A DNA stretch of 64,000 bases from the IMG/VR virus record IMGVR_UViG_3300025902_000014, positions 32,314 to 96,313 of that record. One strand, 5' to 3'. The notes under the pieces were generated by a model that was not told the origin of the DNA, ran no database searches, and saw only the letters and a program-made list of their open reading frames with translations. Both the position numbers and the translations under genes were made by a program. Of the stretch, positions 1 through 64,000 are shown in pieces. Positions within the stretch are counted from its first letter, which is position 1. Each line of letters opens with the position of its first letter. This DNA comes from a virus (taxonomy: Duplodnaviria; Caudoviricetes).

Positions 1-23
1 ACCTGAAGAGCCAGATCGTTCAG

Positions 24-329
24 GTGGTCACCGAGGCGCTCAACCTTCAGATCGGCGAGCCGATCGACGACCAGACCTTGGACGTCATCGTGGACACCGT
101 CTTCGATGGGGTGGGCGAGATCTATGCCGAGGACTTCCTCGTGGAATGCTCGACCCGTAACAACCCCCCGGACCTCGTGGACCGGAACGGCCTCGCTGTC
201 CGGCTCATCTTCTTCGGGGAGGCCCACCCGAAGCCCGATGACCTGTATGGGAAGGTGGACATCCTGTTCGACCCCACGAATGGGAATCAGACCCCCAAGG
301 CCGAATGGCTGTCGGAGACCAGACGGTGA
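24..329 (+). CDS. hypothetical protein (may start before the window)
   Basis: Open frame from the window edge; stop overlaps the next GTG. Confidence 0.6.
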   Translation: MVTEALNLQIGEPIDDQTLDVIVDTVFDGVGEIYAEDFLVECSTRNNPPDLVDRNGLAVRLIFFGEAHPKPDDLYGKVDILFDPTNGNQTPKAEWLSETRR

Positions 330-748
330 AGCTCGACGCTGTCCTCTTCATCTGCGACAAGCCGAATAAGAATGGGCGGATCTACTCCCGGGAGCTGGCG
401 AACAGGATCGTCGAGCGGTTTCACGACATGCCCGATCTGTGCGGGCAGGTGGGGATGCCCGAGGACGGGAAGCTCCTCCTGAACAACATCAGCCACGTGG
501 TCCGGGAGCTGAAGGTGACGGAAGTCGGGGAGGACTGGGGGCTCGTGGCGACCATCGAGACCCTTCCATTGGCAGAGAAGGGGCTGACCCTCGCGAAGCT
601 CTTGGAGGACGATGACACCCGCAAGCTCTACACCTTCCGGACTGCCGGAACCGGCACCCTGACCGAGATGCCGGACGGGACCGTCCGCATCAACAACGAC
701 TACGTGTTGGAGTCCGTGAACCTCGTCCCGGCCAAGGACGCCGCGTGA
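326..748 (+). CDS. prohead protease (T4 gp21-like) paralogue, catalytic residues apparently lost
   Basis: CDKPNKNGRIYS and NNDYVLESVNLVP match the protease at 18977; ELDHP appears replaced by QVGMP and SSRG by RTAG. Confidence 0.6.
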   Translation: MKLDAVLFICDKPNKNGRIYSRELANRIVERFHDMPDLCGQVGMPEDGKLLLNNISHVVRELKVTEVGEDWGLVATIETLPLAEKGLTLAKLLEDDDTRKLYTFRTAGTGTLTEMPDGTVRINNDYVLESVNLVPAKDAA

Positions 749-1068
749 GCTTCCCCGGGCTGGAGCCCCCCTTCCTCGGGCTGCCGATCACGAACCTCCT
801 CAACGAGGAGGACGCACTCACGGCCATCCGGGCCGGGTTTGTTTACGTCCCGGACGTCCCATTTTTCGTGAACAAGCACCTGCCCTTCGAGTTCGTTCTC
901 AAGCCCCACCTCGGTCCCCCTCTGCGGCTTCTGGCTCCGTCGTACGTGGACGGGCTGGAGATCGTGGCCCCGGAGCCGATCGTGGTCTTCAAGCCCGGGG
1001 TGTACGCCCGGAACTGGACCACCATCAAGATCCTGATCGAAAAACTGAATAGGAGAAACGGTCATTGA
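745..1068 (+). CDS. hypothetical protein
   Basis: ORF coupled by 4-nt overlaps at both ends. Confidence 0.6.
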   Translation: MSFPGLEPPFLGLPITNLLNEEDALTAIRAGFVYVPDVPFFVNKHLPFEFVLKPHLGPPLRLLAPSYVDGLEIVAPEPIVVFKPGVYARNWTTIKILIEKLNRRNGH

Positions 1069-1424
1069 GCGGAACTGTGATCGAGTTTGGGAAGGGGCAG
1101 GTCGTCACGACCATCATGTCCCGGGGGATCGGCGGGCCGCTTCAGGGGCTCCTGCTCTCGTCCATCGAGGGGCGGCTCGAAGTGGGGGGCGTGCTCTCTC
1201 ATCTCGAAGCGGACAAGGCGGTGCCCCTGACCCTTCTCTGGTTCAACGACCCGAAGTCCATCGACGTCCTGATCCACCAGCTCTCCAAGCTCCGGCTCTA
1301 CTACGGGCGGCCCACGAAGGACACCGCCTGCCACGGCCGGGAAGTGGACGCTTTCCCCGTCCCGGACGACCTCTGCCTCGCGATCCCCGACGACAACCTC
1401 CCCCTCTTCAAGGCCGGGCTGTGA
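1065..1424 (+). CDS. hypothetical protein
   Basis: SD AGGAG upstream; coupled ORF. Confidence 0.65.
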   Translation: MSGTVIEFGKGQVVTTIMSRGIGGPLQGLLLSSIEGRLEVGGVLSHLEADKAVPLTLLWFNDPKSIDVLIHQLSKLRLYYGRPTKDTACHGREVDAFPVPDDLCLAIPDDNLPLFKAGL

Positions 1425-1705
1425 AGAACCTGACCGTCGAAGAACTCAAGCCCTTTCAGGATCGGCTGGTTCCCTGCATCTGTGGGGGGCACCCGTCCCT
1501 CGCTATGTCGATCTGCGCCAAGCCCCAGACCTACTCCGTCCACTGCATGGGGGACGCCGGGCCGAACTGCTGGAAGTCCCCTCAGACCCAGTCCCCCGAG
1601 GAGATGGTCCAGCTCTGGAACGGGGTAATGGAGGCCGCTCGGGCGGCTGGGCTGGCCTTCACCCATCCGCCCCGGGAGAAGTTCTCGGGCAACACCCTTT
1701 ACTGA
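1421..1705 (+). CDS. small Zn-ribbon protein, Lar (restriction alleviation)-like
   Basis: PCICGG...YSVHC...NC...WN pattern. Confidence 0.45.
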   Translation: MKNLTVEELKPFQDRLVPCICGGHPSLAMSICAKPQTYSVHCMGDAGPNCWKSPQTQSPEEMVQLWNGVMEAARAAGLAFTHPPREKFSGNTLY

Positions 1706-1734
1706 TTGACACTTCAAGCTCGCACTGATAGGCT
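1706..1734 (+). promoter_or_regulatory. sigma70-type promoter, leaderless
   Basis: TTGACA-17-TAGGCT, then 6 nt to GTG at 1741. Confidence 0.7.
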
Positions 1735-1740
1735 TCCTAC

Positions 1741-1836
1741 GTGAGCACAGAGACCATACTCATCAACCTCGGCTCGGCAGTCCTCGCCTTTTTCTGGGTC
1801 AGGGCTTTTTCTCGTTGGATGGAGAAGCACGGGTGA
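1741..1836 (+). CDS. 31-aa membrane peptide (not in the ORF track)
   Basis: MSTETILINLGSAVLAFFWVRAFSRWMEKHG; starts at the predicted +1; stop overlaps the next GTG. Confidence 0.55.
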   Translation: MSTETILINLGSAVLAFFWVRAFSRWMEKHG

Positions 1837-2165
1837 CGAATCCCGACATCCCCCTGACCATCCTTCACTGCGAGATCTGTGGGCACCCCCGGGCCATCTA
1901 CGGGGCCAAGGAGACGGGCGGGTACTGCGAACGGTGCGCCCACACTGTGTCCACCCACGTTCTGCTCGTGGAGATCCGCACCGAGACGGCGGACAGGCAC
2001 GTGCCCTACCGGACGGGCCGGATCTTCGCGGTGAAGCGCGAGAAGTACGAGGAGAAGTTCCCGGATCGCAAGGGCACCCAGTGGTATCAGGTGACCGAGG
2101 ACGACCTGAAAGCCCTCATCCCCGAGGACGTCCTGAACGCTCCGGCCCCGGTGGAGATGACATGA
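1833..2165 (+). CDS. hypothetical Zn-finger protein
   Basis: CEIC...CERC; coupled ORF. Confidence 0.6.
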   Translation: MTNPDIPLTILHCEICGHPRAIYGAKETGGYCERCAHTVSTHVLLVEIRTETADRHVPYRTGRIFAVKREKYEEKFPDRKGTQWYQVTEDDLKALIPEDVLNAPAPVEMT

Positions 2166-2524
2166 CCTTCGACGCAGAGAACGACCCGAAGCTCATCCCG
2201 GTCCTCGACGTCGAGCTGACCTCGAAGCCGGTGACCGCTCATCCGGGGAGGGAACTCGCGGCCGGGTGGAAGGTGGAAAAGGCCAAGCCGCTACAGGCGT
2301 TCTACTCCCCCGATGTCATGGACCAGATGTGGATGCAGATGCGGGTGGGCAACCGGGTGTGGCACCGCATCGCCGAGGGGGTGCCCCCGATCGAGGTGGT
2401 CATCCAGCGGATCTCCAACGGGCCGATCCCGAAACACTACTGCGAAGCCGTGGAAACGGGCTACCACTTCAAGCTCCGGCGGGACCAGCTCTGGTGGTCG
2501 GAGGCGTGTGGAGCCAAGGAGTAA
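2162..2524 (+). CDS. hypothetical protein
   Basis: ATGA coupling with GGAG SD. Confidence 0.55.
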   Translation: MTFDAENDPKLIPVLDVELTSKPVTAHPGRELAAGWKVEKAKPLQAFYSPDVMDQMWMQMRVGNRVWHRIAEGVPPIEVVIQRISNGPIPKHYCEAVETGYHFKLRRDQLWWSEACGAKE

Positions 2525-2528
2525 AGAC

Positions 2529-2768
2529 GTGAAGACAGCGAAGATCAAAATCCTCGTGGCCGTGGGTAGCAACGGTGACTGGGCGGCGAGTGGCTGGGGT
2601 CTGAAAGGCAAGGCTCCCGACAAGCGCAGCATCGAGTCCATGAAGGACACGGTCACCGACATGGTCGAGGCTGAGGACTACCAGTACGTCTGGGTCGAGG
2701 CGGAAGTCCCGGTTCCCGAGATCGGAACCGTCTTCGGCAGCGTCATCAATACCGAGCCGTCTCGGTGA
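2529..2768 (+). CDS. hypothetical protein
   Basis: AAGGAG SD before GTG. Confidence 0.6.
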   Translation: MKTAKIKILVAVGSNGDWAASGWGLKGKAPDKRSIESMKDTVTDMVEAEDYQYVWVEAEVPVPEIGTVFGSVINTEPSR

Positions 2769-2772
2769 TCCC

Positions 2773-3138
2773 ATGACGGGGTTCAGGATGTTCCTGCGTC
2801 TCTCGGGGCCGCCGGGAAGCCCGGACTTCGAGCAGCCAGTCGCGGCCATGGATGTGGACTACATCCATCAGCTTCTGCACCTGAAATTCAGGGTCGAATT
2901 TCCTCTCATCAAAGACCTCGAAACGTGGTGGACACACTCGCATCGCACGCTCCCGTTTCTCCATCTCGTCTGGGTGGACCCGGAAGGGGACGAGCAGAAC
3001 AGCGTGTCCTTCGAGCAGTGCCACACCGCCCAGATCGCTACGACCACGGAATACTCCAGCCCGCAAGCAGTGACCGTGGCTCTTGACCTCGTGTTCAGCA
3101 AGCCCAGCCGGAGCTTTCCGGGGTCCAGCGGATGGTGA
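2773..3138 (+). CDS. hypothetical protein
   Basis: ORF fills the gap in the operon. Confidence 0.5.
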   Translation: MTGFRMFLRLSGPPGSPDFEQPVAAMDVDYIHQLLHLKFRVEFPLIKDLETWWTHSHRTLPFLHLVWVDPEGDEQNSVSFEQCHTAQIATTTEYSSPQAVTVALDLVFSKPSRSFPGSSGW

Positions 3139-3740
3139 AGCTCTTCTTCTCCGAGGCTGGCCCCCGGGCGGCGGGGTACGCCCGGACCATCCGTACCCTT
3201 CGGGCCTACCGGCGCATGGGGCAGAAAGAGCTGGCCGAGAAGTCGGGGTACTCCATTGCTTCCGTCATTCTGTGGGAGGCGGGGAAGGTGGAGCCTGCCG
3301 AGGCGGCCCGGATCGACCTCGCGCAGTCCTTCAAGGTTCCGCTTCGGGTCTTCGATTGGCTGGCGGCTACCTCCGACCCCCTGAGCGTGGACTTCCTCGT
3401 GCCCGAGGAGCAGGAAGACCCGGGGAAGCTGTACTTCCGGGCGGAGGAGGTCTGCGCCGAAGCCGGGGTCTGCATGAACACCTTCTACAAGATCCGGAAG
3501 GTCATGAAGGTCAAGGCCAAACGCATGGCCGGGCAGCTCTGGTACACTCGGGACGACATCGAGGCCATCCGGTGGGAAAGCCATCGGCGGGCGCGGATGA
3601 AAAGTGAGAAACTCGCCGAGTCGGCGCTGGCCCGGCACGAGTACAGGAGGCAGCATGGCGAATTCCGATCCGTGGGTTCACAGGTCCGAAGGGATGACGT
3701 GCAAGACGTGCATGTGGTACGCCCCGAAGAAGTCGGCTGA
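3132..3740 (+). CDS. XRE-family HTH regulator with a second HTH domain
   Basis: LRAYRRMGQKELAEKSGYSIASVILWEAGKVEP, followed by AEEVCAEAGVCMNTFYK. Confidence 0.75.
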   Translation: MVKLFFSEAGPRAAGYARTIRTLRAYRRMGQKELAEKSGYSIASVILWEAGKVEPAEAARIDLAQSFKVPLRVFDWLAATSDPLSVDFLVPEEQEDPGKLYFRAEEVCAEAGVCMNTFYKIRKVMKVKAKRMAGQLWYTRDDIEAIRWESHRRARMKSEKLAESALARHEYRRQHGEFRSVGSQVRRDDVQDVHVVRPEEVG

Positions 3741-3912
3741 TGACAACGTCTACCTCGGGCGATGCCGGAAGAACGCTCCCGAGATCAGCGGCTACCCGGC
3801 GGTCTTCCCCGGGGACTGGTGCGGGCAGCACAAGCTCGACGAGAACAGCCTGATTCCGCAGGTGATCCTGACCAGCACGGCTGAGGTCACGACGGGCAAG
3901 AAGGGGAAGTAG
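3655..3912 (+). CDS. small Cys-rich protein
   Basis: GGAGG SD; CKTC...GRCRKNAP...DWCGQH. Confidence 0.65.
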   Translation: MANSDPWVHRSEGMTCKTCMWYAPKKSADDNVYLGRCRKNAPEISGYPAVFPGDWCGQHKLDENSLIPQVILTSTAEVTTGKKGK

Positions 3913-3913
3913 G

Positions 3914-4102
3914 GTGTTCGGCTTCACCCCCGAGCAGGTCATCGAGAACCTGAAGCTCCAACTGGCCACGGCGTGGTGGGTCATGCGGTGGCCGATGTTC
4001 GTGGTCTGCTTGGGGGTGGGGCTCTTCTGGCTCTGGGACGTCTGGCAGGAGCACCTCGCACACGAGAAGGAACTGAAGGGTAACTACAAGTTCCGCGAGT
4101 AG
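3914..4102 (+). CDS. small membrane protein
   Basis: Hydrophobic stretch. Confidence 0.5.
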   Translation: MFGFTPEQVIENLKLQLATAWWVMRWPMFVVCLGVGLFWLWDVWQEHLAHEKELKGNYKFRE

Positions 4103-4106
4103 GAGC

Positions 4107-4136
4107 TTGACTCTCTAACCTTGGTTGTGCTAGATT
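4107..4136 (+). promoter_or_regulatory. sigma70-type promoter, leaderless
   Basis: TTGACT-18-TAGATT, then 6 nt to ATG at 4143. Confidence 0.65.
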
Positions 4137-4142
4137 ATCGCC

Positions 4143-4328
4143 ATGATGAACTGCATCGCTTCCCTTCCTCTGGCGGAGACGGGGTTCGAGCAGCAGGGGC
4201 TTCTCTCCTGCCTTCAGACCTTCGCTCTCCCCACCCTCGCGGGGGTCTTCCTCGGCTACCTCCTGCACCTCTTTCAGGAACTCTGCGGTCGCCTCTGGGA
4301 AAAGTGGACCGAGAGGAGCGGGAAGTGA
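4143..4328 (+). CDS. small membrane protein
   Basis: Starts at the predicted +1; one TM segment. Confidence 0.55.
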   Translation: MMNCIASLPLAETGFEQQGLLSCLQTFALPTLAGVFLGYLLHLFQELCGRLWEKWTERSGK

Positions 4329-4960
4329 GCTTCGAGACGTTCTTCCCCACCGACCTCACGTCCGTCATCCCGGCTCAGAAGCTGGGAGTGGCTGAGATCC
4401 AGCACTTCGAGGTCTCCGAGCAGGCAGCCAAGCTGGGGAACCTGCGGGCGGCCATGCACGGCTCCTACGAAGACATGGTCCAGCCCGGGAAGTACACCCG
4501 GCTCCTCGTCGGCGGGCGGCTCATGATGACCGACACCCCGATGGAGAAGAGGACGAACCTCGGGTTCATGTCCAAGGCCAAGGGGCGCGTCCTCGTCGCC
4601 GGTCTCGGGATCGGGATGATCCTCCACAAGCTCCTCGAAAAGCCCGAGGTCACCGAGGTCGTGGTCGTCGAGAAGTACCCCGATGTCATCAAGCTCGTGG
4701 CCGAGTCGCTCCCCGAAGTCCCGGGCAAGGAACTTATCCACGTATGCGCGGACATCTTCGACTGGAAGCCTGTGAAGGGTGAGAAGTTCTCAACAATCTA
4801 CTTCGACATCTGGCCGGACATCTGCACGGACAACCTCAAGGACATCACGAAGCTCAAGCGCAGGTTCCGCAGTTCCCTCGCCCCGGGTGGCTGGATGGGC
4901 GCGTGGGTCGAGGACCGGCTCCGGGTGCAGGCCCGGAGGGAGAAAAGGAGAGGCTGGTAA
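4325..4960 (+). CDS. class I SAM-dependent methyltransferase (spermidine-synthase-like fold)
   Basis: VLVAGLGIG motif I, VVVEKYPDVI, ADIFDW, IYFDIW. Confidence 0.8.
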   Translation: MSFETFFPTDLTSVIPAQKLGVAEIQHFEVSEQAAKLGNLRAAMHGSYEDMVQPGKYTRLLVGGRLMMTDTPMEKRTNLGFMSKAKGRVLVAGLGIGMILHKLLEKPEVTEVVVVEKYPDVIKLVAESLPEVPGKELIHVCADIFDWKPVKGEKFSTIYFDIWPDICTDNLKDITKLKRRFRSSLAPGGWMGAWVEDRLRVQARREKRRGW

Positions 4961-5047
4961 CACGAGGCCCTAGCCCGAGGCGAAGGGGACAAGTTCTCCC
5001 ACCCCCGGGTATCTATCTATCCTCGTATTTTTTCGGAGGTAACGACG

Positions 5048-5272
5048 TTGCGTGTCATCACCCGGGGCGTTCAGCCCGGCGACTACATTTACACGGCCAC
5101 CTGCGAGAACTGCCAGACGACGGTGGAGTTTGCCCGGCGCGAGGCACAGGAGTGTCCCGACTTCCGGGGGCCGCTGATGCTGAAGGTGAACTGCCCGGTT
5201 TGCGCGTGCTCCGTCTACGTGGAAACTGACACGGGGCGGAAACCCACCATCGTCCCGGAGCCTTCCCGATGA
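5048..5272 (+). CDS. Zn-ribbon protein
   Basis: CENC...CPVC; GGAGGT SD. Confidence 0.65.
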   Translation: MRVITRGVQPGDYIYTATCENCQTTVEFARREAQECPDFRGPLMLKVNCPVCACSVYVETDTGRKPTIVPEPSR

Positions 5273-5769
5273 TCCCCCTCACGAAAGAAGAAGTGCGCTC
5301 CCTGATCGGGGAAGGCTTCCACTCGATGCTTCGCAAGGGGATCGACGGACACGGAAGCGCGGAGCTGTGGAAGTACATCAACGACATGCCCGAGGGGGAG
5401 TGGCGCGGGATGCTGGACCACTGGATCGTGACCCCCCTCATGCGGGAGATCCAGCGCACGGGTCGGGCGATCCGGCTCCGCTTCCCGGCTCCGGAGCCCC
5501 GGCTCAGGATGATCGTCCTGCGGTACATCAAGGTCCGGCACTTCGAGGTGCTCTGGACGGCCGAGGTCAACCGACTGGACCACGAGTGGAGGCGGCACAC
5601 TCCCCGGGAGCGGGAAGACCCCTTGCTCCAGCACATCGTGCATCCCATCCTGATGGCCTGTCGGCACGCAGCCCGGAAGATGCGGCAGGCCCGGCGGCTG
5701 GAGAAGGAACTGCTGACCGCCGTGACCGTCGCCTCGGGGGAGGCCCCCCTTGACCGCTATCGAGTCTGA
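5269..5769 (+). CDS. hypothetical protein
   Basis: Coupled ORF. Confidence 0.55.
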   Translation: MIPLTKEEVRSLIGEGFHSMLRKGIDGHGSAELWKYINDMPEGEWRGMLDHWIVTPLMREIQRTGRAIRLRFPAPEPRLRMIVLRYIKVRHFEVLWTAEVNRLDHEWRRHTPREREDPLLQHIVHPILMACRHAARKMRQARRLEKELLTAVTVASGEAPLDRYRV

Positions 5770-7150
5770 AGCCCATGAGCTGGACTTCCTGCACTGGATG
5801 GTCTTCGGCACCCGGGCCGGGGTGGTGGGGGGTACCCCCATCACCTTCCCGTACCTCGAAAGCCGGATTCCCCATGCCTTCGATGATGCCGAGGTGGTCT
5901 CCCGGCTGGTCCTGAAGGCTGTCCGGATGGCCGGGCGGCTGACCCCGTGGGCGGCCCGGGGGCTGGTCTGGCTCTGCCGGAACCGTTCCCGGGACTTCCC
6001 GGCGGTCTTCCACTCCACGGTCAACTCGGCCGAGGAGCTGCTGGTCTTCGCCTCGACGTACTCCCGGTCCCACGCGCACTGGGGGAAGATGGCCAAGGAG
6101 CACATCGCCCAGTGGCTGGAGCTGAGGCTGGACGAGGTGGAGGTGGCGGCCCACCGGAAGTACCACCGTCGGCACCGGCACTCCCTCGCCGACCTCGTCC
6201 GGCTGGCCCACCCGACCTTCGGCGGCCGGAAGTCCTCGTCCGTGGACTGGCTCCTCGGCCGGTACACCCCGGGCCAGAACAGCTTCCTCGACCGGATGAG
6301 GTGGCTCTCGGACCCGGCCCTGCCCCGGGAACTCCGGCTGGAAGTCCTCGGGGAGACCCGTGTGCCCTCCCCGTTGGCCGAGATGGCTGCTGGATCGGAC
6401 CTCGACCTCTGGCACGCAGCGATTCCGAGCCTGTCGGTGGAGGCCCTCCTCGCGGGCTTTCCCCGGCGAGCCGGGCGGGAAGTGACTCAGCGGGCCGTGT
6501 TGGCCCGGCTGAGGGAGCTGGTCCCGCTCAACGTCCCCCGGCTCCTGCGGGCGGCGTGGAAGGTTCCCCGGGTGCCTGAGACCCTCCCCTTCCGGGAAGC
6601 CCTCGGGCAGCTCCTCTGGGAGGCCGCCAAGGCCATCCCGAGGCCCCCCGGGCGGACCCTCGTCCTCATCGACCGGTCTGCTTCCTGCCCCCCAGCGTTC
6701 TTCCGTGAGGCCCTCGCGGCGGCGGCCTTCGGCCCGTCCCGGCTCTATCTGGTAGACGATGTGGTCGAAGAAGCGTCCGGGCGGCCCATGGACCTGCTCC
6801 AGAATCTGGGGGCTTTCGCCCCCCGGGGCGGGTCCGGGCTCCACAAGCCCCTCCAGCTCACCCTCGCGTCCCGGGACTTCTACGACCGGATCGTGGTCTT
6901 CGCGAAGGGCTACCCCTTCCTGCTCCCCGAAGTTGGCCCGACCCTCGCGGCTCTGCTGGAACGATACCGGGAGAGCGTCAACCCTCACTGCCTCTGGACG
7001 TCGGTCGTCCCCGGCCCCCTCGATCGCATTCCCGGACTTCCCACCCACCGGGACCGTCTGGTCTTCGGGGCGGAGTGGGTTCAGCCCGTCCTGCCTTGGC
7101 TCCGGTCGGCGGAAGCCATCCTCTCGGAAAAGGAGAACGTGTCAAAATGA
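5750..7150 (+). CDS. TROVE/Ro60-like protein with vWA-like C-terminus (divergent)
   Basis: WGKMAKEHIAQWL, KYHRRHRHSLADLVRLAHP (Ro60-like motif), TLVLIDRSAS (vWA DxSxS), YDRIVVF. Confidence 0.65.
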   Translation: MTAIESEAHELDFLHWMVFGTRAGVVGGTPITFPYLESRIPHAFDDAEVVSRLVLKAVRMAGRLTPWAARGLVWLCRNRSRDFPAVFHSTVNSAEELLVFASTYSRSHAHWGKMAKEHIAQWLELRLDEVEVAAHRKYHRRHRHSLADLVRLAHPTFGGRKSSSVDWLLGRYTPGQNSFLDRMRWLSDPALPRELRLEVLGETRVPSPLAEMAAGSDLDLWHAAIPSLSVEALLAGFPRRAGREVTQRAVLARLRELVPLNVPRLLRAAWKVPRVPETLPFREALGQLLWEAAKAIPRPPGRTLVLIDRSASCPPAFFREALAAAAFGPSRLYLVDDVVEEASGRPMDLLQNLGAFAPRGGSGLHKPLQLTLASRDFYDRIVVFAKGYPFLLPEVGPTLAALLERYRESVNPHCLWTSVVPGPLDRIPGLPTHRDRLVFGAEWVQPVLPWLRSAEAILSEKENVSK

Positions 7151-7329
7151 CGTACTTTTTCGTGTTCCTCGCGATCGGCCTCATGGCCTCGGCCTACTCC
7201 ATCGGCTGGGTCATGGGGTTCAAGAAGGGGGCTACTCTCATGGAGGTCTCCGTGCTGTCCAAGCTGAAGAAGAATTACGGCGCGAACTTCGAGAACTCCG
7301 ATGGTCCCGGGAGCATCGAGTCCCCGTGA
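7147..7329 (+). CDS. small membrane protein
   Basis: AAGGAG SD; N-terminal TM segment. Confidence 0.6.
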   Translation: MTYFFVFLAIGLMASAYSIGWVMGFKKGATLMEVSVLSKLKKNYGANFENSDGPGSIESP

Positions 7330-7338
7330 CTATCGAGC

Positions 7339-7433
7339 GGAGGGTGTCTTCCTACCCTTGCCGCCGTGCCTCCCGGGGGGACAGGGACCGGTCCTCCTCC
7401 CGGTCCTGCGGGCAGGGAGACAGCCTCCTCTTT
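7339..7433 (+). ncRNA. candidate small structured RNA (Y-RNA-like architecture)
   Basis: 7339-7357 pairs with 7410-7428 at 17 of 19 positions; inner hairpin; ACTATC box just upstream; short T-rich tail. Confidence 0.45.
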
Positions 7434-7448
7434 CGCACCTGTTTGAGC

Positions 7449-7477
7449 TTGACAGTTTGAGCTTGAAGACATACACT
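7449..7477 (+). promoter_or_regulatory. sigma70-type promoter, leaderless
   Basis: TTGACA-17-TACACT, then 6 nt to ATG at 7484. Confidence 0.75.
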
Positions 7478-7483
7478 ACAGGC

Positions 7484-7801
7484 ATGAGAAAGCCCGACCT
7501 CTCCAAGGCCCCCCGGTCCTGCAAGCAGGTCACGAAGGCCCTGAACGTCCCGGGAGTGGACTTCTGGTACAACCCCCAGTACGGGTACTTCTACCTGAGC
7601 GGCGGGAAGGCCGGACAGCTCTTCTCCTCGACGGTCTTCGAGGGCGGGTTCACCCGTCTCGCGGACTACACCCTCGGGGAGTGGGTCGCCGAGTGCCAGC
7701 GGATGCTGGCGGAGGTTCCGGAGCCCGTGGAGTCCGGCGACGGAGCCATCAAGGTCTATCTAGCGGAGAAGACGTTCTTCACGGTCGAGGTGAAATCGTG
7801 A
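7484..7801 (+). CDS. hypothetical protein
   Basis: Starts at the predicted +1. Confidence 0.65.
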   Translation: MRKPDLSKAPRSCKQVTKALNVPGVDFWYNPQYGYFYLSGGKAGQLFSSTVFEGGFTRLADYTLGEWVAECQRMLAEVPEPVESGDGAIKVYLAEKTFFTVEVKS

Positions 7802-8094
7802 ACCGGTCCCGGACTCTCGGAACTGATAGCCCGGGGGGAGGGAAGGGGCAACCCTTGCAGGGGTCGGGCACGTTCTCGGGCCGCCGGAACTTTTTCCTCA
7901 CGATACGAGACATGGCTCTCGGCTACATGCTCGGGAAGCCGAACGTGGCGGCGGCCTACAGCTCCTCGAAGTGCGTCTGCGGGAGAAACTCCTTCAGACC
8001 GTTCGAGTTCGGCACCCAGAAGATCCTCGTCTGCACGAGGTGTGGACTCATGTTCATGGACAAGTTCAAGAACAGCGACCCCGTGCCGGGGTAA
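7798..8094 (+). CDS. hypothetical Zn-ribbon protein
   Basis: CVCG...CTRC; coupled ORF. Confidence 0.5.
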   Translation: MNRSRTLGTDSPGGGKGQPLQGSGTFSGRRNFFLTIRDMALGYMLGKPNVAAAYSSSKCVCGRNSFRPFEFGTQKILVCTRCGLMFMDKFKNSDPVPG

Positions 8095-8107
8095 GAAAGG
8101 ATGCGTC

Positions 8108-8395
8108 GTGGAAAAGAAGGAAGCTCTCCGTCGGCACTCGAAGAAGAGGATGCGCGAGCGGTTCGGAATCGCGGGGAACCACCGTGACTATGCTCGGATC
8201 GTCGAGGCCATCAGAACCCAGACAGCGAAGTTTATCGGCCGGGCGTCTCACCGGGTGTCAGTCTTCATGGTGGATTCCCAGACCGGGCCGATGAAGGTGC
8301 TGTACGACGGACGCCGGGGTGAGGTCATCACGGTGCTGACTCCGGACATGCACGTCACCGTCCGTCCAACCCGGAACGCGGAGGTGTCGGAATGA
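8108..8395 (+). CDS. small basic protein, possibly RelE/DUF4258-like fold
   Basis: HSKKRMRERFGI...EVITVL pattern. Confidence 0.5.
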   Translation: MEKKEALRRHSKKRMRERFGIAGNHRDYARIVEAIRTQTAKFIGRASHRVSVFMVDSQTGPMKVLYDGRRGEVITVLTPDMHVTVRPTRNAEVSE

Positions 8396-8739
8396 CCATC
8401 GTCGAGAAGTTCTCTCCCACGGTCGTGGAGGTGCTCGGGGTTCGGGCGGCCCGTTTCCTCGGATTCCTGAAGCCGTGTCTCCCGGTGCGCTCGATGTCGG
8501 AGCTGTCGTCCCTCGGGTACGACGAGGCGGCACAGCTCGCGAATTCCTTCTCGGTCCACCTCATGGACGCGGCGGTCTGCATCGAGGACCACGTCTTCAG
8601 CTCGACTAGGAATTCCACCTGCCCGAGGTGCGGGACGGCAGTCTGGTCCCACCTGACGGATCTGAAGGTCTACCCGGTCAACCCGTCCGAGCTGTGGGAC
8701 GAGGAGAAGAGGCTCCGTCGTGATTCTGCTTCCTCCTGA
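8392..8739 (+). CDS. hypothetical protein
   Basis: GGAGGT SD; coupled ORF. Confidence 0.6.
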   Translation: MTIVEKFSPTVVEVLGVRAARFLGFLKPCLPVRSMSELSSLGYDEAAQLANSFSVHLMDAAVCIEDHVFSSTRNSTCPRCGTAVWSHLTDLKVYPVNPSELWDEEKRLRRDSASS

Positions 8740-9301
8740 ACTTCCGAAGTTCAAGGGTTCGGTGCAGGTCTACGACTCCGGGCTGCGGGAGTTCGAGGAG
8801 ATCGCTCGGAAAGAGCCGTTCACCATCCTCTACTTGGAGGGGTACATCGGGTCGCCGATCATCTCGCTGGTCCTGCGCGGCCCGGTGACGATCACGGCGT
8901 ACTGCGGGGTGCCCCCGGACATGCTGTTGGCGGAGAGGTTCTCCGCCCCCTACGACGAGCTGAACAACTACATCGAGTCGGCCCACGGGGGTCTGACGTT
9001 CTCGGGCAAGCACGAGCTGGCCTTGGTGGAGTTCGCCCCGTTCATGAACTACCACTTCTGGGGCTGGGACTACGGGCACGCAGGGGACGCCACGATGTTG
9101 CGGTTTGATCTGGCCGACATGGCTAACCCCAAGCTGGCCTTCCTGTCTCACGGGAAGAAGTGGACCCTTCCGGAAGTGCTTTCGGAGACTCGGGAGGTGG
9201 CCATCGAGCTACACTCTTACGTCATGGGGGTCGAAGAGCTGGCGACGGATTCCCGGCACCGTCACCCCGGGATGCTCCCGAAGCTGGGAGGTGGCAGGTG
9301 A
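8720..9301 (+). CDS. hypothetical phage protein
   Basis: AHGGLTFS...WGWDYGHAGD motif. Confidence 0.65.
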   Translation: MILLPPELPKFKGSVQVYDSGLREFEEIARKEPFTILYLEGYIGSPIISLVLRGPVTITAYCGVPPDMLLAERFSAPYDELNNYIESAHGGLTFSGKHELALVEFAPFMNYHFWGWDYGHAGDATMLRFDLADMANPKLAFLSHGKKWTLPEVLSETREVAIELHSYVMGVEELATDSRHRHPGMLPKLGGGR

Positions 9302-9876
9302 TTCACGATCCGTTGGACGACCTGATCCGCAGAGACGACCTGATCCGCAGAAGCGCAGCGTGGGGGACGAAGAAGGTCGGGGAGGAGTTCGACCGGGCAC
9401 GGGACATCGTGCTCGGGAAGATCCCGCCCTCGCGTCCGACCGACCCGGAGAAGCACATGCGCGATTCCGTGGTGGCCATGATGGCTGCCATTGGATCGGC
9501 CAAGCCCCCCGACCTCTCCTCGGCCCGGATCAAGGATCTCAAGGCGAAGGTTCGCAAGGTCATCTCCGGGGCGGAGAAGGAACTTCCGGCCGAGCCGGAG
9601 GACTCTCCTGCCTTGAAGGTGGCCCGGGAGCTGAGGAAGAAGCTGGCCAAGAGTGCCCCGCCCTCTCGGCCCTCTGCCGGGCGCATCCTCGCTGGGGCGG
9701 AAGACGAGCCTCTGGGTGGACGTCCGCAGGTTCGGTCCCGGGCGCGGGACAAGGCGGAGGCGGCGGCCGAGGCCCGGATCTCCGAGGAGTTCACCGTGTC
9801 CGAGCAGCTCGGACCGCTCCGGAATTCCCTCTACAACGAGAGGTATCTTCGGGTGGAGATGCCTGTTGACTCCTGA
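9298..9876 (+). CDS. hypothetical protein
   Basis: GGAGGT SD; GTGA coupling. Confidence 0.55.
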   Translation: MIHDPLDDLIRRDDLIRRSAAWGTKKVGEEFDRARDIVLGKIPPSRPTDPEKHMRDSVVAMMAAIGSAKPPDLSSARIKDLKAKVRKVISGAEKELPAEPEDSPALKVARELRKKLAKSAPPSRPSAGRILAGAEDEPLGGRPQVRSRARDKAEAAAEARISEEFTVSEQLGPLRNSLYNERYLRVEMPVDS

Positions 9877-10306
9877 CCCGCAGCACCGCACGACCCTCGT
9901 TCTGGCCCGGGATTTCGGTGTCTCGTATTTCGTCGAGACTCCGTTTCTTCATGTTCATTACTGCTTCTTGGATTCGGAAGCTGAGGCTGTTGGGTACACG
10001 GCCCACGAGTTCTGCTGTCACCTCTGCGGGAAGTCCCTTCTCGTGTTTGCGGACTTCCGGAAGCTGGAGGACTCGGACGAGTTCGGGGTGTCGCATGAAG
10101 ACCAGATCCAGATGAGCTGGCTCTTCACCCGATTCTCCCGGGAGCATCAGCCTTGTCACATGACAGGCCCCCCGGGGCAGAGCCAGATGTACCGGGAGGT
10201 GTTCGAGGCCGCTCTGGACGCTGGAGACGACGACGTCTTCTGTTCTGAGACCCGAACCCAGAAGGCCACCCGCGATCTTCGGACGGTGGAGGTTCTCCCA
10301 CAGTAG
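9866..10306 (+). CDS. hypothetical protein
   Basis: Overlapping ORF; start uncertain. Confidence 0.45.
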   Translation: MTPDPQHRTTLVLARDFGVSYFVETPFLHVHYCFLDSEAEAVGYTAHEFCCHLCGKSLLVFADFRKLEDSDEFGVSHEDQIQMSWLFTRFSREHQPCHMTGPPGQSQMYREVFEAALDAGDDDVFCSETRTQKATRDLRTVEVLPQ

Positions 10307-10330
10307 ATTCATACAGGATCTTCCTCCGCC

Positions 10331-10336
10331 ACTATC
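10331..10336 (+). promoter_or_regulatory. candidate late promoter box ACTATC
   Basis: 15 nt before ATG 10352; same motif at a similar distance before 10 other genes. Confidence 0.55.
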
Positions 10337-10351
10337 GGGGGGAGGCTCTGC

Positions 10352-11326
10352 ATGAACACGGACTGGTTCAGCATCGTTCCGGAGAGCTACATGGATTCGC
10401 AGGGCGATCCGCAGGTGACTCCGTCTCTGCCTGCGCTCTCGGACTTCCGGCTGACGTGGTACGCCCCGGATCTTCCTGCCGTCGCGGCTCCTGTTCCGGT
10501 CCCGGCTGACGACCTCGTTCTGGAGTACGCCTCGGAAGCCATCAAGGCGTTCCGGGGGGACGATCCCGGGGACACCATCGTTCGGTTCCGGGGACTTCCG
10601 TTCTCCGCCACTCGGATGCTCCTACTGGTGGAGTGGGAGGTGGACAACGCCACCCCCCTCATCCCCCTGATCTCCGGGGCGACCGTCGGCGGGCAGTCGG
10701 AAGAGGTGAACGTCCTGTACGGGCTCCTCGCGGCCACCCCGGGCCTGACCCCGGTCCACTTCGACTTCCGGGAGGCTGGGTCGGGTGACCCGGTCGGCGG
10801 GGTCGAGATCACCGTCTGGGACGACACCCTCGACGTTCCCCTCATCCCCCTCCTGCGGACGACGGTCGGCGGCCGGGCCACCTGTGGGCTTCCCCCGGGG
10901 GCGTACAAGGTTTTCGCCTACAAGCCCTACTCGTCCTTCACGGATGAGTTCCCGGTGCCCCTGACGGTCGGGGCGGACGTGGTCACCCTGTCCATGACCC
11001 TCTCTCAGGCCCGCCCGGCCCTCCCGGTGGTTCCGAAGGTGACGGTCTTCGGCTGGGTGCTCCGGCCCGACTTCGTTCCCGTTCCGGAGGCGGAGGTCAA
11101 GCTCCGACTTCTCAACACCCCCCAGATGTCCAACGGGGGAGGCGGCCTCACCCGGTTCGAGATCACGGCGTTCACGGACGCCGAGGGGCGCTTCGAGCTG
11201 TACCCCATCGGGGGCATCACGGCTCTCCTGACGTGTGAGGCGACGGGGTACTCCCGGAAGGGTGCTCTCCCCCTCAGCGGTTCCCTGAACTGGAAAGATT
11301 TCGCGAAGGAAACGATCGGAGCATAG
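10352..11326 (+). CDS. putative virion protein with two carboxypeptidase-regulatory/Ig-like domains
   Basis: VGGVEITVW...LPPGAYKV and VPEAEVKL...TDAEGRFEL. Confidence 0.6.
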   Translation: MNTDWFSIVPESYMDSQGDPQVTPSLPALSDFRLTWYAPDLPAVAAPVPVPADDLVLEYASEAIKAFRGDDPGDTIVRFRGLPFSATRMLLLVEWEVDNATPLIPLISGATVGGQSEEVNVLYGLLAATPGLTPVHFDFREAGSGDPVGGVEITVWDDTLDVPLIPLLRTTVGGRATCGLPPGAYKVFAYKPYSSFTDEFPVPLTVGADVVTLSMTLSQARPALPVVPKVTVFGWVLRPDFVPVPEAEVKLRLLNTPQMSNGGGGLTRFEITAFTDAEGRFELYPIGGITALLTCEATGYSRKGALPLSGSLNWKDFAKETIGA

Positions 11327-11327
11327 G

Positions 11328-11702
11328 ATGAAGCATTTCGCAGATCAGTTGTTCGAGTCTCTGGACGAGGGGGTGGACCCCAAGTTCAAGTCCGATCTGG
11401 AAAACCTCAAGAGGTACTTGGTCGGGATGGTCGGACAGTTCCACGTTTCGGACTTCGCGGGAGAGTTCAAGCGTATGGGAGACGACGCTCATGCGTGCCT
11501 CGTCATGGCCGAGAAGCTCGAAAAGCATCCCGGGCGACTGCTTCCCGGCGACATCGTGGGGGGCGTGCAGGAGAAGGTCCACGTGGCGGCGGCGACGTAC
11601 GTCAAGCTCGGGGCCGAGATTCGCGAAGTGGACGCGCTCCTTCAGAAGATGAAGGCCAACCTCGCGAAGGCGGTCAACCGGCAGGAGACCACGGAGTCAT
11701 GA
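11328..11702 (+). CDS. leader-family protein (putative head cargo)
   Basis: N-terminus MKHFADQLFESLDE. Confidence 0.65.
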   Translation: MKHFADQLFESLDEGVDPKFKSDLENLKRYLVGMVGQFHVSDFAGEFKRMGDDAHACLVMAEKLEKHPGRLLPGDIVGGVQEKVHVAAATYVKLGAEIREVDALLQKMKANLAKAVNRQETTES

Positions 11703-12409
11703 AGTTCACCGAGGCTGAGCAGTTCCGCATCCAGTGCATCGTGGAGTCCCTCTTCGTCGAGGGGGTCTTCGACCCGGCGATCTTCAAGGCGTTCTTCATG
11801 GCCGGAGGTCCGGGGTCTGGGAAGTCCTTCGTTTCCCGGGCGGTCACGGGCGGCCATGGCCTCGTGACCGTCAACTCCGACACGGCGTTCGAGATCCTCC
11901 TCAAGAAGGCTGGGATGTCCCTGAAGCTCGACACCCTTGACCCGGCGGAGTACGGGGCCGTCCGGGCGCACGCAGGGGATCTGACGAAGGTGCGGCAGCA
12001 TCACTGGGTCAACGAGCGGCTGGGAATGGTCATCGACGGAACGGGGCGGGAAGCCTCGAAGATCGAGCATCAGAAGCACGCTCTCGAACAGCTCGGGTAC
12101 GACACGTACATGATCTTTGTGAACACCTCGCTGGAGGTGGCCCTCTCCCGGAACGCGCAGCGGGATCGCACTGTCCCGGAGCACGTCGTCCGGGAAGCGT
12201 GGCAGCACGTGCAGGACAACATCCCGGCTTTCCGGTCCATGTTCGGTGGGCACTTCTACGTAGTCGAGAACAACGGTCCCAATCAGGATCTTCTCGACCT
12301 CGCGTCGAAGTGGGTCCGCTCGCTCGTGAACACCCCGCCCCAGAACCCCATCGCCAAGAAGTGGATCGCCGACCGGGGAGGCACCGGGGCCATCGCCAAG
12401 TGGAGCTAG
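11699..12409 (+). CDS. P-loop kinase (zeta-toxin/AAA_33-like) with leader motif
   Basis: IVESLFVEG followed by FMAGGPGSGKS, VIDGTG, RNAQRDR. Confidence 0.8.
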   Translation: MKFTEAEQFRIQCIVESLFVEGVFDPAIFKAFFMAGGPGSGKSFVSRAVTGGHGLVTVNSDTAFEILLKKAGMSLKLDTLDPAEYGAVRAHAGDLTKVRQHHWVNERLGMVIDGTGREASKIEHQKHALEQLGYDTYMIFVNTSLEVALSRNAQRDRTVPEHVVREAWQHVQDNIPAFRSMFGGHFYVVENNGPNQDLLDLASKWVRSLVNTPPQNPIAKKWIADRGGTGAIAKWS

Positions 12410-12417
12410 GAGGAGAG

Positions 12418-12603
12418 ATGCCGTACGAAGTCCTGACCGTGTACCTCGACCTGTTCACCCGCGAGGGCTGCCTCGAATTCAAGCGGCTCTGCGAGGTCGA
12501 GGGTTGGCGGCTCCTGTGGCAGGAGCAGGTTCTGAGGAACGACGGGAAGACGGACTTCTCGTCCCACCTCGTCCACTTCCACCGTGGCGGAGAAGTGAAA
12601 TGA
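12418..12603 (+). CDS. hypothetical protein
   Basis: AGGAGGAG SD. Confidence 0.55.
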   Translation: MPYEVLTVYLDLFTREGCLEFKRLCEVEGWRLLWQEQVLRNDGKTDFSSHLVHFHRGGEVK

Positions 12604-12845
12604 AGATCACGACGAAGCTCGTCGAGTCCATCGTGGAGTTCGACCTGCCCGCTTTGACCCCCAAGCAGGAGCTGGAGAACCGGGTCCGGGACATCTTCCA
12701 CATTCATCGCGGGGAGATGACGGATCAGGACGTCAAGTGGCAGCTCAAGACGAAGGCCATGCGCGACGTTCTCGCGGCGCTGGTCAAGGACAAGATCGTG
12801 CTCAAGCGCGGGGGCAAGTACGTGTGGCCCGACATGCGGCACTGA
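12600..12845 (+). CDS. leader-family protein, winged-helix-like body
   Basis: MKITTKLVESIVE. Confidence 0.65.
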   Translation: MKITTKLVESIVEFDLPALTPKQELENRVRDIFHIHRGEMTDQDVKWQLKTKAMRDVLAALVKDKIVLKRGGKYVWPDMRH

Positions 12846-12855
12846 CATTTCTAGC

Positions 12856-12883
12856 TTGACAGTTTGAGACTTTCTGATAGAGT
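12856..12883 (+). promoter_or_regulatory. sigma70-type promoter, leaderless
   Basis: TTGACA-16-TAGAGT, then 6 nt to ATG at 12890. Confidence 0.65.
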
Positions 12884-12889
12884 AGAGCC

Positions 12890-13198
12890 ATGAGAGTGAA
12901 GACGAACCTGACCGAGAAGTTCCTCCCCGATCGCGGGGATCTCCACCCCATCGTTCACTCGAACGGGTCGGGCAAGGCGAACCTTCTCGCGTGGGCTGAG
13001 CACTGCGAGAGTGCTCTGGCGGACGCTCTCACGGCCCTGCACTACGCCGGGGCTCCCCACCAGCGTGACTACTACATCGAAGGCCCCGAGGCATGGAACA
13101 AGGCCAAGAAGGGGTTCGAGGACCGGGTCAAGGCTGTCGCCGAGGTCCACGACTTCTACAGGGATCTGATCGACTACCTGCACACGGTGAAAGGTTGA
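12890..13198 (+). CDS. leader-family protein
   Basis: MRVKTNLTE. Confidence 0.7.
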   Translation: MRVKTNLTEKFLPDRGDLHPIVHSNGSGKANLLAWAEHCESALADALTALHYAGAPHQRDYYIEGPEAWNKAKKGFEDRVKAVAEVHDFYRDLIDYLHTVKG

Positions 13199-13200
13199 CC

Positions 13201-13515
13201 ATGAAAATCAGGACGAACCTGACCGAGGCCCTCGTTGAGGGGCGCGATCTTCCAATCCGATACACCGTCAACCTGACCGCTCCGGGGATGCACTACACCC
13301 CGATGCAGTGGCGGACTCGGCCGCAGGGACAGATCCCGTCCTACGGTGCGCCGACTAACGCCAACCTCGCAAAGTTCATGGCCAAGTTCCTCGAAACCAT
13401 GAAGCCGGGTGGTCACAGCGCTCATCTGGGGGATAAGGGTATTCCTACCCGTGCGACCATCATGGACCACGACACGGGGCAGGTCGTCGCTTCGTGGATA
13501 AATCCGGAGCACTAA
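13201..13515 (+). CDS. leader-family protein
   Basis: MKIRTNLTEALVE. Confidence 0.7.
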   Translation: MKIRTNLTEALVEGRDLPIRYTVNLTAPGMHYTPMQWRTRPQGQIPSYGAPTNANLAKFMAKFLETMKPGGHSAHLGDKGIPTRATIMDHDTGQVVASWINPEH

Positions 13516-13516
13516 G

Positions 13517-13783
13517 ATGAAGGTCAAGACACGTCTCACCGAGGCGCTCACCGAGAGCAACCCGAACGACATGTTCGCCGGGCTCAGCAAGCCCTTCAAG
13601 GGGCTCAAGGCCGGGGACACGGTGTACTTCAAGCAGTACGCCGGGATGGGCCGGGGTGGCCCCGAGTACAGGACCGCCAAGGGCAAGGTGCTGAAGTACC
13701 TCGTCTTCCCCGACCACGTCATGGTCTCGGGGGGCTGGGCGGGTCAGCTCGTCAACGACGAGAACTTCATCAAGAAGGGCTGA
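13517..13783 (+). CDS. leader-family protein
   Basis: MKVKTRLTEALTE. Confidence 0.7.
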   Translation: MKVKTRLTEALTESNPNDMFAGLSKPFKGLKAGDTVYFKQYAGMGRGGPEYRTAKGKVLKYLVFPDHVMVSGGWAGQLVNDENFIKKG

Positions 13784-13785
13784 AC

Positions 13786-14121
13786 ATGAAGGTCACCACC
13801 CAGCTCGCCGAATCTCTCACCGAGGCCGAGGGAAAAGAGGTCTTCCCGCACACCTTGGTCCAGCCGATCGCCCAGCGTCTGGCATCGGCCGCGCCCCTCC
13901 CCGGCCAGCGGAACACGGCCGTGATGCCGCTCGTGGGGATGCTCAAGCCCGGCGGACAGTGGTACCGGGACATCCCGTGGACCGTGATCGAGGGTGTGGC
14001 GAAGAAGCTGGCCATGAAGGAGTACGCCGGGCCGGGGCAGAGCGTGTCCCTCGCTTTGGCGCTGGCGCGGATCTCCATGATCTGGCAGGACGTCTACCAC
14101 AAGTGGCAGAGCGGGGCGTAG
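13786..14121 (+). CDS. leader-family protein
   Basis: MKVTTQLAESLTE. Confidence 0.7.
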   Translation: MKVTTQLAESLTEAEGKEVFPHTLVQPIAQRLASAAPLPGQRNTAVMPLVGMLKPGGQWYRDIPWTVIEGVAKKLAMKEYAGPGQSVSLALALARISMIWQDVYHKWQSGA

Positions 14122-14131
14122 GAGGCCGGTG

Positions 14132-14443
14132 ATGCGCGTCTCGACCCGCCTGACTGAAACCCTCGTCGAGGCCGCCCCGATCGGGGGGAGCTTCCCGTCC
14201 CGGGTGCTCCACGACACGGAGCCCCTCGGGGGCAAGTACGTGCTGTTGGTTCTCTGGGACAAGGGCGACAAGGGAGCCTACGTCTTCGGCGGGCCGGACA
14301 TGATGGCCCACGCCGGGGGCAACGCACGCGCCGGGAACGCCCGGTCGATCGCCTACACGAAGAAGCTCCCGAAGCAGACCGTCGGGGAGTTCAAGGCCAA
14401 GCTCGCCGGATCGAAGTACGCCGGAGCGGAGGTTCACGCATGA
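14132..14443 (+). CDS. leader-family protein
   Basis: MRVSTRLTETLVE. Confidence 0.7.
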   Translation: MRVSTRLTETLVEAAPIGGSFPSRVLHDTEPLGGKYVLLVLWDKGDKGAYVFGGPDMMAHAGGNARAGNARSIAYTKKLPKQTVGEFKAKLAGSKYAGAEVHA

Positions 14444-14670
14444 AGGTCACGACGAACCTGACCGAGGCCCTGACTGAAGCTCCCCGGAAGTGGAAGCGGG
14501 GGCAGTCCGAGGTCTTCAAGGACAAGGGCATCGTGGTCCAGTGGCTCCCCGCGAATCAGGCATGGTTCGTCGGGTTCGGCCGCGACCCCCAGACCGCCAG
14601 CCGCCTCCGGGTCATCAGCGACCCGGTCGAGCTGGACGACTACCTCCGGGTGGACCTGAAGCTCTACTGA
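14440..14670 (+). CDS. leader-family protein
   Basis: MKVTTNLTEALTE. Confidence 0.7.
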   Translation: MKVTTNLTEALTEAPRKWKRGQSEVFKDKGIVVQWLPANQAWFVGFGRDPQTASRLRVISDPVELDDYLRVDLKLY

Positions 14671-14681
14671 GCTGACTCGCA

Positions 14682-14720
14682 AGTTCTAGATTGACAGGTC
14701 TAGAACTCTCGTGGTAGCCT
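14682..14720 (+). promoter_or_regulatory. sigma70-type promoter with a 9-bp inverted repeat flanking the -35
   Basis: AGTTCTAGA-TTGACAGG-TCTAGAACT; TTGACA-18-TAGCCT. Confidence 0.65.
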
Positions 14721-14742
14721 TCCCTTGGTTGGAGGTACCGAT

Positions 14743-15159
14743 ATGACGAACCCCAATGTTCTGGTGGCCACCCTGCTGGAGTCCGAAAAGCTCCTCGCGG
14801 CTCTCACGACTTCGGCCGAGGCAGTCGGCCTGAAGCTCTCCCCGAAGCTCGTCCCGAGGACCGACCTCGACGACGAGCACATCTCGGTGGACGAGAACAC
14901 CCTCGTGGACATCTACCCCGCCGGAGTCGAGGTCCGAACGCTCTCCGGAAGCATCCACGTTCCGGGCTACGTGGTCACGACGACCAACGTCATCCCGGCC
15001 TCCCGGTGGGTGCCCGAAGACGCCGACATCACGGACGAGATCGTCACCCGGAGCATCTCCGAGGCTGTCCACGTCGCCCTCGGATGCGTGCTCAACAGGC
15101 GACTCGAAGAGTTCATCATGGCGAGTTCGGAGGCAGGACTCGCTGAGGAGGGTGAATGA
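14743..15159 (+). CDS. hypothetical protein
   Basis: GGAGGT SD. Confidence 0.65.
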   Translation: MTNPNVLVATLLESEKLLAALTTSAEAVGLKLSPKLVPRTDLDDEHISVDENTLVDIYPAGVEVRTLSGSIHVPGYVVTTTNVIPASRWVPEDADITDEIVTRSISEAVHVALGCVLNRRLEEFIMASSEAGLAEEGE

Positions 15160-15200
15160 GGTACTGCTAGTCACCTCGCAGCACACACCCCAAGGATACG

Positions 15201-15231
15201 CAGGCCCCCCGTGAGGGGGGCTTGTCGTTTT
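15201..15231 (+). terminator. intrinsic terminator
   Basis: CAGGCCCCCC-GTGA-GGGGGGCTTG followed by a T run. Confidence 0.7.
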
Positions 15232-15235
15232 ATGC

Positions 15236-15304
15236 TTGACAGGATAAGCCTACTTCTGGTATCTTCTGGGTGTGGGCGAGACGCCCCGAAGAAAGCGAGA
15301 AACG
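15236..15304 (+). promoter_or_regulatory. sigma70-type promoter plus conserved 5' hairpin leader
   Basis: TTGACA-18-TATCTT; GTGGGC-loop-GCCCCGAAGAAAG starts at +1. Confidence 0.7.
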
Positions 15305-15307
15305 AAA

Positions 15308-15661
15308 ATGACCAAGCCCGCCGCCGCCCCCACGACCACGGTCCGGAACGCCACGACCTACAAGTACGAGGAGATCCCGGTGGTCGTCGGAATGGGCGTG
15401 ACCGAGTCCTGCGGCTCCGACGCCTACCCCTACGAGGTCATCGAGATCCGCACGGCGGGCAAGATCATCGTCCGCTCGATGAACGCGGAGAACGGCCCCG
15501 GTGGCCAGCCCTACTCCGGGATCGAGAACTGGATCATCACCTCGAACCCCGAGGGGCGGATCGAGACCCTCCGCAAGGGCAAGGACGGGCGCTGGAAGGC
15601 CGCCTGCGGCACCCGCTACTACGTCGGGCACGCCTCCCGCCACCACGACCCGCACTTCTAA
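15308..15661 (+). CDS. hypothetical phage protein
   Basis: VGMGVT...GSDAYPYEV...HHDPHF. Confidence 0.7.
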   Translation: MTKPAAAPTTTVRNATTYKYEEIPVVVGMGVTESCGSDAYPYEVIEIRTAGKIIVRSMNAENGPGGQPYSGIENWIITSNPEGRIETLRKGKDGRWKAACGTRYYVGHASRHHDPHF

Positions 15662-15686
15662 CCCCGGGCCTCCTCCGAGAAACTCT

Positions 15687-15717
15687 TCAAGCCCCCGCGA
15701 GGGGGCTTGACTGTTTT
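15687..15717 (+). terminator. intrinsic terminator overlapping the next -35
   Basis: TCAAGCCCCC-GCGA-GGGGGCTTGA-CTGTTTT. Confidence 0.65.
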
Positions 15718-15772
15718 AGCTTGTTCGTGCTAGATTACGGGTGTGGGCGAGAGAGCCCCGAAGAAAGCGAGA
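15707..15772 (+). promoter_or_regulatory. sigma70-type promoter plus conserved 5' hairpin leader
   Basis: TTGACT-18-TAGATT; GTGGGC...GCCCCGAAGAAAG. Confidence 0.7.
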
Positions 15773-15776
15773 CGCC

Positions 15777-16109
15777 ATGAAACTCCTCACCGCCGCCACG
15801 ACCAAAGCCTTCCAGAAGTTCCCGCTTCGCTCGCAGGAGGGCAAGTTCTTCGAGGCCAAGGTGGTCGCGAAGTTCTTCATGCCGTCCGGGCGCTTCACCT
15901 TCCTCGCCACGGAGGGGTCGCCCCTCCCGAACGGGGACTTCGAGTTCTTCGGGTTCTGCGTCTCCGCCCTCGGCTCGGACTGCGACGAGTGGGGCTACAC
16001 GACCCTCTCCCAGCTCAAGTCGGCCAAGGGGATGTTCGGGCTCGGGATGGAGCGAGACCTGAGCGTGGCCCCCGGGAAGCGCACCGCCGGTTCCCTCCTC
16101 GGGATCTAG
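15777..16109 (+). CDS. DUF2958-like protein
   Basis: VVAKFFMPSGRFTFLATE...FFGF...EWGYTTLSQL...MERDL. Confidence 0.7.
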   Translation: MKLLTAATTKAFQKFPLRSQEGKFFEAKVVAKFFMPSGRFTFLATEGSPLPNGDFEFFGFCVSALGSDCDEWGYTTLSQLKSAKGMFGLGMERDLSVAPGKRTAGSLLGI

Positions 16110-16123
16110 GAAGAAGGGATAAC

Positions 16124-16549
16124 ATGGGATACCTGACGAACGCCATTCGACTCGCTTCCCTCGCACACGCTGAGCAGGTCGATAAGGCCGGTCAACCGTA
16201 TGTGTTTCATGTGTTGAGGGTCATGCTCTCCCCGACGCTGACCACCGAGGCCGAGCGAATCGTCGCGGTCCTCCACGACCTCAAGGAAGATCAGATCCAC
16301 CTCTGGCCCGCCGTCGTCCGACAGTACGGCTGGAGCCCCGAGATCATGGCCGGGCTCGACGGGATCACGTGGCGGCCGGAAGAGACGTGGAAGGCGTACC
16401 TGATCCGGGCCAAGGCCAACCCGATCTCCCGGAAGGTCAAGCTCGCCGACATGACCGACAACCTCCGGGGGGTGCCGAACGCCACGAGGGTGGACGAGAG
16501 GCGCACCGAGAAGTACAGGAAGGGCATCAAGTTCCTGATGGCTGACTAA
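16124..16549 (+). CDS. HD-domain phosphohydrolase (SpoT/Mesh1-like single domain)
   Basis: AHAEQVDKAGQPYVFH...AVLHD...VKLADMTDN. Confidence 0.8.
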   Translation: MGYLTNAIRLASLAHAEQVDKAGQPYVFHVLRVMLSPTLTTEAERIVAVLHDLKEDQIHLWPAVVRQYGWSPEIMAGLDGITWRPEETWKAYLIRAKANPISRKVKLADMTDNLRGVPNATRVDERRTEKYRKGIKFLMAD

Positions 16550-16693
16550 CCGCCCACCCGGGTTCGGGGACGATGAAGCTGGCCGGGCATCCGGTCGGTG
16601 GAGAAACCGAGTCAAGCCCGGCGAAGGCCGCTGGAACGGCAGCACACCCGCCCGCCCGGTCCGTTCAACCGGCGGCATGTTGAGGAGGAAACC

Positions 16694-16948
16694 ATGGGGC
16701 TCTACGCGACGGAATGGGTGGTCCCGGGGACGGGGTCCACGAGACGGGAGCTGAAGGAAGCTCGGGAGCAGGCTCTCGGGACGAAGATCTCCCGGGATGA
16801 GTTCGACGACCGGAAGTCCCGGCTCCGGATCATCTCCCGGCCGGTCAAGGAGGACTTCGACCTCCTCCGGATCGAGGCCGCCCTGACCCAGTTCCCCGGG
16901 GATCTGGAAGAGTTCGGCCCTGAGAACGACGGTGAGGAGGACGTATGA
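16694..16948 (+). CDS. hypothetical protein
   Basis: GAGGAGG SD. Confidence 0.6.
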   Translation: MGLYATEWVVPGTGSTRRELKEAREQALGTKISRDEFDDRKSRLRIISRPVKEDFDLLRIEAALTQFPGDLEEFGPENDGEEDV

Positions 16949-17448
16949 AGCTGGCGAAGAAGAAGGCTCCGGTCAAGAAGAAGGTTCTGGTCAAGAAGGC
17001 CCCGGTCAAGAAGCCGAGCAAGGGGGTCTCGTTCACGGACTTCCCGACCCTCGGGGACATCATCACGCGGCTGGAAGTTCAAGCGATCAAGCTGCACGAG
17101 GCCGAGAAGAAACTCCGGCTCACCGAGGCGGCCCACCTCGCGTCTGTGGAACGGGAGAACGTCCTGACCCGGGATCTCGATACGGCCCGGGAGAAGGTGG
17201 CCGTCCTCGGGCGGGAAGTCCTCGACCTCAAGGCGTCCAAGACCCTGTTTCAGGCCCGGGTGAAGGAGCTGGAGAAGATCCGGAAGGTGACCGCCAAGGT
17301 TCCCGGGGTCAAGGCCCGGCTGGACATCCTCCTCGACGGGGACTTCCACCGGTACTTCCGGAACGTGGAGGCCGGGGGCAACAGCCTCCCCGACCTCACG
17401 ATCATCCTGAGAGAGCTTCAGAGCATCCGGGACGGCATCGCCGACTAG
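16945..17448 (+). CDS. coiled-coil protein with Lys-rich N-terminus
   Basis: KKAPVKK repeated twice, then heptads. Confidence 0.65.
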   Translation: MKLAKKKAPVKKKVLVKKAPVKKPSKGVSFTDFPTLGDIITRLEVQAIKLHEAEKKLRLTEAAHLASVERENVLTRDLDTAREKVAVLGREVLDLKASKTLFQARVKELEKIRKVTAKVPGVKARLDILLDGDFHRYFRNVEAGGNSLPDLTIILRELQSIRDGIAD

Positions 17449-17477
17449 GCTTTCCACTACCACACGGGATTCCAACC

Positions 17478-17499
17478 ACCCCCCGAAAGGGGGGTTTTT
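17478..17499 (+). terminator. intrinsic terminator
   Basis: ACCCCCC-GAAA-GGGGGGT-TTTT. Confidence 0.75.
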
Positions 17500-17568
17500 C
17501 GCGTTCATCCTCCTGAAAAACCAGCAGTTTTAGGCATGGCACTTCAAGAGGTTTCTCTATCGGGGTGC

Positions 17569-18207
17569 ATGAGTGCCCCGCACCTCATCTACGGCTTGGC
17601 AGATCCCGAAACCGGAAAGCTCCGGTATGTCGGGCAGACCCACCGTACGCTGGATGCCCGGCTCTACCACCACATCTGGGATGCCATTCACCACTCTCAC
17701 AAGAACCGCAAGGACGCTTGGATCTGCAACCTGACGGTGCGGGGCCTGCGTCCGAACATCGTACTTCTGGAGGAGACATCCTCATGGAAGACCCGTGAGA
17801 AGCACTGGATCGCCCAGTTCCCGGATCTCCTGAACTGCACCGAAGGCGGAGAGGGGATCGTCGGGTACAGGCACACCCCGGAAGCCCGGCAGAAGATCGC
17901 TGCGGCGAATCGGCTCAAGGCTGGGAAGAAGCGCACCGGGGAAGCTCTGGCCAACATCACTCGGGGCAACCTGAGTCGGCGGGGTCGGCCTCAGTCGGCG
18001 GAGACCATCGCGAAGAAGGTGGCGGCTCTTCGTGGGAAAAAGGCATCTCCTGAGCTGTGTGCGAAGCGGAAAGCCATGTGGGCTACTCCGGAACGCCGGG
18101 AGCAGGGCCGCCTGAACGCGCAGAAACGTTGGGATAGGGAAGAGGCCGAGTGGCGGGCTTCCTATCCAGAGTCATTCACCAGTCTGAGCACAACTCAGAC
18201 AAACTAG
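17569..18207 (+). mobile_element. GIY-YIG homing endonuclease with NUMOD3 repeats
   Basis: LIYGL...RYVGQT, REKHWI...LLNCTEGGEG, HTPEARQKI. Confidence 0.8.
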
Positions 18208-18221
18208 GAGGACTGTTCAAA

Positions 18222-18497
18222 ATGGCATCAATCGCCTTCGATATCCAGAACCTCGCCAAGAAGCTCGACCGGCTCGACGCCAAGGGGCCGACCTCGCGGA
18301 ATCTCCAGTCCGCGTGGGCCATGGCGCAGACCATCAACTCCCTTCTTCAGGCCACCAAGGCCGACGGCGCGGGGCACTACACCCTCTCGGAGGACTGGAC
18401 CGAGGCCACTCGGACCCCCTACGAGGCCGCCGTGGACGCCGCTCAGGTCGCTCTCACCGCCGCCCTCGCCCAGCTCAAGGTTCTCGTCAAGGCGTAA
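18222..18497 (+). CDS. hypothetical protein (head module)
   Basis: AGGAGG SD. Confidence 0.7.
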   Translation: MASIAFDIQNLAKKLDRLDAKGPTSRNLQSAWAMAQTINSLLQATKADGAGHYTLSEDWTEATRTPYEAAVDAAQVALTAALAQLKVLVKA

Positions 18498-18503
18498 CCT
18501 TCG

Positions 18504-18980
18504 ATGCTGAACCGGGTGACCCAAGTCTTCTCCCCGTTCGGGTCGGGGGGCTTTCTCAGGCAGATGGCCGAGGCTGCGCTTCGGAACGTCAAGGAGTTTG
18601 AACTCAAGGTCGGCTCCTCTGAGAAGAGCCCCTACGACTTCCCGGTGGAGAAGCTCGGGGATCTCATGCTGGTCAGCATCGACGAGGAAGGTACGGTCCT
18701 CCGGGCACGGACCGTCAAGAACTCTCCCGGGAAGGATTACCAGTGGGCGGGTCCATGCACCCCCAAGGCGAATCTGTTCCGTGTCCTGAAGTTCGTCGGG
18801 GATGACCCTCTCGACCGTCAGAAGTTTCTTGACTACGTCTACAACTTCCGGAACGTCCTGATCGACCTCAAGAAGGAAACCATCGTCGTCATCGACGAGA
18901 ACACGGCGGAAGCGTTGACGGTCACCAGCGGGGTTCAGGCTCCTCGGGTGGCCGCCATCATGACCGCACTGGGACAGTGA
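18504..18980 (+). CDS. hypothetical protein (head module)
   Basis: ORF coupled to the protease gene. Confidence 0.65.
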   Translation: MLNRVTQVFSPFGSGGFLRQMAEAALRNVKEFELKVGSSEKSPYDFPVEKLGDLMLVSIDEEGTVLRARTVKNSPGKDYQWAGPCTPKANLFRVLKFVGDDPLDRQKFLDYVYNFRNVLIDLKKETIVVIDENTAEALTVTSGVQAPRVAAIMTALGQ

Positions 18981-20923
18981 TGAGACTTCTCGAAGCATCT
19001 TACTTTGAGGGTTACGAGATCCTCGAAGGCTCGGGCGAGGGGGCCAAGCCCCTGATCGTGCGGGGTGTGTTCGGGCGGGCGAATGTCAAGAACGAGAACG
19101 GACGGATCTACCCGGACAGCGTCTGGAGGAAGGTTCTCTCTGAGAGTTCCGAGGCCATGGGACGAATCAAGTCCCGGAACTTCTTCAGCGAACTCGACCA
19201 CCCGGACGATGGCCGGACTCTTCTTCAGCGTGTGGCCGGACTGACCACGCGACTGGAGATGCGTCCCGACTGGGCCGTGTACGGTGAGGCGGAGATCCTC
19301 CCGACCCCGGCGGGGAAGATCCTCGAAGCCCTTTTCCGCTCGAAGGCCAAGATCGGCATCTCTTCGCGTGGGGAAGGGGATCTCCTGAAGACCGAGTCTG
19401 GTGACATCGTTCAGGAGAACTTTGAACTTCAGGCATTCGACTTCGTCCACAACCCCTCGACTCAGGGGGCCTATCCCAACCCCGTCTTCGAGCATCTTCT
19501 GGCCCGAAGGACAGGAGATCGAATGATGGATCTGATGGAAGAGTTCAAGGCACTGGAGAGGTCCGTCCTCGAACTCGTGAACCTGAAGCCCTCGGAGGTG
19601 TCCGCCGCCATGCGGCCCCTCGTCGAGCGTCAGGCGACCGAGACGATGGTCAAGCTCTCCAAGCTGTCCGAGTCGGCGGGGGACATGAAGCCCCTGTTCA
19701 TCGGACTTCTCTCCGAACTGAACACCGCTCGTCGTCCTTTCGTCCGTCTGGGCGAGAACGACGGCGGCAACTACCACCCGGGGCTCGTGGACAAGCTCCT
19801 CGCGGCGACCAACACGGCCAAGGCCGGTGAGGCCGGAAGCGTCGAGGCCCTCCCCGCGACGGTGGAACCCGACTCTCTCCCCCTCATCCCCGGCGCGGAC
19901 CCGAAGGCCGTGGGTGAGTCCAAGACCGAAAAGACCCGCAAGGAGGAAGCCAAGATGGCCGAGGCCGCGAAGAAGAATTCCATGAGCAAGGCCCTCCGGT
20001 CGGCGATCCGTGAAGCCGAGGACGAGCTGGATCAGATCGCCACCGACGAGAGCGAGGACGAGACCGCCCTCGCGGCACAGGAGGCGGCGCAGAAGTGCGA
20101 GTCCCGGCTCCTCAAGGCCGCCCGGAAGGTCATGGAGGGGGACGGCGCGAACCTCATGCCCGACTCCTACGAGCCCGCCGAGCCCAAGGGCGAGGAAGAG
20201 ATCGGCGAGTCCGAGGACGGTGACGAGGACGACGTCCCGACCCTCACGGCGTCCGACGACGACGAGAACCAGTTCGGCGAGGACGAGAACGGCCCGCCGC
20301 CCGAGATTCAGGCCAAGATCGACGCCAAGGAGTCCAAGCGCAGGCGGCCCTCCGCCCTCCGCCGGTTCTCCGAGAGCGACGACGACAGCATCGACATCCC
20401 GGCCCCTCCCAAGGAGGAGGCCGAGACCGAGCCCACGGACGACGACGGTCAGCCCCTCCCCCCGATGGAGGCGAAGATCGTCAAGACCTACCGCAAGCTC
20501 GTCCGCGAGAACCGCCGGATGCGCTACGAGGCGAGGGTCACCGAGGCCATCGCGGCCAAGGCCATCGCCAAGCTCACCCGCAGGGTCCGCGCCACCGAGG
20601 CGGCCCGCCCGTCCGCCCCGGCCTTCATCGTGGCCGGTGGCCAGAAGATCCCGGTCAAGGTGGCCGGGTCGGTCATCGAGTCCCTCGTCCGCCGCTACAA
20701 GGAGCTGAAGAAGACCTCCGGCGGCAAGGTCACGGAGTCCGCCGGTTCGCCCGACCCGGGCAGCATCTCCGAGGGTCCGTTCGGCGTTCCGTCGTTCGCC
20801 AAGGTGGGCAACGTCGCCCGCCTGAACGAGGCCGCCACGGCCGGACGCAAGACCGAGAAGTCGATCCTCGAAAGTCAGGCTGAGCTGGGTGCCCGCGTGG
20901 CCGCCCGGATCGGTCGGGTCTAA
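18977..20923 (+). CDS. prohead protease (T4 gp21-like) fused to an acidic scaffold/core domain
   Basis: NENGRIYP, ELDHP, ILPTPAG, GISSRGEG, FDFVHNPS; long acidic/coiled C-terminus; directly upstream of the capsid gene. Confidence 0.9.
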   Translation: MMRLLEASYFEGYEILEGSGEGAKPLIVRGVFGRANVKNENGRIYPDSVWRKVLSESSEAMGRIKSRNFFSELDHPDDGRTLLQRVAGLTTRLEMRPDWAVYGEAEILPTPAGKILEALFRSKAKIGISSRGEGDLLKTESGDIVQENFELQAFDFVHNPSTQGAYPNPVFEHLLARRTGDRMMDLMEEFKALERSVLELVNLKPSEVSAAMRPLVERQATETMVKLSKLSESAGDMKPLFIGLLSELNTARRPFVRLGENDGGNYHPGLVDKLLAATNTAKAGEAGSVEALPATVEPDSLPLIPGADPKAVGESKTEKTRKEEAKMAEAAKKNSMSKALRSAIREAEDELDQIATDESEDETALAAQEAAQKCESRLLKAARKVMEGDGANLMPDSYEPAEPKGEEEIGESEDGDEDDVPTLTASDDDENQFGEDENGPPPEIQAKIDAKESKRRRPSALRRFSESDDDSIDIPAPPKEEAETEPTDDDGQPLPPMEAKIVKTYRKLVRENRRMRYEARVTEAIAAKAIAKLTRRVRATEAARPSAPAFIVAGGQKIPVKVAGSVIESLVRRYKELKKTSGGKVTESAGSPDPGSISEGPFGVPSFAKVGNVARLNEAATAGRKTEKSILESQAELGARVAARIGRV

Positions 20924-20955
20924 CCGCAGAGCGAGAAGCGAAGGAGATCTGAAAG

Positions 20956-22380
20956 ATGGAACTCAACGAAGCAACGTTCAAGATGGGAACCTCGGAGCGG
21001 GTCAACAACGCTCTGGCCGCGTCCAAGTGGCGCAGGTTCCTCGAAGCCGCCAAGGTGCCCGAGGCCAAGCGGCCCTTCATCGCCCGGCTCTGCGAGAACC
21101 AGCTCACGTGGATGAGCCAGCTCGACGAGGAGACCCGTGTGGCCTCCATCGGGTCGTTCGAGAAGTTCGTCTTCCCGATGATCCGTGCGGTCTACCCGAA
21201 CCTCGTCGCGCAGGATCTCGTCTCGGTGCAGCCGATGGAGGCTCCGACCTCCCTCGTGTTCTACCGCGACACCCGGTTCGGCTCCAACAAGGGCGCGGTG
21301 AAGGCGGGTGATCCGCTCTTCAGTGCGCGCACCGGCTGGAACAACGCCTCCGGGTTCAACTACACCTCCGAGGTCGTCGAGAACGAAGAGATCGAGATGT
21401 CCACGGGCACGGGCGTGTCCTTCACGGGCAACCTCGCCTACCACCCCCTCCGTCCGGGCGGGCTGGTGATCTCCTACCTCAAGACCGCCGGGACCGCTGC
21501 GACCCTCACCGACGACGGCGCGGGCGGCCTCATCGGCGCGGCCGGTGAGCTGGCCGGGACGAACACGATCGACTACGGCACGGGTGCCTACGTCATCACC
21601 TTCGACACCGGGAAAGACCCGGCGGCCGGGGCCTTCACGGCCACGTACGACTACAACTCCGAGGGCTACGGGGACATCCCGCAGATCGACCTCATCCTCA
21701 CGAGCACGCCCGTCGTGGCTCGCCCGAGGAAGCTCCGCGCTCGGTGGAGCATCGAGGCGGCGGCCCAGCTCAAGGCGGTCCACGGTGACGAGGCCGAGGT
21801 CGAGCTGATGACCGACATGGCCAACGAGATGCGGATCGAGGTCGATCGCGAGATCATCTACGACCTCATCACCCTCGCCAACTCCAACAACACCTCTGGC
21901 ACGATCACCGAGACGACGTTCGCCAAGGCCGCGCCTTCGAACATCAGCCTCTACCTGCACCGCCAGAGCTTCATCTACTCGCTCATCGAAGCCTCGAACA
22001 AGATCTTTCAGGCGACCCGTCGCCACGGAGCCACGTGGCTCATCGGCGGCACGAACGTCTGCTCGATCATTCAGGGTCAGGAGGGCGAGCAGTTCGTCCC
22101 GGCCGGTGGCGACTATCAGGGTTCCGGCGTCCAGTTCATCGGCACCCTGAAGGGCCAGTGGAAGGTCTACCTCGACCCGTACATGAACGCGGACGAGGCC
22201 ATCCTCGGCTACAAGGGCGGGTCGTTCCTCGACAGCGGCTACGTCTACGCGCCGTGGGTTCCCTTCTACGCCACCCCGACCATCTACCTCGACGACTTCG
22301 TCGGCCGCAAGGGGCTCTTCACCAGCTACGCGAAGAAGCCGATCAACGGGCTCTTCTATGCAAAGTTGAGGCTCACCTAA
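20956..22380 (+). CDS. major capsid protein (T4 gp23-like)
   Basis: IRAVYPNLVAQDLVSVQPM, ARPRKLRARWSIEAAAQL, EVDREII, GYKG...YAPW. Confidence 0.95.
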   Translation: MELNEATFKMGTSERVNNALAASKWRRFLEAAKVPEAKRPFIARLCENQLTWMSQLDEETRVASIGSFEKFVFPMIRAVYPNLVAQDLVSVQPMEAPTSLVFYRDTRFGSNKGAVKAGDPLFSARTGWNNASGFNYTSEVVENEEIEMSTGTGVSFTGNLAYHPLRPGGLVISYLKTAGTAATLTDDGAGGLIGAAGELAGTNTIDYGTGAYVITFDTGKDPAAGAFTATYDYNSEGYGDIPQIDLILTSTPVVARPRKLRARWSIEAAAQLKAVHGDEAEVELMTDMANEMRIEVDREIIYDLITLANSNNTSGTITETTFAKAAPSNISLYLHRQSFIYSLIEASNKIFQATRRHGATWLIGGTNVCSIIQGQEGEQFVPAGGDYQGSGVQFIGTLKGQWKVYLDPYMNADEAILGYKGGSFLDSGYVYAPWVPFYATPTIYLDDFVGRKGLFTSYAKKPINGLFYAKLRLT

Positions 22381-22417
22381 CTAAGTCTAACCTAGTTGGG
22401 GGCCTAAAGTCAAGTGC

Positions 22418-22449
22418 GGGGCCGCCTTCGGGCGGCCCCTCTCTTTTTT
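22418..22449 (+). terminator. intrinsic terminator after the capsid gene
   Basis: GGGGCCGCC-TTCG-GGCGGCCCC followed by a T run. Confidence 0.85.
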
Positions 22450-22471
22450 ATGTCTGACCGGCCTATTAGAC

Positions 22472-22500
22472 TTGACACCAATCACAGTCTAATATACATT
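22472..22500 (+). promoter_or_regulatory. sigma70-type promoter, leaderless
   Basis: TTGACA-17-TACATT, then 6 nt to ATG at 22507. Confidence 0.7.
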
Positions 22501-22506
22501 TCCCCC

Positions 22507-23169
22507 ATGGTCAGCATCTACATCCTCATGGACCCTGCCGGTCAGATCCGGTACGTGGGCAAGGCGAAAGACCCGGAGCAAAGGCTGAAGGTCCATCTCA
22601 AGACCAGAGGGGTGGTCAGGTGGTGGGCTGAACAGCTCTCCGGACCGCCCACACTGAGGGTGGTAGACGAGGTGGGAGACCACCTGTGGCAGCACGCAGA
22701 GCGGTTCTGGATCAAGAAGCTGCGGGATGCGGGGTGTGACCTGCTCAACCGTGCTGAGGGTGGCCAAGGTGGTGCTTACCCGAAAGGAGAGGCTCAGCGC
22801 AGGGCGATCGGAGAAGCCAGTCGCAAGAACTGGACTGATCCTGCTTTCCGGGAGAAGGTGATCTCTGGTCGGGTGGGGTATCGGCATTCTGAGGAGACGA
22901 AGCAGAAGATCAGTGCGGCCATGCAGGGCAAAACGCATCGGGGAGTTCCACACACGGAGGCAACTAAACAACGGCTACGGGAACTGCATCTTGGTGTACG
23001 GCGAGGTTCACAGTCTGTAGAAGCTCGTCAAAAAATGTCTGAGGCGAAAAGGAGGTACTGGCATGAGTGGCGGGAACGACGTGCTGTCGAAGCTGGATCT
23101 GTGGAAACAGGAGCGACAGGAGGAAGCCGAGAAACTGACCCCAAGGGATCTTCTCAAGCTGGAAGCTGA
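22507..23169 (+). mobile_element. GIY-YIG homing endonuclease with NUMOD3 repeats
   Basis: SIYIL...RYVGKA, AERFWI...LLNRAEGG, HSEETKQKIS. Confidence 0.8.
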
Positions 23170-23641
23170 AGTGGCTGCGGAGGAGGCGGGGCGTCTGGCT
23201 AAGAAAGTCGAGTTGGGTGACAAGATCTCCCTTGCCCTGTCCGGGAGAACTCTGTCGCCTGCGCACAAGCTGGCGATCTCCGAGGCCAAGCTCGGTATCA
23301 AGCAGAGCCCCGAGCACATCGCTGCCCGGGTGGCCCCCCGTCTGGGGAGGCCCCTCACCGAAGAACATCGGAGGCATTGCTCGGAGGCACGGCTGGGGTG
23401 GAACCCGTCGGAGGAGACTCGGGCGAGGATGTCGGCGGCCAAGAAGGGAAAACCCGGCCGGAAGCTGACCCCGGAAGACATCGCCCGGCTCAACGCCTCG
23501 CGCCAGACTCCGGAGTGGAGGGAGAAGATCCGGGTGGCGAACACGGGGCAGAAACGTTCCCCCGAAACCCGGGAGAAGATCCGGCTCGCCAAGCTCGGGA
23601 AGAAGCTCGGGCCTCGGGTGAAGGTTGCACTATCCCAGTGA
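23063..23641 (+). CDS. NUMOD3-repeat DNA-binding protein with no nuclease domain
   Basis: Repeats of the SEETRARMSAAKKG and SPETREKIRLAKLG type. Confidence 0.6.
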   Translation: MSGGNDVLSKLDLWKQERQEEAEKLTPRDLLKLEAEVAAEEAGRLAKKVELGDKISLALSGRTLSPAHKLAISEAKLGIKQSPEHIAARVAPRLGRPLTEEHRRHCSEARLGWNPSEETRARMSAAKKGKPGRKLTPEDIARLNASRQTPEWREKIRVANTGQKRSPETREKIRLAKLGKKLGPRVKVALSQ

Positions 23642-23815
23642 AACAACCTGCCTGCCCCGAGAGGGCAGAGCGTTGAACCAGAGCGGCCCCGGAAGCACAC
23701 AGCTCCGGGGCCACTCACTTTCTGCTAGACTCCCCACATCGTATAGCCCGTCTGCCACGGGTGAAGCGAAGCCGGGGGGTCCGGAATGGGGCAGACACCG
23801 GAACCCCCGGCGAAC
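23641..23815 (+). ncRNA. candidate structured ncRNA
   Basis: ACTATC at 23629; four hairpins; complementary loops CTGCC and GGCAG; no credible ORF. Confidence 0.45.
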
Positions 23816-23829
23816 ACTACACATTTATC

Positions 23830-23895
23830 TTGACAGTTCAAGCTAATTCGTCTATCCTTTCTTTGTGGGCATGAGAGCCCCGAAGAAAGGAAACG
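23830..23895 (+). promoter_or_regulatory. sigma70-type promoter plus conserved 5' hairpin leader
   Basis: TTGACA-17-TATCCT; GTGGGC...GCCCCGAAGAAAG. Confidence 0.7.
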
Positions 23896-23897
23896 GA

Positions 23898-24038
23898 ATG
23901 GACGAGAACCTCCTCCCCGACATCGAGAACGACGAGACCCTCGACGAGGTCGTCGCCGAGTTCGACGAGATCGAGGACGCTGGCTGGAAGCTCCTCCACA
24001 ACTGGGGCCGCAACACCTTCCACAAGACCCCCCGCTGA
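23898..24038 (+). CDS. 46-aa acidic peptide (not in the ORF track)
   Basis: MDENLLPDIENDETLDEVVAEFDEIEDAGW...; AAAGGA SD. Confidence 0.6.
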   Translation: MDENLLPDIENDETLDEVVAEFDEIEDAGWKLLHNWGRNTFHKTPR

Positions 24039-24054
24039 GAAAGAGGAGACTGAC

Positions 24055-24276
24055 ATGCCCACCCCCTTCCTCTCCTTCGTCCCCGGCACCTCCCCCCGGT
24101 TCACCCACGACTGCGAGGAGTGCCTCTTCCTCGGGTACGCCCTCTACGAGGGGACCGAGGTGGATGTCTACTCCCACCCCCGTGCCGGGCGCACCGAGGT
24201 CGTCGGCCGCTTCGGGGACGAGGGTCCGAACTACGTCTCCGTCCCCTCCCTCTCCTTCTTCGCCTCGGTGGCCTGA
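24055..24276 (+). CDS. hypothetical protein
   Basis: GAGGAG SD; HDCEECLFLG. Confidence 0.65.
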   Translation: MPTPFLSFVPGTSPRFTHDCEECLFLGYALYEGTEVDVYSHPRAGRTEVVGRFGDEGPNYVSVPSLSFFASVA

Positions 24277-24287
24277 AAGGACGGACA

Positions 24288-24526
24288 TGAACGAAGCCCT
24301 GCTCAACTTCCTCTCCGGTCCCTCCGCCGCCTTCACTTGGACCTGCGGGGCCGGGGTCCGGCTCCCCCATCCCGACACCCTCGCCGAGTGGGAGGCCACC
24401 GAAGAGGTCGTCCCCGTCTTCGGCCCGGTGCCCGATCCGGAGCCGGGGTCCGAGGAGTGGCTGGCCAACCCGGACGACCGGCCTCTCCGGCCGGACGAGG
24501 TGGACGACGACGGGTTCCCCCTCTGA
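24288..24526 (+). CDS. acidic hypothetical protein
   Basis: AAAGGA SD; D/E-rich C-terminus. Confidence 0.55.
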
Positions 24527-24617
24527 GGCATCGCCGGGTTCCCCGGCGTAACATCCTCCCCGGAAACTGGCCCCGGTCACCCGACCGGGGCCTTGCACTA
24601 TCGTGTGGAGAACACGT

Positions 24618-24944
24618 ATGCGAATCGCCGAACAGATCGTCTCAGCCCTTCTTCAGGAAAACGACCCTGAGAAGCCGGTGATGAAGCCCAACGCGAAGGA
24701 AATCGCTCGGGGGTCGCACGGGTACACGGCTGTGGTTCGCCCGGCTGCCGGGGGTGGTTGGAACGCCGCTGTGGTGGACATCCGCACGGGGATTCCGATC
24801 TTCAAGGTGCGGCACTGTGCGAGCCAAGCTCAGGTTCAGTCGGAACTAGCTTCCGATCTCCGGATGATGGACAAGACGGGCTTTCCGGGGATGGCTGGCC
24901 CTTCCCGAGACCGTAACTACTTCACGAAGTACGGGAGATCCTGA
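24618..24944 (+). CDS. leader-family protein
   Basis: MRIAEQIVSALLQE; ACTATC 15 nt upstream. Confidence 0.7.
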   Translation: MRIAEQIVSALLQENDPEKPVMKPNAKEIARGSHGYTAVVRPAAGGGWNAAVVDIRTGIPIFKVRHCASQAQVQSELASDLRMMDKTGFPGMAGPSRDRNYFTKYGRS

Positions 24945-24945
24945 C

Positions 24946-25314
24946 TTGCGCGTCCGGACCCGGCTCACCGAAGCTCTCTTGGGGGAGATGGCCATGGACG
25001 GGTCGGAGTACCCGGCCGTGGTCAAGGTCTTCGTGCAGGGTATCCACACCGGGGACGTGAACAACCCCAGCAAACTCGTCGCGCAGGTGCCTCCCGGGAG
25101 TCTCGGGAAGAGGATCAAGTACGACGCTCTCTCGAACGAACTCACCCGGCAGATCCTGAAGGACACGGGGCTTGTCCGGAAGTTCGAGATTCCCGAGTCC
25201 TTCCGGGATGCGGTGGAAAGGGTGCAAGAGATCTTCCGGGATGCGGTCATCAAGTTCATGACCTACATGGAGAGGACCGGTGGTAGCGAAGCCAGCTACG
25301 GCCGGTACATGTAG
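24946..25314 (+). CDS. leader-family protein
   Basis: MRVRTRLTEALLGE. Confidence 0.7.
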   Translation: MRVRTRLTEALLGEMAMDGSEYPAVVKVFVQGIHTGDVNNPSKLVAQVPPGSLGKRIKYDALSNELTRQILKDTGLVRKFEIPESFRDAVERVQEIFRDAVIKFMTYMERTGGSEASYGRYM

Positions 25315-25335
25315 AGGCAGGCAGGAGGAGGCAAC

Positions 25336-25842
25336 GTGCAGGAACCAGTTCTGGCGAATCTCTCGGGGTACTCGGTCCTGATCCGGACCCCCGAGGGGAA
25401 CCACATCCATCTGCGGGCCGGGGCGGGAGTGGCAGGCCCCGGGTTCGAGCAGTACATCGACAACAAGACCCTCAACCGGGTGGCCCCGACCTTCGCCGGG
25501 CCGATCGTCTACGAGACTCCTGTCAAGGCCCCGGTCCCGGAAATCCTTGTTCCGGTCCCGGCGAAGGTCGAGGTCGAGGAAGAGGTTTCCGCCCTTTACG
25601 AGGAGCTGATCGGGCAGCCCGGGACACCGGCCTCTGAGCCCGAGCCGAAGCCCCCGTCCTACGATCTGAAGTACGGCGGGAACAACATCACGGTCCCGTC
25701 CAACGCCAGCCTCCAGACGATGTCGAAGTCGGAGCTGATCTTTCTCGCCACGAAGCTGGGGATGCGGACGGACGGTTCCCGTGCCCAGCTCGCGTCCCGC
25801 ATCCAGCCGCTGGCCGGGAAGTCCGTGGCTGCGAAGAAGTAG
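25336..25842 (+). CDS. protein with a C-terminal SAP/Rho-N-like domain
   Basis: MSKSELIFLATKLGMRTDGSRAQLASRI. Confidence 0.6.
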   Translation: MQEPVLANLSGYSVLIRTPEGNHIHLRAGAGVAGPGFEQYIDNKTLNRVAPTFAGPIVYETPVKAPVPEILVPVPAKVEVEEEVSALYEELIGQPGTPASEPEPKPPSYDLKYGGNNITVPSNASLQTMSKSELIFLATKLGMRTDGSRAQLASRIQPLAGKSVAAKK

Positions 25843-25851
25843 GGAGTCTTC

Positions 25852-26604
25852 ATGTCCGAGGTCACCACCTATCCTGAGCGTCATACTGAGAAGTTCGACG
25901 AGGAGGAATACTACGACTGGGTGCTCCGCCAGCTCGGACATCCGGACGTCGAGGTGGAGCTGTCCAAGGACAACGTCAAGGACGCCATGAAGGAGGCGCT
26001 GGCCTTCTACTCCAAGTACAAGCCCCAGCGGGTCACGGAAGCCTTCATCGTGGCTCAGGGGGTCACCCCGTACAAGCTGAAGTACCCCGGGGTGCGGGGG
26101 GTCTACCACATCGAGATGATGGGGGTCACGGACGGGCTCTCCAGCCCGAACATCGAGTCCCAACTCATGTCCGGGTCGTACACCTACTACGGGGTCGCGG
26201 CCCCCAAGATGGACCTCCGGTACTACGAGTACCTCCGCCAGTGGGTGAAGGTGGCCTCACGGGAACTGTCGTCCGAGCAGGACTACCACCTCTCCGACGA
26301 CGGGACGACGATCTGGATCTACTCCCCGGGGCGGGAAACGAAAGTCACGGCGACCCTGACCCTCGACCACGTGAGTCCCGCGACGATCCCGAGCCACGAC
26401 CAGATCTGGCTCCGGAAGTATGTGCTTGCCCAGTGCAAGCTGGTCCTCGGGGAGAAGAGATCCAAGTTCAACTCGATCCTCGGGGCGAACAAGGAAATCA
26501 CTCTGAACGGGAAGGAACTCAAGGAAGAGGGTAAGGCCGAGATCGAGAAGCTGGAAGAGAAGATCGAGAAGGCGCGGACTCACTTGAGTCCGTCTTGGGG
26601 TTGA
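25852..26604 (+). CDS. neck / head-tail adaptor (T4 gp13-like)
   Basis: LRQLGHPDVEVEL, WLRKYVLAQCKLVLGEKRSKF...ITLNG. Confidence 0.8.
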   Translation: MSEVTTYPERHTEKFDEEEYYDWVLRQLGHPDVEVELSKDNVKDAMKEALAFYSKYKPQRVTEAFIVAQGVTPYKLKYPGVRGVYHIEMMGVTDGLSSPNIESQLMSGSYTYYGVAAPKMDLRYYEYLRQWVKVASRELSSEQDYHLSDDGTTIWIYSPGRETKVTATLTLDHVSPATIPSHDQIWLRKYVLAQCKLVLGEKRSKFNSILGANKEITLNGKELKEEGKAEIEKLEEKIEKARTHLSPSWG

Positions 26605-26609
26605 AGAAA

Positions 26610-26858
26610 ATGAAGATCCGAAGCATGTTGGTAGGTTCCCTGCTGGAAGACATCCACGCCCTGCGCCCCTGCTCACAGGCGGAGTGGGACGTGTTTCTCG
26701 CGCACCTCCCCTCCGGAGCGGCACGAAGGGACGTTCCCTCTGGCCTCTCGTTCGTGAGGCAGATCCTTCTTCACGGGAAGGTCATCGGGCAGAAGACGAC
26801 GCAGTTCAAGGGTGGTCGTCCGGTGGCCACATCGTACATGAAAGACCCCTCGTACTGA
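26610..26858 (+). CDS. leader-family protein
   Basis: MKIRSMLVGSLLE. Confidence 0.6.
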   Translation: MKIRSMLVGSLLEDIHALRPCSQAEWDVFLAHLPSGAARRDVPSGLSFVRQILLHGKVIGQKTTQFKGGRPVATSYMKDPSY

Positions 26859-26866
26859 GGATTGAG

Positions 26867-27316
26867 ATGGCGTACTGGGTTCTGAGATCAACGTCAACTT
26901 CCCAGATCGAGGAGGACGTGGACTCGATCGTGGAAGATCTCCTCGTCCCGGACATGCAGACCCTCGAAGCTCTCGAAGAGGGAATGCTTCAGCATGGCTG
27001 GGTGAAGTTCAAGGCCATCGTGAAGAAGCTGCTGCCGGACGTCTTCAGCAAGATCAGCAACGCCAAGCACCAGCGGTTCCTCGTCCAGATGGGGGAGCGG
27101 CCGGGAAGTCCCACCGTCGAGGTGGACCACTCTCTCGACGCAGCCCCTCGTGCGCCGGTTCAGCCCGGGGACAAGATCCAGATCCGTGGCCTGCTCGAAC
27201 CTCACGGCGGCGACGGGAACAAGCCCGTGGTCCACTTCACCCACAAGTCCCGGGATGGATCTGAGGCTGGCTTCATCTGGAAGGGTGAGACCCCTCCGGT
27301 GTGGACGGTGAAGTGA
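26867..27316 (+). CDS. DUF3465-like OB-fold protein
   Basis: KLLPD...HQRFLV...GDKIQIRG...VVHFTH. Confidence 0.6.
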   Translation: MAYWVLRSTSTSQIEEDVDSIVEDLLVPDMQTLEALEEGMLQHGWVKFKAIVKKLLPDVFSKISNAKHQRFLVQMGERPGSPTVEVDHSLDAAPRAPVQPGDKIQIRGLLEPHGGDGNKPVVHFTHKSRDGSEAGFIWKGETPPVWTVK

Positions 27317-28164
27317 GCACGAAAACCTTCCTCGTTCTCCGGTTGGGCCACAACGTCGCGGCCTCGCTGGACAACAAGAACGCGGCGAACATCGGGGGGA
27401 TGGCCTCGTTCATCCTCTCGGCGCTGGACAAGGACATCGCTTTCGGAGACAAGCTCTCCCTGTACGAGGTCACGGCCGAGCTGCCGTTCGCAGGCTACAT
27501 CCAGTACCGGGGGTCGTCCGTCCAGAACCGTTACCTCGATGGGGATGTCCGTGCCGAGCACGTGGGAGAGATGACGATCCACACAAACGCGAAGTGGTAC
27601 TCGTTCCCGGCGGGTGGGAAGTGGAAGGCCCACCTGAAGCGGACGGTGGACAACGCCATCCACGTGCTGGACGCCATGGTCCCGGAGAGGTTCCCCCGGG
27701 AGAAGCGCATCGCCATGTGCGGCGAAGTCCAGATTCAGCAGCTCTTGAAGCACGTTTTCCACGAGATGCACGAGGAGAAGAATATGAAGACCACCACGAA
27801 GATCGTTGAGGCTCTGCTCGGAGAGGGATTCGGGGGCTCGGGCAAGACCGTCAAGCTCTCTCCCGGTGATCGGTCGCAGATCAACAGGGGTATCTACTCG
27901 GCGACGTTGAACAAGTATTTCAACAGTCTTGCGGCGGCCATCGAGGTAATCAACCATGCCATGAAGCCGGTGGGTTACTTCATCATGGCATCGTCCGACT
28001 ACATGGGCAGGGATGACGGGCACAAGAACCTCCCGATCCACAAGGAGCACCCGGAGGGTACGGACCCGTTCATGGGCCACGATGAGGTCTCGAACTGCTG
28101 GCTCTCGTTCTCATGGCACAAGATGGGGTCCGGGAAGTACGAGATCACGGCGTACGTGAGCTGA
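27313..28164 (+). CDS. two-domain protein with an internal leader-family start at 27784
   Basis: GAGGAG SD plus ATG 27784, giving MKTTTKIVEALLGE in frame. Confidence 0.6.
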   Translation: MSTKTFLVLRLGHNVAASLDNKNAANIGGMASFILSALDKDIAFGDKLSLYEVTAELPFAGYIQYRGSSVQNRYLDGDVRAEHVGEMTIHTNAKWYSFPAGGKWKAHLKRTVDNAIHVLDAMVPERFPREKRIAMCGEVQIQQLLKHVFHEMHEEKNMKTTTKIVEALLGEGFGGSGKTVKLSPGDRSQINRGIYSATLNKYFNSLAAAIEVINHAMKPVGYFIMASSDYMGRDDGHKNLPIHKEHPEGTDPFMGHDEVSNCWLSFSWHKMGSGKYEITAYVS

Positions 28165-28837
28165 GTCCCTGAACATGCTTCCATGTGACGCCGCGCACGA
28201 TCCAGCTTATGGTCATCTGTCCCACACCATAGGTGCGGGCCAGTTCGGCTTGGCTGATTGTGCCTTCCGCGTAACGAAGACGGATTTCCCGAACTTGAGC
28301 TTCAGTAAGTTTGGCGTGCTTGCAGACCTCGCCCCTGATGTAACGGGAGGTCTCTGGGGGGCCTTGAAGGGTGTGCTTCCACGCATGACCTTGAAGGATG
28401 TGTCCGATCATGCCGTCGGTTACTCCAAATTTCAGGGCCAGTGCTCGTTTCGTCCACGCGCCAGTACGGTACAGCTCCTCCATTTCAAGCACTTGTTCCT
28501 TCACGAGTTTTCGGGCCAGCCGCCCATGCTTGGCTGCATGGCGCACGTTGTCTCCGATAGAGAGGTATTCCAAGTTCACAGCCCGGTTGTCCATTCGGTC
28601 GAAATTCTTGTGATTGACCGGAAGGTCAGACGGCCCCAGAAACGCTTCAGCAACCAGACGGTGAGCCAAGCGAGTCGTCCGCCAGCCAAGGTGCGACAGC
28701 GCGACGTACAGGTACCCGTCTGGTCGTCGGTGCGGGTTGAGCGGTCTGCCATTGCTGTGGCAGAACCGACCCAACGAGGACACGATGTAGTAGGTGAAGT
28801 TCGGAACCGTTTTCCAGACTTCAGGGGGTGTGGGCAT
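28145..28837 (-). mobile_element. NUMOD4-HNH homing endonuclease
   Basis: EVWKTVP..YIVSSLGR, AHRLVAEAFL, VNHKNFDRMDNRAVNLE; AGGAG SD on the minus strand. Confidence 0.85.
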
Positions 28838-29363
28838 GGCTAGTCTCCTGTTTCAGAGTGAAAGGGATTTGAGCTTCTGGAAGCGTATCAATAGGGAAGT
28901 ATATCGCACTTTTCTGAAGAAGGTCGAGGTCTACCTCTACGACAGGCAGATGAAAGATCCCCTGTACGGGGAGGCCCTCGACCTGAGCTTCAACGAGGCT
29001 ACGTCCAAGCCCTCCTACGAGGTCGAAGCGTTCTTCGAGGAACTTCCCGAGTGGAAGCTGAAGCTCATGAAGCACGGGCTGGACGAGGCCCGTCCCATCA
29101 AGGCGTACTTCTTCATCGACTCGTTCGCCGAGCTGGGGGTGGCCCCTCCCCGGGTGGGTGACCGTCTCCGGGTGGAGGGAGAACTCTACAAGGTCATGCA
29201 GGACAACCCGAAGGACTACTTCGGGAACACCCAGAAGGTGTTGACCCACTCCGTGGATCTCCAGCGTGTCCGTCCCGAGTCCATCAAGGCCCGGCCCCGC
29301 CCGGCCGAGGCGGACGACATCTACCCGGCGAGCCAGTTCGGTGGGGACTTCCAGAAGAAGTAG
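28836..29363 (+). CDS. head closure / neck protein (T4 gp14-like)
   Basis: DPLYGE, LMKHGLD, PRVGD...LYKV; position in the module. Confidence 0.65.
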   Translation: MASLLFQSERDLSFWKRINREVYRTFLKKVEVYLYDRQMKDPLYGEALDLSFNEATSKPSYEVEAFFEELPEWKLKLMKHGLDEARPIKAYFFIDSFAELGVAPPRVGDRLRVEGELYKVMQDNPKDYFGNTQKVLTHSVDLQRVRPESIKARPRPAEADDIYPASQFGGDFQKK

Positions 29364-29372
29364 GATGGGGCC

Positions 29373-29972
29373 GTGGCTGTCCGGGTGAAAACGCAGATCA
29401 AGAAGCCCGCCAAGCGGGCTTCCTACGTCCTCGTGAACACGTTCGGGGACAACCGCAAGCCCGGGTCTCTTCTCCTCGCCATCCAAGGCACCTGCCGGAA
29501 GATCGCACAGGAGATGGCTCAGGAGATGCGGGATGCTTTTTACCGGCAACGGTTCAAGATGGCCCCGTTGACCGCCCAGTACCTCGCCATGAAGAAGCGT
29601 AAGGGTCTCGATAAAAGAACCCTCATCGCCTACAAGAAGTACGTCAAGGCTATCGGGTTCATAAAGACTCCCTACGGCGGCATGATCGGGATAACTCGGG
29701 CCTTCCGGATCGACCAGCGGGGGAAGAAGACCCGGAAGCTCTCGTACCATCTTCTCCAGCGGTGGCTCGAATACGGCACCCGGAAGAAACGCGGGATGAC
29801 GAAAACCGGGAAGCAGAAGTACGGAAAGATGGGGTCTAGGATGCCCGCCCGTCCGATATGGCGGCCAATGATGCGGTACTGGAAGGCCCACCGTAGGGAC
29901 TATGGGCTCCGGCTCAAGAACGTCATCGGGTTCGAGTTGCGGCAGAAACTTCGAGCGTTCGCAGTACGCTGA
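29373..29972 (+). CDS. basic virion morphogenesis / tail-completion protein
   Basis: WLEYGT...RMPARPIWRP. Confidence 0.6.
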   Translation: MAVRVKTQIKKPAKRASYVLVNTFGDNRKPGSLLLAIQGTCRKIAQEMAQEMRDAFYRQRFKMAPLTAQYLAMKKRKGLDKRTLIAYKKYVKAIGFIKTPYGGMIGITRAFRIDQRGKKTRKLSYHLLQRWLEYGTRKKRGMTKTGKQKYGKMGSRMPARPIWRPMMRYWKAHRRDYGLRLKNVIGFELRQKLRAFAVR

Positions 29973-29994
29973 ACTATCTGAACGAGAGGACATC

Positions 29995-30366
29995 ATGGAT
30001 CAGAAACCGGAAGCCATCGTCGAGTCCCTTCTCGGAGAAGGCTCCCTCACTGAGGGGGACGTCCACGGTCTCATGTCGTCCATCGACGGCTTCGAGCGGG
30101 TCATGTCCGGGTCGGACTTCCAGCACATCTACGCGGCCCTTCAGGTCGTCAAGCCGGACGTCTGGGGGCATCTTCCGGGTGAGGTTGTGGGGAACCTGAA
30201 GTCCAAGCTCGACACGGCCCGGGTGGGGCTCGTCAACTTCGTCACGGCGGCCAAGGCAGCGGTGGGGAAGGCGAACTCCTACAAGCCCCCGACGGAGTAC
30301 AGCGGGTACGACTCGGCCGCTCATTCCGGGGAGCACAACCCGACCGTCCACGGGCTCGGGGTCTGA
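29995..30366 (+). CDS. leader-family protein
   Basis: EAIVESLLGEGSLTE; ACTATC 16 nt upstream. Confidence 0.65.
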   Translation: MDQKPEAIVESLLGEGSLTEGDVHGLMSSIDGFERVMSGSDFQHIYAALQVVKPDVWGHLPGEVVGNLKSKLDTARVGLVNFVTAAKAAVGKANSYKPPTEYSGYDSAAHSGEHNPTVHGLGV

Positions 30367-30367
30367 C

Positions 30368-30667
30368 ATGGCCGAAGGCCGGGGTCCGCGACGGAACAAC
30401 CTCGTCGAGGCCATCGCGGATCTTCTGATCTTCCGGGCTCTTCTGCCCCTCCACGAGGGGGCATGGGATGCTCCGTACATGACGGTCCTGAAGTCTCTGG
30501 AACGGGAAGTAGAACGGTTCATCGCTCTCGTTCCGAAGGTGGAGAAACTCAATCCCGGGCTGGCGAAGACGCTCTGGCATGAACTGGGGGCGAAGAGCAT
30601 GGAGATCCATCAGCTCTACGCCGAGCTGGATCAACGGGTCAAGGAAGCAGAAAGGCATCAAGCATGA
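30368..30667 (+). CDS. hypothetical helical protein
   Basis: Coupled ORF; LVEAI...LHE may be a leader variant. Confidence 0.55.
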   Translation: MAEGRGPRRNNLVEAIADLLIFRALLPLHEGAWDAPYMTVLKSLEREVERFIALVPKVEKLNPGLAKTLWHELGAKSMEIHQLYAELDQRVKEAERHQA

Positions 30668-31014
30668 GGATCGCCGAACAGCTCGCCCAGAGCCTGACCG
30701 AGCAGACCGTCACCGAGATGGACGACTCCGCCCTCCTCGTGGTGGACCGCATCCTGTCCGACATCGACCGGTACATCGCGGCCCACCTCGAACACGAGTT
30801 GGGGATGCTGAAGGACGGGTTGAAGAGCGCGGAGAAGCAGATCGCCGGGCTCAAGAATGCGGGGGCCGGGAAGACGGAGCACGACTCCATCCTCCTCAAG
30901 GTTGTCATGCCCGCGTGGCACCGCTTCGAGTCGCAGGTCACGGACATGGGCACCCGGTTCAAGAAGCTCGAAGCTGCCGCCAAGGCGGGAGGAAGGGAAT
31001 GGGACGCACCGTGA
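30664..31014 (+). CDS. leader-family protein
   Basis: MRIAEQLAQSLTE. Confidence 0.7.
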   Translation: MRIAEQLAQSLTEQTVTEMDDSALLVVDRILSDIDRYIAAHLEHELGMLKDGLKSAEKQIAGLKNAGAGKTEHDSILLKVVMPAWHRFESQVTDMGTRFKKLEAAAKAGGREWDAP

Positions 31015-31280
31015 GAATCGCCGAACAGCTCGCTGAGGCCCTGACCGAAGCCGTCGCACCTCTGAAAGACCGGAGCGAAGAGGCCGCCCACGAAGCCAAC
31101 ACCGTCATCCACTCTCTTCGGGACGCCATCGGCCAGATCGAGCACGAGATCAAGTGGCTGGAACATGACATCGAGGAGCGCACCATTCACGGGGCGCAGA
31201 TCCTTCCCGGTCTCAAGACCGCCCGGACTCAGCTTGGGGTGGCTTTGACCACACTTCGGACCACGGCCCACAAGGTGTAA
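31011..31280 (+). CDS. leader-family protein
   Basis: MRIAEQLAEALTE. Confidence 0.7.
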   Translation: MRIAEQLAEALTEAVAPLKDRSEEAAHEANTVIHSLRDAIGQIEHEIKWLEHDIEERTIHGAQILPGLKTARTQLGVALTTLRTTAHKV

Positions 31281-31314
31281 GGAGGCTCCCATTCTCCGAC
31301 GCTACGACTCAGCG

Positions 31315-31956
31315 GTGATGGAGTTCCTTCGGGCCTCCATAAACGGGGAGAAGATCCCCATGGGCTTTGCCACGCCCCGCCGCGAGTTCGGGACGCAGGA
31401 AGAGATGAACCCCATGGAGGCCGGGGATGTCCCGGTTCATGGGAGCAAGACGGTCAAGCTCCCGAGCATGGTCGTCCAGCGGCTCAACTGGACCCTCGCC
31501 GAGAACAGGATGAACTACACCCGGCACCGGAAGATCCGGTGGTCGGATGACCTGAACCTCGTGACGCAGGCCCAGCACCCGATCGCCTACGACATCGCCT
31601 ACCAGCTCGACATCTGGACGAAGTACCGGGATGACGCGAACATTCTGACGAGTGCGGTCATCATCAAGTTCCCTCGTCGGATGGCGAGTCTTCAGGTGGA
31701 CCTCGGGCATCCGTGGGGGGTCAAGAAGGTCTTCCTTGGGATCACCAGCGTGGTGGACAACACCGAGCTGGAATCCGAGGACGGGGATCGGGAAGTCCGG
31801 ATGACGATCGACCTGAACCTCGAAGCGTGGATGCCCCTGCCGCCCACGGATGTCCGGACGGTCCGGAAGGTTCTAGCGGACACGCAGATCATGTGGTTCG
31901 ACGATGCCCGGGGGATCGACGCAGAGATCGGTAGCGTCGTTCTGGAGGAGAAGTAG
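31315..31956 (+). CDS. tail terminator / sheath stabiliser (T4 gp15-like)
   Basis: LPSMVVQR, PIAYDIAYQLDIWTKYRDD; start may be ATT at 31291. Confidence 0.7.
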   Translation: MMEFLRASINGEKIPMGFATPRREFGTQEEMNPMEAGDVPVHGSKTVKLPSMVVQRLNWTLAENRMNYTRHRKIRWSDDLNLVTQAQHPIAYDIAYQLDIWTKYRDDANILTSAVIIKFPRRMASLQVDLGHPWGVKKVFLGITSVVDNTELESEDGDREVRMTIDLNLEAWMPLPPTDVRTVRKVLADTQIMWFDDARGIDAEIGSVVLEEK

Positions 31957-32796
31957 ATGGCCAGTTTCGACGCTGACATGGACGAGAAGATCCTTCTCGA
32001 CAAGCCTGAGACCGAGGACGACACGTCCATCCCGAAAGACCTGCTGGGAGTCAAGGCGTTCCCCGGCAGCCCGGACGTGACGGAGGACGACATGGACGTG
32101 ACTTCCGGCCCGAGGGACTTCCTCGGCAAGCCCACCAACTCGATGCAGAAGACCGAGAGCGTCTACTCGCAGATGACCCGGGCTCTCACCGAGGCCGGGC
32201 CGGTCCTCACCTGTCCGAAGTGCCACACCCCGGACGTCCGGATCAAGCACGAGGGGGACATGTGCCCTCCGTGCGAGAAGGCCCATCCTGAGTTCGGAAA
32301 CATGGATGACTCTGTGCAGGAGATGACGACGGCAGCCGACATCGCCACGGTGCCCATGGGTTTCAAGGTGGACCCCGAGGACAAGCCCACCCCCGAGGAG
32401 ACGGCCGAGACCGGGATCAGTCTGACCGGGGCTCCGAACCGGGTGCCGGAGTCCCACCAGCGACTTCCCCACCTCACGGCGTTCCTCGAAGAGTTCGGGG
32501 GCCAGCCCGGGAAGTTCCAGATTCGGGAGGCCCAGATCGCCGAGTCCATGGAGAGCATGGACTCTTTCATGCGGACTTTGAAGGCGGATGCCGAGACTCT
32601 CCAGAAATTCGTGGCCCACATGGAGTTCCTGAAGACTTTCCCGGCTGCCGGAAGCCCCACGGACAAGGTGCATCAGGCCGCACACTCCATGATGACCGAC
32701 TACTACAACGGTCACGGGTGCATCGCGAACCTCTATCACAACAGCAACGAACTCCGGAAGGCGCTGGAGGCAGCCGGGGGAAGGCCGAAGAAGTAA
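31957..32796 (+). CDS. acidic hypothetical protein with Zn finger and internal ALTE motif
   Basis: MTRALTEAG, CPKC...CPPC. Confidence 0.6.
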   Translation: MASFDADMDEKILLDKPETEDDTSIPKDLLGVKAFPGSPDVTEDDMDVTSGPRDFLGKPTNSMQKTESVYSQMTRALTEAGPVLTCPKCHTPDVRIKHEGDMCPPCEKAHPEFGNMDDSVQEMTTAADIATVPMGFKVDPEDKPTPEETAETGISLTGAPNRVPESHQRLPHLTAFLEEFGGQPGKFQIREAQIAESMESMDSFMRTLKADAETLQKFVAHMEFLKTFPAAGSPTDKVHQAAHSMMTDYYNGHGCIANLYHNSNELRKALEAAGGRPKK

Positions 32797-32835
32797 CCCG
32801 GGGAGGCAACTCGGGACTTGAAAGAGGAGAACATC

Positions 32836-33042
32836 ATGGCCGAGACCACAATCAGGATCACCAACAAGCTCCGGCAGGGACTTCCCATTCTCCTGAAGGA
32901 CGGGAAGGGTCAGCTCCGGAGCTGGATTCTCCCGATGCGCGGCTTCCGCGACATCGCGGCTTCGGAGATGTCGCAGGACATCGTGGACAAGGAAGCCCGG
33001 GGCTACGTCGTCGTGACGACCCCCGGGAAGATCGGAGTCTGA
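32836..33042 (+). CDS. hypothetical virion protein
   Basis: GAGGAG SD. Confidence 0.6.
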   Translation: MAETTIRITNKLRQGLPILLKDGKGQLRSWILPMRGFRDIAASEMSQDIVDKEARGYVVVTTPGKIGV

Positions 33043-33043
33043 A

Positions 33044-33241
33044 GTGGCTGACCCCAACCAGAAACAGGTCACGGTTTCGATCTCGAAGCTCACCGGGTAT
33101 CTGGATGGGGTCATCTCGAACGCGCAGAAAGCGAAAGATGATCTTGAGACCGCCCGGAAAGCGAAAGCCTCGGGCGGTTCCAAGGACTCCCTCTTCATGA
33201 GGCTGGCGAAGTCGGCACTATCGGGTGGAAAGAAGTCGTGA
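33044..33241 (+). CDS. hypothetical protein
   Basis: Coupled ORF. Confidence 0.55.
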   Translation: MADPNQKQVTVSISKLTGYLDGVISNAQKAKDDLETARKAKASGGSKDSLFMRLAKSALSGGKKS

Positions 33242-33921
33242 TTGCAGCCAACCTGATCCGGACCGAAGTGGACACCCGAACCCCGAATGCTCGGGCACGG
33301 GCACGATATTGTCTTCGTCATCCGGATAGGGTCAAGAAACAGGGCCAGATTCGGCAGGCCCGTTTGACACCGGAAGAGCGAGCCGCTCGGGCAGCCTATG
33401 CCCGGGAGTGGCGGAAAGCCAATCCGGGGTACTGTGCTGCTCAGACCCAGAAGTGGAAGGCCGCGCACCCGAAACGGTTTCGAGAGCTGTGCGATCGGTG
33501 GCGGAAGACCCCCAAGGGGGTTGAGGTTCGACGCGCGTGGGATCGTGGGGAAGTGGCCAAGGCTGGGAAGGCCGTCTGGCAGGCCAAGAACCCGGAGAGG
33601 GTGAAGGCCATCGAGTACCGTCGGAACCACACCCGGCGGGCGAGGCTGTACGCGGTGCCTCGGGCGCCCTATGACTTCGTCGAAATCCTCCGGTTGAGTG
33701 GGAACCGGTGCGCCTACCAGCTCACCGGGTGTCTGTGGTTGATGGACCCGGAAGTCCAGCTCACGGCTGACCACATCATCCCGATTTCGAAAGGTGGAAG
33801 TGACACGTTCGAGAACGTGCTTCCGGCTTGTGGCCGCTGCAACAAAAAGAAGGGTTCTAGGCTCGTCGAGCCTAAGTTCCGTGTCAGTGCATCTGACAGT
33901 AAAGACGCTGCAAATCACTGA
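33238..33921 (+). mobile_element. HNH homing endonuclease
   Basis: DHIIPISKGGSDTFENVLPACGRCNKKKG. Confidence 0.85.
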
Positions 33922-33936
33922 TAGGAGACGATTTAC

Positions 33937-36456
33937 ATGGCAGTCTACGTGTCGCCCGGCGTATACACGACCATTCTGGACCTCAGCCTCTACATCCCGA
34001 ACCTCAGCACCACGATCGCGGGTGCCGTCGGGATGGCGAGCAAGGGTCCGCTGAACGAGCCCACCTACGTGTCGAACGTCCTCTCGTTCGTCACGAACTT
34101 CGGGCAGCCGAACCCGAACTACATGGGTCCGTACGCGGCCCTCCAGTTCCTTCGGTACGGTCGCCAGTTCTACTACGTGCGCGTGGCCGGGCCTTCGGCC
34201 GCTGCCGCCTCCGTGAACATGCTGGAGGCCACCACGGCAGCCAGCATCACGGCCGGGGTCGCGGGACCGTACATGGTCCTCGGGACGGACAACAACGTCC
34301 TCCGCCTCAAGGTGAACGACGATGCCGACTTCCTCGTCATCACCCTGACCAAGGGTGTCCGGACGACGGCGGCTGTCGCCTCCGAGATCGCCGGGGCCAT
34401 CGCGGGCGGCGGCGGGAACGTGGACGTCGCCGTGACGGCTCTGCCGAACGGGACGTTCAGCATCACCTCGACGACCCTCGGCGCCCCGTCGCACATCATC
34501 ATCGACTCCGTCGCCAACGGTTCCACGGCCAACTCGGTCTTCGGGTTCGCGTCCGGCGGCGTGACTTCGGACGGGGTGGCGGCCACTTCCGGCGTCATCA
34601 CCGGGGACAACGTCACCGGTCCGTACACGATCATCCTCGGGGACAACGACTCCCTGACCTTCTCGATCGACGGCGCGGCTCCGATCACGGCGACCCTCCC
34701 TGTCGGCTCGCAGACCCATACCGACATCGCGGCTGCCATCCAGTCCGAGATCGACATCAACGCCACCGGGCTCGCCACGGCGGTAGGTGTCACCGACGGC
34801 GGGAACGATGTCGTTCGGATCACCTCCACGGCCACGGGGGCGACCAGCTCGATCATCGTGACGGCCGGTTCGGCAGCCACGACTCTCGGGCTCGATGCCC
34901 TCCTGCACCGGGGTGCGGCGGCCACGGCGGCCTCGGCCACGGCTTCCATCGCGGGTCCGTTCACCTTCGGGTCGAACAACACCCTCCACCTCAAGTTCAA
35001 CGGTGGCGCGGTCCGCAGCATCGGGCTCCCCTCGGGGCTCAGCTCCGCCACGGCCATCGCGACCATCATCAACGCGGTCGTCGGTACCGACGGGTACAAC
35101 GAGGGTGTGGCCTCCGTCACGGCGGATGGCAAGGTAAAGATCTCCTCGCTCACGGTCGGAACGACGGCGTCCGTCCAGTGCGACCCGGGGGGCTCGGGCC
35201 AGTACGCCCTCAACCTCTCCACGGCGGCGGTGAATGGGACCGGCACGGCGGCCACGACTTCCCTCACGGTGTCGGCCCGCACCAAGGGCACCCACGGCAA
35301 CGCCCTCTCGGTCGTCGCCTCGGCCGGGCAGAACCCGGGAACCTTCAAGCTCACCGTCTACGACGGCGAGGCTGCCGTCGATGCGTGGGACAACCTGAAC
35401 AAAGACCCCCTCAGCGTGAACTTCGTCGAGACCAAGATCAACGACGCCTCGACGTGGATCACGGTCGCCGATGACGCGGGAACCGTGAACTTCCCGGCCT
35501 TCGGTGTGGTCAACGTGATGGCCGGTGGCAACGACGGCATCACCGACATCACGGACGCCGACTACATCGGGGTCGTGACCCCCGGCGGGAAGACGGGCCT
35601 CCAGCTCTTCGCCAACGCCGAGGATCTCGACCTGAACATCCTCATGGTCCCGGGCATCTCGTCCGCTGCGGTCATCAACGAGGAGCTGCTCCTCTGCTCC
35701 GTGCGCGGCGACTGCATGGCGATCATCGACCCGCCGTTCGGCCTCTCGGTCCAGCAGGTCACCGACTGGCACAACGGGTACGGGGCCTACTCGGACCATC
35801 AGGCGTTCAACAGCCTCTACGGTGCCCTCTACTGGCCGTGGCTGGAGATCTACGACGCCACCAACAAGCAGAAGGTCTGGGTTCCGCCCAGCGGCCTCGT
35901 GGCGGGCGTCTACGCCTACACCGACTACACCACCGAGACGTGGTTCGCTCCGGCTGGTCTGAACCGGGGCCACCTCATCCAGCCCCTCCGGGTCGAGCAC
36001 TCGGCCGACCTCGGTGAGCGGGATCTCCTCTACGGCAACCAGAACGCCGTCAACCCGATCGTGAACTTCCGCAAGGACGGCATCACGATCTGGGGCCAGC
36101 GGTCCCTCCAGCGCAAGCCCTCGGCCCTCGACCGGGTCAACGTCGTCCGCCTCGTTCTGTACCTCCGGAAGGTCATCGCGACGGCGGTCAAGTACCTCAC
36201 CTTCGAGCCGAACGACCCGATCACGTGGGCCACGTTCGTCAACCTCGTCGAGCCGTACATGGAGTCGGTCAAGCAGCGGCGCGGAGTCATCGACTACAAG
36301 GTCATCTGCGACTCCTCGACCAACCCGCCCGACGCCATGGACCGCAACGAGATGCACGGTGTCGTCGCCCTCAAGCCCACGAAGTCGGCCGAGTTCATCG
36401 AGGTGAAGTTCGCGGTCGTCAATCAGGGTGCCAACTTCGAGGAACTCACCTACTGA
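33937..36456 (+). CDS. contractile tail sheath protein with inserted domains
   Basis: YVSPGVY, KGPLNEP, YWPW...VPPSG, WFAPAGLNRG, IWGQRSL, FEPND. Confidence 0.95.
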   Translation: MAVYVSPGVYTTILDLSLYIPNLSTTIAGAVGMASKGPLNEPTYVSNVLSFVTNFGQPNPNYMGPYAALQFLRYGRQFYYVRVAGPSAAAASVNMLEATTAASITAGVAGPYMVLGTDNNVLRLKVNDDADFLVITLTKGVRTTAAVASEIAGAIAGGGGNVDVAVTALPNGTFSITSTTLGAPSHIIIDSVANGSTANSVFGFASGGVTSDGVAATSGVITGDNVTGPYTIILGDNDSLTFSIDGAAPITATLPVGSQTHTDIAAAIQSEIDINATGLATAVGVTDGGNDVVRITSTATGATSSIIVTAGSAATTLGLDALLHRGAAATAASATASIAGPFTFGSNNTLHLKFNGGAVRSIGLPSGLSSATAIATIINAVVGTDGYNEGVASVTADGKVKISSLTVGTTASVQCDPGGSGQYALNLSTAAVNGTGTAATTSLTVSARTKGTHGNALSVVASAGQNPGTFKLTVYDGEAAVDAWDNLNKDPLSVNFVETKINDASTWITVADDAGTVNFPAFGVVNVMAGGNDGITDITDADYIGVVTPGGKTGLQLFANAEDLDLNILMVPGISSAAVINEELLLCSVRGDCMAIIDPPFGLSVQQVTDWHNGYGAYSDHQAFNSLYGALYWPWLEIYDATNKQKVWVPPSGLVAGVYAYTDYTTETWFAPAGLNRGHLIQPLRVEHSADLGERDLLYGNQNAVNPIVNFRKDGITIWGQRSLQRKPSALDRVNVVRLVLYLRKVIATAVKYLTFEPNDPITWATFVNLVEPYMESVKQRRGVIDYKVICDSSTNPPDAMDRNEMHGVVALKPTKSAEFIEVKFAVVNQGANFEELTY

Positions 36457-36467
36457 TCCAGAGTTCT

Positions 36468-36503
36468 GAGGGGGGTGGTCCCCTAACGGGGGCCACCTCC
36501 TTT
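36468..36503 (+). terminator. terminator-like hairpin after the sheath gene
   Basis: GGTGGTCCC...GGGGCCACC followed by TCCTTT. Confidence 0.55.
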
Positions 36504-36518
36504 CAGGATGAAGGGCAG

Positions 36519-37011
36519 GATGATGGCTGAACCGAAGAAGCTCCGAATCGTAGACCGACCGGTCAAGAACTTGCGGGTCACCCGCAAGACGCTGGAGCAG
36601 CAGGCGTGGTACTCCGTTCAGCCCAACCTTCGGCACGTCGAGAAGGACGATCACGGGAACATACGCTTCTACGTGAAGCACAGCCCCTCAGCAAACCGCT
36701 ACGCCGACATGACCGAGCTGCACACCATGTCGAATGCCGAACTTCTGAAGCTGAGGAAGTGGCCAGCGGATACCGTCGTCTCGGAAGGAATCACCATGGC
36801 CCATGCCGACCAGATCGTGGAATCTCTCCTGAGCGGATCGTTCGTCGTGGGGAACCAGACGTTCGAGACCCTCGGGTCAGCCCAGAAGGCCGCCGAACAG
36901 CTCGCCCGGAACTCCAACGGCAAGACCATCTTCGTGAAGACGGACGCTGGGAAGATCGTCAAGGAGATCTCGGCAGGCCCGAACGGACTTCTCAACGTCA
37001 GGAGCAGGTAA
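36519..37011 (+). CDS. hypothetical protein with an internal leader start at 36796
   Basis: AAGGA SD plus MAHADQIVESLL in frame. Confidence 0.55.
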
Positions 37012-37967
37012 TGAAGCATCAGGTGGTCCGCATCAAAAGCCATGGCCAGACCCTTGAACTGAAGAAATTTCCTCTGGACACTCCGGACCATGTGATGGAC
37101 CAGTACATCGACGCCGCGTATGCCAAGTACGACAAACTTGGTAAGGACGTGATGGCCTACACGAAAGTGGAGTCGAAAATGGGGCCGGGGGAGGTTACGC
37201 GAATCACCGAGGCCCTTCTCGACGAGAGCAACGGGCACCACGCGCACATGGGTGGGAAGCTCTATGCCGACTCCGGGTTCCTCCAGAGCGTGAGCAGCCT
37301 CGGGCACGGGTACGAGGTCAACCACATGGGGTTCGGGGAGTTCTCCGTCAAGACGCCTCTCGGTGAAGTTGAATTCAACCGAATGGCCGGGAAGGATTTT
37401 CCGGGGCAGTCGGGGCGCAGTCACAACATCTACGACACCAAGGGTGGAACCAAGGCGGCCGAGGCCCTGATTCACGCCATGCAGCAGAAGTCACTGTCTA
37501 CGGAAGTTCATGGAGAGGCCAAGGTCACGTCTTCGGGACGAATCACTGAAGCTCTTCTTGCAGAGCGGTCTCTGTCTTCGTTACCGTCGAAGGTGACCCC
37601 GGCCTCTAACACTGGAGGGGCGGGGTGCTCTAGTTGTGGTAAGAGATTCAGTGCGGGAGAGCGGTACTATTTCCATGACAAGGAACCCGTCTGTCAGAAG
37701 TGCGCGCTTCGTCGGCTGGCCACGGAAACGGAATCGGTTTCCGAAGCAGTTCTGACGGAATACGGGGACAGCAGCAACTTCTCGAACTACGTTCCTCTCA
37801 CGGCGAAGCGGGCTGGTCCGGCGGACTGCAAGCCCGGACACACGGTCAAGGTCGGTGACAAGGTCGGCTGGAACCCTCGCACCAAGAAGGTCTACTGCGC
37901 CGATTGCTGGCACAAGTGGTCCATGGAGAACATGCACGCCCGGAACTCCGAGATGGGGTGGTACTGA
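37011..37967 (+). CDS. multi-domain putative polyprotein
   Basis: Internal RITEALLDE, RITEALLAE and VSEAVLTE separate small domains. Confidence 0.65.
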   Translation: MKHQVVRIKSHGQTLELKKFPLDTPDHVMDQYIDAAYAKYDKLGKDVMAYTKVESKMGPGEVTRITEALLDESNGHHAHMGGKLYADSGFLQSVSSLGHGYEVNHMGFGEFSVKTPLGEVEFNRMAGKDFPGQSGRSHNIYDTKGGTKAAEALIHAMQQKSLSTEVHGEAKVTSSGRITEALLAERSLSSLPSKVTPASNTGGAGCSSCGKRFSAGERYYFHDKEPVCQKCALRRLATETESVSEAVLTEYGDSSNFSNYVPLTAKRAGPADCKPGHTVKVGDKVGWNPRTKKVYCADCWHKWSMENMHARNSEMGWY

Positions 37968-38839
37968 TGACTCGCGACGAGCTGGAAAAGAAGGCGTGGG
38001 AGAAGATCCCTGCTCGGTTTCGGACGACGGTCAACGGCCAGCAAGCGGTGCTGCCTCCGAAACCGGGCATGGGGCCGGGGCCAGTGATCTTCTCGTCTTT
38101 TCCCGACAAGCTCCTGCTCAAGTGGGCCGGGCTCCCGGCGACCGTCCCGGTCACGGAGGGCACGGCGGCCCGGCACGCCAAGCGCATCGTCGAGGCCCTC
38201 CTGACCGAGCGGCACTTCGTCGCCACTGTCACCGGGAAGGGCGGCTACTACAAGTGGCACGCGGTCCGGGACGACGGCATGGGGTTCGGAAGCTCCTTCA
38301 CCTACACGACTGCCGGAGAGGCCGAGCGTTCGGCGCAGAAAAACCTCGGGAAGATGGGGTCCGTGGTCGTCAAGCACGTTCAGGAGTCCAAGGATCTCGT
38401 GCATCACACGGGTCCGCTTCCTCCCGGGGGACTGGTCTCGGGGAAGTGTAAGAACTGCAAGACCCCGTTCACCGTCTCCGGGAAAGCGATCCAGCACGAC
38501 GGGTCCATCATCTGCCCGAAGTGCAAGAAGAACGCGGATGTCGTCGAGTCCGTCACGGAGTCTCTTCTTGAGGAGGAGCCGTTCCAGCTCAAGATCAAGT
38601 GCGAGTCGTTCGGAAAGACCCTGTCTGGAAAGTACGGCAATCAGGGCTCGTATACCGGTTCGTTCACCGCTGCCCAGTTCATCCAGAGGCTCAAGAACTC
38701 TTTCCCCATCGACCGTGAGGGGCAGCCGGTTCATTACCAGTTCACGTCCCTCGACGGGCATCAGGGGATCGTGGACCATCTTGTTGCTGAGCACCTCCCG
38801 AAGACTGGGAAGCAGCCCGGCGGATCGGCCTACAGGTAG
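37967..38839 (+). CDS. multi-domain putative polyprotein
   Basis: Internal RIVEALLTE and VTESLLEE. Confidence 0.65.
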   Translation: MTRDELEKKAWEKIPARFRTTVNGQQAVLPPKPGMGPGPVIFSSFPDKLLLKWAGLPATVPVTEGTAARHAKRIVEALLTERHFVATVTGKGGYYKWHAVRDDGMGFGSSFTYTTAGEAERSAQKNLGKMGSVVVKHVQESKDLVHHTGPLPPGGLVSGKCKNCKTPFTVSGKAIQHDGSIICPKCKKNADVVESVTESLLEEEPFQLKIKCESFGKTLSGKYGNQGSYTGSFTAAQFIQRLKNSFPIDREGQPVHYQFTSLDGHQGIVDHLVAEHLPKTGKQPGGSAYR

Positions 38840-38843
38840 TTTG

Positions 38844-39230
38844 ATGCGACTCTCCGAGCAGATCGCCGAAGCTCTCCTCTCCGAGAAGACGTGGGCTGTG
38901 CCGTCCTACGAGCTGGCCCAGATCCAGAAGGCCGACGCCACCACTCTCCGGTCCCTCCGGAAGATCGCTACCGACAAGCTGGAACGGCTGGAACGGGGAA
39001 CCACGGTGGGCTGGGGGTCATCGAACTACGAGATCGACCACGGGCAGACGACGGCGAAGCTCAAGGCCATCGACGATCGGCTCAAGCAGCTCGGGGAGTC
39101 CCGGCTCAGCGAGGCCAAGCCCCCCTACTTCCAGTGTCAGGAGTGCGGGAAGACCCTTCCCGAGACGGCCCGGAAGTGCTCGAAGTGCGGCTCCTCGGAC
39201 ATCGACCTCTACGTCCCCCCGAAGAAATAA
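38844..39230 (+). CDS. leader-family protein with a C-terminal Zn ribbon
   Basis: MRLSEQIAEALLSE; CQEC...CSKC. Confidence 0.7.
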   Translation: MRLSEQIAEALLSEKTWAVPSYELAQIQKADATTLRSLRKIATDKLERLERGTTVGWGSSNYEIDHGQTTAKLKAIDDRLKQLGESRLSEAKPPYFQCQECGKTLPETARKCSKCGSSDIDLYVPPKK

Positions 39231-39260
39231 CTTGACAAGTCAAGTCTTAGCAGGCAAGAT
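39230..39260 (+). promoter_or_regulatory. sigma70-type promoter with a perfect palindrome, leaderless
   Basis: ACTTGAC-AA-GTCAAGT; TTGACA-17-CAAGAT, then 6 nt to ATG at 39267. Confidence 0.6.
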
Positions 39261-39266
39261 ATGGGC

Positions 39267-39620
39267 ATGGAAAAAGCCACCGAGACCGTCCCCACCCCTC
39301 CGGCTGGATCTGTGGACTTCTCGACTGCCCTGCATTCCTTCCTGAACTTCGTCAAGGGGCGTGTGGACGAGCGGTACGAGAAGACCCTCTCCGAGCTGTC
39401 CCGCCCCACGTTCACGCTCGACGTCGGCCGCAAGTACATACGGATCGTCTGCAACAGAGCGCCCGGCAGCAGCCGCTACGTCTACGGCTTCGTGGACGCG
39501 ACGAACGGGAACCTCCTGAAGGCTGCGGGCTGGAAGGCCCCGGCTCTGAACTTCCCCCGGGGGAACGTGTTCAAGCCCGAGACGTGGCCCCGCGCAGCGG
39601 GCGACTACGGGATCGGATAG
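39267..39620 (+). CDS. hypothetical phage protein
   Basis: GRKYIRIV...YGFVD...LLKAAGWKAPA...RGNV. Confidence 0.7.
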   Translation: MEKATETVPTPPAGSVDFSTALHSFLNFVKGRVDERYEKTLSELSRPTFTLDVGRKYIRIVCNRAPGSSRYVYGFVDATNGNLLKAAGWKAPALNFPRGNVFKPETWPRAAGDYGIG

Positions 39621-39632
39621 AAAAGGCAAGGC

Positions 39633-39998
39633 ATGAGAGTCACCACCAAACTCATCGAGGCCATTCTCCGCGAGGGAGTCTTCGATGTCCACACGGCTGA
39701 GCAGTGGATCACCCACATCAAGAGCGGGGTTCATGCCCCGGTCGTGCGGGCGGACAAAAGCACTCTCGGCGGCGCGGACAGGGTGTCGATCATGATGACC
39801 ATCAGCCTCGATCCGAAAGAATCGTGGCACAACGGTATCCTCCAGAATTCCCGGTACATGAACATGCACCTCGGCAACGATGGGACGCTGGAGCAGATCT
39901 CGGGGAGCAAACTCCGGTTCCGGAAGACCCGTGTCACCAGTTCCGACGATGTCGTGGCCAAGCTCAACAAGTTCATCGCCTCCGTCCCGGTGGCGTAG
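39633..39998 (+). CDS. leader-family protein
   Basis: MRVTTKLIEAILRE. Confidence 0.7.
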   Translation: MRVTTKLIEAILREGVFDVHTAEQWITHIKSGVHAPVVRADKSTLGGADRVSIMMTISLDPKESWHNGILQNSRYMNMHLGNDGTLEQISGSKLRFRKTRVTSSDDVVAKLNKFIASVPVA

Positions 39999-40007
39999 GG
40001 AGGCGAA

Positions 40008-40055
40008 ATGAAGGTCACCACCAAGCTCACCAGCAAGCCGGACTATCCTTCGTAA
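40008..40055 (+). pseudogene. leader-only remnant or minigene, MKVTTKLTSKPDYPS
   Basis: GGGAGG SD; first 8 residues match the leader, then an early stop. Confidence 0.5.
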
Positions 40056-40059
40056 GGGG

Positions 40060-40416
40060 ATGACGATGCGAATCTGGAAACAGCTTCAGGAGGCCATGGC
40101 GGCCGACGAGTTCCCGCAGGTGGCTTCGGCGGCTCCCAACCCGGAGCAGGAGGCCGAGGCTCCCCCCGAGGAGCAGGAGGCCCAGCCCCTCCTCCCGGGC
40201 CTCCACGAGACCGGGAACCAGCTCAAGACCCTGAACACCTCCCGGGCGGTCCTCGTGGCCGTCGTGAATGACCTCGCCACGGTCATCGAAGCCTTCAGGA
40301 AGGCCGAGGGGATGTCCACCAAGCCCGAGGTCACCTCCCAGCTCTCCGGGGTCCACATGGCCGCCCTGAAGCTCGCCACCGAGGTCCACAAGCTCAAGGT
40401 GGAGCTGGGGTCGTGA
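40060..40416 (+). CDS. hypothetical protein with a leader variant
   Basis: MRIWKQLQEAM; ACTATC upstream. Confidence 0.6.
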   Translation: MTMRIWKQLQEAMAADEFPQVASAAPNPEQEAEAPPEEQEAQPLLPGLHETGNQLKTLNTSRAVLVAVVNDLATVIEAFRKAEGMSTKPEVTSQLSGVHMAALKLATEVHKLKVELGS

Positions 40417-40688
40417 GGCTCTCCGAGGCCCTCGTGGAGGCTCTCCTTCGGGAAGACGGCCACGTGTCCACCGGCCCGGCCCGCAAGGAGCTGGAGCGGA
40501 AGGCGTGGGCGGCCCAGCACCGGGACTACAAAGGCAAGGGTGCGGACGGGGTCCGTCGGATGCTCCACCGCAACCCCAAGACGGGGGGCACGGAGAGCTG
40601 GCCCATCGAGCAGATTCCGGATGCGGATCTGGAGTCGCTGGCTCGGATGTATGACAGGAAGAAGGCAGCGGGTCAAGTTTCTTCTTGA
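40413..40688 (+). CDS. leader-family protein
   Basis: MRLSEALVEALLRE. Confidence 0.7.
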   Translation: MRLSEALVEALLREDGHVSTGPARKELERKAWAAQHRDYKGKGADGVRRMLHRNPKTGGTESWPIEQIPDADLESLARMYDRKKAAGQVSS

Positions 40689-40713
40689 CAAGACAAGCTA
40701 GTCTCGATAACAT
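40685..40713 (+). promoter_or_regulatory. sigma70-type promoter, leaderless
   Basis: TTGACA-17-TAACAT, then 7 nt to ATG at 40721. Confidence 0.7.
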
Positions 40714-40720
40714 ACGGGTC

Positions 40721-41053
40721 ATGAAGAACGCCGAGTCCACCGAGTTCCTCACCCGCGCTGAAGCCATCGCCAAGATCAAGACCGCCCTCAAGAAGCGCAG
40801 CGGCAAGAGCTGGAGCGTCACGGGGGGTCGGGGCACGGGGTACGGCTGGCTCACGATCACCGTCCCGCCCTCGAAGATGGAGGGCTGGTACATGCCCGAG
40901 GCCGCTCGGGTCGAGCTGGCCAAGCTCCTCAACATCGACGCTGTCCACGGACAGGGGGTCAGCATCCCGGCCGGGAGTGACTTCTACCGCGAGTACATCG
41001 ACCGGGCCGAGGGGCGCGTCCCCGAGAAGCTCGGAGTGGCCTACTGGGACTAG
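40721..41053 (+). CDS. hypothetical phage protein
   Basis: WSVTGGRGTGYGWLTI. Confidence 0.7.
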   Translation: MKNAESTEFLTRAEAIAKIKTALKKRSGKSWSVTGGRGTGYGWLTITVPPSKMEGWYMPEAARVELAKLLNIDAVHGQGVSIPAGSDFYREYIDRAEGRVPEKLGVAYWD

Positions 41054-41056
41054 GGC

Positions 41057-41085
41057 TTGACAAGACAAGCTCATAGACATAAGAT
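41057..41085 (+). promoter_or_regulatory. sigma70-type promoter, leaderless
   Basis: TTGACA-17-TAAGAT, then 6 nt to ATG at 41092. Confidence 0.75.
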
Positions 41086-41091
41086 ACAGCC

Positions 41092-41457
41092 ATGAGAACG
41101 AGCTGGCCCGCCTCCCCCTTCCGCCCCGCCGCCCCGACCGAGGTCTGGTACATGAAGCCCAGCTACTGGCGCACCGGGAGCATGGGTCACAAGTTCGCCA
41201 AGGAGCACGGCGGCCTTCCGAGCGTCGAGAACCTCGGAGCCACCCACGAGCTGCTCGGGACGGTCCCCGAGGTCAACCCGGAGAAGGTCTTCATGATGAT
41301 GCAGGGGGAGTTCTGGTCCCCCGAGGGCGAGGCCCGGGAGCTGATCTCCTCGCTCGGTCTCCACCACACGTCCATGTCCGTCGGGGACGTCGTCGTCACG
41401 AACGGGGTCGCCCACATGGTGGACCGGTTCGGCTTCGTCCCCCTGAACGAGGAGTAG
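41092..41457 (+). CDS. YodL-like protein
   Basis: HTSMSVGDVV...VDRFGF. Confidence 0.6.
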   Translation: MRTSWPASPFRPAAPTEVWYMKPSYWRTGSMGHKFAKEHGGLPSVENLGATHELLGTVPEVNPEKVFMMMQGEFWSPEGEARELISSLGLHHTSMSVGDVVVTNGVAHMVDRFGFVPLNEE

Positions 41458-41638
41458 AATCTGTCAGTGACCATAGCCGTCGGACTTTTCGGGGTGGCTG
41501 TCGGGATGATCGTGGGCTGGCTCCTGCGTGGGGCTCGGCCCCTGTCCCCGTTGCCCCCCATCCAGACACCGCGCATCGAATGGAAAATCGGACCTGTGTC
41601 CAACAAGTAACTATCCCCGGACGAAAAGGAGAACGCTC

Positions 41639-41956
41639 ATGTTTCTGCTTCAGGACATCCAGAAGGTCGCCCTGACCATCAACCCCGTCTCGGCGGCCGG
41701 TAACCCGGCCCCGGTGGACGGCGTCCCCGCGTGGGCTTCCAGCGACGAGCTGGTGGCCACCGTGGTCCCGGCCGAGGACGGGCTCTCCGCCTACGTCGTC
41801 GCCACCGGTCCCGTGGGTACCGCGCAGATCTCCGTCAAGGTCGATGCCGACCTCGGCGAGGGTCTCCGCGAGATCATCGGAACGTTCGACGTCGAGATCG
41901 TCGCCTCCGAGGCGGCTGCCCTCGTCGTGACGGCCGGAGCCCCCGAGCCCAAGTAA
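41639..41956 (+). CDS. single Ig-like domain protein
   Basis: WASSDELVATV...GTAQISV; AAGGAG SD. Confidence 0.65.
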   Translation: MFLLQDIQKVALTINPVSAAGNPAPVDGVPAWASSDELVATVVPAEDGLSAYVVATGPVGTAQISVKVDADLGEGLREIIGTFDVEIVASEAAALVVTAGAPEPK

Positions 41957-41979
41957 GCACTTCCCGGTCCCGGAAGTCG

Positions 41980-42017
41980 AGCCGTCGTGGGTCACACCAC
42001 GGCGGCTTTTCCCTTTT
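41980..42017 (+). terminator. intrinsic terminator
   Basis: AGCCGTCGTG...CACGGCGGCT-TTT. Confidence 0.65.
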
Positions 42018-42051
42018 CCAGAGGACGCACTATCAGGGGGAGAGGTACCCG

Positions 42052-42474
42052 ATGGTGCAGTGGCTCGCGACGAAAGCTGGACGGTTTACCCATCGGGTGT
42101 TTCATAGGCTGCTCAGCCCCAATGCCGAACTTCAGGAGCTGACCTACCTCACCTATGCCTTCGTCTGGGGTCTGATCCTTTTCTTCTTCCCCCGGTCGCT
42201 GGAGAGCAGTCTCGTCTACGCCCGGATGGCCATCCTCGCGCACGAGAACATGTGGGGAGGGCTGCTCTTCCTGTACGGGCTTCTCGGGTACTGGGCGTAC
42301 TGGCTCGACGACTACAAGATCCGTCGGCTGGTGTCCATGGGAGGGGTCATGCTGTGGACCCTGATCTCCTACTTCCTCTTCGCGGACTTCCACCCGGCCA
42401 TCGGAATCGTGGCCATCCCCCTCTGCGCCGTCATGTCGATCCTGACCTACCTGCGGCTGGGAGTACGGACGTGA
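42052..42474 (+). CDS. 4-TM membrane protein (lysis cassette)
   Basis: Hydrophobic helices; lies upstream of the endolysin. Confidence 0.65.
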   Translation: MVQWLATKAGRFTHRVFHRLLSPNAELQELTYLTYAFVWGLILFFFPRSLESSLVYARMAILAHENMWGGLLFLYGLLGYWAYWLDDYKIRRLVSMGGVMLWTLISYFLFADFHPAIGIVAIPLCAVMSILTYLRLGVRT

Positions 42475-42887
42475 AGAAGTTCCGGAATCACCTCACGCTC
42501 TTCTTCCAGCGGGTCATGGCCGATGACACGGACATCCTCGAAGCTGCTTCCGGGTTCGCCGGGATCGGGTTCGTGGCGCTGATGTCCGACCACGACGCAC
42601 ACACCTATCTGACGATTCCTCCCATGTGGCCGGACATCGTGTTCCGGATCTCCGTTCTTCTCGGGGCAGGGGGGCAACTCGTCAGTGTCTACCGGGACGA
42701 CTTTCGGGGCCGCCGGGCAGGAGCGTTCGGGGCCATGCTCTTCTGGACTTTCGTGGCAGCCGTTCTGTGGAACCACCAGATTGTGGATGCTCAGTACGGG
42801 AAAATCGGACACCCGAGTGCAGTCGCTTCGTTCATTGCTTTTGCAGTCGGGAATGCCATGGCCTACATCAAATTGGGGAGACCTTGA
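42471..42887 (+). CDS. 4-TM membrane protein, probable paralogue of the previous gene
   Basis: Shared DDxxxRR...MLxW pattern. Confidence 0.6.
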   Translation: MKKFRNHLTLFFQRVMADDTDILEAASGFAGIGFVALMSDHDAHTYLTIPPMWPDIVFRISVLLGAGGQLVSVYRDDFRGRRAGAFGAMLFWTFVAAVLWNHQIVDAQYGKIGHPSAVASFIAFAVGNAMAYIKLGRP

Positions 42888-43243
42888 TGCTGAATCCCCC
42901 TCAGCTTCCGGACCCGAATTCCGGGTGGTGGCAAGCGATCCTCGCTGCGCTCAGTGGGGGTGTCCTCACAAAACTTCTCGACCGTCACTTCGGGTCCAAG
43001 CAGCGGGTGCAGGACCGGCTGGCAGACATGGAGGCCCGGTTGCGTGAAGAGCTGAGACAGGAAAAGGAAGCTCTGAGGAGTGAGATCGGGGTACTTCGGA
43101 AGGAGCTGGACGACTGGAAGACCCGGTACTTCGAGCTGCTTCGGAAGTACGGGGAATCGGAAGTGGCCCTTCAGGCGGCCAAGAACGCCCTGAAGGACGC
43201 CGAAGAGGAGAACGCAGAGCTGGCCAAGAAGCCGGGGGTCTGA
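42887..43243 (+). CDS. TM plus coiled-coil protein (holin-like)
   Basis: N-terminal hydrophobic segment, then heptads. Confidence 0.6.
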   Translation: MLNPPQLPDPNSGWWQAILAALSGGVLTKLLDRHFGSKQRVQDRLADMEARLREELRQEKEALRSEIGVLRKELDDWKTRYFELLRKYGESEVALQAAKNALKDAEEENAELAKKPGV

Positions 43244-43244
43244 G

Positions 43245-43769
43245 ATGTCCAGTCGAGATTTGCGCGAAGCCATCCCGGAACTGCGGGAAGCCGTTCCGAA
43301 GATCATCGCGGACTACAAGATCATGTTTCCGAACCGCAACCTGATCGTCATCAGCGTGGCCCGGACCGCTGTCGAGCAGTGGGAGCTGTTCAAGATCGGC
43401 CGCATCCTCAGAAAGAGTTCCGGCACGACGGGGGTGGGGCCGAATGGGGGCTGGGTGGTCGTGAAGGAAACCCGGGGGAAAATGGTCACCACGCTGGACG
43501 GCTTCCGGAAGAAGTCCAAGCACATCATCGACGAGAAGACCCCCCTCGCACGGGCGGTTGATTTCGGGGTTGTCATCAACGGGAAGTACCTCGGGGACTC
43601 CAAGGACATTCCCCTCTACAAGCCGCTCCGGGAACTGGCCCACAAGTACGGGTTGATCCATGGGTCCGACTTCCCCGGGGACTTCAAGGACTGGCCTCAC
43701 ATCGAAAATCAGGGACCGTTCTACCTGCCCAAGCCCACTCCGCCGAAGCCAGTGGAAGTGAAGGGATGA
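43245..43769 (+). CDS. endolysin, peptidase M15 family
   Basis: RTAVEQWELF..GR, SKH...AVD, DWPHIE. Confidence 0.8.
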   Translation: MSSRDLREAIPELREAVPKIIADYKIMFPNRNLIVISVARTAVEQWELFKIGRILRKSSGTTGVGPNGGWVVVKETRGKMVTTLDGFRKKSKHIIDEKTPLARAVDFGVVINGKYLGDSKDIPLYKPLRELAHKYGLIHGSDFPGDFKDWPHIENQGPFYLPKPTPPKPVEVKG

Positions 43770-43772
43770 AGC

Positions 43773-44228
43773 ATGAAGCGCATCGACCTCTCCGGCTACC
43801 GCACAATCGTCAGCCTCGTCATCAGCCTCGTGCTCAAAGGGCTCGCCTTGAAGGGTGTGATCGCGGCGGACGGGGGTTCAGCCGAGAACGTGAACCTGAC
43901 GACCGACATCTTCATGATGCTGGGGTCGGCGGTCTGTGATGGGCTCGCCTTGTACTACAAGCTCCACTCCCCGGCTCCGGGACTCCTGACGCCGCAGGGC
44001 AAGGTGTACCGGGATGTGATGTCCCGGGCCGACCGTCCCAAGTCTGATCCGGTCATCGAGGCTGCGATCAAGGCTCTGGAGAAGGCACAGGCTCCTCCCG
44101 GGCATGACGGGAAGGACGCTGTTTGTCCTATCCGAGACGTATACTGCCCCGTCGCGGACGCCTACCAGCGGGGTGAGCTGGAGAAGAAGCCCGGAACCGT
44201 AACTATCTCTGACGGGAGTACGAAATGA
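43773..44228 (+). CDS. holin-like membrane protein
   Basis: SGYRT start, two TM segments, adjacent to the endolysin. Confidence 0.5.
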   Translation: MKRIDLSGYRTIVSLVISLVLKGLALKGVIAADGGSAENVNLTTDIFMMLGSAVCDGLALYYKLHSPAPGLLTPQGKVYRDVMSRADRPKSDPVIEAAIKALEKAQAPPGHDGKDAVCPIRDVYCPVADAYQRGELEKKPGTVTISDGSTK

Positions 44229-44641
44229 AGAAGTTCGTCGTCATCCTGACCCTGATCCTCGGGCTCCTCTCGGGGGTGGCTTCCGCTCAGACGGACCCCC
44301 GCGACCAGTCCCCCGTCGTCGTCTTCGCTGCTCAGGCGACCACGGCCACGTCCGATGCCTACGCCGTCATCTCCTCGGCTGCTGGAGAGGCGGTCTGGTT
44401 TCACGTGACGGGCACGGGCATCACTGGGGACTACACCGTGGAGGGTACCCTCGACGCAGAGGCCACGGTCAAGGCGGGGACGGCGGTGTGGTTCACCCTT
44501 TCTACGGGTTCAACGCTCCCGACGGCAGTGGCGCTCACGAACACGATGCCGTACGTTCGCGTCAAGGTCACCCGAACGGCAGGCACCTTTCGAGTCCTCA
44601 TGCGCGGCTCGGGTGGCACCCGGTTCCGCAAGGTGGAGTAA
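44225..44641 (+). CDS. beta-rich protein with signal peptide
   Basis: MKKFVVILTLILGLLSGVASA. Confidence 0.65.
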   Translation: MKKFVVILTLILGLLSGVASAQTDPRDQSPVVVFAAQATTATSDAYAVISSAAGEAVWFHVTGTGITGDYTVEGTLDAEATVKAGTAVWFTLSTGSTLPTAVALTNTMPYVRVKVTRTAGTFRVLMRGSGGTRFRKVE

Positions 44642-44686
44642 CCTGAACCCCAGACTAACCGGCCGAATGGCCAAAAGGAGAACGAC

Positions 44687-45205
44687 ATGTCCAGCGATCC
44701 TTACGCCGACCTTCTGACCAAGATCCTCGTGAATCAGGAAGCCATGGCCAAGGAGATTCAGGAGATCAAGGCCAAGATCTCGGCTTCCCCGGCCCCCGTT
44801 TCTCAGACCGGGGGTCTCTACGCTTTCAAGCGCCCCGACCCCGTCGAGCCCCGCTACGGCTTCGGCATCAAGATGACCAGCCCGGACGTGGCGGAGGCCC
44901 TCAAGCGGGCGGTCTACTGCGTGGACTGGGCGGGGGACCAGAAGCGGTCTTCGGACGAGGACGCCGTCTGGGCGGAGATCACGAAGCTCCAGACCTCGAC
45001 GGACCCGAAGGACTTCGAGCCGTATGCCCTGCTCGACCCGGAGTTCGCGGGCTTCGCTCTTCTGACGAACCTCATCCAGACCCCGGCTTCGGACGCAGCG
45101 AGCTTCGGCCAGACGAAGAAGACGCGGGAGAGCTACGCCGGGACGACGGTTCAGTCGTTCCTTGAGGCGCAGTTCGGCATCCACGGGGGACCGAGCGGCG
45201 CTTAG
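44687..45205 (+). CDS. hypothetical protein
   Basis: AAGGAG SD. Confidence 0.7.
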   Translation: MSSDPYADLLTKILVNQEAMAKEIQEIKAKISASPAPVSQTGGLYAFKRPDPVEPRYGFGIKMTSPDVAEALKRAVYCVDWAGDQKRSSDEDAVWAEITKLQTSTDPKDFEPYALLDPEFAGFALLTNLIQTPASDAASFGQTKKTRESYAGTTVQSFLEAQFGIHGGPSGA

Positions 45206-45209
45206 TCCG

Positions 45210-45707
45210 GTGAAGAGAAGCCTCCTGTTTCTGGCGGCTGTGGTGCTGGCCGGGGCTCTTCTGGGGCCTCGGCCAGTGCCTCTCTTTTCGCCCCATGCGG
45301 CGGTGGCCCAGTGGACCCCGAGGCCAACCCCGAGGCCGACCGTAGTGCGGGCGACGCCTACGCCGTATCCGACTCAGCCACCGCTACCGACGCCCACCCC
45401 GAGGCCACCGACGCCGGTACCGCAGACCCCGACGCCCACCCCTACGTTGGCACCGGGAGCACCGACGCCAACCCCCAGACCGCCGACTCCGGTTCCGACT
45501 GCGGGTGCGTGTCCACAGACTCCGCTGATCCGGCTCCGGCCCATGCCGTTCTTGACGGCTCTGCCCCCCGTGGGTGGAAAGCTCCCGTGCGGGATCGACA
45601 TGCTTCCGTTCGGGTGCCCGCCGGGAAGTCCCGTGGAACTGCACCTGTACCACACGGAAGACCCGAACGAAGTACCGGCGGTCTATCACCTCGTGCGGGT
45701 GCGGTAG
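45210..45707 (+). CDS. Pro/Thr-rich protein with signal-like N-terminus
   Basis: PTPTP repeats. Confidence 0.55.
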   Translation: MKRSLLFLAAVVLAGALLGPRPVPLFSPHAAVAQWTPRPTPRPTVVRATPTPYPTQPPLPTPTPRPPTPVPQTPTPTPTLAPGAPTPTPRPPTPVPTAGACPQTPLIRLRPMPFLTALPPVGGKLPCGIDMLPFGCPPGSPVELHLYHTEDPNEVPAVYHLVRVR

Positions 45708-45745
45708 GGCTCACGCACTATCAGACGGAGAAGGAGAGCCACGTC

Positions 45746-46066
45746 ATGGGTGAATTCACCGATTGGGTCCACTACTTCATCAAGAACGCCATCGGCCTGA
45801 AGGTCTCGGATGCTCTCATCACGAGGTCGTACCCGCAGGTTCGTGTCCACGTCTACGCAGTGGGTGGGAACGCGACGGCGGCGGTGGTCGTGCTGGAGCA
45901 GTCCATCGACGAGGTGGGCTGGGAGATCATGGCGACGATCACGAACCCGACCACGTCGGGAGAGATGTACGTCCTCGACAACGCCCCCTACACCCGGGCG
46001 CGGATCGTCTCGTTCGTCCCGGCGGCCGGAGAGACCATCAACGTCGTTCTGGAGCAGGTGCAGTAG
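45746..46066 (+). CDS. small beta-sandwich protein resembling 44225
   Basis: LEQSID...W...PYTRAR versus VEGTLD...W...PYVRVK. Confidence 0.6.
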   Translation: MGEFTDWVHYFIKNAIGLKVSDALITRSYPQVRVHVYAVGGNATAAVVVLEQSIDEVGWEIMATITNPTTSGEMYVLDNAPYTRARIVSFVPAAGETINVVLEQVQ

Positions 46067-46106
46067 AGGGCGGAGCCTCGGCACTATCAGGAGAAGGAGC
46101 TGAACC

Positions 46107-46916
46107 ATGTCCCGGCCCCACCTCAAGAACACGGAGCTTCCTCACGTGCTTCGCTGCACCCAGTGTGGTGTCGAGAAACCGCTGACGGAAGAGTTCTTTG
46201 GGCGGCGACAGCTTCGGGGTGGGTCGGGGTGGAATTCGTCCTGTCGCGACTGCCGTAACAAGGTCCGGAACACCTCCCGCATTGGGGCGTGCAGAACTGG
46301 GGTCAACCTTCAGCGGCGAGAAGCTCGTCTTCAACTGAAGAGAACTCTGGTCTACCACTACTCACAGGGGCAGATGACTTGCGGCTGTTGCGGCTTCGGG
46401 GAGTTTGACGCCCTGACGCTCGATCACGTTTCTGGCGGAGGTCGGGAATCTTATCGGACTGCCCTTGGCGGGTCGAATCGGATGCTGTACGAGTGGGTGC
46501 GGAAAAATGGGATGCCGGAAGGTTTCCAGATTCTCTGCGCGAACTGCAACGCCTCGAAGCGCGATCGAGGAACTTGTCAGCACATTCGTGGCCCTTGGCT
46601 GGCGACCACCCCGGGGCAGGCGCAGTATCTCGCGCGGCGGCTCAAGGTGCTGGGCCACTACTCCGGGGGCAACATGCAGTGCGCTGCGTGTGGCGAACGG
46701 GAGATAGAGTTTCTCCAGCTCGATCATGTGGACGATGATGGGGCTGAACACCGCCGTAGTCTTGGGCTCAAGTCTGGCGATGGCCTCCTTCGCTGGTGCC
46801 TTCGGAATGGGTTTCCAGAAAGTCCTCGGCTTCAAGTTCTTTGTGCCAACTGCAATCTTTTGAAAAGGTTCGCGCATCTTAGGGCTCAGCACGTAGCTAA
46901 GTCCTTGAAGAAATAG
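46107..46916 (+). mobile_element. homing endonuclease with tandem HNH-like domains
   Basis: Two copies of CxxC...LDHV...QxLCANCN. Confidence 0.8.
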
Positions 46917-46925
46917 GAGGCTGTC

Positions 46926-47432
46926 TTGAGCAGAATGGGAGCCGCGCATCTCGCCCCGCAGGGGGGTGGCTACGAACCCCAGCGGAAGTACGACTTCGAG
47001 CTGGAACTCTACGGGGTTCCGGGGCAGGAAGTCATCAAGCTCTCGTGCGAGTCGTTCGACCCGCCCGCTGCCACGAACGATCCGATCGAGCTGGGCTACC
47101 TCAACGAGGTCGTCAAGGTGGCCGGACAGGCGAAGTGGGGCACGGGTTCGATCGTCGTCCGGGACATGGTGGATCAGCCGGTCTTCTCCAGCATCATGCA
47201 GTGGAAGAAGCAGGTTCACGACCCGGAGACCGGGAACACCGGTCTCGCGAGCACCTACAAGAAGCAGGGCGAGCTGGTTCTCATCGGACCGGACGGTTCG
47301 GCGGAGAAGCGGTACAAGATGATCGGGATCTGGCCGCAGGAGGTCAAGGCGGATCAGGTCTCGAACATGGACTCGAATCTCTTCAAGATCAACATCACCC
47401 TGAGCTGCGACAAGGCAATCCCACTTTTCTGA
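46926..47432 (+). CDS. tail tube protein (T4 gp19-like)
   Basis: YEPQRKYDF, VKVAGQAKW, YKKQGEL, IWPQ. Confidence 0.85.
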   Translation: MSRMGAAHLAPQGGGYEPQRKYDFELELYGVPGQEVIKLSCESFDPPAATNDPIELGYLNEVVKVAGQAKWGTGSIVVRDMVDQPVFSSIMQWKKQVHDPETGNTGLASTYKKQGELVLIGPDGSAEKRYKMIGIWPQEVKADQVSNMDSNLFKINITLSCDKAIPLF

Positions 47433-47435
47433 AGC

Positions 47436-47873
47436 ATGATCTCAACTAACCTTCTCTTCCCGAAGACCCTGCCCCGGACAGAAGCTGTCCGGAAACGGCG
47501 GACTCTTCAGCGCCGTGCGGCTCGGCAGAGCCCCGCTGAGAAGTCCCGGGCGGCCGACATCGCCCTTCGGTGGTACTACAAGAACCCCGAGAAGGTCCGG
47601 GAGAAGAGGGTGGCCTATCTCTACGGGATGTCGAAGGAGGAGTACCAGAAGCTCCTCGCAGCTCAGGGCGGGGTCTGCGCGATCTGCAAAGGGGCCGAGA
47701 CCCAGACCCACCCCCGGCACAAAACGCGGAAGCACCTCTCGGTCGATCATGTCCACGGAACGGGGGCGATCAGGGGCCTTCTCTGTTCCGCCTGCAACAC
47801 GGCCATCGGGCTCCTGAAAGATGATCCGGCTCTCCTGAATTCCGCCATCGCGTATCTGGCGCGTGTGGCCTGA
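47436..47873 (+). mobile_element. endonuclease VII-like homing endonuclease
   Basis: YGMSKEEY..QGGVCAIC...VDHVHGTGAIRGLLCSACN. Confidence 0.85.
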
Positions 47874-48026
47874 CGGCTCCTTTCGTCATCGGGGCCGGGT
47901 GGGGTAGACTGCTCACCCGGCCCTGATTCGGTAAAGACGCTTCCTCCTCTCTCCCGGTATGACGCTTTCCCTTCCGGCAGGAGGCTCGGGAGGTTCACGA
48001 ACATGGGAAGAAAGAGGAGGACACCA

Positions 48027-48926
48027 ATGCAGAACCCGTATTCGCCCACCCCGGTTGCCCGTCCGGCAGCCCCGGCTCCGGCTCCCACACCGGCTCCGGT
48101 TGCTCCGACCCCGGCTCCCGCTCCCGCGCAGGTGCCCCACTTTGCCCCGGGTGCCCCCAAGGATACCCGGATCTCGGCGACCGTGGAGCTTCCCTCCAAG
48201 GGGCTCTTCTACGGCAACACGTGCCCGGATGGGCTCGTGGAGATGTTCCCGATGACGGGGAAGGAAGAGGCCCTCGTGGCGGGGATGGAGTCGGGGGACA
48301 TCGCCGAGGTCTTCGACATCCTGCTTCGGCGGTGCCTGAAGACCTCCCTCGACCCGGACGACATGCTCTCCACGGACAAGTTCTACCTCGTCCTCGTTCT
48401 CCGGGCCAACAGCTACGGTTCCCACTACGAGTTCCGGGTGCGGTGCCCGCAGTGCGGCCTCTTCCAGCACCGGTCCTGCGAAGTGCCCACGGATTTCGAG
48501 CTGCTCACCCACAAGGGTGACGGCAACGAACCCTTCGAGACCGAGCTGCCGGTGTCGAAGGACCGGGTGAAGTTCCGACTTCTCCGGGGTCGGGACGACA
48601 AGGAAGTCCTGAAGTGGCGGAATCGCGAGATGGAGAAGGACATCCCGACCGTGGGTGACCCCTCTTACGTCTACCGCATGGCCAAGCACATCGTCGAGAT
48701 CAACGGCCAGAAGCCCGAGAACATCGGCGCGGCCATGCGCTGGTACGAGAACCTCCTCGCCGGGGATGCCTCCGCCTTCTCGAACGCCATCGACGACCAC
48801 ATCTCCGGGGTGAATACCGAGCTGGGCGTGGACTGCAAGAAGTGCAAGGTGCATTTCAAGACAGACATGCCCTTCACGGCGGGCTTTTTTCGTACTCACA
48901 CCAGAAGGTCTGGAAGCCCTGCGTGA
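48027..48926 (+). CDS. baseplate hub / tail assembly chaperone (T4 gp26-like)
   Basis: VELPSKG, MTGKEE, LRANSYG, CPQC, CKKC, FF near the end. Confidence 0.75.
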   Translation: MQNPYSPTPVARPAAPAPAPTPAPVAPTPAPAPAQVPHFAPGAPKDTRISATVELPSKGLFYGNTCPDGLVEMFPMTGKEEALVAGMESGDIAEVFDILLRRCLKTSLDPDDMLSTDKFYLVLVLRANSYGSHYEFRVRCPQCGLFQHRSCEVPTDFELLTHKGDGNEPFETELPVSKDRVKFRLLRGRDDKEVLKWRNREMEKDIPTVGDPSYVYRMAKHIVEINGQKPENIGAAMRWYENLLAGDASAFSNAIDDHISGVNTELGVDCKKCKVHFKTDMPFTAGFFRTHTRRSGSPA

Positions 48927-49083
48927 GGAGTATTTCACCCTCTGCTACTACGGCAAGGGGGGATGGGATCATGACGTCGTAGACGGGATGCCGACGTACT
49001 GGAGGAAGTGGTACTACCGACGGCTCCACGAGCAACTGGAGATGGAAAGGAAGGCCAAGGCAGAGATCGCAGGGGGGATGTAA
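48889..49083 (+). CDS. start-less chaperone extension (gp51/gpT-like), probably reached by frameshift
   Basis: LREEYFTLCYYG...DGMPTYWRKWYYRRL in the +1 frame after GGC TTT TTT C. Confidence 0.6.
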   Translation, partial: FVLTPEGLEALREEYFTLCYYGKGGWDHDVVDGMPTYWRKWYYRRLHEQLEMERKAKAEIAGGM

Positions 49084-49112
49084 CCGAGGGACTATCAAGG
49101 TGAGGTAGCGGC

Positions 49113-52100
49113 ATGGCGGACACGGGTACAGGGGGCGGAGGGGGCGGGGGTAGCGTAGGGGGCGCGATCGAAGCCCAGATGCTTCGATTCATCATCGAGG
49201 CTCGGGAAAACGTCTCCAAGGTTCTCAAGGATCTCGACGCCAACGTCGCTCGGTATGCCACCCGTATCGAGGGCAACTTCGAGGAGATCGGGGACGCTTC
49301 TGAGGAAGCGGCTGACGCCACTGAAGAAGGTTCGGAACGGGTCGGCAAGGCGGTCAGGGGGATGGCCCAGACCGCCTACGCCGCCACGGCCAAAGCTGTC
49401 GCGAGCTTCGAGAAGTTCGGGAACAACTACGCGGAGAGCCTGAAGAATTTCTCAGACGACCTCGCGAAGGTCGGGGTCAGCACCGAGAAGGCCGCGAAGA
49501 TGTTCACCGAGAACATCGCGGGACTCACTGACCCGGCTCCGTTCGATCTTATCAGCCGTCGCGGCACGGCCATGGCCCAGAAGCTCGGGGCGGTACTGGA
49601 CGCCACGGGGGACAAGGCTAAGAAGGCGGCGGCAGTCTTTCTTCACGACAACACGGAGGCCATCAAGGGGACCATCGCCCAGTACAAGAAGTACGGAGAG
49701 GCTGTTCCACTGGAGCTGGCCAAGGCCGAGGCCGCGATCGACCGGATCAACGGCAAGCTCCAGCAGGGAAAGATCGGCCGGATGGCCGACGTCATCACCC
49801 GGCTCAAGGGGCTCTCTGCTGGAGACACGGCGGCCGGGGCCATCGCCATGGGGGCCTCGCACTACATGCGGGGCCGGGCCGAGGAGACTTACGGGACGGC
49901 GCGGAACGCAGCTCAGGTCTCCATGGGGGGCAAAGACCTCGTCAAGGATCGGTACCGGGAGATCTCGAATACCCGGATGGCCACCGGGGCCAACATTCAG
50001 GAACTCGCGGCCATCAACTCCGAGTTCGCCAAGATGGCGCACCTCGGCCCGCAGTCCTTCAAGGAGGTCGGAACGGCGGCCATGAAGCTCTCCCGGACGA
50101 CCGGGATGGGCGTGGACGAGGCCGCGAAGTTCAACCTCAACCTCCGGCAGATGTACAAGATGTCGGGGGCAGCGGCCGACGAGGTCTCGACGAAGATCAC
50201 GGTCCTGTCCAAGCTCTCGGGAGTCTCGGCGGACGAGTTCGCACAGATCTACGACGAGCTGAAGTTCACCCGGTTCGCTCTCGATGGGAACGTGGAATCC
50301 GCGAAGCGGCTGGCCAACACGGTGGCCGAGGCCGCTGCGGAGATGGGGAAGTACGGGATTTCCTCGAAGGACATCCTGAAGGACGTCAAGGGCCGGATGA
50401 CGGGTGGGATCGACGAGTACACCAAGAACATCAAGGCCCTCGTCATGGGTGGGAAGACTGTCAAGGAGGCTCAGGATCTTCTCGATGCCGAAGCTCGCGG
50501 CGACAAGGGGGCCACGGCTGAGATCGCCAAGGCGAAGGGTCAGGCGTACGCCCGGCTCAAGAAGATGAGCGGGGGCGGGGCACGAGGGAATGCCATGGCG
50601 AACACCATGGCGACGACCATGGGCCTCGGGGACGTCGAAGAACTCCAGAAGCAGGCAGCCTACGCCAAGGGGGAGATGAAGGGTCCGGTCGAGGAGTTCA
50701 TCAAGAACCCGAGATCCGAGGAGGCCAAGAAGCAGCGGGCGCAGGCCACGGAAGACATCGCCACGGCGAGCGAACTCCGGCAGCGGGGGTATGAGTCCGC
50801 CGCCGGGGCCACGGCGCTCTCCCAGCAGGGGATCTACGAGCTGGAGATTCAGGCGTCCAAGCTCTTCATGAAGGCCGCGCAGCAGCTAGAGGGGGTGACC
50901 GGGCGGCTGGGGTCGGCCGGGACCAACCTCCTCGGGGGCGCAGCGCAGCTCGGGGCCATGGCCTACGGCGGCAAGGTGCTCTGGCAGGGGGCCAAGGCCG
51001 TCCTCAACATTGGCAGCAAGGGGGCTGGGGTCGCCGGGGTGGCCGGAGAGGCCGCAGGGGCCGCAGGAGTCGCTGGAGAGGCCGCAGGGGCCGCCGGGCA
51101 GGCTGCTGGGGCGGCTGGGCAGGCTGGACGAGTGGGCGGCATCCTCGCCCGGACCCGGGCGGGCCTGACGCTGGGCTCGGAACGTCTCCTCGGGGGCGTT
51201 GCGGGCCGCCTCCCGGGGTGGGGGTCCAAGGCCGGGGGTCTGGTGGGCCGGGCGGGCCGGTTCATCGCCAACGACCTCGGGACGCTCGCTCGCTCCGGGA
51301 CTGGAATCGCTCGGGCGGGGCTGACCTCCGGGTCCGAGAGGGTCGTCGGCGGGCTCGCGAGCCGTCTCCCGGGGTGGGGAGCCAAGGCCGGAAGTCTGGT
51401 GGGCCGGGCCGGTGCTCTGGCGAGTCAGATCCCCGGGTGGGGCGGGCGCGCGGCCCTCGCAGCCAAGGGGGTTGCGGGCCGGGTCGCCGCTGTCGGGTCC
51501 AAGATCCCCGGGCTGGGGGCAGTCGGACGGGTTGCCAGCAAGGTGGCACTTCCGGCTCAGGTCGGCTACGAACTCGGGAATGCCACGAAGAAGCTGCTCG
51601 TGGCGTGGGTCGGGAAGAAGGAAGCCGAAGCTGAGGCTTACGACTCCGAGGCTCAGGCCAAGTACCAGAAGCTCCAGCTCTACAAGAAGCAGGTATCCAA
51701 GGCCGAGGAACTCGGGGATGCGGCCAAGGTCAAGAAGCTCCGGGAGCAGATGTCGAAGGAGTTCGGCACCCGGGCGAGCGGCCCGGCAGCGCTGGCCCCC
51801 GTCCCGGAGACCCCCATGAAGATGGGGGAGACCGCCAAGGCAGCGGGCATGTCGGCGCAGGACAAGGCCGTGGCCAACACCGTGGAGGCCATGGCCACAG
51901 CGACCGAGGAGAGCACGGAGAAGACAACGGATTCGGCGAAGGACGTCCGGGACTACATGTCGCAGGCGGCGATCTACGCCGCCCGGATCGCCAGCGGCCT
52001 TCGTGGGGCTGGGGAAACTCGGACTTCCCCCTCGACCGGCAGCACTTCTCCCTCGACCGTCGTCGAATCCGAACCGGGCCGGGCGGGTTCGCAGTCCCGG

Positions 52101-52835
52101 GCGTACGAGGCCCGGCAGAATCCGGCGACGGCTCAGGTCTCGTCTGGAGGGGGTGAGGCCACCGGGGGCGGCCCCACGTCTCTGGGGCAGGCCATCGCCA
52201 AGCAGGAGGGCTACTACGCCAAGGGGAAGGCCCCGAATCACGGGCAGCGCAACAACAACCCCGGGAACATCCGGGTCTACGGCTGGAAGAAGGCCATGGA
52301 CCCGGCCGAGGCCATGCGCCGGGCCAAGAAGCAGGGAGCGGAGGGGTACGACCCGAAGAGCGGGTTCCTGAAGTTCTCCTCGCCCGAGGCGGGGTTCAAG
52401 GGACTGGATCGCCAGCTCGGGATCGACGCCAAGCGGGGGCTGTCCGTCGGGCAGCTCATCGAGAAGTACGCGCCTCCGTCCGAGAACAACACGGCGGCCT
52501 ACAAGAACGCCATCGCGAAGAGCGGATTCGCCTCGAACATGCCTCTCTCGCAGGCCATGGGGCGGACCACGGCTGAGCCCGTCACCCCGCCTCTCGGGGT
52601 TATGGCGAGCCAGTCGATGACTCCCCCGCAGCAGATGGCCAGCATGGCTACCCCGGTACAGACGGCTCCGGAACCGTTCACGGGGGCGACGAAGGGGGAT
52701 CAGTCGGTGGTAGCCGAGATTCGGAGAGGAAACGCCATCCTCGCGCAACTGGCATCTGCCACGAATCGCCCCGGACGGAACCCGAATCCTGCATCTCCGA
52801 TGTTCAATGAGATTGTGGGTGGGGGGATGGGCTAG
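49113..52835 (+). CDS. tape measure protein with a C-terminal lysozyme-like domain
   Basis: 1240 aa, Ala/Gly-rich and helical; IAKQEG...RNNNPGNIR...YAPPSENNT. Confidence 0.85.
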   Translation: MADTGTGGGGGGGSVGGAIEAQMLRFIIEARENVSKVLKDLDANVARYATRIEGNFEEIGDASEEAADATEEGSERVGKAVRGMAQTAYAATAKAVASFEKFGNNYAESLKNFSDDLAKVGVSTEKAAKMFTENIAGLTDPAPFDLISRRGTAMAQKLGAVLDATGDKAKKAAAVFLHDNTEAIKGTIAQYKKYGEAVPLELAKAEAAIDRINGKLQQGKIGRMADVITRLKGLSAGDTAAGAIAMGASHYMRGRAEETYGTARNAAQVSMGGKDLVKDRYREISNTRMATGANIQELAAINSEFAKMAHLGPQSFKEVGTAAMKLSRTTGMGVDEAAKFNLNLRQMYKMSGAAADEVSTKITVLSKLSGVSADEFAQIYDELKFTRFALDGNVESAKRLANTVAEAAAEMGKYGISSKDILKDVKGRMTGGIDEYTKNIKALVMGGKTVKEAQDLLDAEARGDKGATAEIAKAKGQAYARLKKMSGGGARGNAMANTMATTMGLGDVEELQKQAAYAKGEMKGPVEEFIKNPRSEEAKKQRAQATEDIATASELRQRGYESAAGATALSQQGIYELEIQASKLFMKAAQQLEGVTGRLGSAGTNLLGGAAQLGAMAYGGKVLWQGAKAVLNIGSKGAGVAGVAGEAAGAAGVAGEAAGAAGQAAGAAGQAGRVGGILARTRAGLTLGSERLLGGVAGRLPGWGSKAGGLVGRAGRFIANDLGTLARSGTGIARAGLTSGSERVVGGLASRLPGWGAKAGSLVGRAGALASQIPGWGGRAALAAKGVAGRVAAVGSKIPGLGAVGRVASKVALPAQVGYELGNATKKLLVAWVGKKEAEAEAYDSEAQAKYQKLQLYKKQVSKAEELGDAAKVKKLREQMSKEFGTRASGPAALAPVPETPMKMGETAKAAGMSAQDKAVANTVEAMATATEESTEKTTDSAKDVRDYMSQAAIYAARIASGLRGAGETRTSPSTGSTSPSTVVESEPGRAGSQSRAYEARQNPATAQVSSGGGEATGGGPTSLGQAIAKQEGYYAKGKAPNHGQRNNNPGNIRVYGWKKAMDPAEAMRRAKKQGAEGYDPKSGFLKFSSPEAGFKGLDRQLGIDAKRGLSVGQLIEKYAPPSENNTAAYKNAIAKSGFASNMPLSQAMGRTTAEPVTPPLGVMASQSMTPPQQMASMATPVQTAPEPFTGATKGDQSVVAEIRRGNAILAQLASATNRPGRNPNPASPMFNEIVGGGMG

Positions 52836-53341
52836 TGTCGTACTCCGCGCTGGACAACGCCATCATCACGGACATGGACGGCGGCGGGTCCATGAAGCTC
52901 CAGTTCATGCCCGACACGATCACGGATTCCAAGCGGGCGAACTTCACGGACTACGTCATCTTGGGCCGGTCCTCTCCGTTGAAGGGCTACCAGAATGGGC
53001 CGTCCCGGACGATCGAATTCACGGCGGTCTTCTTCGCCTCCCCCCATCAGGAGAACCCGAGTCCCACCCCGGGAGAGATCAAGACCAAGGTGGACTGGCT
53101 CATGTCCCTGCCCTACCCCGATTACAGCGCCGGGATCATGCCTCCACACAGGTGCTTCGTGCAGATCGGGGAGAACGTCTCTCTCATCGCCGTCTGCACG
53201 GCGGCCTCGGTCACGTACCGCAAGGGCATCCCGTGGGATCTTGGTCCCGGGCTCGTCCATGGTGCCGAGGTCTCCCTGTCCTTCGAGGAGGTCAAGGACG
53301 TTCCGGTTGATGTCTACGACGTTCGGGGTGGAAATGGCTAA
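52835..53341 (+). CDS. tube initiator / baseplate protein
   Basis: QFMPDTITDSK...ILGRSSP...PP; follows the tape measure gene. Confidence 0.7.
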   Translation: MSYSALDNAIITDMDGGGSMKLQFMPDTITDSKRANFTDYVILGRSSPLKGYQNGPSRTIEFTAVFFASPHQENPSPTPGEIKTKVDWLMSLPYPDYSAGIMPPHRCFVQIGENVSLIAVCTAASVTYRKGIPWDLGPGLVHGAEVSLSFEEVKDVPVDVYDVRGGNG

Positions 53342-53684
53342 GACAACGTCCGAGCTGACCCCCCTTCCCCGGGGGTCCGAGGCGGTTCATCCGTTCTCCC
53401 GGTTTTTCGGGCAGAACCTCTTCTTTGAGGGTGGGACGAAATTCTGGGGCACGTGGGAGCCCATCAGCCTTCCTGCTCATCCGGCAGATTCCTACTATAC
53501 GGTCACGGAAGCCATGGAGGGACGCCTCGATCTGATCGCCTACAGGTACTACCGGTCACCTGAACTCTGGTGGGTCATCGCGGAGGCCAACAACCTCTTT
53601 TTCGTCCCGGAGGACGTGGTGGTTGGCATGGTTCTCCGGATTCCCTCCTACACGACGATCACGTCTCTCGGGCTGGTCCGATGA
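53334..53684 (+). CDS. LysM / gpX / gp53-like baseplate protein
   Basis: RLDLIAYRYY..PELWWVIAEAN...LRIP. Confidence 0.8.
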   Translation: MAKTTSELTPLPRGSEAVHPFSRFFGQNLFFEGGTKFWGTWEPISLPAHPADSYYTVTEAMEGRLDLIAYRYYRSPELWWVIAEANNLFFVPEDVVVGMVLRIPSYTTITSLGLVR

Positions 53685-54079
53685 AGTACCAGCTCCGCAT
53701 CCTCGAAGACCTCGGGATCGACCGGGCGAGTATGCCCCAGTTCCCGAAGGCGAATCTGGACATGCTGCTGGCCGACCTGAAGTCTGACGGCATCCCGGTT
53801 CACCGGGTGAACGCTCCCGTCACGAACATCAAGCCCTCGCAGCGGGGCCATGACCCGTCTCACGCCGTGGGGATCGCGCAGAAAATGGCGGCCGGGGAGT
53901 TCCCGTTGAAGCCCCTTCTCGTGAGCAAGGACTGGTACCTTCTCGACGGACACCACCGCTGGGCGGCGTCCAAGCTCGTCAAGCCGAAGGGGGAAGTCCC
54001 GGTCATCTGGATTGGCCTCAACTTCAAGGATCTGCTGAGCTACGCCGACAAGCACAGCGGGCCGAGGAAGACCCTCTGA
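53681..54079 (+). CDS. ParB/Srx-like domain protein
   Basis: IKPSQ, PLLVSKDWYLLDGHHRWAA. Confidence 0.75.
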   Translation: MKYQLRILEDLGIDRASMPQFPKANLDMLLADLKSDGIPVHRVNAPVTNIKPSQRGHDPSHAVGIAQKMAAGEFPLKPLLVSKDWYLLDGHHRWAASKLVKPKGEVPVIWIGLNFKDLLSYADKHSGPRKTL

Positions 54080-55305
54080 TGCTTTCTCCTTCTTTTTATG
54101 TGCGTAACCCTTCGATCGCTTTCGCGTGGCTGTGGATCGGGGGAACCCCCATCACGGTGGATGACCTGACCGGGCGGCCCCGGCATCTCGAAGCGTTTTC
54201 TTGTCATTTTGATCTGGAGGAGCTGGGGAACTTCGACTTCCAGCTTTTTGATCCGGACTACGACTTCATCGAAGAGCAGGTGGCAAAGTCCAAGGGGGAA
54301 TGCACCTTCAAGTTCGGGTACACCCACGGAAACGAAAGCCCCCTCTACACCGGTAAGATTCTCGAATACGTTCCGGAATTCCTGTACGACGGCATTCGTA
54401 TTCACCTCCGTGGCACTCTGGAAGCCCTGACCTTCGCCAAGGCTCAGAAGACCCGGGCGTGGCCGGACAAGAAGATCTCGGACATCGTGCGCGAGATCGC
54501 GGCCGACAACGGGTTCAAGGCCGACGTAGACGATACGAAGAAGGTGGAGTTCCGCGAGGAGCTGGAAGAAACCGACCTCAAGAACAAGAAGTGGAACCAG
54601 CATGGGTCGGACTGGCAGTTTCTCCTGACCAAGCTCCAGAAGCAGGCGGTTCGGGAGAAGGACGACGCAGGTGGCTACGTGATGTACGTGGACGCGGACA
54701 CGAAGACCTTGCACTTCCATCCCCCGAGGTATGAGAAGGGGCCGGTTCGCACATTCGTCTGGCGGGACAAGATGACCGAGGTCATCCGGTTCTCACCCAG
54801 CTATCAGGGGAACATGCTGGCCACCCTTTTTACCGGGGGTATGACGGCCATGCCGTCTCAGGATGCCGAGAATTCGGAGACCAAGCCCAACCCTCAGAGC
54901 GTGGATAAGGGGTCGGGCAAGGGCTCCTCGACGGACCCTGCGCGAAACATGACTCGGAAACCTGAGACACAGGAGGAGTTCGCGGCTCAGGCCCGGGGTA
55001 TCAGCGACTGGAATGACAAGTACATGGCGCAGAACGCAGCTAAGTTCTGGTGGTACCGGGCTGCGTGGATGGCAGCTTTCGAGGGGGAGTTGGAGATTGT
55101 TGGCGACCCTTCGGTCAAGCCTTGGGAGAAGTACGAGGTTCAGGTCCACAAGAAGACCGGGGGCCTGCACTGGACATCGGGGCTCTACTGGTGCCACGGC
55201 ATCGACCACAAGATCGAGGGCGGTACCTACACCACGACGCTCGGGCTCTGGCGCTCTGACGGAGAAACCGGGGAGATCGCGAACCCCAAACTGGCAGGTG
55301 GCTGA
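54079..55305 (+). CDS. baseplate hub protein (P2 gpD / Mu gp44-like)
   Basis: ISDIVREIA, SDWQFL, IVGDP, SGLYW..IDHKI..GTYTT. Confidence 0.8.
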   Translation: MLSPSFYVRNPSIAFAWLWIGGTPITVDDLTGRPRHLEAFSCHFDLEELGNFDFQLFDPDYDFIEEQVAKSKGECTFKFGYTHGNESPLYTGKILEYVPEFLYDGIRIHLRGTLEALTFAKAQKTRAWPDKKISDIVREIAADNGFKADVDDTKKVEFREELEETDLKNKKWNQHGSDWQFLLTKLQKQAVREKDDAGGYVMYVDADTKTLHFHPPRYEKGPVRTFVWRDKMTEVIRFSPSYQGNMLATLFTGGMTAMPSQDAENSETKPNPQSVDKGSGKGSSTDPARNMTRKPETQEEFAAQARGISDWNDKYMAQNAAKFWWYRAAWMAAFEGELEIVGDPSVKPWEKYEVQVHKKTGGLHWTSGLYWCHGIDHKIEGGTYTTTLGLWRSDGETGEIANPKLAGG

Positions 55306-56411
55306 TGGCCCGTCTGCGGAAGGGGCTGTTCACTCGGGGTCCGAATGCCACGAAGTCTGAACTTCAGTCCGACACGCTGAGCGGTGCCTTTCGGGCCACC
55401 GTAGAGTACAACTGTGATCCTGAGCAGCGGGGACGGGTCAAGATCCGGTTCTACGCTCTCCATGGCCCGCAGGGGACGAACATCAAGAAGGAGGTCAAGA
55501 CCGACGACCTTCCGTGGGCACTCCCTTGTTTCCCGTTTTCCGGTGGGCAGGGCTTCGGGTCTTTCATGGTTCCCGCTGTGGGGTCCACGGTTTGGGTCAT
55601 GGCTGCGGGAGGAGAGCCCGACCAGTACGTTTACCTCGGTGGGTACTTCGCCATCAACAAGGAGCCCGACACCTACCTCCGGGCCATGGGGCAGCCGAAG
55701 GCCGAGATCTCCATGGTCGGAGCGACAGACGTCTGGACGGGGGACAAGGGGCCGGAAGTGCCCCTCGAAGCTCTGGAGATGCTTCACAGCTCGCCCGAGA
55801 TCACGATCCCGGTCAAGACCGTCAAGGGCGCGGCTCTCGTCATGGACGACAAGGACGAGCGGGAGTCCACGGCGCTCATCGACCGGGCCGGGCAGGGGCT
55901 CTTCTTCGAGGCCGAGGTCACGAAGGGGGCCAACCTCAAGAACGCTAAACAGCGGCGGGCGCGGAACCTCAACCGTGGGAAGTCCCCGATTTCGATCCCG
56001 GGGGACACGATCGCCAACGAGACCCGGGTGCTCCTCGTGGACGCCGGAGGCCAAGCTCTCACCCTCCACGCCCACAAGGGGTCGGAGCGGGTGCGCCTCG
56101 TGTCCCGGCCGGTCGAGGAGGACTCGGCCGGGTACGCCGGGCACAAGAACGGGATCGCTGTCGAGCTGGACGCTGGGTCCAAGCGGGTCGCCATCACGAC
56201 ATCTTCCAGCGGAGACTCGGGAGCCCGGATCATCGTGGACGCGGCGGCCAAGTACGTGGAGATCTCCGGGGACGTGACAGTCCGGATCGTGGCTTCAAAC
56301 GTCGAGATTTCGGGCCGGATGACGGTGAGGGGCGATCTTCTCGTGGATGGAGACACGATCGTGACCGGTGACCATGTCGTCTCCGGGCGTCTGACCGGAG
56401 GCGAGAAGTAA
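55305..56411 (+). CDS. baseplate central spike (gp5/gpV OB-fold)
   Basis: DPEQRGRVKIR, LPWA, VPAVGSTVWV; beta-helix C-terminus. Confidence 0.8.
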   Translation: MARLRKGLFTRGPNATKSELQSDTLSGAFRATVEYNCDPEQRGRVKIRFYALHGPQGTNIKKEVKTDDLPWALPCFPFSGGQGFGSFMVPAVGSTVWVMAAGGEPDQYVYLGGYFAINKEPDTYLRAMGQPKAEISMVGATDVWTGDKGPEVPLEALEMLHSSPEITIPVKTVKGAALVMDDKDERESTALIDRAGQGLFFEAEVTKGANLKNAKQRRARNLNRGKSPISIPGDTIANETRVLLVDAGGQALTLHAHKGSERVRLVSRPVEEDSAGYAGHKNGIAVELDAGSKRVAITTSSSGDSGARIIVDAAAKYVEISGDVTVRIVASNVEISGRMTVRGDLLVDGDTIVTGDHVVSGRLTGGEK

Positions 56412-56412
56412 A

Positions 56413-57033
56413 ATGCCCGCCTTGAGAACCGCCTGCAAACGCGGACATCCCCTCACCCCGGAAAACCGGGTTCCGTCTGGGAAAGGTGGGACAACGTGCC
56501 GAATCTGCACTCAGGCCCGGCAACGAGCATGGCGAGAGGCCCATGCCGATGCTGAGAGGGCTCGAACCGCAGCCCGGCTCAAGGTGTGGCAGAAAGAGAA
56601 TCGCGAGAAGACCCACGCCTACAATCGGAAGTGCTACCTCGCACACCGGGAGCCCCGTCTTGAGGCTGCGCGTGCAAAACGCCGGTCGCCTCAAGGGGGG
56701 GCCATTCGGGAGTGGTACCGGAACTACGTCAAGACGCCAGCAGCGAAAGCGTGGCAGCGGAACAATCAGCAGGCTCGACGCACGCGAAAGCTCCAGAATG
56801 GGGTAGGGGAGCCTCTCCCGCTGAGAAAGTTCTACCTGTGGGTGCAAGTGGCTGAAGCGATTCCGTGCGCCTACTGCTCAGCGGATACCCCTCCCGGGGC
56901 TCGCCACGTTGACCATGCCACCCCCTTGGCCCGTGGAGGAGCCCATGCTGTGGGAAACCTCCGGGTAGCGTGCCCCCCATGTAACTGGCGGAAGCAGACA
57001 CAAACCGAGGCCGAATTCATGGGAGGACGCTGA
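56413..57033 (+). mobile_element. HNH homing endonuclease
   Basis: CKRGH, CAYC...VDHATPLARGG...NLRVACPPCN. Confidence 0.85.
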
Positions 57034-59450
57034 TGTCCGGCATTCAGGAGGCCATTGACTTCAACGTCAAGACGAAGGCGGGGCGCTACCTGCACTCCTT
57101 TGTGATCTCCGGAAAAGAGGGTAGCGCCGTAGTACCGGAAGGTGTGCATGTCAGGTTTTATGGGTGTTCGATTACCTCGCTGACTTGCAACGGCAAGAAT
57201 GGCATCTTCATCGAGAACGGTCAGTGTGGAACGATCACGGCCGGGCTGACGAAGATCGCCGGGCGGGGGGTGAACTTCACGGGGGACGCCACCCTCACGG
57301 AGTCGGACGGCGAGTTCTTCAACTGCATCGCCACGGGGAAGTGGACCCTCAAGCAGAAGTCCTACCTTCGCCCGGACAACTCCCAGTTCTCGGGGTCGGC
57401 CATCGCCATGGACCTGAAGGAAGGGTCGCAGGCAAGGGCGACCCGATGCACGTTCTCGGGGCACGGGACTTCCGCCGTGAAGGCGGACACCGGCTCGTAT
57501 GCCCTTCTCTCGAAGTGCTCCCTCGTGCAGGGGGCCGTGGCCGCCCTGTGGGCGCTGGACCGTTCCGTTATCGAGGCGGTGGAGTGCAACCTCGTGGAGG
57601 GCACGGGAGCCGTGGCCACGAAGGTGGAGGGCTCGGGCCGGATCGAGTGCCACAACTGCCTGACCGTCAAGGGGGCGACTCAGGCAGGGAAGGGGGAAGG
57701 CAAGGGCTTCCTCCTCTTCAACAAGTGCCAGACGATCCTTGGGCAGGGCTCCTCGGCCATCCTCCTCGACGGCGAATCCCGGGCGGACATCCGGTCGTTT
57801 CAGACCCTCAAGGGACAGGGGGACTCCGGAATCAAGTGCCTGTCGAAGAACTACGCCTACGTGGCGGACGGGCTCCTGTTCCAGTCGGACGCCAAGGACG
57901 CGGTCGAAGCCCTTTCCGAGTCCGTGGTCGAGGTGGTATCGGTCGGGACGGTCAAGGGGCTGGGTAGGCACGGGGCCAACCTCTCCGGGAAGTCCAAGGC
58001 CAGCTTCCTCCGCTGCACGACCGTACAGGGTGTGGGTGGTCACGGGGCCAACCTCTCCGGGGAATCCCGGGTGTCCTTCGGGGACGTGACGGACGTCCTC
58101 GGGCAGGGCGGGCATGGGGTCAACGCGGACGGGGCCTCCAAGGTGGACTCCCACTCCGTGGTCAACATCACCGGTCAGGCCGGGCACGGGGTCAACCTCT
58201 CTGGTGCCTCCAAGGCCATCATCAAGAAGACCACGAACCTCATCGGTCAGGCCGGGCATGGTGCGAAGCTCTCCGGGGCCTCCAGCATCCTTCTCCACGC
58301 GAACACGAACGTCACCGGGGCGGCTGGGGACGGGGTCAACGCAGAGGACGGCTGTTCTGTCCAGATTGCCCGGTGCCAGACCGTTACCGGAAGTGCCGGG
58401 AACGGGGTCACGATCACCGGAGGTGGGGCTCTGCATGTTTCGGATGTGGAGACCCTTCAGGGTTCGGCCGGGGACGGCATCCTCTCGGACGGGGCCTTCG
58501 TGGAGGTCAAGACGGTCACCACGATTCTCGGGGCTTCGGGGCACGGGATCTGCGGGACCGACGGGGTCATCCGGATCACGAAGGTCCAGTCCATTCAGGG
58601 GGGAGGTGGGGACGGGCTGAACCTCACGAACCCCGACTTCGAGGCCCGGTCCTGTGCCTCGATCCAAGGGTCGGACAACGGGGTCACGGCTGAGGGCCGT
58701 GGGGCGGGGTTGGACCGTGTCCTTCTGGACGGGTGCGCGGCGGTGCAGGGAGCGGCTGTGGGCTACTCCTTCACGTCGGTCAAGGCCATCACCCGGGGCG
58801 GGGCGGTGACGGCTCCTATGGCCCTCCAGCTCGATTCTGCCCACCATGACACGACGATGGACACCTTCAACGGGGACGCGGAGGGTCTGGGGTCGGTTCT
58901 GGACGTCCACGAGTCCACGATCTCCGGGGACGTGGCGTGGGACGACATGGCCATCAACGACCAGAAGGGGAGCCACGGGGCCAACCTGACGATGGACGGG
59001 GTGGGCATGGTCATGGCCGGGACGACGCTTCCGGCGAACTCCGCGAGCGGGTGTGGACTCGTGGGGGCCAAGGCCAACCTCGGGGACACGGATACTGCCG
59101 GGGGCGGCGTCATGCTGGCAGGTGGGGCGGGCAGCATCAAGGGCGACGGGGCTGCGGTCTCTCTCAACGCGGGAACACCCGACGACGGGGTGGACTACGT
59201 GGCCCTGAACATCGGCACCGTGAAGTCTCAAGATCAGGACGGTTCCTTCGTTCGGGTCGCCGCGAACGAGGTCAAGACGAGTTCCACGGATGGCAGCACG
59301 ATCACGGTCACGGCCAACATCGCCGAGGAAGCTGTCGCCGCCTTCAGTGCCAAGGCGGGTACGACGGCTGAGGTCGAAGGCCCCGCTCTGGCCACTATCA
59401 AGTCGGGGGCTCAGATCGTGCTCGAAGCTCCTGTCGTGGATGTCGTTTGA
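57033..59450 (+). CDS. beta-helix repeat tail / baseplate protein
   Basis: Regular GxxGHGxNLSGxS repeats; spike-like C-terminal strands. Confidence 0.7.
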   Translation: MSGIQEAIDFNVKTKAGRYLHSFVISGKEGSAVVPEGVHVRFYGCSITSLTCNGKNGIFIENGQCGTITAGLTKIAGRGVNFTGDATLTESDGEFFNCIATGKWTLKQKSYLRPDNSQFSGSAIAMDLKEGSQARATRCTFSGHGTSAVKADTGSYALLSKCSLVQGAVAALWALDRSVIEAVECNLVEGTGAVATKVEGSGRIECHNCLTVKGATQAGKGEGKGFLLFNKCQTILGQGSSAILLDGESRADIRSFQTLKGQGDSGIKCLSKNYAYVADGLLFQSDAKDAVEALSESVVEVVSVGTVKGLGRHGANLSGKSKASFLRCTTVQGVGGHGANLSGESRVSFGDVTDVLGQGGHGVNADGASKVDSHSVVNITGQAGHGVNLSGASKAIIKKTTNLIGQAGHGAKLSGASSILLHANTNVTGAAGDGVNAEDGCSVQIARCQTVTGSAGNGVTITGGGALHVSDVETLQGSAGDGILSDGAFVEVKTVTTILGASGHGICGTDGVIRITKVQSIQGGGGDGLNLTNPDFEARSCASIQGSDNGVTAEGRGAGLDRVLLDGCAAVQGAAVGYSFTSVKAITRGGAVTAPMALQLDSAHHDTTMDTFNGDAEGLGSVLDVHESTISGDVAWDDMAINDQKGSHGANLTMDGVGMVMAGTTLPANSASGCGLVGAKANLGDTDTAGGGVMLAGGAGSIKGDGAAVSLNAGTPDDGVDYVALNIGTVKSQDQDGSFVRVAANEVKTSSTDGSTITVTANIAEEAVAAFSAKAGTTAEVEGPALATIKSGAQIVLEAPVVDVV

Positions 59451-60337
59451 TGCTGGATGCCTTCAAGAACTTCGCTTCCTCGAACCTCGGCGCACCCATC
59501 GGGGCTGCCGATGTGTCGATCCCTGTCGAGGTAGGCAAGGGCGCGAGGTTCCCGGCGGTCCCGTTCAACGCGGTCATCTGGAACTACACGGACTACTCTG
59601 ACCCGTCAGACGACTCGCTCCGCGAGATCGTCAGGGTCACGGACATCACCGGGGACACCCTGACAGTCGTTCGGGGGCAGGAGGGTACGAGCGCGGTCCC
59701 GCACAACATCGGAGGCCGCGTCTACCGGATCATCGCTCCCCTGACCGCCAAGACCCTGAACGAAGACCTGCCAGCGACGTACGCCCTCTCGGGGCACACG
59801 CATCCGTCGCTGTCGGGCTACTCGGGGTGGTCAGGCTACTCCGGGGTGTCGGGGTACTCGGGACTCACGGGAGAACAGGGCATCTCTGGATACTCTGGAC
59901 ACGGGCTGTCCGGGTACAGCGGGATGGCTGGTGAATCCGGGTACTCTGGCGTTGCCGGTGAATCGGGGATTTCTGGCTGGTCGGGTCTTTCTGGTTGGTC
60001 TGGGTCGGGCATCTCAGGCTGGTCGGGTGAGACAGGAACTTCAGGGTTCAGCGGATTCTCCGGTTGGTCGGGTGACATGGGGTTCCGGGGAATTTCCGGC
60101 TGGTCTGGTATCTCCGGGTACAGTGGGATGTCGGGTAGCAGCGGTGCTGACGGAGTGTCGGGCTACAGTGGGTGGTCTGGAGAAGGGGCGTCTGGTTACT
60201 CCGGGTATAGCGGGGCTTCTGCCTCGGACCATTCTGCTTTGTCGAATCTTGGCTACGAGGTAGCTGGGCACACAGGGTTTCAAAAGGCTCTTACATGGGA
60301 TGACGCCTTCGGGGCGTATCTCATCGAGCAGGCATAG
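59447..60337 (+). CDS. tail fibre protein with SGx triplet repeats
   Basis: EIVRVT...LTVVRGQEGT domain followed by (SG[YWF])n. Confidence 0.7.
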   Translation: MMLDAFKNFASSNLGAPIGAADVSIPVEVGKGARFPAVPFNAVIWNYTDYSDPSDDSLREIVRVTDITGDTLTVVRGQEGTSAVPHNIGGRVYRIIAPLTAKTLNEDLPATYALSGHTHPSLSGYSGWSGYSGVSGYSGLTGEQGISGYSGHGLSGYSGMAGESGYSGVAGESGISGWSGLSGWSGSGISGWSGETGTSGFSGFSGWSGDMGFRGISGWSGISGYSGMSGSSGADGVSGYSGWSGEGASGYSGYSGASASDHSALSNLGYEVAGHTGFQKALTWDDAFGAYLIEQA

Positions 60338-60348
60338 AGAGGCACAAC

Positions 60349-61560
60349 ATGGCGAACTACAGAGTTCCAGTCATCGAACGGTTTAGCTGGCAACCCCCTG
60401 TGCTCGGAAAAGCAGCGGACAGCGCCGCAGCGCCTGCTGGGGTCAACAACAAGGGGGATCGCTGGATCATCGGCGCAACTCCGGGCACGTGGACAGCCTT
60501 TGCGGGCCAGCCTGCGGTTTCGGAAAACTGCATTGCCACCTGTGCCGTCGGTGGAGCCGGAGTGGCGGCGCAGTGGCTCTTCGACTCCCCTGTTGAGGGG
60601 TGGCAGACGTGGCGCGTTGACCTGAATCAGTTCTGGTACTTTGATGGAGCTATCTGGAACTCGCTTCAGGCAGGGTACTCCGGATTTTCTGGGGTTAGCG
60701 GGTTTTCGGGCTTCTCCGGTGTCAGCGGGTACTCCGGCGTCTCGGGGTTCTCCGGCAGGTCCGGGTATTCGGGCGTGTCTGGAGCTTCGGGGTGGTCGGG
60801 CATCTCGGGCTTCTCGGGGTGGTCGGGCATCTCGGGCTTCTCGGGGTGGTCGGGCATCAGCGGCTTCTCAGGGTGGTCTGGTATCTCGGGCTTCTCGGGT
60901 CGTTCCGGGTTCTCTGGGTCTGGCGTGTCGGGGTGGTCTGGCTTCTCGGGTGAGAAGGGTCTTGGGTTCAAGATCTCCAAGACCTACGCAACGGTCGCTG
61001 CGCTCCTTGCGGACACATCCCCCGTTGGTATCCTGACCGGCGAGTTCGCGCTCATCATCACGGCTGCTCCGGAAGATGCGGACAACGGTCGGCTCTACCT
61101 GTGGGACGGCTCGGTCTACCAGTACGTCGTGGACATGTCCGTGCAGGGCATTCAGGGGCCGACCGGTTCGACGGGTACCTCTGGCTACTCGGGGTGGTCT
61201 GGGATCTCCGGGTGGTCTGGGATCTCCGGCTGGTCCGGCATCAGCGGCTTCTCCGGCGTATCTGGGTGGTCAGGCCGGTCCGGCTACTCGGGCTCAGGCG
61301 TCTCTGGGTGGTCCGGGGCTTCGGGTCGCTCCGGTTACTCCGGCTGGTCCGGCGTCTCTGGCTGGTCGGGGATCTCAGGATGGTCGGGAATCTCAGGGTG
61401 GTCCGGGGCTTCGGGTCGCTCCGGTTACTCCGGCTGGTCCGGCGTCTCTGGCTGGTCGGGGATCTCAGGATGGTCGGGGATCTCAGGGTGGTCGGGCTTC
61501 TCCGGGCCGGGTGCCTCCTACGACTCTACGTACCAGTGCCTCATCATCGGAGCTGTCTAG
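60349..61560 (+). CDS. tail fibre protein (DUF2793-like N-terminus) with SGx repeats
   Basis: GDRWII...W...PVEGW; two SGx tracts. Confidence 0.7.
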   Translation: MANYRVPVIERFSWQPPVLGKAADSAAAPAGVNNKGDRWIIGATPGTWTAFAGQPAVSENCIATCAVGGAGVAAQWLFDSPVEGWQTWRVDLNQFWYFDGAIWNSLQAGYSGFSGVSGFSGFSGVSGYSGVSGFSGRSGYSGVSGASGWSGISGFSGWSGISGFSGWSGISGFSGWSGISGFSGRSGFSGSGVSGWSGFSGEKGLGFKISKTYATVAALLADTSPVGILTGEFALIITAAPEDADNGRLYLWDGSVYQYVVDMSVQGIQGPTGSTGTSGYSGWSGISGWSGISGWSGISGFSGVSGWSGRSGYSGSGVSGWSGASGRSGYSGWSGVSGWSGISGWSGISGWSGASGRSGYSGWSGVSGWSGISGWSGISGWSGFSGPGASYDSTYQCLIIGAV

Positions 61561-61570
61561 AGGGTAGGGC

Positions 61571-62992
61571 ATGACGAATTACCGGGTTCCTGTACTTGAC
61601 ACCTTCGAGTGGCAGAAGCCTGTCATCAGTAAGGGCTACACGTCCCCTCCGGGTGTGGTGGCTAAGGGGGACCGGTACCTGATCGTGGCCACGCCTTCGG
61701 GCCTGTGGACCGGGCAGATCAACAAGATCGCTGAGTACGAAGGAGCCAACTGGTTCTTCGTGGCCCCCAAGACCGGCATGTCTGTCTTCGTGGCCGATGA
61801 AAGTCTCTGGTACATCTACGATGGAACATGGGTCTTGTGGATGGGTTGGTCTGGGTATTCAGGTCACTCTGGAGTCTCCGGCTTCTCGGGACATAGTGGA
61901 TTCTCTGGAGTCTCCGGCTTCTCTGGCTTCACTGGTGGTCAGGGAATTCAGGGCATCTCGGGTTATTCAGGGCTGACCGGCGCTACAGGGACTTCCGGCT
62001 TCTCGGGTTACTCTGGTAGGTCTGGCTATTCGGGTCTCACGGGAGGAACGGGAGGAACTGGTACTTCCGGCTTCTCGGGTTACTCTGGTAGGTCTGGCTA
62101 TTCGGGTCTCACGGGAGGAACGGGAGGAACTGGTACTTCCGGCTTCTCGGGTTACTCTGGTAGGTCTGGCTATTCGGGTCTCACGGGAGGAACGGGAGGA
62201 ACTGGTACTTCCGGCTTCTCGGGTTACTCTGGTAGGTCTGGCTATTCGGGTCTCACGGGAGGAACGGGAGGAACTGGTACTTCCGGCTTCTCGGGTTACT
62301 CTGGTAGGTCTGGCTATTCGGGTCTCACGGGAGGAACGGGAGGAACTGGTACTTCCGGCTTCTCTGGATACTCCGGAATGTCCGGCTATTCGGGGGTCAC
62401 TGGCCCCGTAGGTGGGTCTTTCCGAGCGCAAGAGTTCCTCGTATCTGGTACGTGGACATCACCGGCCGGCGTAACTGAGGTCTGGGTTACTGCATGTGCT
62501 GGTGGTGGCGGTGGGGGCGGTAACTCAACAAGTGTTACTACTTCATGTTCTGGTGGCGGTGGTGGGGGAGACTCTGTTTACAGAAAGAAGCTCACTGTAA
62601 CCGCATCTACTGCATACACGATCACGATAGGCGCGGGTGGTGCTGCTGGGGTTGTCTCCGCAACGTCGTCGTCGGTCACGGCAGGCGAGACTGGCGGGAC
62701 TACCTCTTTCGGTGCGTTGCTGTCTCTTTCCGGCGGGGTGGGCGGAGCTAGGACTGTAAGTGACGTCCCGGGGAATGGGGGAAGTCCCGGAGGACCGGGA
62801 GGCACGGTAGGAATGACTGGTGGGTACCGCGTTGCGACTTACGACCCGTATCCAAGAATCGCATATGGTGGAACGAGTTTTCCCGGTGGCTACGGGGCAG
62901 GCGGTCGGGGATCGTACTGGCGGGGTACCGGTGCAGGTAGCACAGCAAGGGCCGGGAATCAGGGCTACATGCTGATCGAGTGGAATGAGTAA
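61571..62992 (+). CDS. tail fibre protein with SGx repeats and a glycine-rich tip domain
   Basis: N-terminus paralogous to 60349; EFLVSGTWTSPAGV...GGGGGG domain. Confidence 0.75.
   Translation: MTNYRVPVLDTFEWQKPVISKGYTSPPGVVAKGDRYLIVATPSGLWTGQINKIAEYEGANWFFVAPKTGMSVFVADESLWYIYDGTWVLWMGWSGYSGHSGVSGFSGHSGFSGVSGFSGFTGGQGIQGISGYSGLTGATGTSGFSGYSGRSGYSGLTGGTGGTGTSGFSGYSGRSGYSGLTGGTGGTGTSGFSGYSGRSGYSGLTGGTGGTGTSGFSGYSGRSGYSGLTGGTGGTGTSGFSGYSGRSGYSGLTGGTGGTGTSGFSGYSGMSGYSGVTGPVGGSFRAQEFLVSGTWTSPAGVTEVWVTACAGGGGGGGNSTSVTTSCSGGGGGGDSVYRKKLTVTASTAYTITIGAGGAAGVVSATSSSVTAGETGGTTSFGALLSLSGGVGGARTVSDVPGNGGSPGGPGGTVGMTGGYRVATYDPYPRIAYGGTSFPGGYGAGGRGSYWRGTGAGSTARAGNQGYMLIEWNE
61991..62364 (+). repeat. 72-bp tandem repeat, five identical copies plus a partial
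   Basis: Units start at 61991, 62063, 62135, 62207, 62279 and 62351. Confidence 0.9.
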
Positions 62993-63576
62993 TGCGCAAG
63001 CAGGAGTTTCTCACCTCTGGCACATGGACGGCGCCCGCAGGTCTAACGAACAGCGAGTGCTGGGTTACTGCATGTGCAGGCGGTGGTGGGGGAGGTGGAA
63101 CTAAGCTGATGAACAACCCCATTCCGGGGTCCGCTGGTGGCGGTGGTGGGGGAGACTCTGTTTACAGAAAGAAGCTCACTGTAACCGCATCTACTGGATA
63201 CACGATCACGATAGGCGCGGGTGGCACAGCGGGCACAAGCTCTACTTTGAACGCTGGGGTTAGCTCTGGCGGAGTTGGCGGGACTACTTCTTTCGGTGCG
63301 CTGTTATCTCTGTTGGGGGGAGACGGAGGAGCCTTTACACTTACAGAAGAACCGGGGATCGGGGGGGATTCTGGCGGCCCCGGGGGGACGCTGGGCGAAA
63401 CGGGCGGCTATCATGGGCTCAGTTTCGATGATGCTCCTGACGCGGCGTACGGCGGGATAAGCTATCCACCCGGCTACGGATGTGGGGGTCGGGGCGCATT
63501 CTGGGGCAGCGGTACTGGCAGTGAGGACGCAGAGGCAGGGAATCAGGGCTACATGCTGATCGAGTGGAATGAATAA
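62992..63576 (+). CDS. stand-alone glycine-rich tip domain, paralogue of the C-terminus of 61571
   Basis: Near-identical framework segments ending GNQGYMLIEWNE. Confidence 0.75.
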   Translation: MRKQEFLTSGTWTAPAGLTNSECWVTACAGGGGGGGTKLMNNPIPGSAGGGGGGDSVYRKKLTVTASTGYTITIGAGGTAGTSSTLNAGVSSGGVGGTTSFGALLSLLGGDGGAFTLTEEPGIGGDSGGPGGTLGETGGYHGLSFDDAPDAAYGGISYPPGYGCGGRGAFWGSGTGSEDAEAGNQGYMLIEWNE

Positions 63577-63577
63577 A

Positions 63578-64000
63578 ATGAGACTAGCACAGATAGACAC
63601 GACGACGAATCTTGTAGTCAACACGCTTCTCGGAGACCTTCAGGAGATGCAGTCGCTGTTTCCTGAGTCCCTGCTTCTGGCGTCAGATACTGCTGGAATC
63701 GGCTGGACGTGGACAGGGACCGAGCTGGTTCCTCCTGTGCAGGAGGAAGTTCCGCCTGTCGAGCCTCCCCCGACTACGATCATCACTAAGCTCGCCTTTC
63801 GGAACCGGTTCACTCAGGCAGAGAAGGTGGCGCTATACACGGCGGCGGAAACGAACGTTCCGATCCGTGTATACCTCGATGACGTGAACGCGGCGACGTT
63901 CATCGACCTCTCCCGTCCTGACACAAGTATTGGCGTGCAGCAGCTTGAAAGCGCGGGTCTCCTTGCCCCCGGCAGAGCTAACGAGATTCTCACTGCCCCA
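63578..64000 (+). CDS. tail fibre assembly-like protein (truncated by the window end)
   Basis: AGIGWTW, ITKLAFRNRFTQAE, IDLSRPDT...RANEIL. Confidence 0.65.
   Translation, partial: MRLAQIDTTTNLVVNTLLGDLQEMQSLFPESLLLASDTAGIGWTWTGTELVPPVQEEVPPVEPPPTTIITKLAFRNRFTQAEKVALYTAAETNVPIRVYLDDVNAATFIDLSRPDTSIGVQQLESAGLLAPGRANEILTAP

Follow-up and report, generated by a model that had tools for sequence, protein, structure and literature searches.

Why should small phage proteins with unrelated bodies begin with one and the same peptide, and what does that peptide do? The question is raised by a 64,000-nucleotide stretch of DNA (the window, to which all positions refer) from an uncultured high-GC T4-like phage. 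An earlier note on this DNA had proposed that about 25 small proteins encoded among the head, neck and tail genes share an N-terminal leader that sorts them into the capsid and is removed there by a protease.

Distribution of the leader

A profile HMM of 15 leaders, run over all six translated frames of the entire 96,313-nt contig with a cut-off of E < 0.1, returns 16 full leader copies, 16 of 16 on the + strand and starting with ATG, GTG or TTG, with zero matches on the − strand of the contig. All of them, listed here by position, fall between 12600 and 40416:

12600..12845, + strand, leader gene, 81 aa; class A leader of 13 residues; HMM 20.2 bits; GC3 0.93
12890..13198, + strand, leader gene, 102 aa; short 9-residue leader with the first Leu-x-Glu unit only; HMM 10.3 bits, model positions 1-9
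13201..13515, + strand, leader gene, 104 aa; HMM 21.8 bits
13517..13783, + strand, leader gene, 88 aa; HMM 20.5 bits
13786..14121, + strand, leader gene, 111 aa; HMM match; metagenomic ortholog known
14132..14443, + strand, leader gene, 103 aa; HMM 18.4 bits
14440..14670, + strand, leader gene, 76 aa; final member of a seven-gene tandem array; HMM 21.7 bits
24618..24944, + strand, leader gene, 108 aa; class B leader; HMM 20.5 bits
24946..25314, + strand, leader gene, 122 aa; TTG start; HMM 18.3 bits
26610..26858, + strand, leader gene, 82 aa; HMM 17.9 bits; GC3 0.77
27784..28164, + strand, leader and 112-aa body, in frame within ORF 27313-28164; ribosome-binding site GAGGAG upstream
30664..31014, + strand, leader gene, 116 aa; class B; HMM 18.7 bits
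31011..31280, + strand, leader gene, 89 aa; class B, GTG start; HMM 15.2 bits
38844..39230, + strand, leader gene, 128 aa; class B; zinc ribbon at C-terminus
39633..39998, + strand, leader gene, 121 aa; AF2 helix-linker-body model; leader kept in ten orthologs
40413..40688, + strand, leader gene, 91 aa; leader of class B, GTG start; 'KAW' domain as body

The 43 kb upstream of 11328 and everything past 41 kb give zero HMM matches, in agreement with the earlier note, which saw no leaders in the accessory block. A strict regular expression gives 13 matches, each at a + strand start codon, and 0 on the − strand, and the core motif is found within the first 25 residues of 14 proteins as compared with an expectation of 0.05 from shuffling (no more than 1 in any of 500 shuffles). 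In terms of called genes, the full leader is present in 15 of the 53 within 11.3-41 kb and in 0 of the 117 elsewhere (Fisher p = 5.4e-9). This enrichment across the contig, a check that the earlier note had suggested, bears out the proposed clustering among head, neck and tail genes. Equal frequency on early and replication genes would have counted against the proposal; the leader is carried by 0 of 92 accessory and replication genes and is restricted to structural-gene islands. The shared leader is therefore real, and only the figure of about 25 proteins is generous, since the tally comes to 16 firm copies, 3-4 degenerate ones and 5 that are internal to longer ORFs; the 20 examples originally given divide into 16 strong copies, three degenerate N-terminal ones (11328, 11699, 29995) and a single internal one (36796). 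Even so counted, the tagged genes number at least 16, approximately one in ten genes of the contig.

Sequence of the leader and the level of selection

The leader comprises the N-terminal 9-14 residues and terminates in the hydrophobic-x-Glu motif of the gp21-type head protease, with the consensus Met-Lys/Arg-Val/Ile/Leu-x-Thr/Glu-x-Leu/Ile-x-Glu-Ala/Ser-Leu/Ile-x-(x)-Glu. Position 7 is Leu, Ile or Met in 16 of 16 leaders, Glu is found at position 9 in most, and a Glu at position 13 or 14 is present in every leader except the short one at 12890. There are two subclasses, A and B, the latter beginning Met-Arg-Ile/Leu-Ala/Ser-Glu-Gln. The leader is an amphipathic helix with hydrophobic positions 3, 7 and 11 that bears one or two hydrophobic-x-Glu units, and its Leu/Ile-x-Glu ending lies directly ahead of the body. 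In the AF2 model of the 39633 protein (pLDDT 85) it forms a separate, low-confidence helix (residues 2-14) followed by a linker and a compact, novel alpha/beta body.

Where leaders share a residue, the codons match in 45% of pairs as compared with 52% expected from codon usage. At the nucleotide level the leaders are on average 57% identical, and the unrelated DNA upstream of them 28%; exact runs of 16-21 nt are common to a few array members (13201/14440, 12890/14440). With codons free to vary and no relatedness in the DNA upstream, it is the peptide and not the DNA that is conserved. A recognition tag for a radical-SAM maturase was considered and rejected, PF04055 being unmatched on the 96-kb record, although that record is about 67% complete and the absence is accordingly not final.

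Proteins that carry the leader

The bodies that follow the leader are orphans of 7-13 kDa, and every leader ORF has the coding GC3 signature. That they are unrelated, as originally claimed, is upheld by a BLASTP comparison among the small-protein bodies with zero significant pairs and by an hhalign comparison of two body profiles with a probability of 0.3%. Searches of Pfam and PHROG assign the leader proteins to no family, with the exception of the kinase, the zinc ribbon and a single unknown PHROG. Their median pI is 9.4, as compared with 6.4 for the other small proteins of the phage (Mann-Whitney p = 0.004); it exceeds 9 in 11 of the 16 bodies, and 5 of 16 are neutral or acidic.

Weaker or displaced copies of the core occur as follows:

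11328..11702, + strand, degenerate-leader gene; core Leu-Phe-Glu-Ser-Leu-Asp-Glu at residues 8-14, under the HMM threshold
11699..12409, + strand, zeta-toxin/AAA_33-type P-loop kinase; N-terminal 13-residue insert containing the leader core
29995..30366, + strand, gene with leader core at residues 8-15
36520-37011, 37011-37967 and 37967-38839, + strand, three larger ORFs in which the leader core occurs five times internally

Kinases of this family are widespread, and the insert is found only in this phage and its close relatives. The copy at 36796 lies about 95 residues into ORF 36520-37011, and the 'KAW' domain that makes up the 40413 body recurs in the 37967 and 36520 proteins. The three larger ORFs would encode either cleavable multi-module proteins or proteins in which the copies are integral helices of a shared domain. 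Similarly, the copy at 27784 may mark a second start within the ORF or else a site at which its product is cleaved internally.

Head protease, scaffold and capsid protein

Two adjoining genes encode the head machinery that is relevant here:

18980..20923, + strand, prohead protease; S77 domain at residues about 15-170, followed in the same protein by a long scaffold-like C-terminal part that is acidic and coiled
20956..22380, + strand, gp23-type major capsid protein (Gp23 family at 3e-58)

The gp21-type protease that the earlier note had recognized is confirmed by matches to Peptidase_S77 (PF03420) at 5.5e-13 and to the T4 gp21 structure 5JBL at 2.3e-7, with the catalytic residues His74 and Ser129 (Ser128/129) invariant in 12 homologs. 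Conserved hydrophobic-x-Glu sites are present at the N-terminus of the protease itself, and conserved Leu-x-Glu sites occur in the N-terminal propeptide region of the capsid protein (residues 45-47 and 56-58). Close to the C-terminus of the protease-scaffold fusion there is a conserved helix, Val-Ile-Glu-Ser-Leu-Val.

Relatives and genomic islands

Leader genes occupy variable islands between conserved structural genes. In a relative (L001) whose capsid protein is 76% identical and which keeps the structural backbone, there are no orthologs of the strong leader genes, and the islands carry other genes with leader-like starts; the ortholog of the weaker 29995 gene has the same core there. A metagenomic ortholog of the 13786 protein (69% identical) is without exactly one 4-residue x-Leu-x-Glu unit and still has Leu-Thr-Glu immediately ahead of the body. 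The 39633 protein has ten orthologs in which Leu7 ranks with the most conserved columns and the peptide pattern is retained with differing residues. In a distant relative (L073), four genes in tandem share a leader of another sequence, which also terminates in Leu-Thr/Cys-Glu. By a crude test of the surroundings of the protease gene, such a cluster was not seen in 34 of 35 distant relatives.

Promoters

One promoter stands at the head of the leader array:

12856..12883, + strand, sigma-70-like promoter; TTGACA, 16-nt spacer, TAGAGT

The ATG at 12890 begins 6 nt after it and, given so small a gap, the first mRNA of the array is probably leaderless. The array 12890-14670 and several other leader genes have TTGACA-type promoters, the same as are used throughout the accessory region, and a T4-type late promoter was not found in this phage. 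Because the array shares its promoter type with accessory genes, the description of the leader genes as late in the earlier note is not established.

A probable capsid-targeting propeptide

By analogy with T4 we consider it rather probable that the leader acts as a T4-type capsid-targeting propeptide, removed by the head protease, in a much expanded system. The features open to sequence analysis are in line with this: the S77 protease with its His and Ser, the gp23-type capsid protein, the Leu/Ile-x-Glu ending, the unrelated and mostly basic small bodies, the confinement to the structural region and the placement in variable islands. The peptide would fold as a short amphipathic helix (hydrophobic residues 3, 7 and 11) that docks the protein onto the scaffolding core during prohead assembly, a core that is here probably formed by the extended C-terminal portion of the protease-scaffold fusion. 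The gp21-type serine protease would subsequently cut after Glu, at residue 9 and at residue 13 or 14, and the small leader fragments released would exit the shell, while the mature proteins (7-13 kDa, mostly basic) would be retained alongside the DNA and pass into the host together with it, where they might, as the earlier note supposed, act in anti-defence. Genes so tagged would then be fast-turnover accessory cargo in variable islands, the P-loop kinase being one such cargo. We infer docking, cleavage, head retention and injection from the T4 precedent only, and the accessory-type promoter of the array, the neutral or acidic bodies and, by the crude test, the 34 distant relatives without such a cluster argue against this reading.

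Comparison with known systems

The T4 capsid-targeting sequence (CTS) is reportedly to be credited to Mullaney and Black in 1996. Comprising 10 residues and cut once by gp21, it loads foreign proteins (PMC8442874, PMC9026906, PMC3012670, PMC5694885); it is found on IPI, IPII, IPIII and Alt, from which gp21 removes it (cited via PMC9026906, PMC8442874, PMC3012670). The T4 internal proteins are 'highly basic' (PMC8442874). Those of the T-even phages form a highly diverse set with the CTS as the sole shared part (PMC3012670, PMC9026906), so that the contrast drawn in the earlier note, that T4 has only three IP genes, overstates the novelty. The principle is known for T-even phages, and the enlarged tagged set seen here is most likely a new form of it.

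The two systems are alike in the Met-Lys start, in important hydrophobic residues near positions 4 and 7 and in the Ile/Leu-x-Glu end, and in both the tag is placed on unrelated, small, mostly basic proteins whose genes are poorly conserved among related phages; both phages also have an S77 protease together with a capsid protein of the gp23 type. Residue by residue, agreement with the CTS (PMC8442874) is limited to the Met-Lys start, hydrophobic position 7 and the final hydrophobic-x-Glu, ten residues being too few to test homology. They differ in the number of tagged genes (at least 16, as opposed to three IPs plus Alt in T4) and in the leader itself, which here usually has two tandem Leu-x-Glu units (13-14 residues) and falls into two subclasses. 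The genes are scattered over several head, neck and tail islands and not confined to one locus, motif copies are also internal to longer proteins, the protease is fused to a scaffold-like protein, and T4 late promoters are absent.

The giant phages phiKZ, 201phi2-1 and SPN3US also have many head-internal proteins that are cut after Glu and a gp21-related protease; several cleavage sites per propeptide are possible and paralogs can have identical N-terminal runs (PMC5694885, PMC7411985). Their propeptides, however, are mostly longer than 100 residues with a Ser/Ala/Gly-x-Glu motif, and belong to large proteins in paralog families, whereas here 9-14 residues precede unrelated small proteins. Membership in this phiKZ-like class was rejected on the basis of leader length, Leu/Ile at P3, and an S80 Pfam match of the protease (PF20034) that at 23.3 bits is below the cut-off of 23.4 and poorer than the S77 match. 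In phage P1 an N-terminal segment of DarB sends the protein, or a fused reporter, into the capsid, to be carried to the host; that signal has 30 residues and resides on one 250-kDa protein, and is not a tag for many proteins (PMC9024508). DarB further differs in that its signal is not tied to an S77 protease motif and its phage lineage is unrelated.

Other explanations

The core motif could be a general interaction helix and not a cleavage site, since it also occurs in the 'KAW' domain context and in the conserved helix of the scaffold tail. Taken further, the leader would be an uncleaved amphipathic helix that recruits small accessory proteins to one non-capsid partner, be it a machine of the host, a hub protein of the phage or an interface for self-association. 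The free helix on a linker in the AF2 model, the copies inside larger proteins and the accessory-type promoter would all fit, but we regard this explanation as unlikely because the leader always terminates in a gp21-type hydrophobic-x-Glu motif directly before the body, the indel in the 13786 ortholog takes out exactly one such unit, and the different leader of L073 keeps the same end. The confinement to structural-gene islands and the unusually basic bodies also count against it.

A bolder version of the capsid-targeting reading, which appears somewhat less likely still, has the tag imitating the scaffold-tail helix, so that cargo could occupy scaffold-type binding sites in the prohead and at least 20 effectors, polyproteins and the zeta-toxin-like kinase would be loaded. 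Tags between the modules of the 27313, 37011 and 37967 proteins would make these cleavable cargo polyproteins and, were it true, one tenth of the genome would serve as a plug-in arsenal that reaches the host on infection.

Very doubtful is a removable propeptide that controls activity or stability, as in a zymogen or a timed release, with no loading of the head. A cleavage-type motif at the end of the leader and an encoded S77 protease would be expected in that case, and the promoter type suggests that expression may begin ahead of head assembly. In the T4 literature, however, gp21-type proteases are active in the assembled prohead (PMC5694885, PMC9026906), so that substrates must already be inside, and a flexibly linked helix of 9-14 residues would hardly be able to inhibit as many as 16 unrelated folds.

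Finally, the shared exact runs and the high turnover of the islands might suggest that the conserved 5' ends serve cassette swapping as DNA-level anchors for recombination and that the peptide is without function, which is highly improbable with codon identity no higher than codon usage predicts, such modest nucleotide identity, unrelated upstream DNA and orthologs elsewhere that retain the peptide pattern with different residues; as an addition to the capsid-targeting reading, and not as its replacement, recombination at these runs could coexist with it.

Genome Setting and Head Genes

The virus record is 96,313 nt long and ∼67% complete (CheckV), with the window as its final 64 kb, and protein clusters indicate a 144-kb assembly of the same phage. 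The G+C content is 63% and 167 of the 170 genes, called on the basis of codon usage, lie on the + strand. The gp23-family capsid protein and gp21-type S77 protease, listed here, together with a gp15-like sheath stabiliser, head-tail adaptor and tail sheath that are all encoded as well, place the phage within the T4 supergroup as a distant member.

18980-20923, 647-residue protein that starts with a gp21-type S77 protease (PF03420, 5.5e-13; T4 gp21 structure 5JBL)
20956-22380, gp23-family major capsid protein (PF07068, 3e-58)

The capsid protein is only 28-37% identical to its best phage matches. The protease protein, with its scaffold-like C-terminal part, is referred to as the protease-scaffold; proteases extended by a long C-terminal part are common (4,939 relatives, mostly of 400-680 residues), and neither His74 nor Ser128/129 varies across 12 aligned relatives. 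Two homing-endonuclease-like genes (phrog_314), at 17569-18207 and 23063-23641, lie on either side of the head-gene block.

Number and Placement of the Leaders

An earlier note had listed 20 examples of a common N-terminal leader on otherwise unrelated small proteins; the leader is 9-14 residues long. Sixteen of these are firm (gene starts at 12600, 12890, 13201, 13517, 13786, 14132, 14440, 24618, 24946, 26610, 27784, 30664, 31011, 38844, 39633 and 40413), while three are degenerate N-terminal copies (11328, 11699 and 29995) and one (36796) is internal. In six-frame translation of the window a strict leader pattern gave 13 matches, each at a + strand start codon and none on the − strand. An HMM trained on 15 leaders returned, from a six-frame search of the entire contig, 16 matches at E < 0.1, every one at a start codon, between window positions 12600 and 40416; its lower-scoring matches are partial and cover the core only. 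All leader ORFs have GC3 values of 0.72-0.94, matching the coding composition of this genome.

The full leader is found in 15 of the 53 called genes at 11.3-41 kb, the structural region, as opposed to none of the 92 accessory and replication genes upstream and none of the 25 genes downstream (Fisher p = 5.4e-9), bearing out the earlier observation that the leader lies among structural genes. Fourteen proteins have the core motif within their first 25 residues, with 0.05 expected from within-protein shuffles, and it occurs at internal positions in five cases versus 0.18 expected. One early-region ORF (contig position 12833, 19.5 kb ahead of the window) has, two codons upstream of the called GTG, an in-frame Met that opens a run whose first seven residues resemble a leader of class A, one of the two subclasses, without the Glu units (HMM 3.6 bits, E = 13); the resemblance is probably due to chance. 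Over IMG/VR a degenerate leader DNA pattern gave 58 single matches and no contig with more than one; a single unrelated internal peptide in a family of 40-kb phages accounts for 49, and the remainder look like chance.

Leader Architecture

One subclass of leader starts with Met-Lys/Arg-Val/Ile-x-Thr and the other with Met-Arg-Ile/Leu-Ala/Ser-Glu-Gln. Common to both are hydrophobic residues at positions 3, 7 and 11 and a final Glu at 13 or 14, and most copies have Glu at position 9, so that the leader can be described as one or two tandem Leu/Ile-x-Glu units. The leader of the 12890 protein consists of the first unit only, a metagenomic ortholog of the 13786 protein (69% identical) has exactly four residues fewer with Leu-Thr-Glu still directly before the conserved body, and in one ortholog of the 39633 protein the second unit is shorter by one residue. 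Taken together, these three cases show what would, judging from sequence, be the functional module of the leader, namely the Leu/Ile-x-Glu unit. Ten orthologs of the 39633 protein keep the leader, and Leu7 ranks with the best-conserved positions in that family.

Candidate Cleavage Sites and a Proposed Loading Model

In T4, proteins reach the scaffolding core by means of a 10-residue capsid targeting sequence (CTS), which gp21 cleaves a single time and which is also able to bring in foreign proteins (PMC8442874, PMC9026906, PMC5694885). A T4 CTS whose final residue is Asp is no longer processed but still targets (PMC9026906). By analogy, we infer from the sequence facts that the leader would dock cargo onto the scaffold core and be removed after Glu inside the prohead, and that the basic mature proteins would stay with the DNA and then enter the host along with it. 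This T4-type model of docking, removal after Glu, retention and injection is the account that we favor and consider fairly probable.

Ahead of the catalytic domain, Leu-x-Glu (residues 3-5) and Ile/Val-x-Glu-Gly (∼14-17) are conserved in the protease-scaffold family, and T4 gp21 likewise has a cleavage-type site near its own N-terminus (PMC9026906). Conserved Val-Thr-Glu-Ala and Val-Ile-Glu-Ser-Leu-Val segments are present in the C-terminal tail of the protease-scaffold. In the capsid propeptide Leu-x-Glu is conserved at two places, residues 45-47 and 56-58, both N-terminal to the block aligning with mature T4 gp23. The protease-scaffold and capsid sites agree with a hydrophobic-x-Glu specificity, a fit rather than a proof. 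The Val-Ile-Glu-Ser-Leu-Val helix (residues ∼560-575 of the 18980-20923 product), conserved in 9 of 12 relatives, resembles the leader core, and this likeness could reflect common cleavage sites or mimicry of the scaffold by the leader.

We regard as unlikely the alternative in which the leader is a helix that binds a partner and stays uncleaved. An AF2 model of the 39633 protein (pLDDT 85) has a leader helix at residues 2-14 (low confidence), a linker and a compact α/β domain, and in Foldseek this model had no PDB match (E ≤ 0.001); for the 13786 protein, a two-row alignment yielded an unusable AF2 model (pLDDT 48.8). Complex prediction with the 39633 leader protein and full protease-scaffold gave no answer (score 0.00), which is evidence neither for nor against binding. 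The five internal leader copies are ambiguous. The one at 27784 is preceded by a ribosome-binding site of its own and could mark a start within a longer ORF; those in the 36520 and 37967 proteins come after a common 'KAW' domain (Arg-x-Glu-Leu-Glu-x-Lys-Ala-Trp ... Trp-Pro), found in three proteins:

36574-36870, 'KAW' domain
37967-38236, 'KAW' domain
40413-40688, 'KAW' domain

Because this domain ends in a similar, non-identical helix in the 40413 protein, the copies in 36520 and 37967 may be integral helices as opposed to cleavage joints. In one of the three proteins the domain comes after a leader, and in the other two it stands ahead of a leader-like internal helix.

Leader Proteins and the Kinase

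That the leader is a propeptide which times activity, rather than loading the protein, seems to us quite improbable. BLASTP among the small proteins gave no significant pair, and a profile-profile comparison of two bodies gave a probability of 0.3%. Family matches in Pfam and PHROGs are limited to a P-loop kinase of the Zeta-toxin/AAA_33 type (11699), the zinc ribbon of 38844 and a single PHROG of unknown function. Without their leaders the proteins are 7-13 kDa, with pI > 9 in 11 of 16; the median pI is 9.4 for leader proteins versus 6.4 for other proteins of 60-140 residues on the contig (Mann-Whitney p = 0.004).

11699-12409, P-loop kinase (Zeta_toxin/AAA_33)

The kinase family has >7,600 metagenomic members and is found also in Pelagibacter phage HTVC008M, Melnitz phages and Agrobacterium phage Atu_ph07. 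A 13-residue N-terminal insert with the leader core is present only in the kinase of this phage and its three closest relatives, the pattern to be expected if an existing enzyme had acquired a portable tag. PHROG matches place the kinase domain also within very long proteins, one such family being annotated as minor head protein, a weak, annotation-level link. At its N-terminus the kinase family has a stretch of 9 residues, similar to the T4 CTS, that finishes with Leu-Gln-Glu-Gly. The HTVC008M gene (gp129; 20010-20672 of locus L060), however, sits in the replication module, and a pattern search of HTVC008M for the family's N-terminal start gave no match.

Selection on the Peptide

Where residues are identical between two leaders the codon is also identical in 45% of cases, with 52% predicted from codon usage alone, and mean nucleotide identity is 57% over the first 36 nt of leader genes and 28% over the 36 nt upstream. 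Selection acts on the peptide. Variable codons and unrelated upstream DNA led us to reject a translation or RNA element, and a secretion or lipoprotein signal was rejected as the leader has neither a hydrophobic stretch nor Cys. A radical-SAM tag was rejected, no such enzyme being found on the contig of this ∼67% complete record. Exact 16-21-nt runs common to a few members of the tandem array of leader genes (12890-14670) could aid recombination, but they do not account for the leader pattern, and it is most improbable that the leaders are DNA recombination anchors only.

Promoters

A TTGACA-type promoter lies directly upstream of the array, and the extended motif has ∼20 intergenic occurrences in the accessory and structural regions, about 10 of them upstream of the window on the contig.

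1706, 4107, 7449, 12856, 14691, 15236, 15707, 22472, 23830, 39232, 40685 and 41057, sigma-70-like motif (TTGACA, then gtt..AGCTTG, weak -10)

This promoter motif is phage-specific, and in several cases the -35 element begins ∼35 nt ahead of an ATG, which implies leaderless mRNAs. The T4 late promoter TATAAATA is not present. Early-made proteins can still be packaged.

Comparison with Known Systems and Relatives

The principle of the favored T4-type model is already known, published for T4 and close relatives, as are processed head proteins in giant phages. What sets this phage apart is the scale, with 16 or more tagged genes making up roughly one in ten on the contig. Further differences are the tandem (predicted) cleavage units and two leader subclasses, the dispersal of leader genes over several islands, the fused protease-scaffold, and a kinase as putative cargo together with possible internal copies. 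If the leader is a loading tag, about 16-25 different pre-made proteins would be delivered with the DNA, far above the classical T4 set, and its sequence would serve as an easy means of cataloguing the effectors (anti-defence, host takeover) that uncultured phages deploy in the first minute, mostly orphans with new folds. The CTS principle, demonstrated so far in T-even phages, would then reach distant high-GC relatives with a fused protease-scaffold, and a compact 9-14 residue tag would be at hand to package foreign proteins in other phage chassis.

A search for related loci with the capsid protein found none among viral contigs and one, L001, among metagenome contigs (capsid protein 76% identical). 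The backbone kept between the two comprises two small head genes, the protease-scaffold, the capsid protein, two neck genes, two further genes and the gp15-like gene; 0 of the 16 firm leader genes have orthologs in L001. Leader genes form islands between backbone genes, and the L001 islands hold other genes, several with leader-like starts, the sole leader-type gene in common being the degenerate 29995. This turnover mirrors the T-even phages, whose internal proteins are poorly conserved and highly diverse, with the CTS alone in common (PMC3012670, PMC9026906).

Thirty-five distant relatives were examined within 10 kb of the protease gene by a crude N-terminal clustering test that recovered the window's array as a positive control. 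One further case emerged, L073 (protease 41% identical), in which four tandem genes at 4759-6480 have their own common leader, Met-Leu-x-Arg/Gly ... Leu-Thr/Cys-Glu, that differs from the leader of the window and ends in Leu-Thr/Cys-Glu at residues 9-11.

Follow-up and report, generated by a model that had tools for sequence, protein, structure and literature searches.

A shared N-terminal leader on small, dissimilar proteins of an uncultured T4-type phage resembles a capsid targeting and cleavage signal

Introduction

The internal proteins IPI-III of bacteriophage T4 inhibit type IV restriction enzymes. The sole feature common to the T4 internal proteins (IPs) is a propeptide of 10-19 residues, and the T4 protease gp21 cleaves after L/I-x-E (PMC9026906, PMC3012670, PMC12373910). 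Both ipII and ipIII begin MKTYQEFIAE/A (the slash marks the cleavage point), and the propeptide of ipI ends ITE/A (NC_000866). [quoted passage not shown] As cited in PMC4122927, shuffling was put forward in 1994 as a mechanism behind the T-even IP palette.

Here we describe a locus of an uncultured high-GC T4 relative. The sequence analysed was a 96-kb contig, that is, 67% of the genome, and coordinates refer to the window, the whole stretch of 64,000 nucleotides taken from it. As with T4 IPI-III and Alt, the locus encodes small unrelated proteins with a common N-terminal sequence (in T4 the 10-19-residue propeptide) ending in L/I-x-E, and the genome codes, like that of T4, for a protease of the gp21 family and a capsid protein of the gp23 family. 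The T4 IP genes likewise form variable hotspots with sets that differ between relatives, and T4 IPII likewise shows doubled cleavage sites (IAE/A, then KLE/A). On the other hand, the leader is unrelated to that of T4 (MK[VI]xTxLxExLxE here, MKTYQEFIAE in T4), its family has about 18 members instead of 4-5, seven of which stand in one tight tandem block, a scaffold is fused to the protease, and the high-GC genome has a major capsid protein (MCP) about 28-37% identical to cultured relatives (nearest isolates at most 37%). Contrary to phiKZ, 201phi2-1 and SPN3US, whose head and ejection proteins are cut at S/A-x-E by gp175/gp245, P3 is L here; and whereas phiKZ-like propeptides mostly exceed 100 residues, the leader is T4-sized.

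Results

Seven adjacent genes share their first residues

An earlier note on this DNA had described seven ORFs built of a common leader and unrelated bodies, a design that held when we re-read the ORFs and compared the bodies by BLASTP. These genes, c1 to c7, are adjacent ORFs of 76-111 aa on the + strand, from 12600 to 14670:

12600..12845, + strand: c1, 81 aa; leader MKITTKLVESIVE; body modelled as a small winged-helix domain
12890..13198, + strand: c2, 102 aa; leader MRVKTNLTE, with one L-x-E site; body predicted as a helical hairpin or bundle
13201..13515, + strand: c3, 104 aa; leader MKIRTNLTEALVE
13517..13783, + strand: c4, 88 aa; leader MKVKTRLTEALTE
13786..14121, + strand: c5, 111 aa; leader MKVTTQLAESLTE
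14132..14443, + strand: c6, 103 aa; leader MRVSTRLTETLVE; near-identical body behind a different leader in strain variants
14440..14670, + strand: c7, 76 aa; leader MKVTTNLTEALTE; start overlapping the c6 stop (ATGA); body modelled as a small alpha+beta fold

Common to c1-c7 is the consensus M-[KR]-[VI]-x-T-x-L-[TAV]-E-x-[LIF]-x-E, which makes up the leader (residues 1-13) and of which c2 lacks the second E. The identity is also visible in the DNA, with the 16-mer GACGAACCTGACCGAG found at 12901, 13212 and 14451, exactly as the note had reported. This likeness is far above chance. Indeed, when 3,258 candidate start sites on the 96-kb contig were scanned with leave-one-out position weights, the held-out cassettes all ranked 1st-5th, and only other leader-bearing genes scored above them. 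The cassette genes are real, since their GC3 is 0.76-0.94 and their bodies are conserved among strain variants.

Spacers within the array measure 1-10 nt where the genes do not overlap. A 61-aa gene that has no leader (12420-12603) sits between c1 and the kinase gene described below. Two promoter-like sites were found around the array:

about 12849/12856..12883, + strand: sigma-70-like promoter before c2 (TTGACA, 16 nt, TAGAGT)
about 14684/14691..14720, + strand: sister promoter-like site after c7, the downstream bound of the array (TTCTAGATTGACAG...)

Because these sister copies flank c2-c7, the genes in between would form one promoter-to-promoter unit. Terminator-plus-promoter composites lie just downstream, at 15200-15265 and 15687-15736. 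The T4 late-promoter motif TATAAATA is absent from the window, which is uninformative. The layout recalls the modular shuffling mediated by promoter-stem-loops (PeSL) in T4-like hyperplastic regions, where a variable block of small genes also lies between conserved core genes, is also bounded by repeated sigma-70-like promoter elements and is also followed by such composites. It differs from PeSL in that there are no intergenic elements in the array and the only repeat flanking the cassettes is the leader coding sequence.

The bodies behind the leader are dissimilar

An all-against-all BLASTP comparison of the c1-c7 bodies (residues 16 onward) gave a best match of only E = 0.2, and Pfam, PHROGs and NCBIfam returned no family for c1-c7. 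The AF2 model of c1 (pLDDT 76) leaves residues 1-20 unstructured and gives the body the order H-E-H-H-E-E; its top Foldseek matches in the PDB were all winged-helix domains, at weak scores (best E = 0.04). The ESM Atlas model of c2 has a pTM of 0.63, and its structural neighbours align from residue 15-30 on; that of c7 has a pTM of 0.68. The AF2 model of c4 was unusable (pLDDT 39). In the models the leader is unstructured and outside the fold, and the modelled bodies are mutually unrelated, that is, a winged helix (c1), a helical hairpin (c2) and an alpha+beta fold (c7).

These models bear on the idea that c1-c7 are paralogues born of tandem duplication, whose bodies diverged past recognition while the N-terminus stayed constrained. 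The tandem arrangement, similar size and same orientation of the genes would suit it, as would the fast divergence of small phage proteins and two matches inside bodies, GGKYV (identical over 16 nt in c1 and c6) and K-x-Y-A-G (c4 and c5). Such an origin is nevertheless improbable, because the predicted fold classes differ and because the bodies are the conserved part between strains. Furthermore, the body of a leader-bearing gene outside the array (39633-39998) belongs to PHROG 3308, with a profile that begins downstream of the leader, and duplication does not explain why the piece retained should be a pair of protease sites.

The leader family extends beyond the array

The array of seven genes proposed in the earlier note is real but is not the whole family, as this leader or a sister version of it is carried by about 11 further genes, located at 11328-12409 and 24618-40688. 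These genes and the associated features are:

11328..11702, + strand: 124-aa gene just upstream; sister leader MKHFADQLFESLDEG, kept in variant P0152
11699..12409, + strand: 236-aa Zeta-toxin/AAA_33-type kinase, with IVESLFVEG within its N-terminus
24618-24944, + strand: dispersed leader gene (MRIAEQIVSALLQE)
24946-25314, + strand: dispersed leader gene with a TTG start (MRVRTRLTEALLGE)
26610..26858, + strand: dispersed leader gene, 82 aa (MKIRSMLVGSLLED)
29995-30366, + strand: dispersed leader gene (MDQKPEAIVESLLGE)
30664-31014, + strand: dispersed leader gene (MRIAEQLAQSLTE)
31011-31280, + strand: dispersed leader gene (MRIAEQLAEALTE)
37179..37967, + strand: 262-aa protein beginning MGPGEVTRITEALLDE
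39633-39998, + strand: leader gene (MRVTTKLIEAILRE)
40008-40055, + strand: orphan leader-only ORF of 15 codons (MKVTTKLTSKPDYPS, then a stop)
40066-40416, + strand: leader gene
40413-40688, + strand: leader gene

In all, about 18 small proteins begin with the leader, and the genes of most lie within the head/tail module. The leader keeps a strict N-terminal position, and its motif is heavily concentrated near starts: about 17 of the 29 motif matches in the 26,438 coding residues scanned fall within 14 residues of a start. Leader-like motifs also occur inside the ORF that follows the 37179-37967 gene, at 38186 and 38540. The leader is kept in relatives, since the kinase homologue of one of them (L009) retains FVDTLLLEG and the 29995 gene has a leader-bearing homologue, 43% identical, in another (L070). 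The kinase also matches PHROG 16619, annotated as 'minor head protein'.

The leader carries the motif found in the head proteins of the phage

The genes for the prohead protease and the MCP lie 4.3-6.3 kb downstream of the array:

18977..20923, + strand: prohead protease of the T4 gp21 family (Peptidase_S77), carrying a fused acidic, scaffold-like tail
20956..22380, + strand: MCP, T4 gp23-type (Pfam Gp23, PF07068, 3.3e-58)

The protease matches Pfam PF03420 (5.5e-13) and PHROG 207 (2e-41), and its residues H75, S129/S130 and D155 are invariant across 19 relatives. The MCP matches T4 gp23 in the PDB (2.7e-23) and has an invariant L56-x-E58, placed as in T4 after the N-terminal helix and before the mature fold. 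One relative shares 87% MCP identity; a scan of IMG/VR with the MCP as single protein gave no match. The protease itself begins MRLLE/A...EILE/G, with LIE and IVE in its relatives, and the N-terminus of the MCP reads M-x-E-[LI]-x-E-A.

In the array proteins and their strain variants, M1, T5, L7 and E9 are invariant (24/24) and E13 is nearly so (20/24), and the positions between them vary freely. This makes L7-x-E9 present in 24/24 and h11-x-E13 in 20/24, with P1' mostly A, S or G. Since T5, L7, E9 and E13 are kept with free positions between, the conserved residues would correspond to P3 and P1 of two tandem L-x-E sites, and from its sequence the peptide has the look of a signal for targeting and proteolysis. 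By analogy with the leaders of T4 IPI-III and Alt, we consider it probable that this common N-terminal stretch combines a cleavage site with a capsid targeting sequence (CTS) specific to this lineage. This reading is supported by the same L-x-E logic in the clade's own MCP and protease, and by the match of the leader-bearing kinase to the PHROG for a minor head protein. Shared leaders that end h-x-E, each lineage having its own, also occur elsewhere among phages of this capsid type; in one such lineage (L031), 15 ORFs begin MxxFEQAVxxLLxE. The likeness to the T4 CTS (MKTYQEFIAE, NC_000866) comes down to an M-K start and an h-x-E end, and it reflects either an analogous function or a deep divergence, homology not being demonstrable from the sequence.

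The lack of homology to the T4 leader counts against a CTS, as do three further points. L-x-E is a motif of low information, the predicted promoter family of c2-c7 is also found among presumed early genes, and 18 cargo species far exceed the handful of T4, although phiKZ-like phages process about 19. The leader might otherwise be a tag for machinery unrelated to the capsid, such as a RiPP-like modifier, a chaperone, secretion or a host factor. This is very unlikely, given that its conserved residues fit a protease motif that the phage's MCP and protease carry at their own N-termini, and that no radical-SAM gene was found in the 96 kb (67% of the genome). A secretion signal was rejected, as the leader is acidic/polar with neither a hydrophobic core nor twin-arginine character.

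The locus differs between relatives and strains

The earlier note had also foreseen a variable array, and synteny is indeed not fixed, given that the relatives G001, L070 and L009 differ from this phage; presence or absence between strains is only suggested, and for c3 and c4. The complete 141-kb relative G001, with an MCP 64% identical and a GC content 15 points lower, does not have this locus: the gap between the homologues of g10352 and g18150 measures about 0.8 kb there and 6.8 kb here. About 23 kb from its MCP it has a tandem set of its own, made up of 4 genes with leaders, which match the c1-c7 family by these leaders only. L070 and L009 have other genes at the array position. Strain contigs of 89,669 bp and 19,742 bp carry some cassette variants, and neither yielded a homologue of c3 or c4 (placement on these contigs follows from their length labels only), which suggests that c3 and c4 come and go between strains.

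Matches to c4 among 5.8 billion proteins were limited to clusters at identities of at least 90%, and a c4 scan of IMG/VR found no close relatives. A megablast and blastn search of 50,697 phage records gave no match. Searching IMG/VR with a degenerate pattern of the leader DNA recovered 4 low-GC contigs devoid of leader ORFs, which are matches by chance, and L006, a high-GC contig of 11 kb in which one ORF is leader-like.

This variability is also relevant to the fate of the bodies. In T4, gp67 and gp68 are core components that are degraded or expelled during maturation. If targeting and cleavage were real, the bodies here could be scaffold-like core parts with that fate, and not cargo delivered to the host; many leader genes do lie inside the head/tail module, and T4 core proteins carry L-x-E sites too (PMC9026906). 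We find this improbable for bodies that are folded in the models, mutually unrelated, seemingly variable in presence among strains and missing from close relatives, all of which is unexpected for an essential scaffold, and that contain few internal L-x-E sites.

Selection acts on the leader peptide

The earlier note had proposed that the leader DNA serves as a recombination handle, and codon usage speaks against this. Where two leaders agree in a residue, they also agree in its codon in 70 of 141 cases, compared with 75 expected from codon usage alone. Because codon identity matches this expectation, the identity of the leader DNA follows from the conserved peptide and the GC bias of the genome. 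No boundary repeat conserved as DNA beyond coding need was found, either by the codon test or as intergenic repeats. Homologues at 38-67% body identity retain the leader peptide: those of c3 (64-67% identity) keep it as (M/V)KVKTKLTEA(L/V)(T/V)E, and those of c5 (71% and 38%) keep it as well, the 38% homologue beginning MRVATKLTESLTE. Selection acts on the leader peptide and not on its DNA. An RNA or translation element was likewise rejected, as synonymous sites are free, and an Rfam scan of 11000-16000 found no RNA family.

A leader conserved mainly as a DNA homology handle for cassette swap, duplication or deletion, with an incidental peptide, would account for several observations. Array content and position vary between relatives and apparently between strains; strain-to-strain replacements affect 19% of leader residues and 3.7% of body residues, a difference of about five-fold that could stem from gene conversion among leaders; every strain replacement in c5 and c7 falls in the leader; a leader-only ORF stands alone at 40008-40055; and shuffling has a precedent in the mechanism proposed in 1994 for the T-even IPs. 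Yet the codon count gives no DNA conservation beyond the peptide, leader DNA copies are merely 62-86% identical over 29-42 nt, the anchor residues are fixed while the DNA drifts, and the leader survives a GC shift of 15 points. Moreover, relaxed constraint at non-anchor positions would also yield faster leader change. We consider a handle of this sort highly improbable.

A combined role is conceivable, though we deem it rather unlikely: the leader might do double duty as a packaging and cleavage tag and, being the start of every cassette, as a site where leaders and bodies are rejoined, by gene conversion or short-homology recombination. If double duty were true, traces of it would be seen in the five-fold leader excess, in the lone leader at 40008 and in the units fused in frame at 37179-38839, and the phage would own a cargo array that expands by itself without an integrase, each new body becoming packageable as soon as it stands behind a leader.

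Discussion

The locus would be a case of a known T4 principle extended to a new lineage, and not a new principle. In the mechanism that we propose, the leader would be a short unstructured propeptide, equivalent to a CTS, whose first residues (M-K/R-V/I-x-T) would recruit the protein to the assembling prohead core. The gp21-type prohead protease would then cut at the tandem motifs L7-x-E9 and h11-x-E13, so that a mature body of some 60-100 residues would be freed within the capsid. Under this scheme c1-c7 would be a block of interchangeable capsid cargo, that is, internal proteins, which would probably exit with the DNA at infection and work early in the host, and the bodies may counter host defences, by analogy with T4 IPI-III. 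The array lies in a plastic region between conserved head genes, where cassettes may be gained, lost and replaced, and where the peptide tag would render any new body packageable.

The strain data illustrate cleanly how a short linear motif behaves, with frozen anchors and intervening residues that change faster than the attached domain. Metagenomes could be searched for such cargo with the leader as key, and the leader could act as a packaging tag in the engineering of phages of this lineage. If the capsid targeting reading is true, c1-c7 and their kin of about 11 genes would constitute a list of the proteins that an uncultured high-GC T4-type phage injects along with its DNA.

A leader common to seven tandem genes

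The array lies on a 96.3-kb IMG/VR contig (completeness ~67%, GC ~63%) in which nearly all genes are on the + strand; the window covers contig positions 32314-96313. It comprises seven consecutive ORFs at 12600-14670, named c1 to c7:

12600-12845, + strand, c1, 81 aa
12890-13198, + strand, c2, 102 aa
13201-13515, + strand, c3, 104 aa
13517-13783, + strand, c4, 88 aa
13786-14121, + strand, c5, 111 aa
14132-14443, + strand, c6, 103 aa
14440-14670, + strand, c7, 76 aa

Array spacers measure 1-10 nt, c6 and c7 overlap (ATGA), and the 44-nt gap between c1 and c2 holds a sigma-70-like promoter. All seven proteins begin with the pattern M-[KR]-[VI]-x-T-x-L-x-E-x-h-x-E (the leader, residues 1-13), and no BLAST similarity was found among them past residue 15 (best E = 0.2). 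When each cassette was held out in turn in a leave-one-out scan, it ranked 1st to 5th among the 3,258 candidate starts tested. This confirms the claim of the earlier note that the seven ORFs are alike only in their N-terminal leader.

Pfam, PHROG and NCBIfam yielded no family for the bodies (residue 16 onward). Structure models predict a small winged-helix domain for c1 (pLDDT 76; the top PDB hits are all winged helices, with weak E-values), a helical hairpin for c2 and a small alpha+beta fold for c7, with the leader unstructured and lying outside the folded body. That these genes, alike in leader and dissimilar in body, are diverged paralogues seems to us unlikely.

An exact 16-nt identity, CGGGGGCAAGTACGTG, encoding GGKYV, occurs in the c1 body (12809-12824) and the c6 body (14227-14242). 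These are the only two copies of GGKYV in the six frames of the contig, and the two bodies are otherwise unrelated; K-x-Y-A-G is likewise found in c4 and c5 only. Both may be due to chance, or a past exchange may have left a trace. A 61-aa gene without leader (MPYEVLTVYLDLF..., 12420-12603) sits between a kinase gene and c1, its stop overlapping the c1 start (ATGA).

Conservation of the peptide and not of the DNA

The earlier note had proposed that the leader DNA itself acts as a recombination handle, and the 16-mer DNA identity that it cited is indeed present at about 12901, 13212 and 14451. Where two leaders have the same residue, they also share its codon in 70 of 141 cases, as against 75 predicted by genome codon usage. 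The leader DNA is hence conserved no further than its coding role demands, which makes the 16-nt identity a by-product. Moreover, the leader is retained in a c5 homologue of 38% identity (N-terminus MRVATKLTESLTE) and in c3 homologues of 64-67% identity, and an Rfam scan of the array region gave no match. The leader DNA as a conserved element is thus not borne out, and a pure DNA handle is highly improbable.

The leader resembles a capsid targeting peptide

Among 24 sequences (the seven array proteins and 17 strain variants), M1, T5, L7 and E9 are invariant and E13 is kept in 20, with positions 2, 3, 4, 6, 8, 10, 11 and 12 varying within small alphabets. From this pattern, the frozen residues correspond to P3 and P1 in a tandem pair of L-x-E sites, with each E usually followed by A, S or G. 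In T4, the prohead protease gp21 cleaves after L/I-x-E, and the internal proteins have as their sole common part N-terminal propeptides of 10-19 residues, the capsid targeting sequences, which carry them into the prohead core and are afterwards removed by cleavage (PMC9026906, PMC3012670, PMC12373910, PMC5694885). The corresponding T4 N-termini (NC_000866) are MKTYQEFIAE|A for ipII and ipIII, ...ITE|A at residue 19 for ipI, and MELITE|L for alt.

A 648-aa protein encoded 4.3 kb downstream of c7 carries a Peptidase_S77 (T4 gp21 family) prohead protease in residues 1-230 and an acidic scaffold-like tail in the remainder, and is followed by a gp23-type major capsid protein gene and then by sheath and baseplate genes. 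Judging from sequence, the L-x-E logic of the leader is mirrored in the clade's own capsid protein and protease. The N-terminus of the capsid protein reads M-x-E-[LI]-x-E-A. L56 and E58 of this protein, which fall between its N-terminal helix and its mature fold, are invariant in 15 sequences with identity down to 48%. The protease starts MRLLE|A...EILE|G, with LIE and IVE at the same site in relatives. We infer that the c1-c7 products are cleaved, packaged and ejected; that they are instead assembly-core components, degraded rather than delivered, we hold to be improbable. Still less probable is a leader serving as a tag for another machinery, as the 96 kb of contig contain no radical-SAM gene.

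Leader genes outside the array

The family grew when N-termini were clustered and all six frames were scanned with a weight matrix. The core motif has 29 matches in 26,438 coding residues, ~17 of them at most 14 residues from a start codon. Leader genes outside the array encode small proteins and are dispersed among head and tail genes (by start, unless a range is given):

11328 and the kinase gene at 11699, same or sister leader, upstream of and near the array
24618, 24946, 26610, possibly 27784, 29995, 30664 and 31011, same or sister leader
37179, 39633, 40066 and 40413, same or sister leader
11699-12409, the kinase gene just named, Zeta-toxin/AAA_33 type, leader-like N-terminus IVESLFVEGVFD, PHROG match annotated minor head protein
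40008-40055, leader-only mini-ORF of 15 codons, MKVTTKLTSKPDYPS plus stop, with a good ribosome-binding site, between two leader genes

The kinase, whose N-terminal motif is retained by the homologue in the relative L009, may by analogy with Alt in T4 be a packaged enzyme. The mini-ORF resembles a remnant of a cassette that was lost or frameshifted. In ORF 37904-38839, the leader-like motifs RIVEALLTE, VVESVTESLLEE and MRLSEQIAEALLSE (38186, 38540 and 38841) fall within the frame or at its end, ~100-118 residues apart, as if cassettes had been fused in frame.

GC-rich terminator hairpins at 15200-15265 and 15687-15736, each directly followed by a TTGACA-type promoter, flank single small genes immediately downstream of the array and are similar to the promoter-stem-loop (PeSL) elements found in hyperplastic regions of T4-like phages. 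Some 17 sigma-70-like promoters on the contig + strand (for example 1706, 7449, 12856, 14691, 15707, 23830, 40685 and 41057) have the common extended consensus TTGACAGTTYRAGCTTG...TA...T, in structural and accessory regions alike.

Variation between strains and relatives

By exact look-up, this phage is also present on a contig of 144,067 bp. Judging by contig-length labels, an 89,669-bp contig carries variants of c1 and c2 plus a c5 variant 71% identical, and a 19,742-bp contig carries variants of 11328, c2, c4, c6 and c7; homologue searches with c3 and c4 found none on these two contigs. Between strains, replacements affect 46 of 238 leader positions (19%) versus 50 of 1354 body positions (3.7%; Fisher p = 2e-15, with non-independent pairs). 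All replacements in c5 and c7 fall in the leader, and c6 has a largely rewritten leader and an almost unchanged body. The protein sequences fit two explanations: near-neutral change at the non-anchor positions, or an exchange of leaders among cassettes.

The complete 141-kb genome of the relative G001 (major capsid protein, MCP, 64% identical; GC 48%) carries, at 43.8-45.3 kb, a tandem run of four small genes with leader, whose products start MKVTTQ..., MKVKSELAEKLIES, (M)KITSKLAETLI and MKVRSRLPEALI. The c1-c7 bodies have no match across this genome; the leaders alone match. Homologues of g10352 and g18150, which lie either side of the array region, are ~0.8 kb apart there versus 6.8 kb in the window. 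In L070 (MCP 76%), homing-endonuclease-like and other genes precede the head genes, and a homologue could be detected for just one of the 18 leader proteins (29995); in L009 (MCP 49%) the kinase is kept and unrelated genes follow. As far as seen, the array varies between relatives, where these three loci differ, and apparently between strains, whose contigs seem to carry differing cassette subsets.

The tandem set of G001 (42303-45319, minus strand) comprises four or five small leader genes ~23 kb from the capsid gene, with bodies unrelated to c1-c7. L070 has a GC of 48% against 63% here despite its 76%-identical capsid protein, a very large composition shift for head genes so close. In L031 (IMGVR_UViG_3300035099_000047; MCP identity 43%), 15 ORFs within 1521-21074 start M-x-x-F-E-Q-A-V-x-x-L-L-x-E, at most 21 kb from the capsid gene, and L037 and L046 have other shared leaders, in three ORFs each. 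Each lineage seems to own a separate tag.

We favour, as the probable reading, an array of seven capsid-cargo genes, each carrying this lineage's counterpart of the T4 peptide for capsid targeting and cleavage, in a plastic region beside the head genes. It is best read as a fresh example of a known T4 principle: a capsid-cargo leader set in this lineage.

What the first reader, a model, noticed from the sequence alone, without database searches (positions are those of the whole stretch)
36519..39230. Putative phage polyproteins: the leader motif recurs as an internal linker
Seen: ORF 37011-37967 contains RITEALLDE, RITEALLAE and VSEAVLTE. ORF 37967-38839 contains RIVEALLTE and VTESLLEE. ORF 38844 has LGESRLSE before a Zn ribbon. 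Each motif separates compact domains of roughly 40-100 aa, several of them CxxC fingers. The first domain of 37967 (RDELEKKAW) resembles the free-standing leader protein at 40413 (RKELERKAW). Inference: these are fused cargo cassettes that the prohead protease cuts into separate proteins.
Basis: partly seen in the sequence, partly recalled or inferred. Interest (0 to 1): 0.8.

Follow-up and report, generated by a model that had tools for sequence, protein, structure and literature searches.

The report
Fused phage head-cargo cassettes with leader linkers
A high-GC relative of phage T4 puts one short leader peptide, ending in the cutting site of its head protease, on about 18 small unrelated proteins. 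In four neighbouring genes several such units are fused, with the leader kept as the joint, so they are probably loaded into the capsid and cut apart there, though no cut has been measured.

Summary
A scoring matrix trained only on N-terminal leaders finds 5 internal copies at 15 bits or more (0.07 expected) and 8 at 12 bits or more (0.52 expected). Seven of these eight lie in ORFs 36508-39230 and ORF 27301-28164.

The phage has a T4 gp21-type (S77) prohead protease with an intact catalytic triad and a gp23-type capsid protein. T4 gp21 cuts after L/I-x-Glu, and every motif except the window's own ORF A copy (…LLSG, Glu in two sister strains) ends that way.

Relatives show that the units are exchangeable cassettes:
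- A sister strain starts ORF B directly with the leader MKLSEQITEALLDE and lacks module B1.
- That strain also carries the D2 zinc ribbon as a free 50-aa leader gene.
- More distant relatives carry B2, B4 and C2a as stand-alone leader genes.

AlphaFold places each motif of B and C on a short helix or low-confidence stretch between folded modules. In 33 of 83 diverged homologues of module B2, a hydrophobic-x-Glu site ends within one residue of the module's start (7% expected).

Fusion of cassettes is shown. Cutting, packaging and injection are inferred. The scan has reported similar cargo polyproteins in other T4-like phages. I found no paper describing them.

The parts
36508..37011 (+). ORF A (167 aa): module A1, then the internal leader copy MAHADQIVESLLSG (aa 97-110, DNA 36796-36837), then module A2. 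The last motif residue is Gly here and Glu in strains L002 and L003.
   Evidence: A1 is paralogous to C1 (27% over 86 aa, E 1e-3).
37011..37967 (+). ORF B (318 aa): modules B1 (aa 1-62), B2 (73-185), B3 LIM-like zinc finger (186-250) and B4 CxxC module (251-318). Motifs lie at DNA 37200-37226, 37539-37565 and 37734-37760.
37967..38839 (+). ORF C (290 aa): modules C1 (1-81), C2 (82-203, a DUF2188-like fold plus a zinc ribbon) and C3 (204-290). Motifs lie at DNA 38183-38209 and 38549-38575.
38844..39230 (+). ORF D (128 aa): N-terminal leader (38844-38885), module D1, the motif QLGESRLSE (39087-39113), then the D2 zinc ribbon.
27301..28164 (+). A second fused gene outside the finding. A 160-aa N-terminal part runs in frame into GAGGAG-N6-ATG and a full leader, MKTTTKIVEALLGE, at 27784-27825, followed by a 113-aa body.
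   Evidence: (23.6 bits)
18977..20923 (+). Prohead protease: an S77, T4 gp21-type domain (aa 16-170) with a long C-terminal extension.
   Evidence: Pfam PF03420, E 5.5e-13, 49.3 bits against a cut-off of 27. phrog_207 E 2e-41. PDB 5JBL (T4 gp21) E 4.7e-8, with ELDHP, ISSRG and FDFV aligned to the catalytic positions.
20956..22380 (+). Major capsid protein, T4 gp23 family.
   Evidence: Pfam PF07068, E 3.3e-58. phrog_138 E 1.9e-60.
40413..40688 (+). Free-standing leader protein (91 aa) whose body contains RKELERKAW. Relative to strain L003 it joins the leader of one gene to the body of the next.
39633..39998 (+). Free-standing leader protein (121 aa), conserved in L001, L002 and L003.
12600..14670 (+). 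Tandem array of seven small genes that each start with the leader. They belong to the same cargo set.

Best explanation
**What it is.** ORFs A, B, C and D, and ORF 27301-28164, are in-frame fusions of small head-cargo cassettes. In this phage and its relatives a cassette is a 13-14-residue leader (M-K/R-x-x-T/E-x-L/I-x-E-A/S-L-L/T-x-E) followed by an unrelated 40-120-aa body.

**How the fusions arise.** The leader-coding DNA serves as a recombination anchor. Cassettes are gained, lost and sometimes joined in frame, which leaves the C-terminal half of the leader (R-I-T/V-E-A-L-L-x-E) as the joint.

**Inferred mechanism, by analogy with the T4 capsid targeting sequence.** The amphipathic leader helix takes the protein into the scaffolding core of the prohead. 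The gp21-type protease then cuts after the Glu of L-x-E. A fused gene therefore yields the same small mature proteins as separate genes would. These proteins stay in the head with the DNA and are probably ejected into the host.

**Shown.** The motif excess, the fusion and split polymorphism, the module boundaries, the protease family and its intact triad.

**Inferred.** Targeting, cutting, packaging and ejection. The functions of the modules are unknown.
For: 1. **Leader family.** About 17 ORFs in the window start with the leader, all on the + strand in coding frames, and there is nothing comparable in the other frames.
2. **Internal copies exceed chance**.
3. **Protease and capsid.** The protease is S77 with His/Ser/Asp in place, and the capsid protein is gp23-type. 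T4 gp21 cuts after L/I-X-E, and the first 10 residues of IPIII suffice for head targeting (PMC9026906).
4. **Split forms in relatives.**
   - L002, about 98% identical, starts ORF B as MKLSEQITEALLDE|SNGHH. Module B1 is a 185-bp indel lying inside the leader codons.
   - L002:8121-8273 is a 50-aa gene made of a leader plus the D2 zinc ribbon.
   - L001:6518-6844 (P0154) is MNTTQIVESLLTE plus C2a at 78% identity.
   - P0016 is MKVTSKLTEAVLVE plus B4, and P0004 is MKKSERIVEALLR plus B2.
   - In L001, eight separate genes lie downstream of the sheath gene. Seven start with the LL/L-x-E leader and the eighth with the related MRIYKQLAEALEG.
5. **Module B2 boundary.** B2 has 280 homologues. In 54 of 148 the domain starts at residue 3 or earlier. 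In 83 homologues with upstream sequence, [LIVMF]-x-E ends within one residue of the boundary in 33, against about 7% expected.
6. **Structure models.** In B the motifs are short helices at 59-73, 175-189 and 245-251. They sit next to low-confidence stretches, between modules with pLDDT of about 75-98. In C the motifs fall in stretches with pLDDT below 50, at 66-81 and 192-203.
7. **No internal start at five joints.** B185, B250, C81, C203 and D90 have no start codon at the leader position, so only proteolysis could free the modules downstream of them.
Against: - No proteomic or biochemical data exist for this phage.
- ORFs A, B and C have no N-terminal leader, so targeting would have to work from an internal copy. 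To my knowledge this has not been shown for T4.
- After a single cut the leader-like helix would stay on the C-terminus of the upstream module.
- Positions expected to be critical vary between strains. P1 is Gly in the window's ORF A but Glu in L002 and L003. P3 at C203 is Leu in the window and Phe in L002.
- Three joints (SVSEAVLTE, SVTESLLEE, QLGESRLSE) are degenerate, at 9-12.6 bits.
- The D90 motif is not leader-derived.
- L-x-E alone is frequent by chance (2.45% of positions in the homologue set).
Confidence: 0.62

Rival explanations
1. The fusions are real but are not cut at the joints. The internal motifs are fossils of leader-mediated recombination. The products act, or are packaged, as multi-domain proteins, with the motif serving as a helical linker or targeting helix at most.
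For: Internal copies have lost the N-terminal half of the leader (2.6-7.9 bits for the five detected with the full-leader model). P1 or P3 changes are tolerated between strains. Some joints are degenerate.
Against: The three strongest internal copies (RITEALLDE, RITEALLAE, RIVEALLTE) score 19-21 bits. They are invariant across three strains except at the free x position, while flanking residues vary. The hydrophobic-x-Glu site is kept at the B2 boundary in diverged homologues whose leaders are otherwise unrelated.
Confidence: 0.22
2. Separate products arise mainly by internal translation initiation (nested genes), not by proteolysis.
For: In-frame ATG codons with Shine-Dalgarno-like sequences sit at the leader distance at 27784 (GAGGAG-N6-ATG), at A aa 97 (GGAAGGA-N5-ATG) and at B aa 57 (GTGGAG-N7-ATG).
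Against: B185 (GTC), B250, C81, C203 and D90 have no start codon at that place. This could explain three of the eight joints (two of the seven in ORFs A-D, plus 27784) at most, and it would add to proteolysis, not replace it.
Confidence: 0.08
3. The leader has nothing to do with the head. It could be a tag for another assembly or export route, or a shared translational or mRNA element. These genes lie after the sheath gene, so they could be tail-associated.
For: The genes lie between tail sheath and later tail genes. No module has a known head function.
Against: The leader ends in the cutting rule of the phage's own S77 protease. Leader genes also flank the head genes (12600-14670, 24618-31280). 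The motif is conserved at protein level while codons differ.
Confidence: 0.06
4. The long ORFs are artefacts of assembly or sequencing, such as lost stop codons or frameshifts.
For: None found.
Against: Identical or 97-98% identical fused ORFs occur on independent contigs from different samples. Substitutions are mostly synonymous. GC3 is uniform in one frame.
Confidence: 0.02

Closest known systems
Phage T4 internal proteins IPI, IPII, IPIII and Alt: capsid targeting sequence (CTS) plus gp21 processing (PMC9026906, PMC3012670)
   Same: The protease (S77) and capsid protein (gp23) families are the same. A short N-terminal leader is shared by unrelated small proteins and ends in L/I-x-Glu. The cargo set is hypervariable between related phages.
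   Different: T4 has a handful of such proteins, each a separate gene with the leader at the N-terminus. Here there are about 18 leader genes plus fused genes of 2-4 modules in which the leader recurs internally. I did not test the leader sequence for homology to the T4 CTS. No experiment exists for this phage.
Inner-body and ejection proteins of giant phages (phiKZ, 201phi2-1, SPN3US), cut several times by a gp21-related protease (PMC9026906, PMC10052503)
   Same: Several protease sites ending in Glu occur within one head protein. The proteins are packaged with the DNA and ejected.
   Different: In those phages the multiple cuts degrade long N-terminal propeptides of one mature protein. Here the sites lie between independent folded modules that exist as separate genes in relatives. 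The protease here passes the S77 Pfam threshold. S80 falls just below its cut-off (23.3 against 23.4 bits).
Polyvalent proteins of phages and conjugative elements (Iyer et al. 2017, PMC5512222)
   Same: Several unrelated modules sit in one polypeptide, probably delivered with the DNA, with release of the modules by proteolysis proposed.
   Different: Polyvalent proteins are large (up to 15 domains), carry recognisable enzyme and LPD domains, and are proposed to be processed by an embedded zincin-like peptidase. Here the modules are tiny, none matches Pfam LPD or MPTase families, and the proposed protease acts in trans at leader-derived sites.
Cargo polyproteins with head-protease linkers reported by this scan in other uncultured T4-like phages (e1-5841484, e1-5669591, e1-5689061 and others; AI notes)
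   Same: The architecture and the proposed mechanism are the same. Module B2 of ORF B has homologues inside proteins of about 1000 aa that are preceded by similar linkers.
   Different: This case is a high-GC lineage. The linker is demonstrably the N-terminal leader itself, and near-identical strains show the fused and the split states side by side.

Membership tests
T4-type CTS cargo processed by a gp21-family protease | The phage encodes a gp21-family (Peptidase S77) prohead protease with its catalytic His, Ser and Asp | tested here: met
   PF03420 E 5.5e-13, above the cut-off. Alignment to PDB 5JBL shows ELDHP, ISSRG and FDFV at the catalytic positions.
T4-type CTS cargo processed by a gp21-family protease | gp23-family major capsid protein | tested here: met
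   PF07068 E 3.3e-58
T4-type CTS cargo processed by a gp21-family protease | A short N-terminal leader shared by otherwise unrelated small proteins | tested here: met
   About 17 ORF starts, at 9-23 bits with a leader HMM. The bodies are unrelated.
T4-type CTS cargo processed by a gp21-family protease | The leader ends in L/I-x-Glu, the gp21 cutting rule | tested here: met
   Read directly from the sequence. The rule is taken from PMC9026906. Exception: the window's ORF A ends in Gly.
T4-type CTS cargo processed by a gp21-family protease | Cleavage after the Glu by the prohead protease | not testable with these tools
   Needs proteomics or an in vitro assay.
T4-type CTS cargo processed by a gp21-family protease | Presence of the mature proteins in the head and their ejection into the host | not testable with these tools
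   Needs virion proteomics and infection assays.
Polyvalent proteins (Iyer et al. 2017) | Two or more unrelated domains in one phage polypeptide | tested here: met
   2-4 modules per ORF
Polyvalent proteins (Iyer et al. 2017) | Hallmark domains (MPTase zincin peptidase, ArdC, LPD families and others) | tested here: not met
   No such Pfam hit at E below 0.1 in A-D. None in 8 long B2 homologues.
phiKZ-type inner-body proteins | PF12699 (phiKZ_IP) domain and an S80 protease | tested here: not met
   PF12699 appears only at E 0.062, in ORF 40060. S80 scores 23.3 bits, just below its cut-off of 23.4, and S77 is the better match.

The most novel reading that the evidence does not exclude
One short coding element does three jobs: head-targeting tag, protease cutting site and recombination anchor. 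Cargo cassettes can then be inserted, deleted, swapped or fused in frame without changing the set of mature packaged proteins. This would be a plug-and-play cargo system that tolerates polyprotein forms and may be widespread in T4-type phages. Module B2 shows the same boundary site in diverged homologues, including proteins of about 1000 aa.
Probability: 0.45. Interest if true: 0.7.

Novelty: new variant of a known kind. Interest (0 to 1): 0.6.

Why it matters
Proteins packaged in phage heads and injected with the DNA include anti-defence factors such as T4 IPI*, but they are known in few phages. A sequence rule that marks such cargo would allow a phage's injected protein set to be read from its genome: a leader or linker that ends in the protease site. 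It would also explain how this set turns over so fast. The fused and split variants in near-identical strains offer a direct test of whether an internal targeting and cleavage signal works. That result would bear on using T4-type heads as protein delivery vehicles.

Tried and rejected
- **ORF C homologues.** Searches at near and shorter lengths found only itself and P0154. ORF B at shorter lengths found only P0004.
- **Family libraries.** Pfam and PHROGs gave no family for A-D beyond weak zinc-finger hits, a weak DUF2188 hit and two weak matches to PHROGs of unknown function.
- **Module B2 in GenBank phages.** No match.
- **Fold searches.** The ORF B model gave nothing at E 0.001 or better against PDB and BFVD. 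There is only a local LIM-like match for B3.
- **Context of long homologues and split forms.** The 1067-aa B2 homologue P0013 lies on a 4.6-kb contig, which is uninformative. No DNA could be fetched for the two SRR13608723 contigs that carry stand-alone B2 and B4.
- **Literature.** Repoila et al. 1994 is not held. Paper searches found no description of cargo polyproteins with CTS-type linkers.
- **Homology of C1/A1 to the body of gene 40413** stays uncertain.
- **ORF 11495-12409.** Its apparent internal motif was rejected as internal. The true start is probably the Met at aa 69, which makes it an N-terminal leader.
- **ORF 5750-7150.** The 12.1-bit hit at aa 452-460 is treated as chance.
- **Not run.** No complex prediction was run, because enzyme-substrate pairs are a poor use of that tool.
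Full report
**1. Setting.** The window is bases 32314-96313 of a 96-kb phage contig. It is 63% G+C, and nearly all genes lie on the + strand. The head module is T4-like:
- ORF 18977-20923 begins with a Peptidase_S77 (T4 gp21) domain. Pfam gives E 5.5e-13 and 49.3 bits against a cut-off of 27. PHROGs gives head maturation protease at E 2e-41.
- This domain aligns to the T4 gp21 structure 5JBL (E 4.7e-8). ELDHP, ISSRG and FDFV sit at the catalytic His, Ser and Asp positions.
- ORF 20956-22380 is a gp23-family capsid protein (E 3.3e-58).
- ORF 33937-36456 is the tail sheath.
- The nearest cultured phages share only about 36% identity in the capsid protein.

**2. The leader family.** About 17 ORFs begin with M-K/R-x-x-T/E-x-L/I-x-E-A/S-L-L/T-x-E. 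Their window starts are 12600, 12890, 13201, 13517, 13786, 14132, 14440, 24618, 24946, 26610, 27784, 29998, 30664, 31011, 38844, 39633 and 40413. ORF 11495 has a longer variant. A model of the leader finds these on the + strand in coding frames and nothing comparable in other frames. Every leader ends in L-x-E. This is the rule of T4 gp21, which cuts after L/I-X-Glu. In T4 the first ten residues of IPIII are enough to take a protein into the head (PMC9026906; PMC3012670).

**3. Check of the observation.**
- I built a matrix from 14 N-terminal leaders only and scanned all called proteins, leaving out their first 16 residues.
- At 15 bits or more there are 5 internal hits, against 0.07 expected. 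At 12 bits or more there are 8, against 0.52.
- The hits, in order of score: KIVEALLGE (ORF 27301), RIVEALLTE (C), RITEALLAE and RITEALLDE (B), QIVESLLSG (A), QLGESRLSE (D), SVTESLLEE (C), and one probable chance hit in ORF 5750.
- SVSEAVLTE (B) scores 9.0 bits. What rescues it is homology, described in section 4.
- The ORFs are genuine. They recur at 97-100% identity on independent contigs. Differences are mainly synonymous (63 against 30 codons). Every segment keeps GC3 bias in the same frame.

**4. What relatives show.** This is the decisive evidence.
- **L002**, a strain about 98% identical, has ORF B as a 260-aa protein that starts MKLSEQITEALLDE|SNGHH. At DNA level the window has 185 bp where L002 has 11 bp. 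The difference lies inside the leader codons, after ATGAAGC and before ATCACCGAGGCC. The first internal motif of B is therefore a true N-terminal leader in a sister strain.
- **The D2 zinc ribbon** is a separate 50-aa gene with its own leader in L002 (MKVTTKLVEALVKKE…). There, ORF D continues after AKPP into a different zinc finger. The D motif LGESRLSE is present in both forms, so it is not leader-derived, although it sits within four residues of the junction.
- **L001**, a more distant relative, has eight separate genes downstream of an 839-aa sheath gene. Seven start with the LL/L-x-E leader and the eighth with the related MRIYKQLAEALEG. One of them, P0154, is MNTTQIVESLLTE|RHFVATV…. It is 78% identical to C aa 82-141 and ends in a D2-like ribbon.
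- **A further sample** carries B2 (P0004, MKKSERIVEALLR…) and B4 (P0016, MKVTSKLTEAVLVE|YGS…) as stand-alone genes. The B4 gene lies in the same position relative to the DUF7717 gene.
- **Window gene 40413** equals the leader of one L003 gene joined to the body of the next. The two alignments overlap by 11 bp within the leader. This is the signature of recombination between leader-coding repeats.
- **L001 has its own fused gene**, with GLVEALLRE in the middle.

**5. Module boundaries.**
- A full HMMER search with ORF B against 1.8 billion representatives gave 280 hits. Almost all are to aa 73-185 (module B2), a domain absent from Pfam, PHROGs and GenBank phages.
- In 54 of 148 aligned homologues the domain starts at residue 3 or earlier of the protein. 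In 23 it follows a short N-terminal peptide, and several of those end in L-x-E with otherwise different sequence, for example MKKSELKEIIREEIQKLKE|. In 71 it lies deeper in larger proteins.
- Over 83 homologues with upstream sequence, [LIVMF]-x-E ends within one residue of the position equivalent to Glu72 in 33 cases. The background is 2.45% per position, or about 7% for three positions.
- The AlphaFold model of B (80-row alignment, mean pLDDT 75.8) places the motifs on short helices at 59-73, 175-189 and 245-251. Low-confidence stretches at 44-57, 173-178 and 252-270 lie next to these helices. The modules between them are B1, B2 (pLDDT 89-98), the B3 zinc finger and B4.
- The model of C is shallow (6 rows, pLDDT 60). 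Even so, both motifs fall in stretches with pLDDT below 50 (66-81 and 192-203) between folded parts.

**6. Paralogy.**
- A1 and C1 are paralogous (27% over 86 aa, E 1e-3). Each is followed by the motif and a small DUF2188-like module.
- B3 and the zinc ribbon of C2 are related together with their trailing motif (33% over 45 aa, E 8e-4).
- The suggested link of C1 to the body of gene 40413 rests on 7 of 9 identical residues and an hhalign probability of 54%. It stays open.

**7. Mechanism.**
- *Shown:* the four ORFs are in-frame fusions of cassettes that elsewhere are separate leader genes. The joints are leader-derived for B72, B250 and C81, and by likeness for B185 and A110. They lie between modules and end in the rule of the phage's own protease family.
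- *Inferred:* the leader helix targets the protein to the prohead core, the protease cuts after the Glu, and the small mature modules remain in the head and enter the host with the DNA, as in T4.
- *Why fusion would be tolerated:* if the cut separates the modules, fusion is neutral. This would explain why fused and split states coexist among close strains.
- *Internal starts:* three joints keep an in-frame ATG with a ribosome-binding sequence at the leader distance (27784, A aa 97, B aa 57), so short products may also come from internal initiation. Five joints have no start codon, and there only proteolysis could free the downstream modules.

**8. Evidence against, and limits.**
- Nothing has been measured.
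- A, B and C lack an N-terminal leader, so an internal copy would have to act as the targeting signal.
- A single cut leaves the helix on the upstream module. V-S/T-E-G sites 17 residues upstream in A and C might remove it, but that is speculation.
- P1 is Gly in the window's ORF A, and P3 is Phe in L002 at C203. Not every joint is under strict constraint.
- The functions of the modules are unknown, and fold searches gave nothing.

**9. Comparison with what is known.** The closest system is the T4 CTS and internal-protein system. It shares the protease and capsid families, the leader logic and the variability between relatives (PMC9026906). The differences are the number of leader genes, the fused multi-module genes and the internal position of the leader.
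- Giant-phage inner-body proteins are cut many times, but within propeptides of single proteins (PMC10052503).
- Polyvalent proteins (PMC5512222) are a functional analogy. They have different domains and an embedded peptidase, and their hallmark domains were not found here.
- My paper searches found no description of CTS-type linkers in cargo polyproteins.
- This scan has reported similar polyproteins in other uncultured T4-like phages. I did not check those notes, and they are not independent evidence. One note may concern P0019, a 991-aa homologue of module B2.

**10. Verdict.** The fused-cassette reading is well supported. Cleavage by the prohead protease is likely but untested. This is a new variant of the T4 internal-protein system. 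Its particular value is the natural fused and split polymorphism.

Noticed in passing
window 11495-12409: The true start is probably the Met at aa 69. That gives a 21-residue leader (MKFTEAEQFRIQCIVESLFVE|GVFD) in front of a P-loop kinase/ATPase-like body (phrog_12810 E 4e-42, polynucleotide-kinase-like hits from aa 87). This is a candidate enzyme cargo.
   Followed up: partly
window 27301-28164: A coding ORF runs in frame into GAGGAG-N6-ATG and a complete leader at 27784. It is a fifth fused gene, and it may give both a long and a short product.
   Followed up: partly
window 40413-40688 vs L003:5667-6247: The window gene equals the leader of one L003 gene plus the body of the next. The DNA alignments overlap by 11 bp within the leader, which indicates a deletion by recombination between leader-coding repeats. 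The window also lacks the 87-aa leader gene found at L002:9083-9346 and L003:5046-5309.
   Followed up: partly
window 36835-36837; L002:6783-7655: The last motif residue of ORF A is Gly in the window but Glu in L002 and L003. The C203 motif reads SLFEE in L002 and SLLEE in the window.
   Followed up: yes
L001:8624-9127: A 167-aa gene of the more distant relative also has an internal leader copy (GLVEALLRE|FNQD). Fusion therefore recurs independently.
   Followed up: no
window 37227-37565 (module B2): This is a widespread unnamed domain, with conserved HMGFGEF and GRSH motifs and 280 hits in 1.8 billion representatives. It is absent from Pfam, PHROGs and GenBank phages. It often sits at protein N-termini or inside proteins of about 1000 aa. 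Its function is unknown.
   Followed up: partly
window 37566-37760 (module B3): GC3 is only 0.60, against 0.74-0.92 in neighbouring modules. This may mark a recently acquired cassette.
   Followed up: no
window 17536-18207, 22414-23641, 33238-33921: Homing-endonuclease-like ORFs sit between structural genes: GIY-YIG with NUMOD3, NUMOD3-like repeats, and HNH.
   Followed up: no
window 18977-20923: The protease domain (about aa 16-170) is followed by a 450-residue acidic, helix-rich extension with many hydrophobic-x-Glu sites. It is probably a fused scaffold.
   Followed up: no
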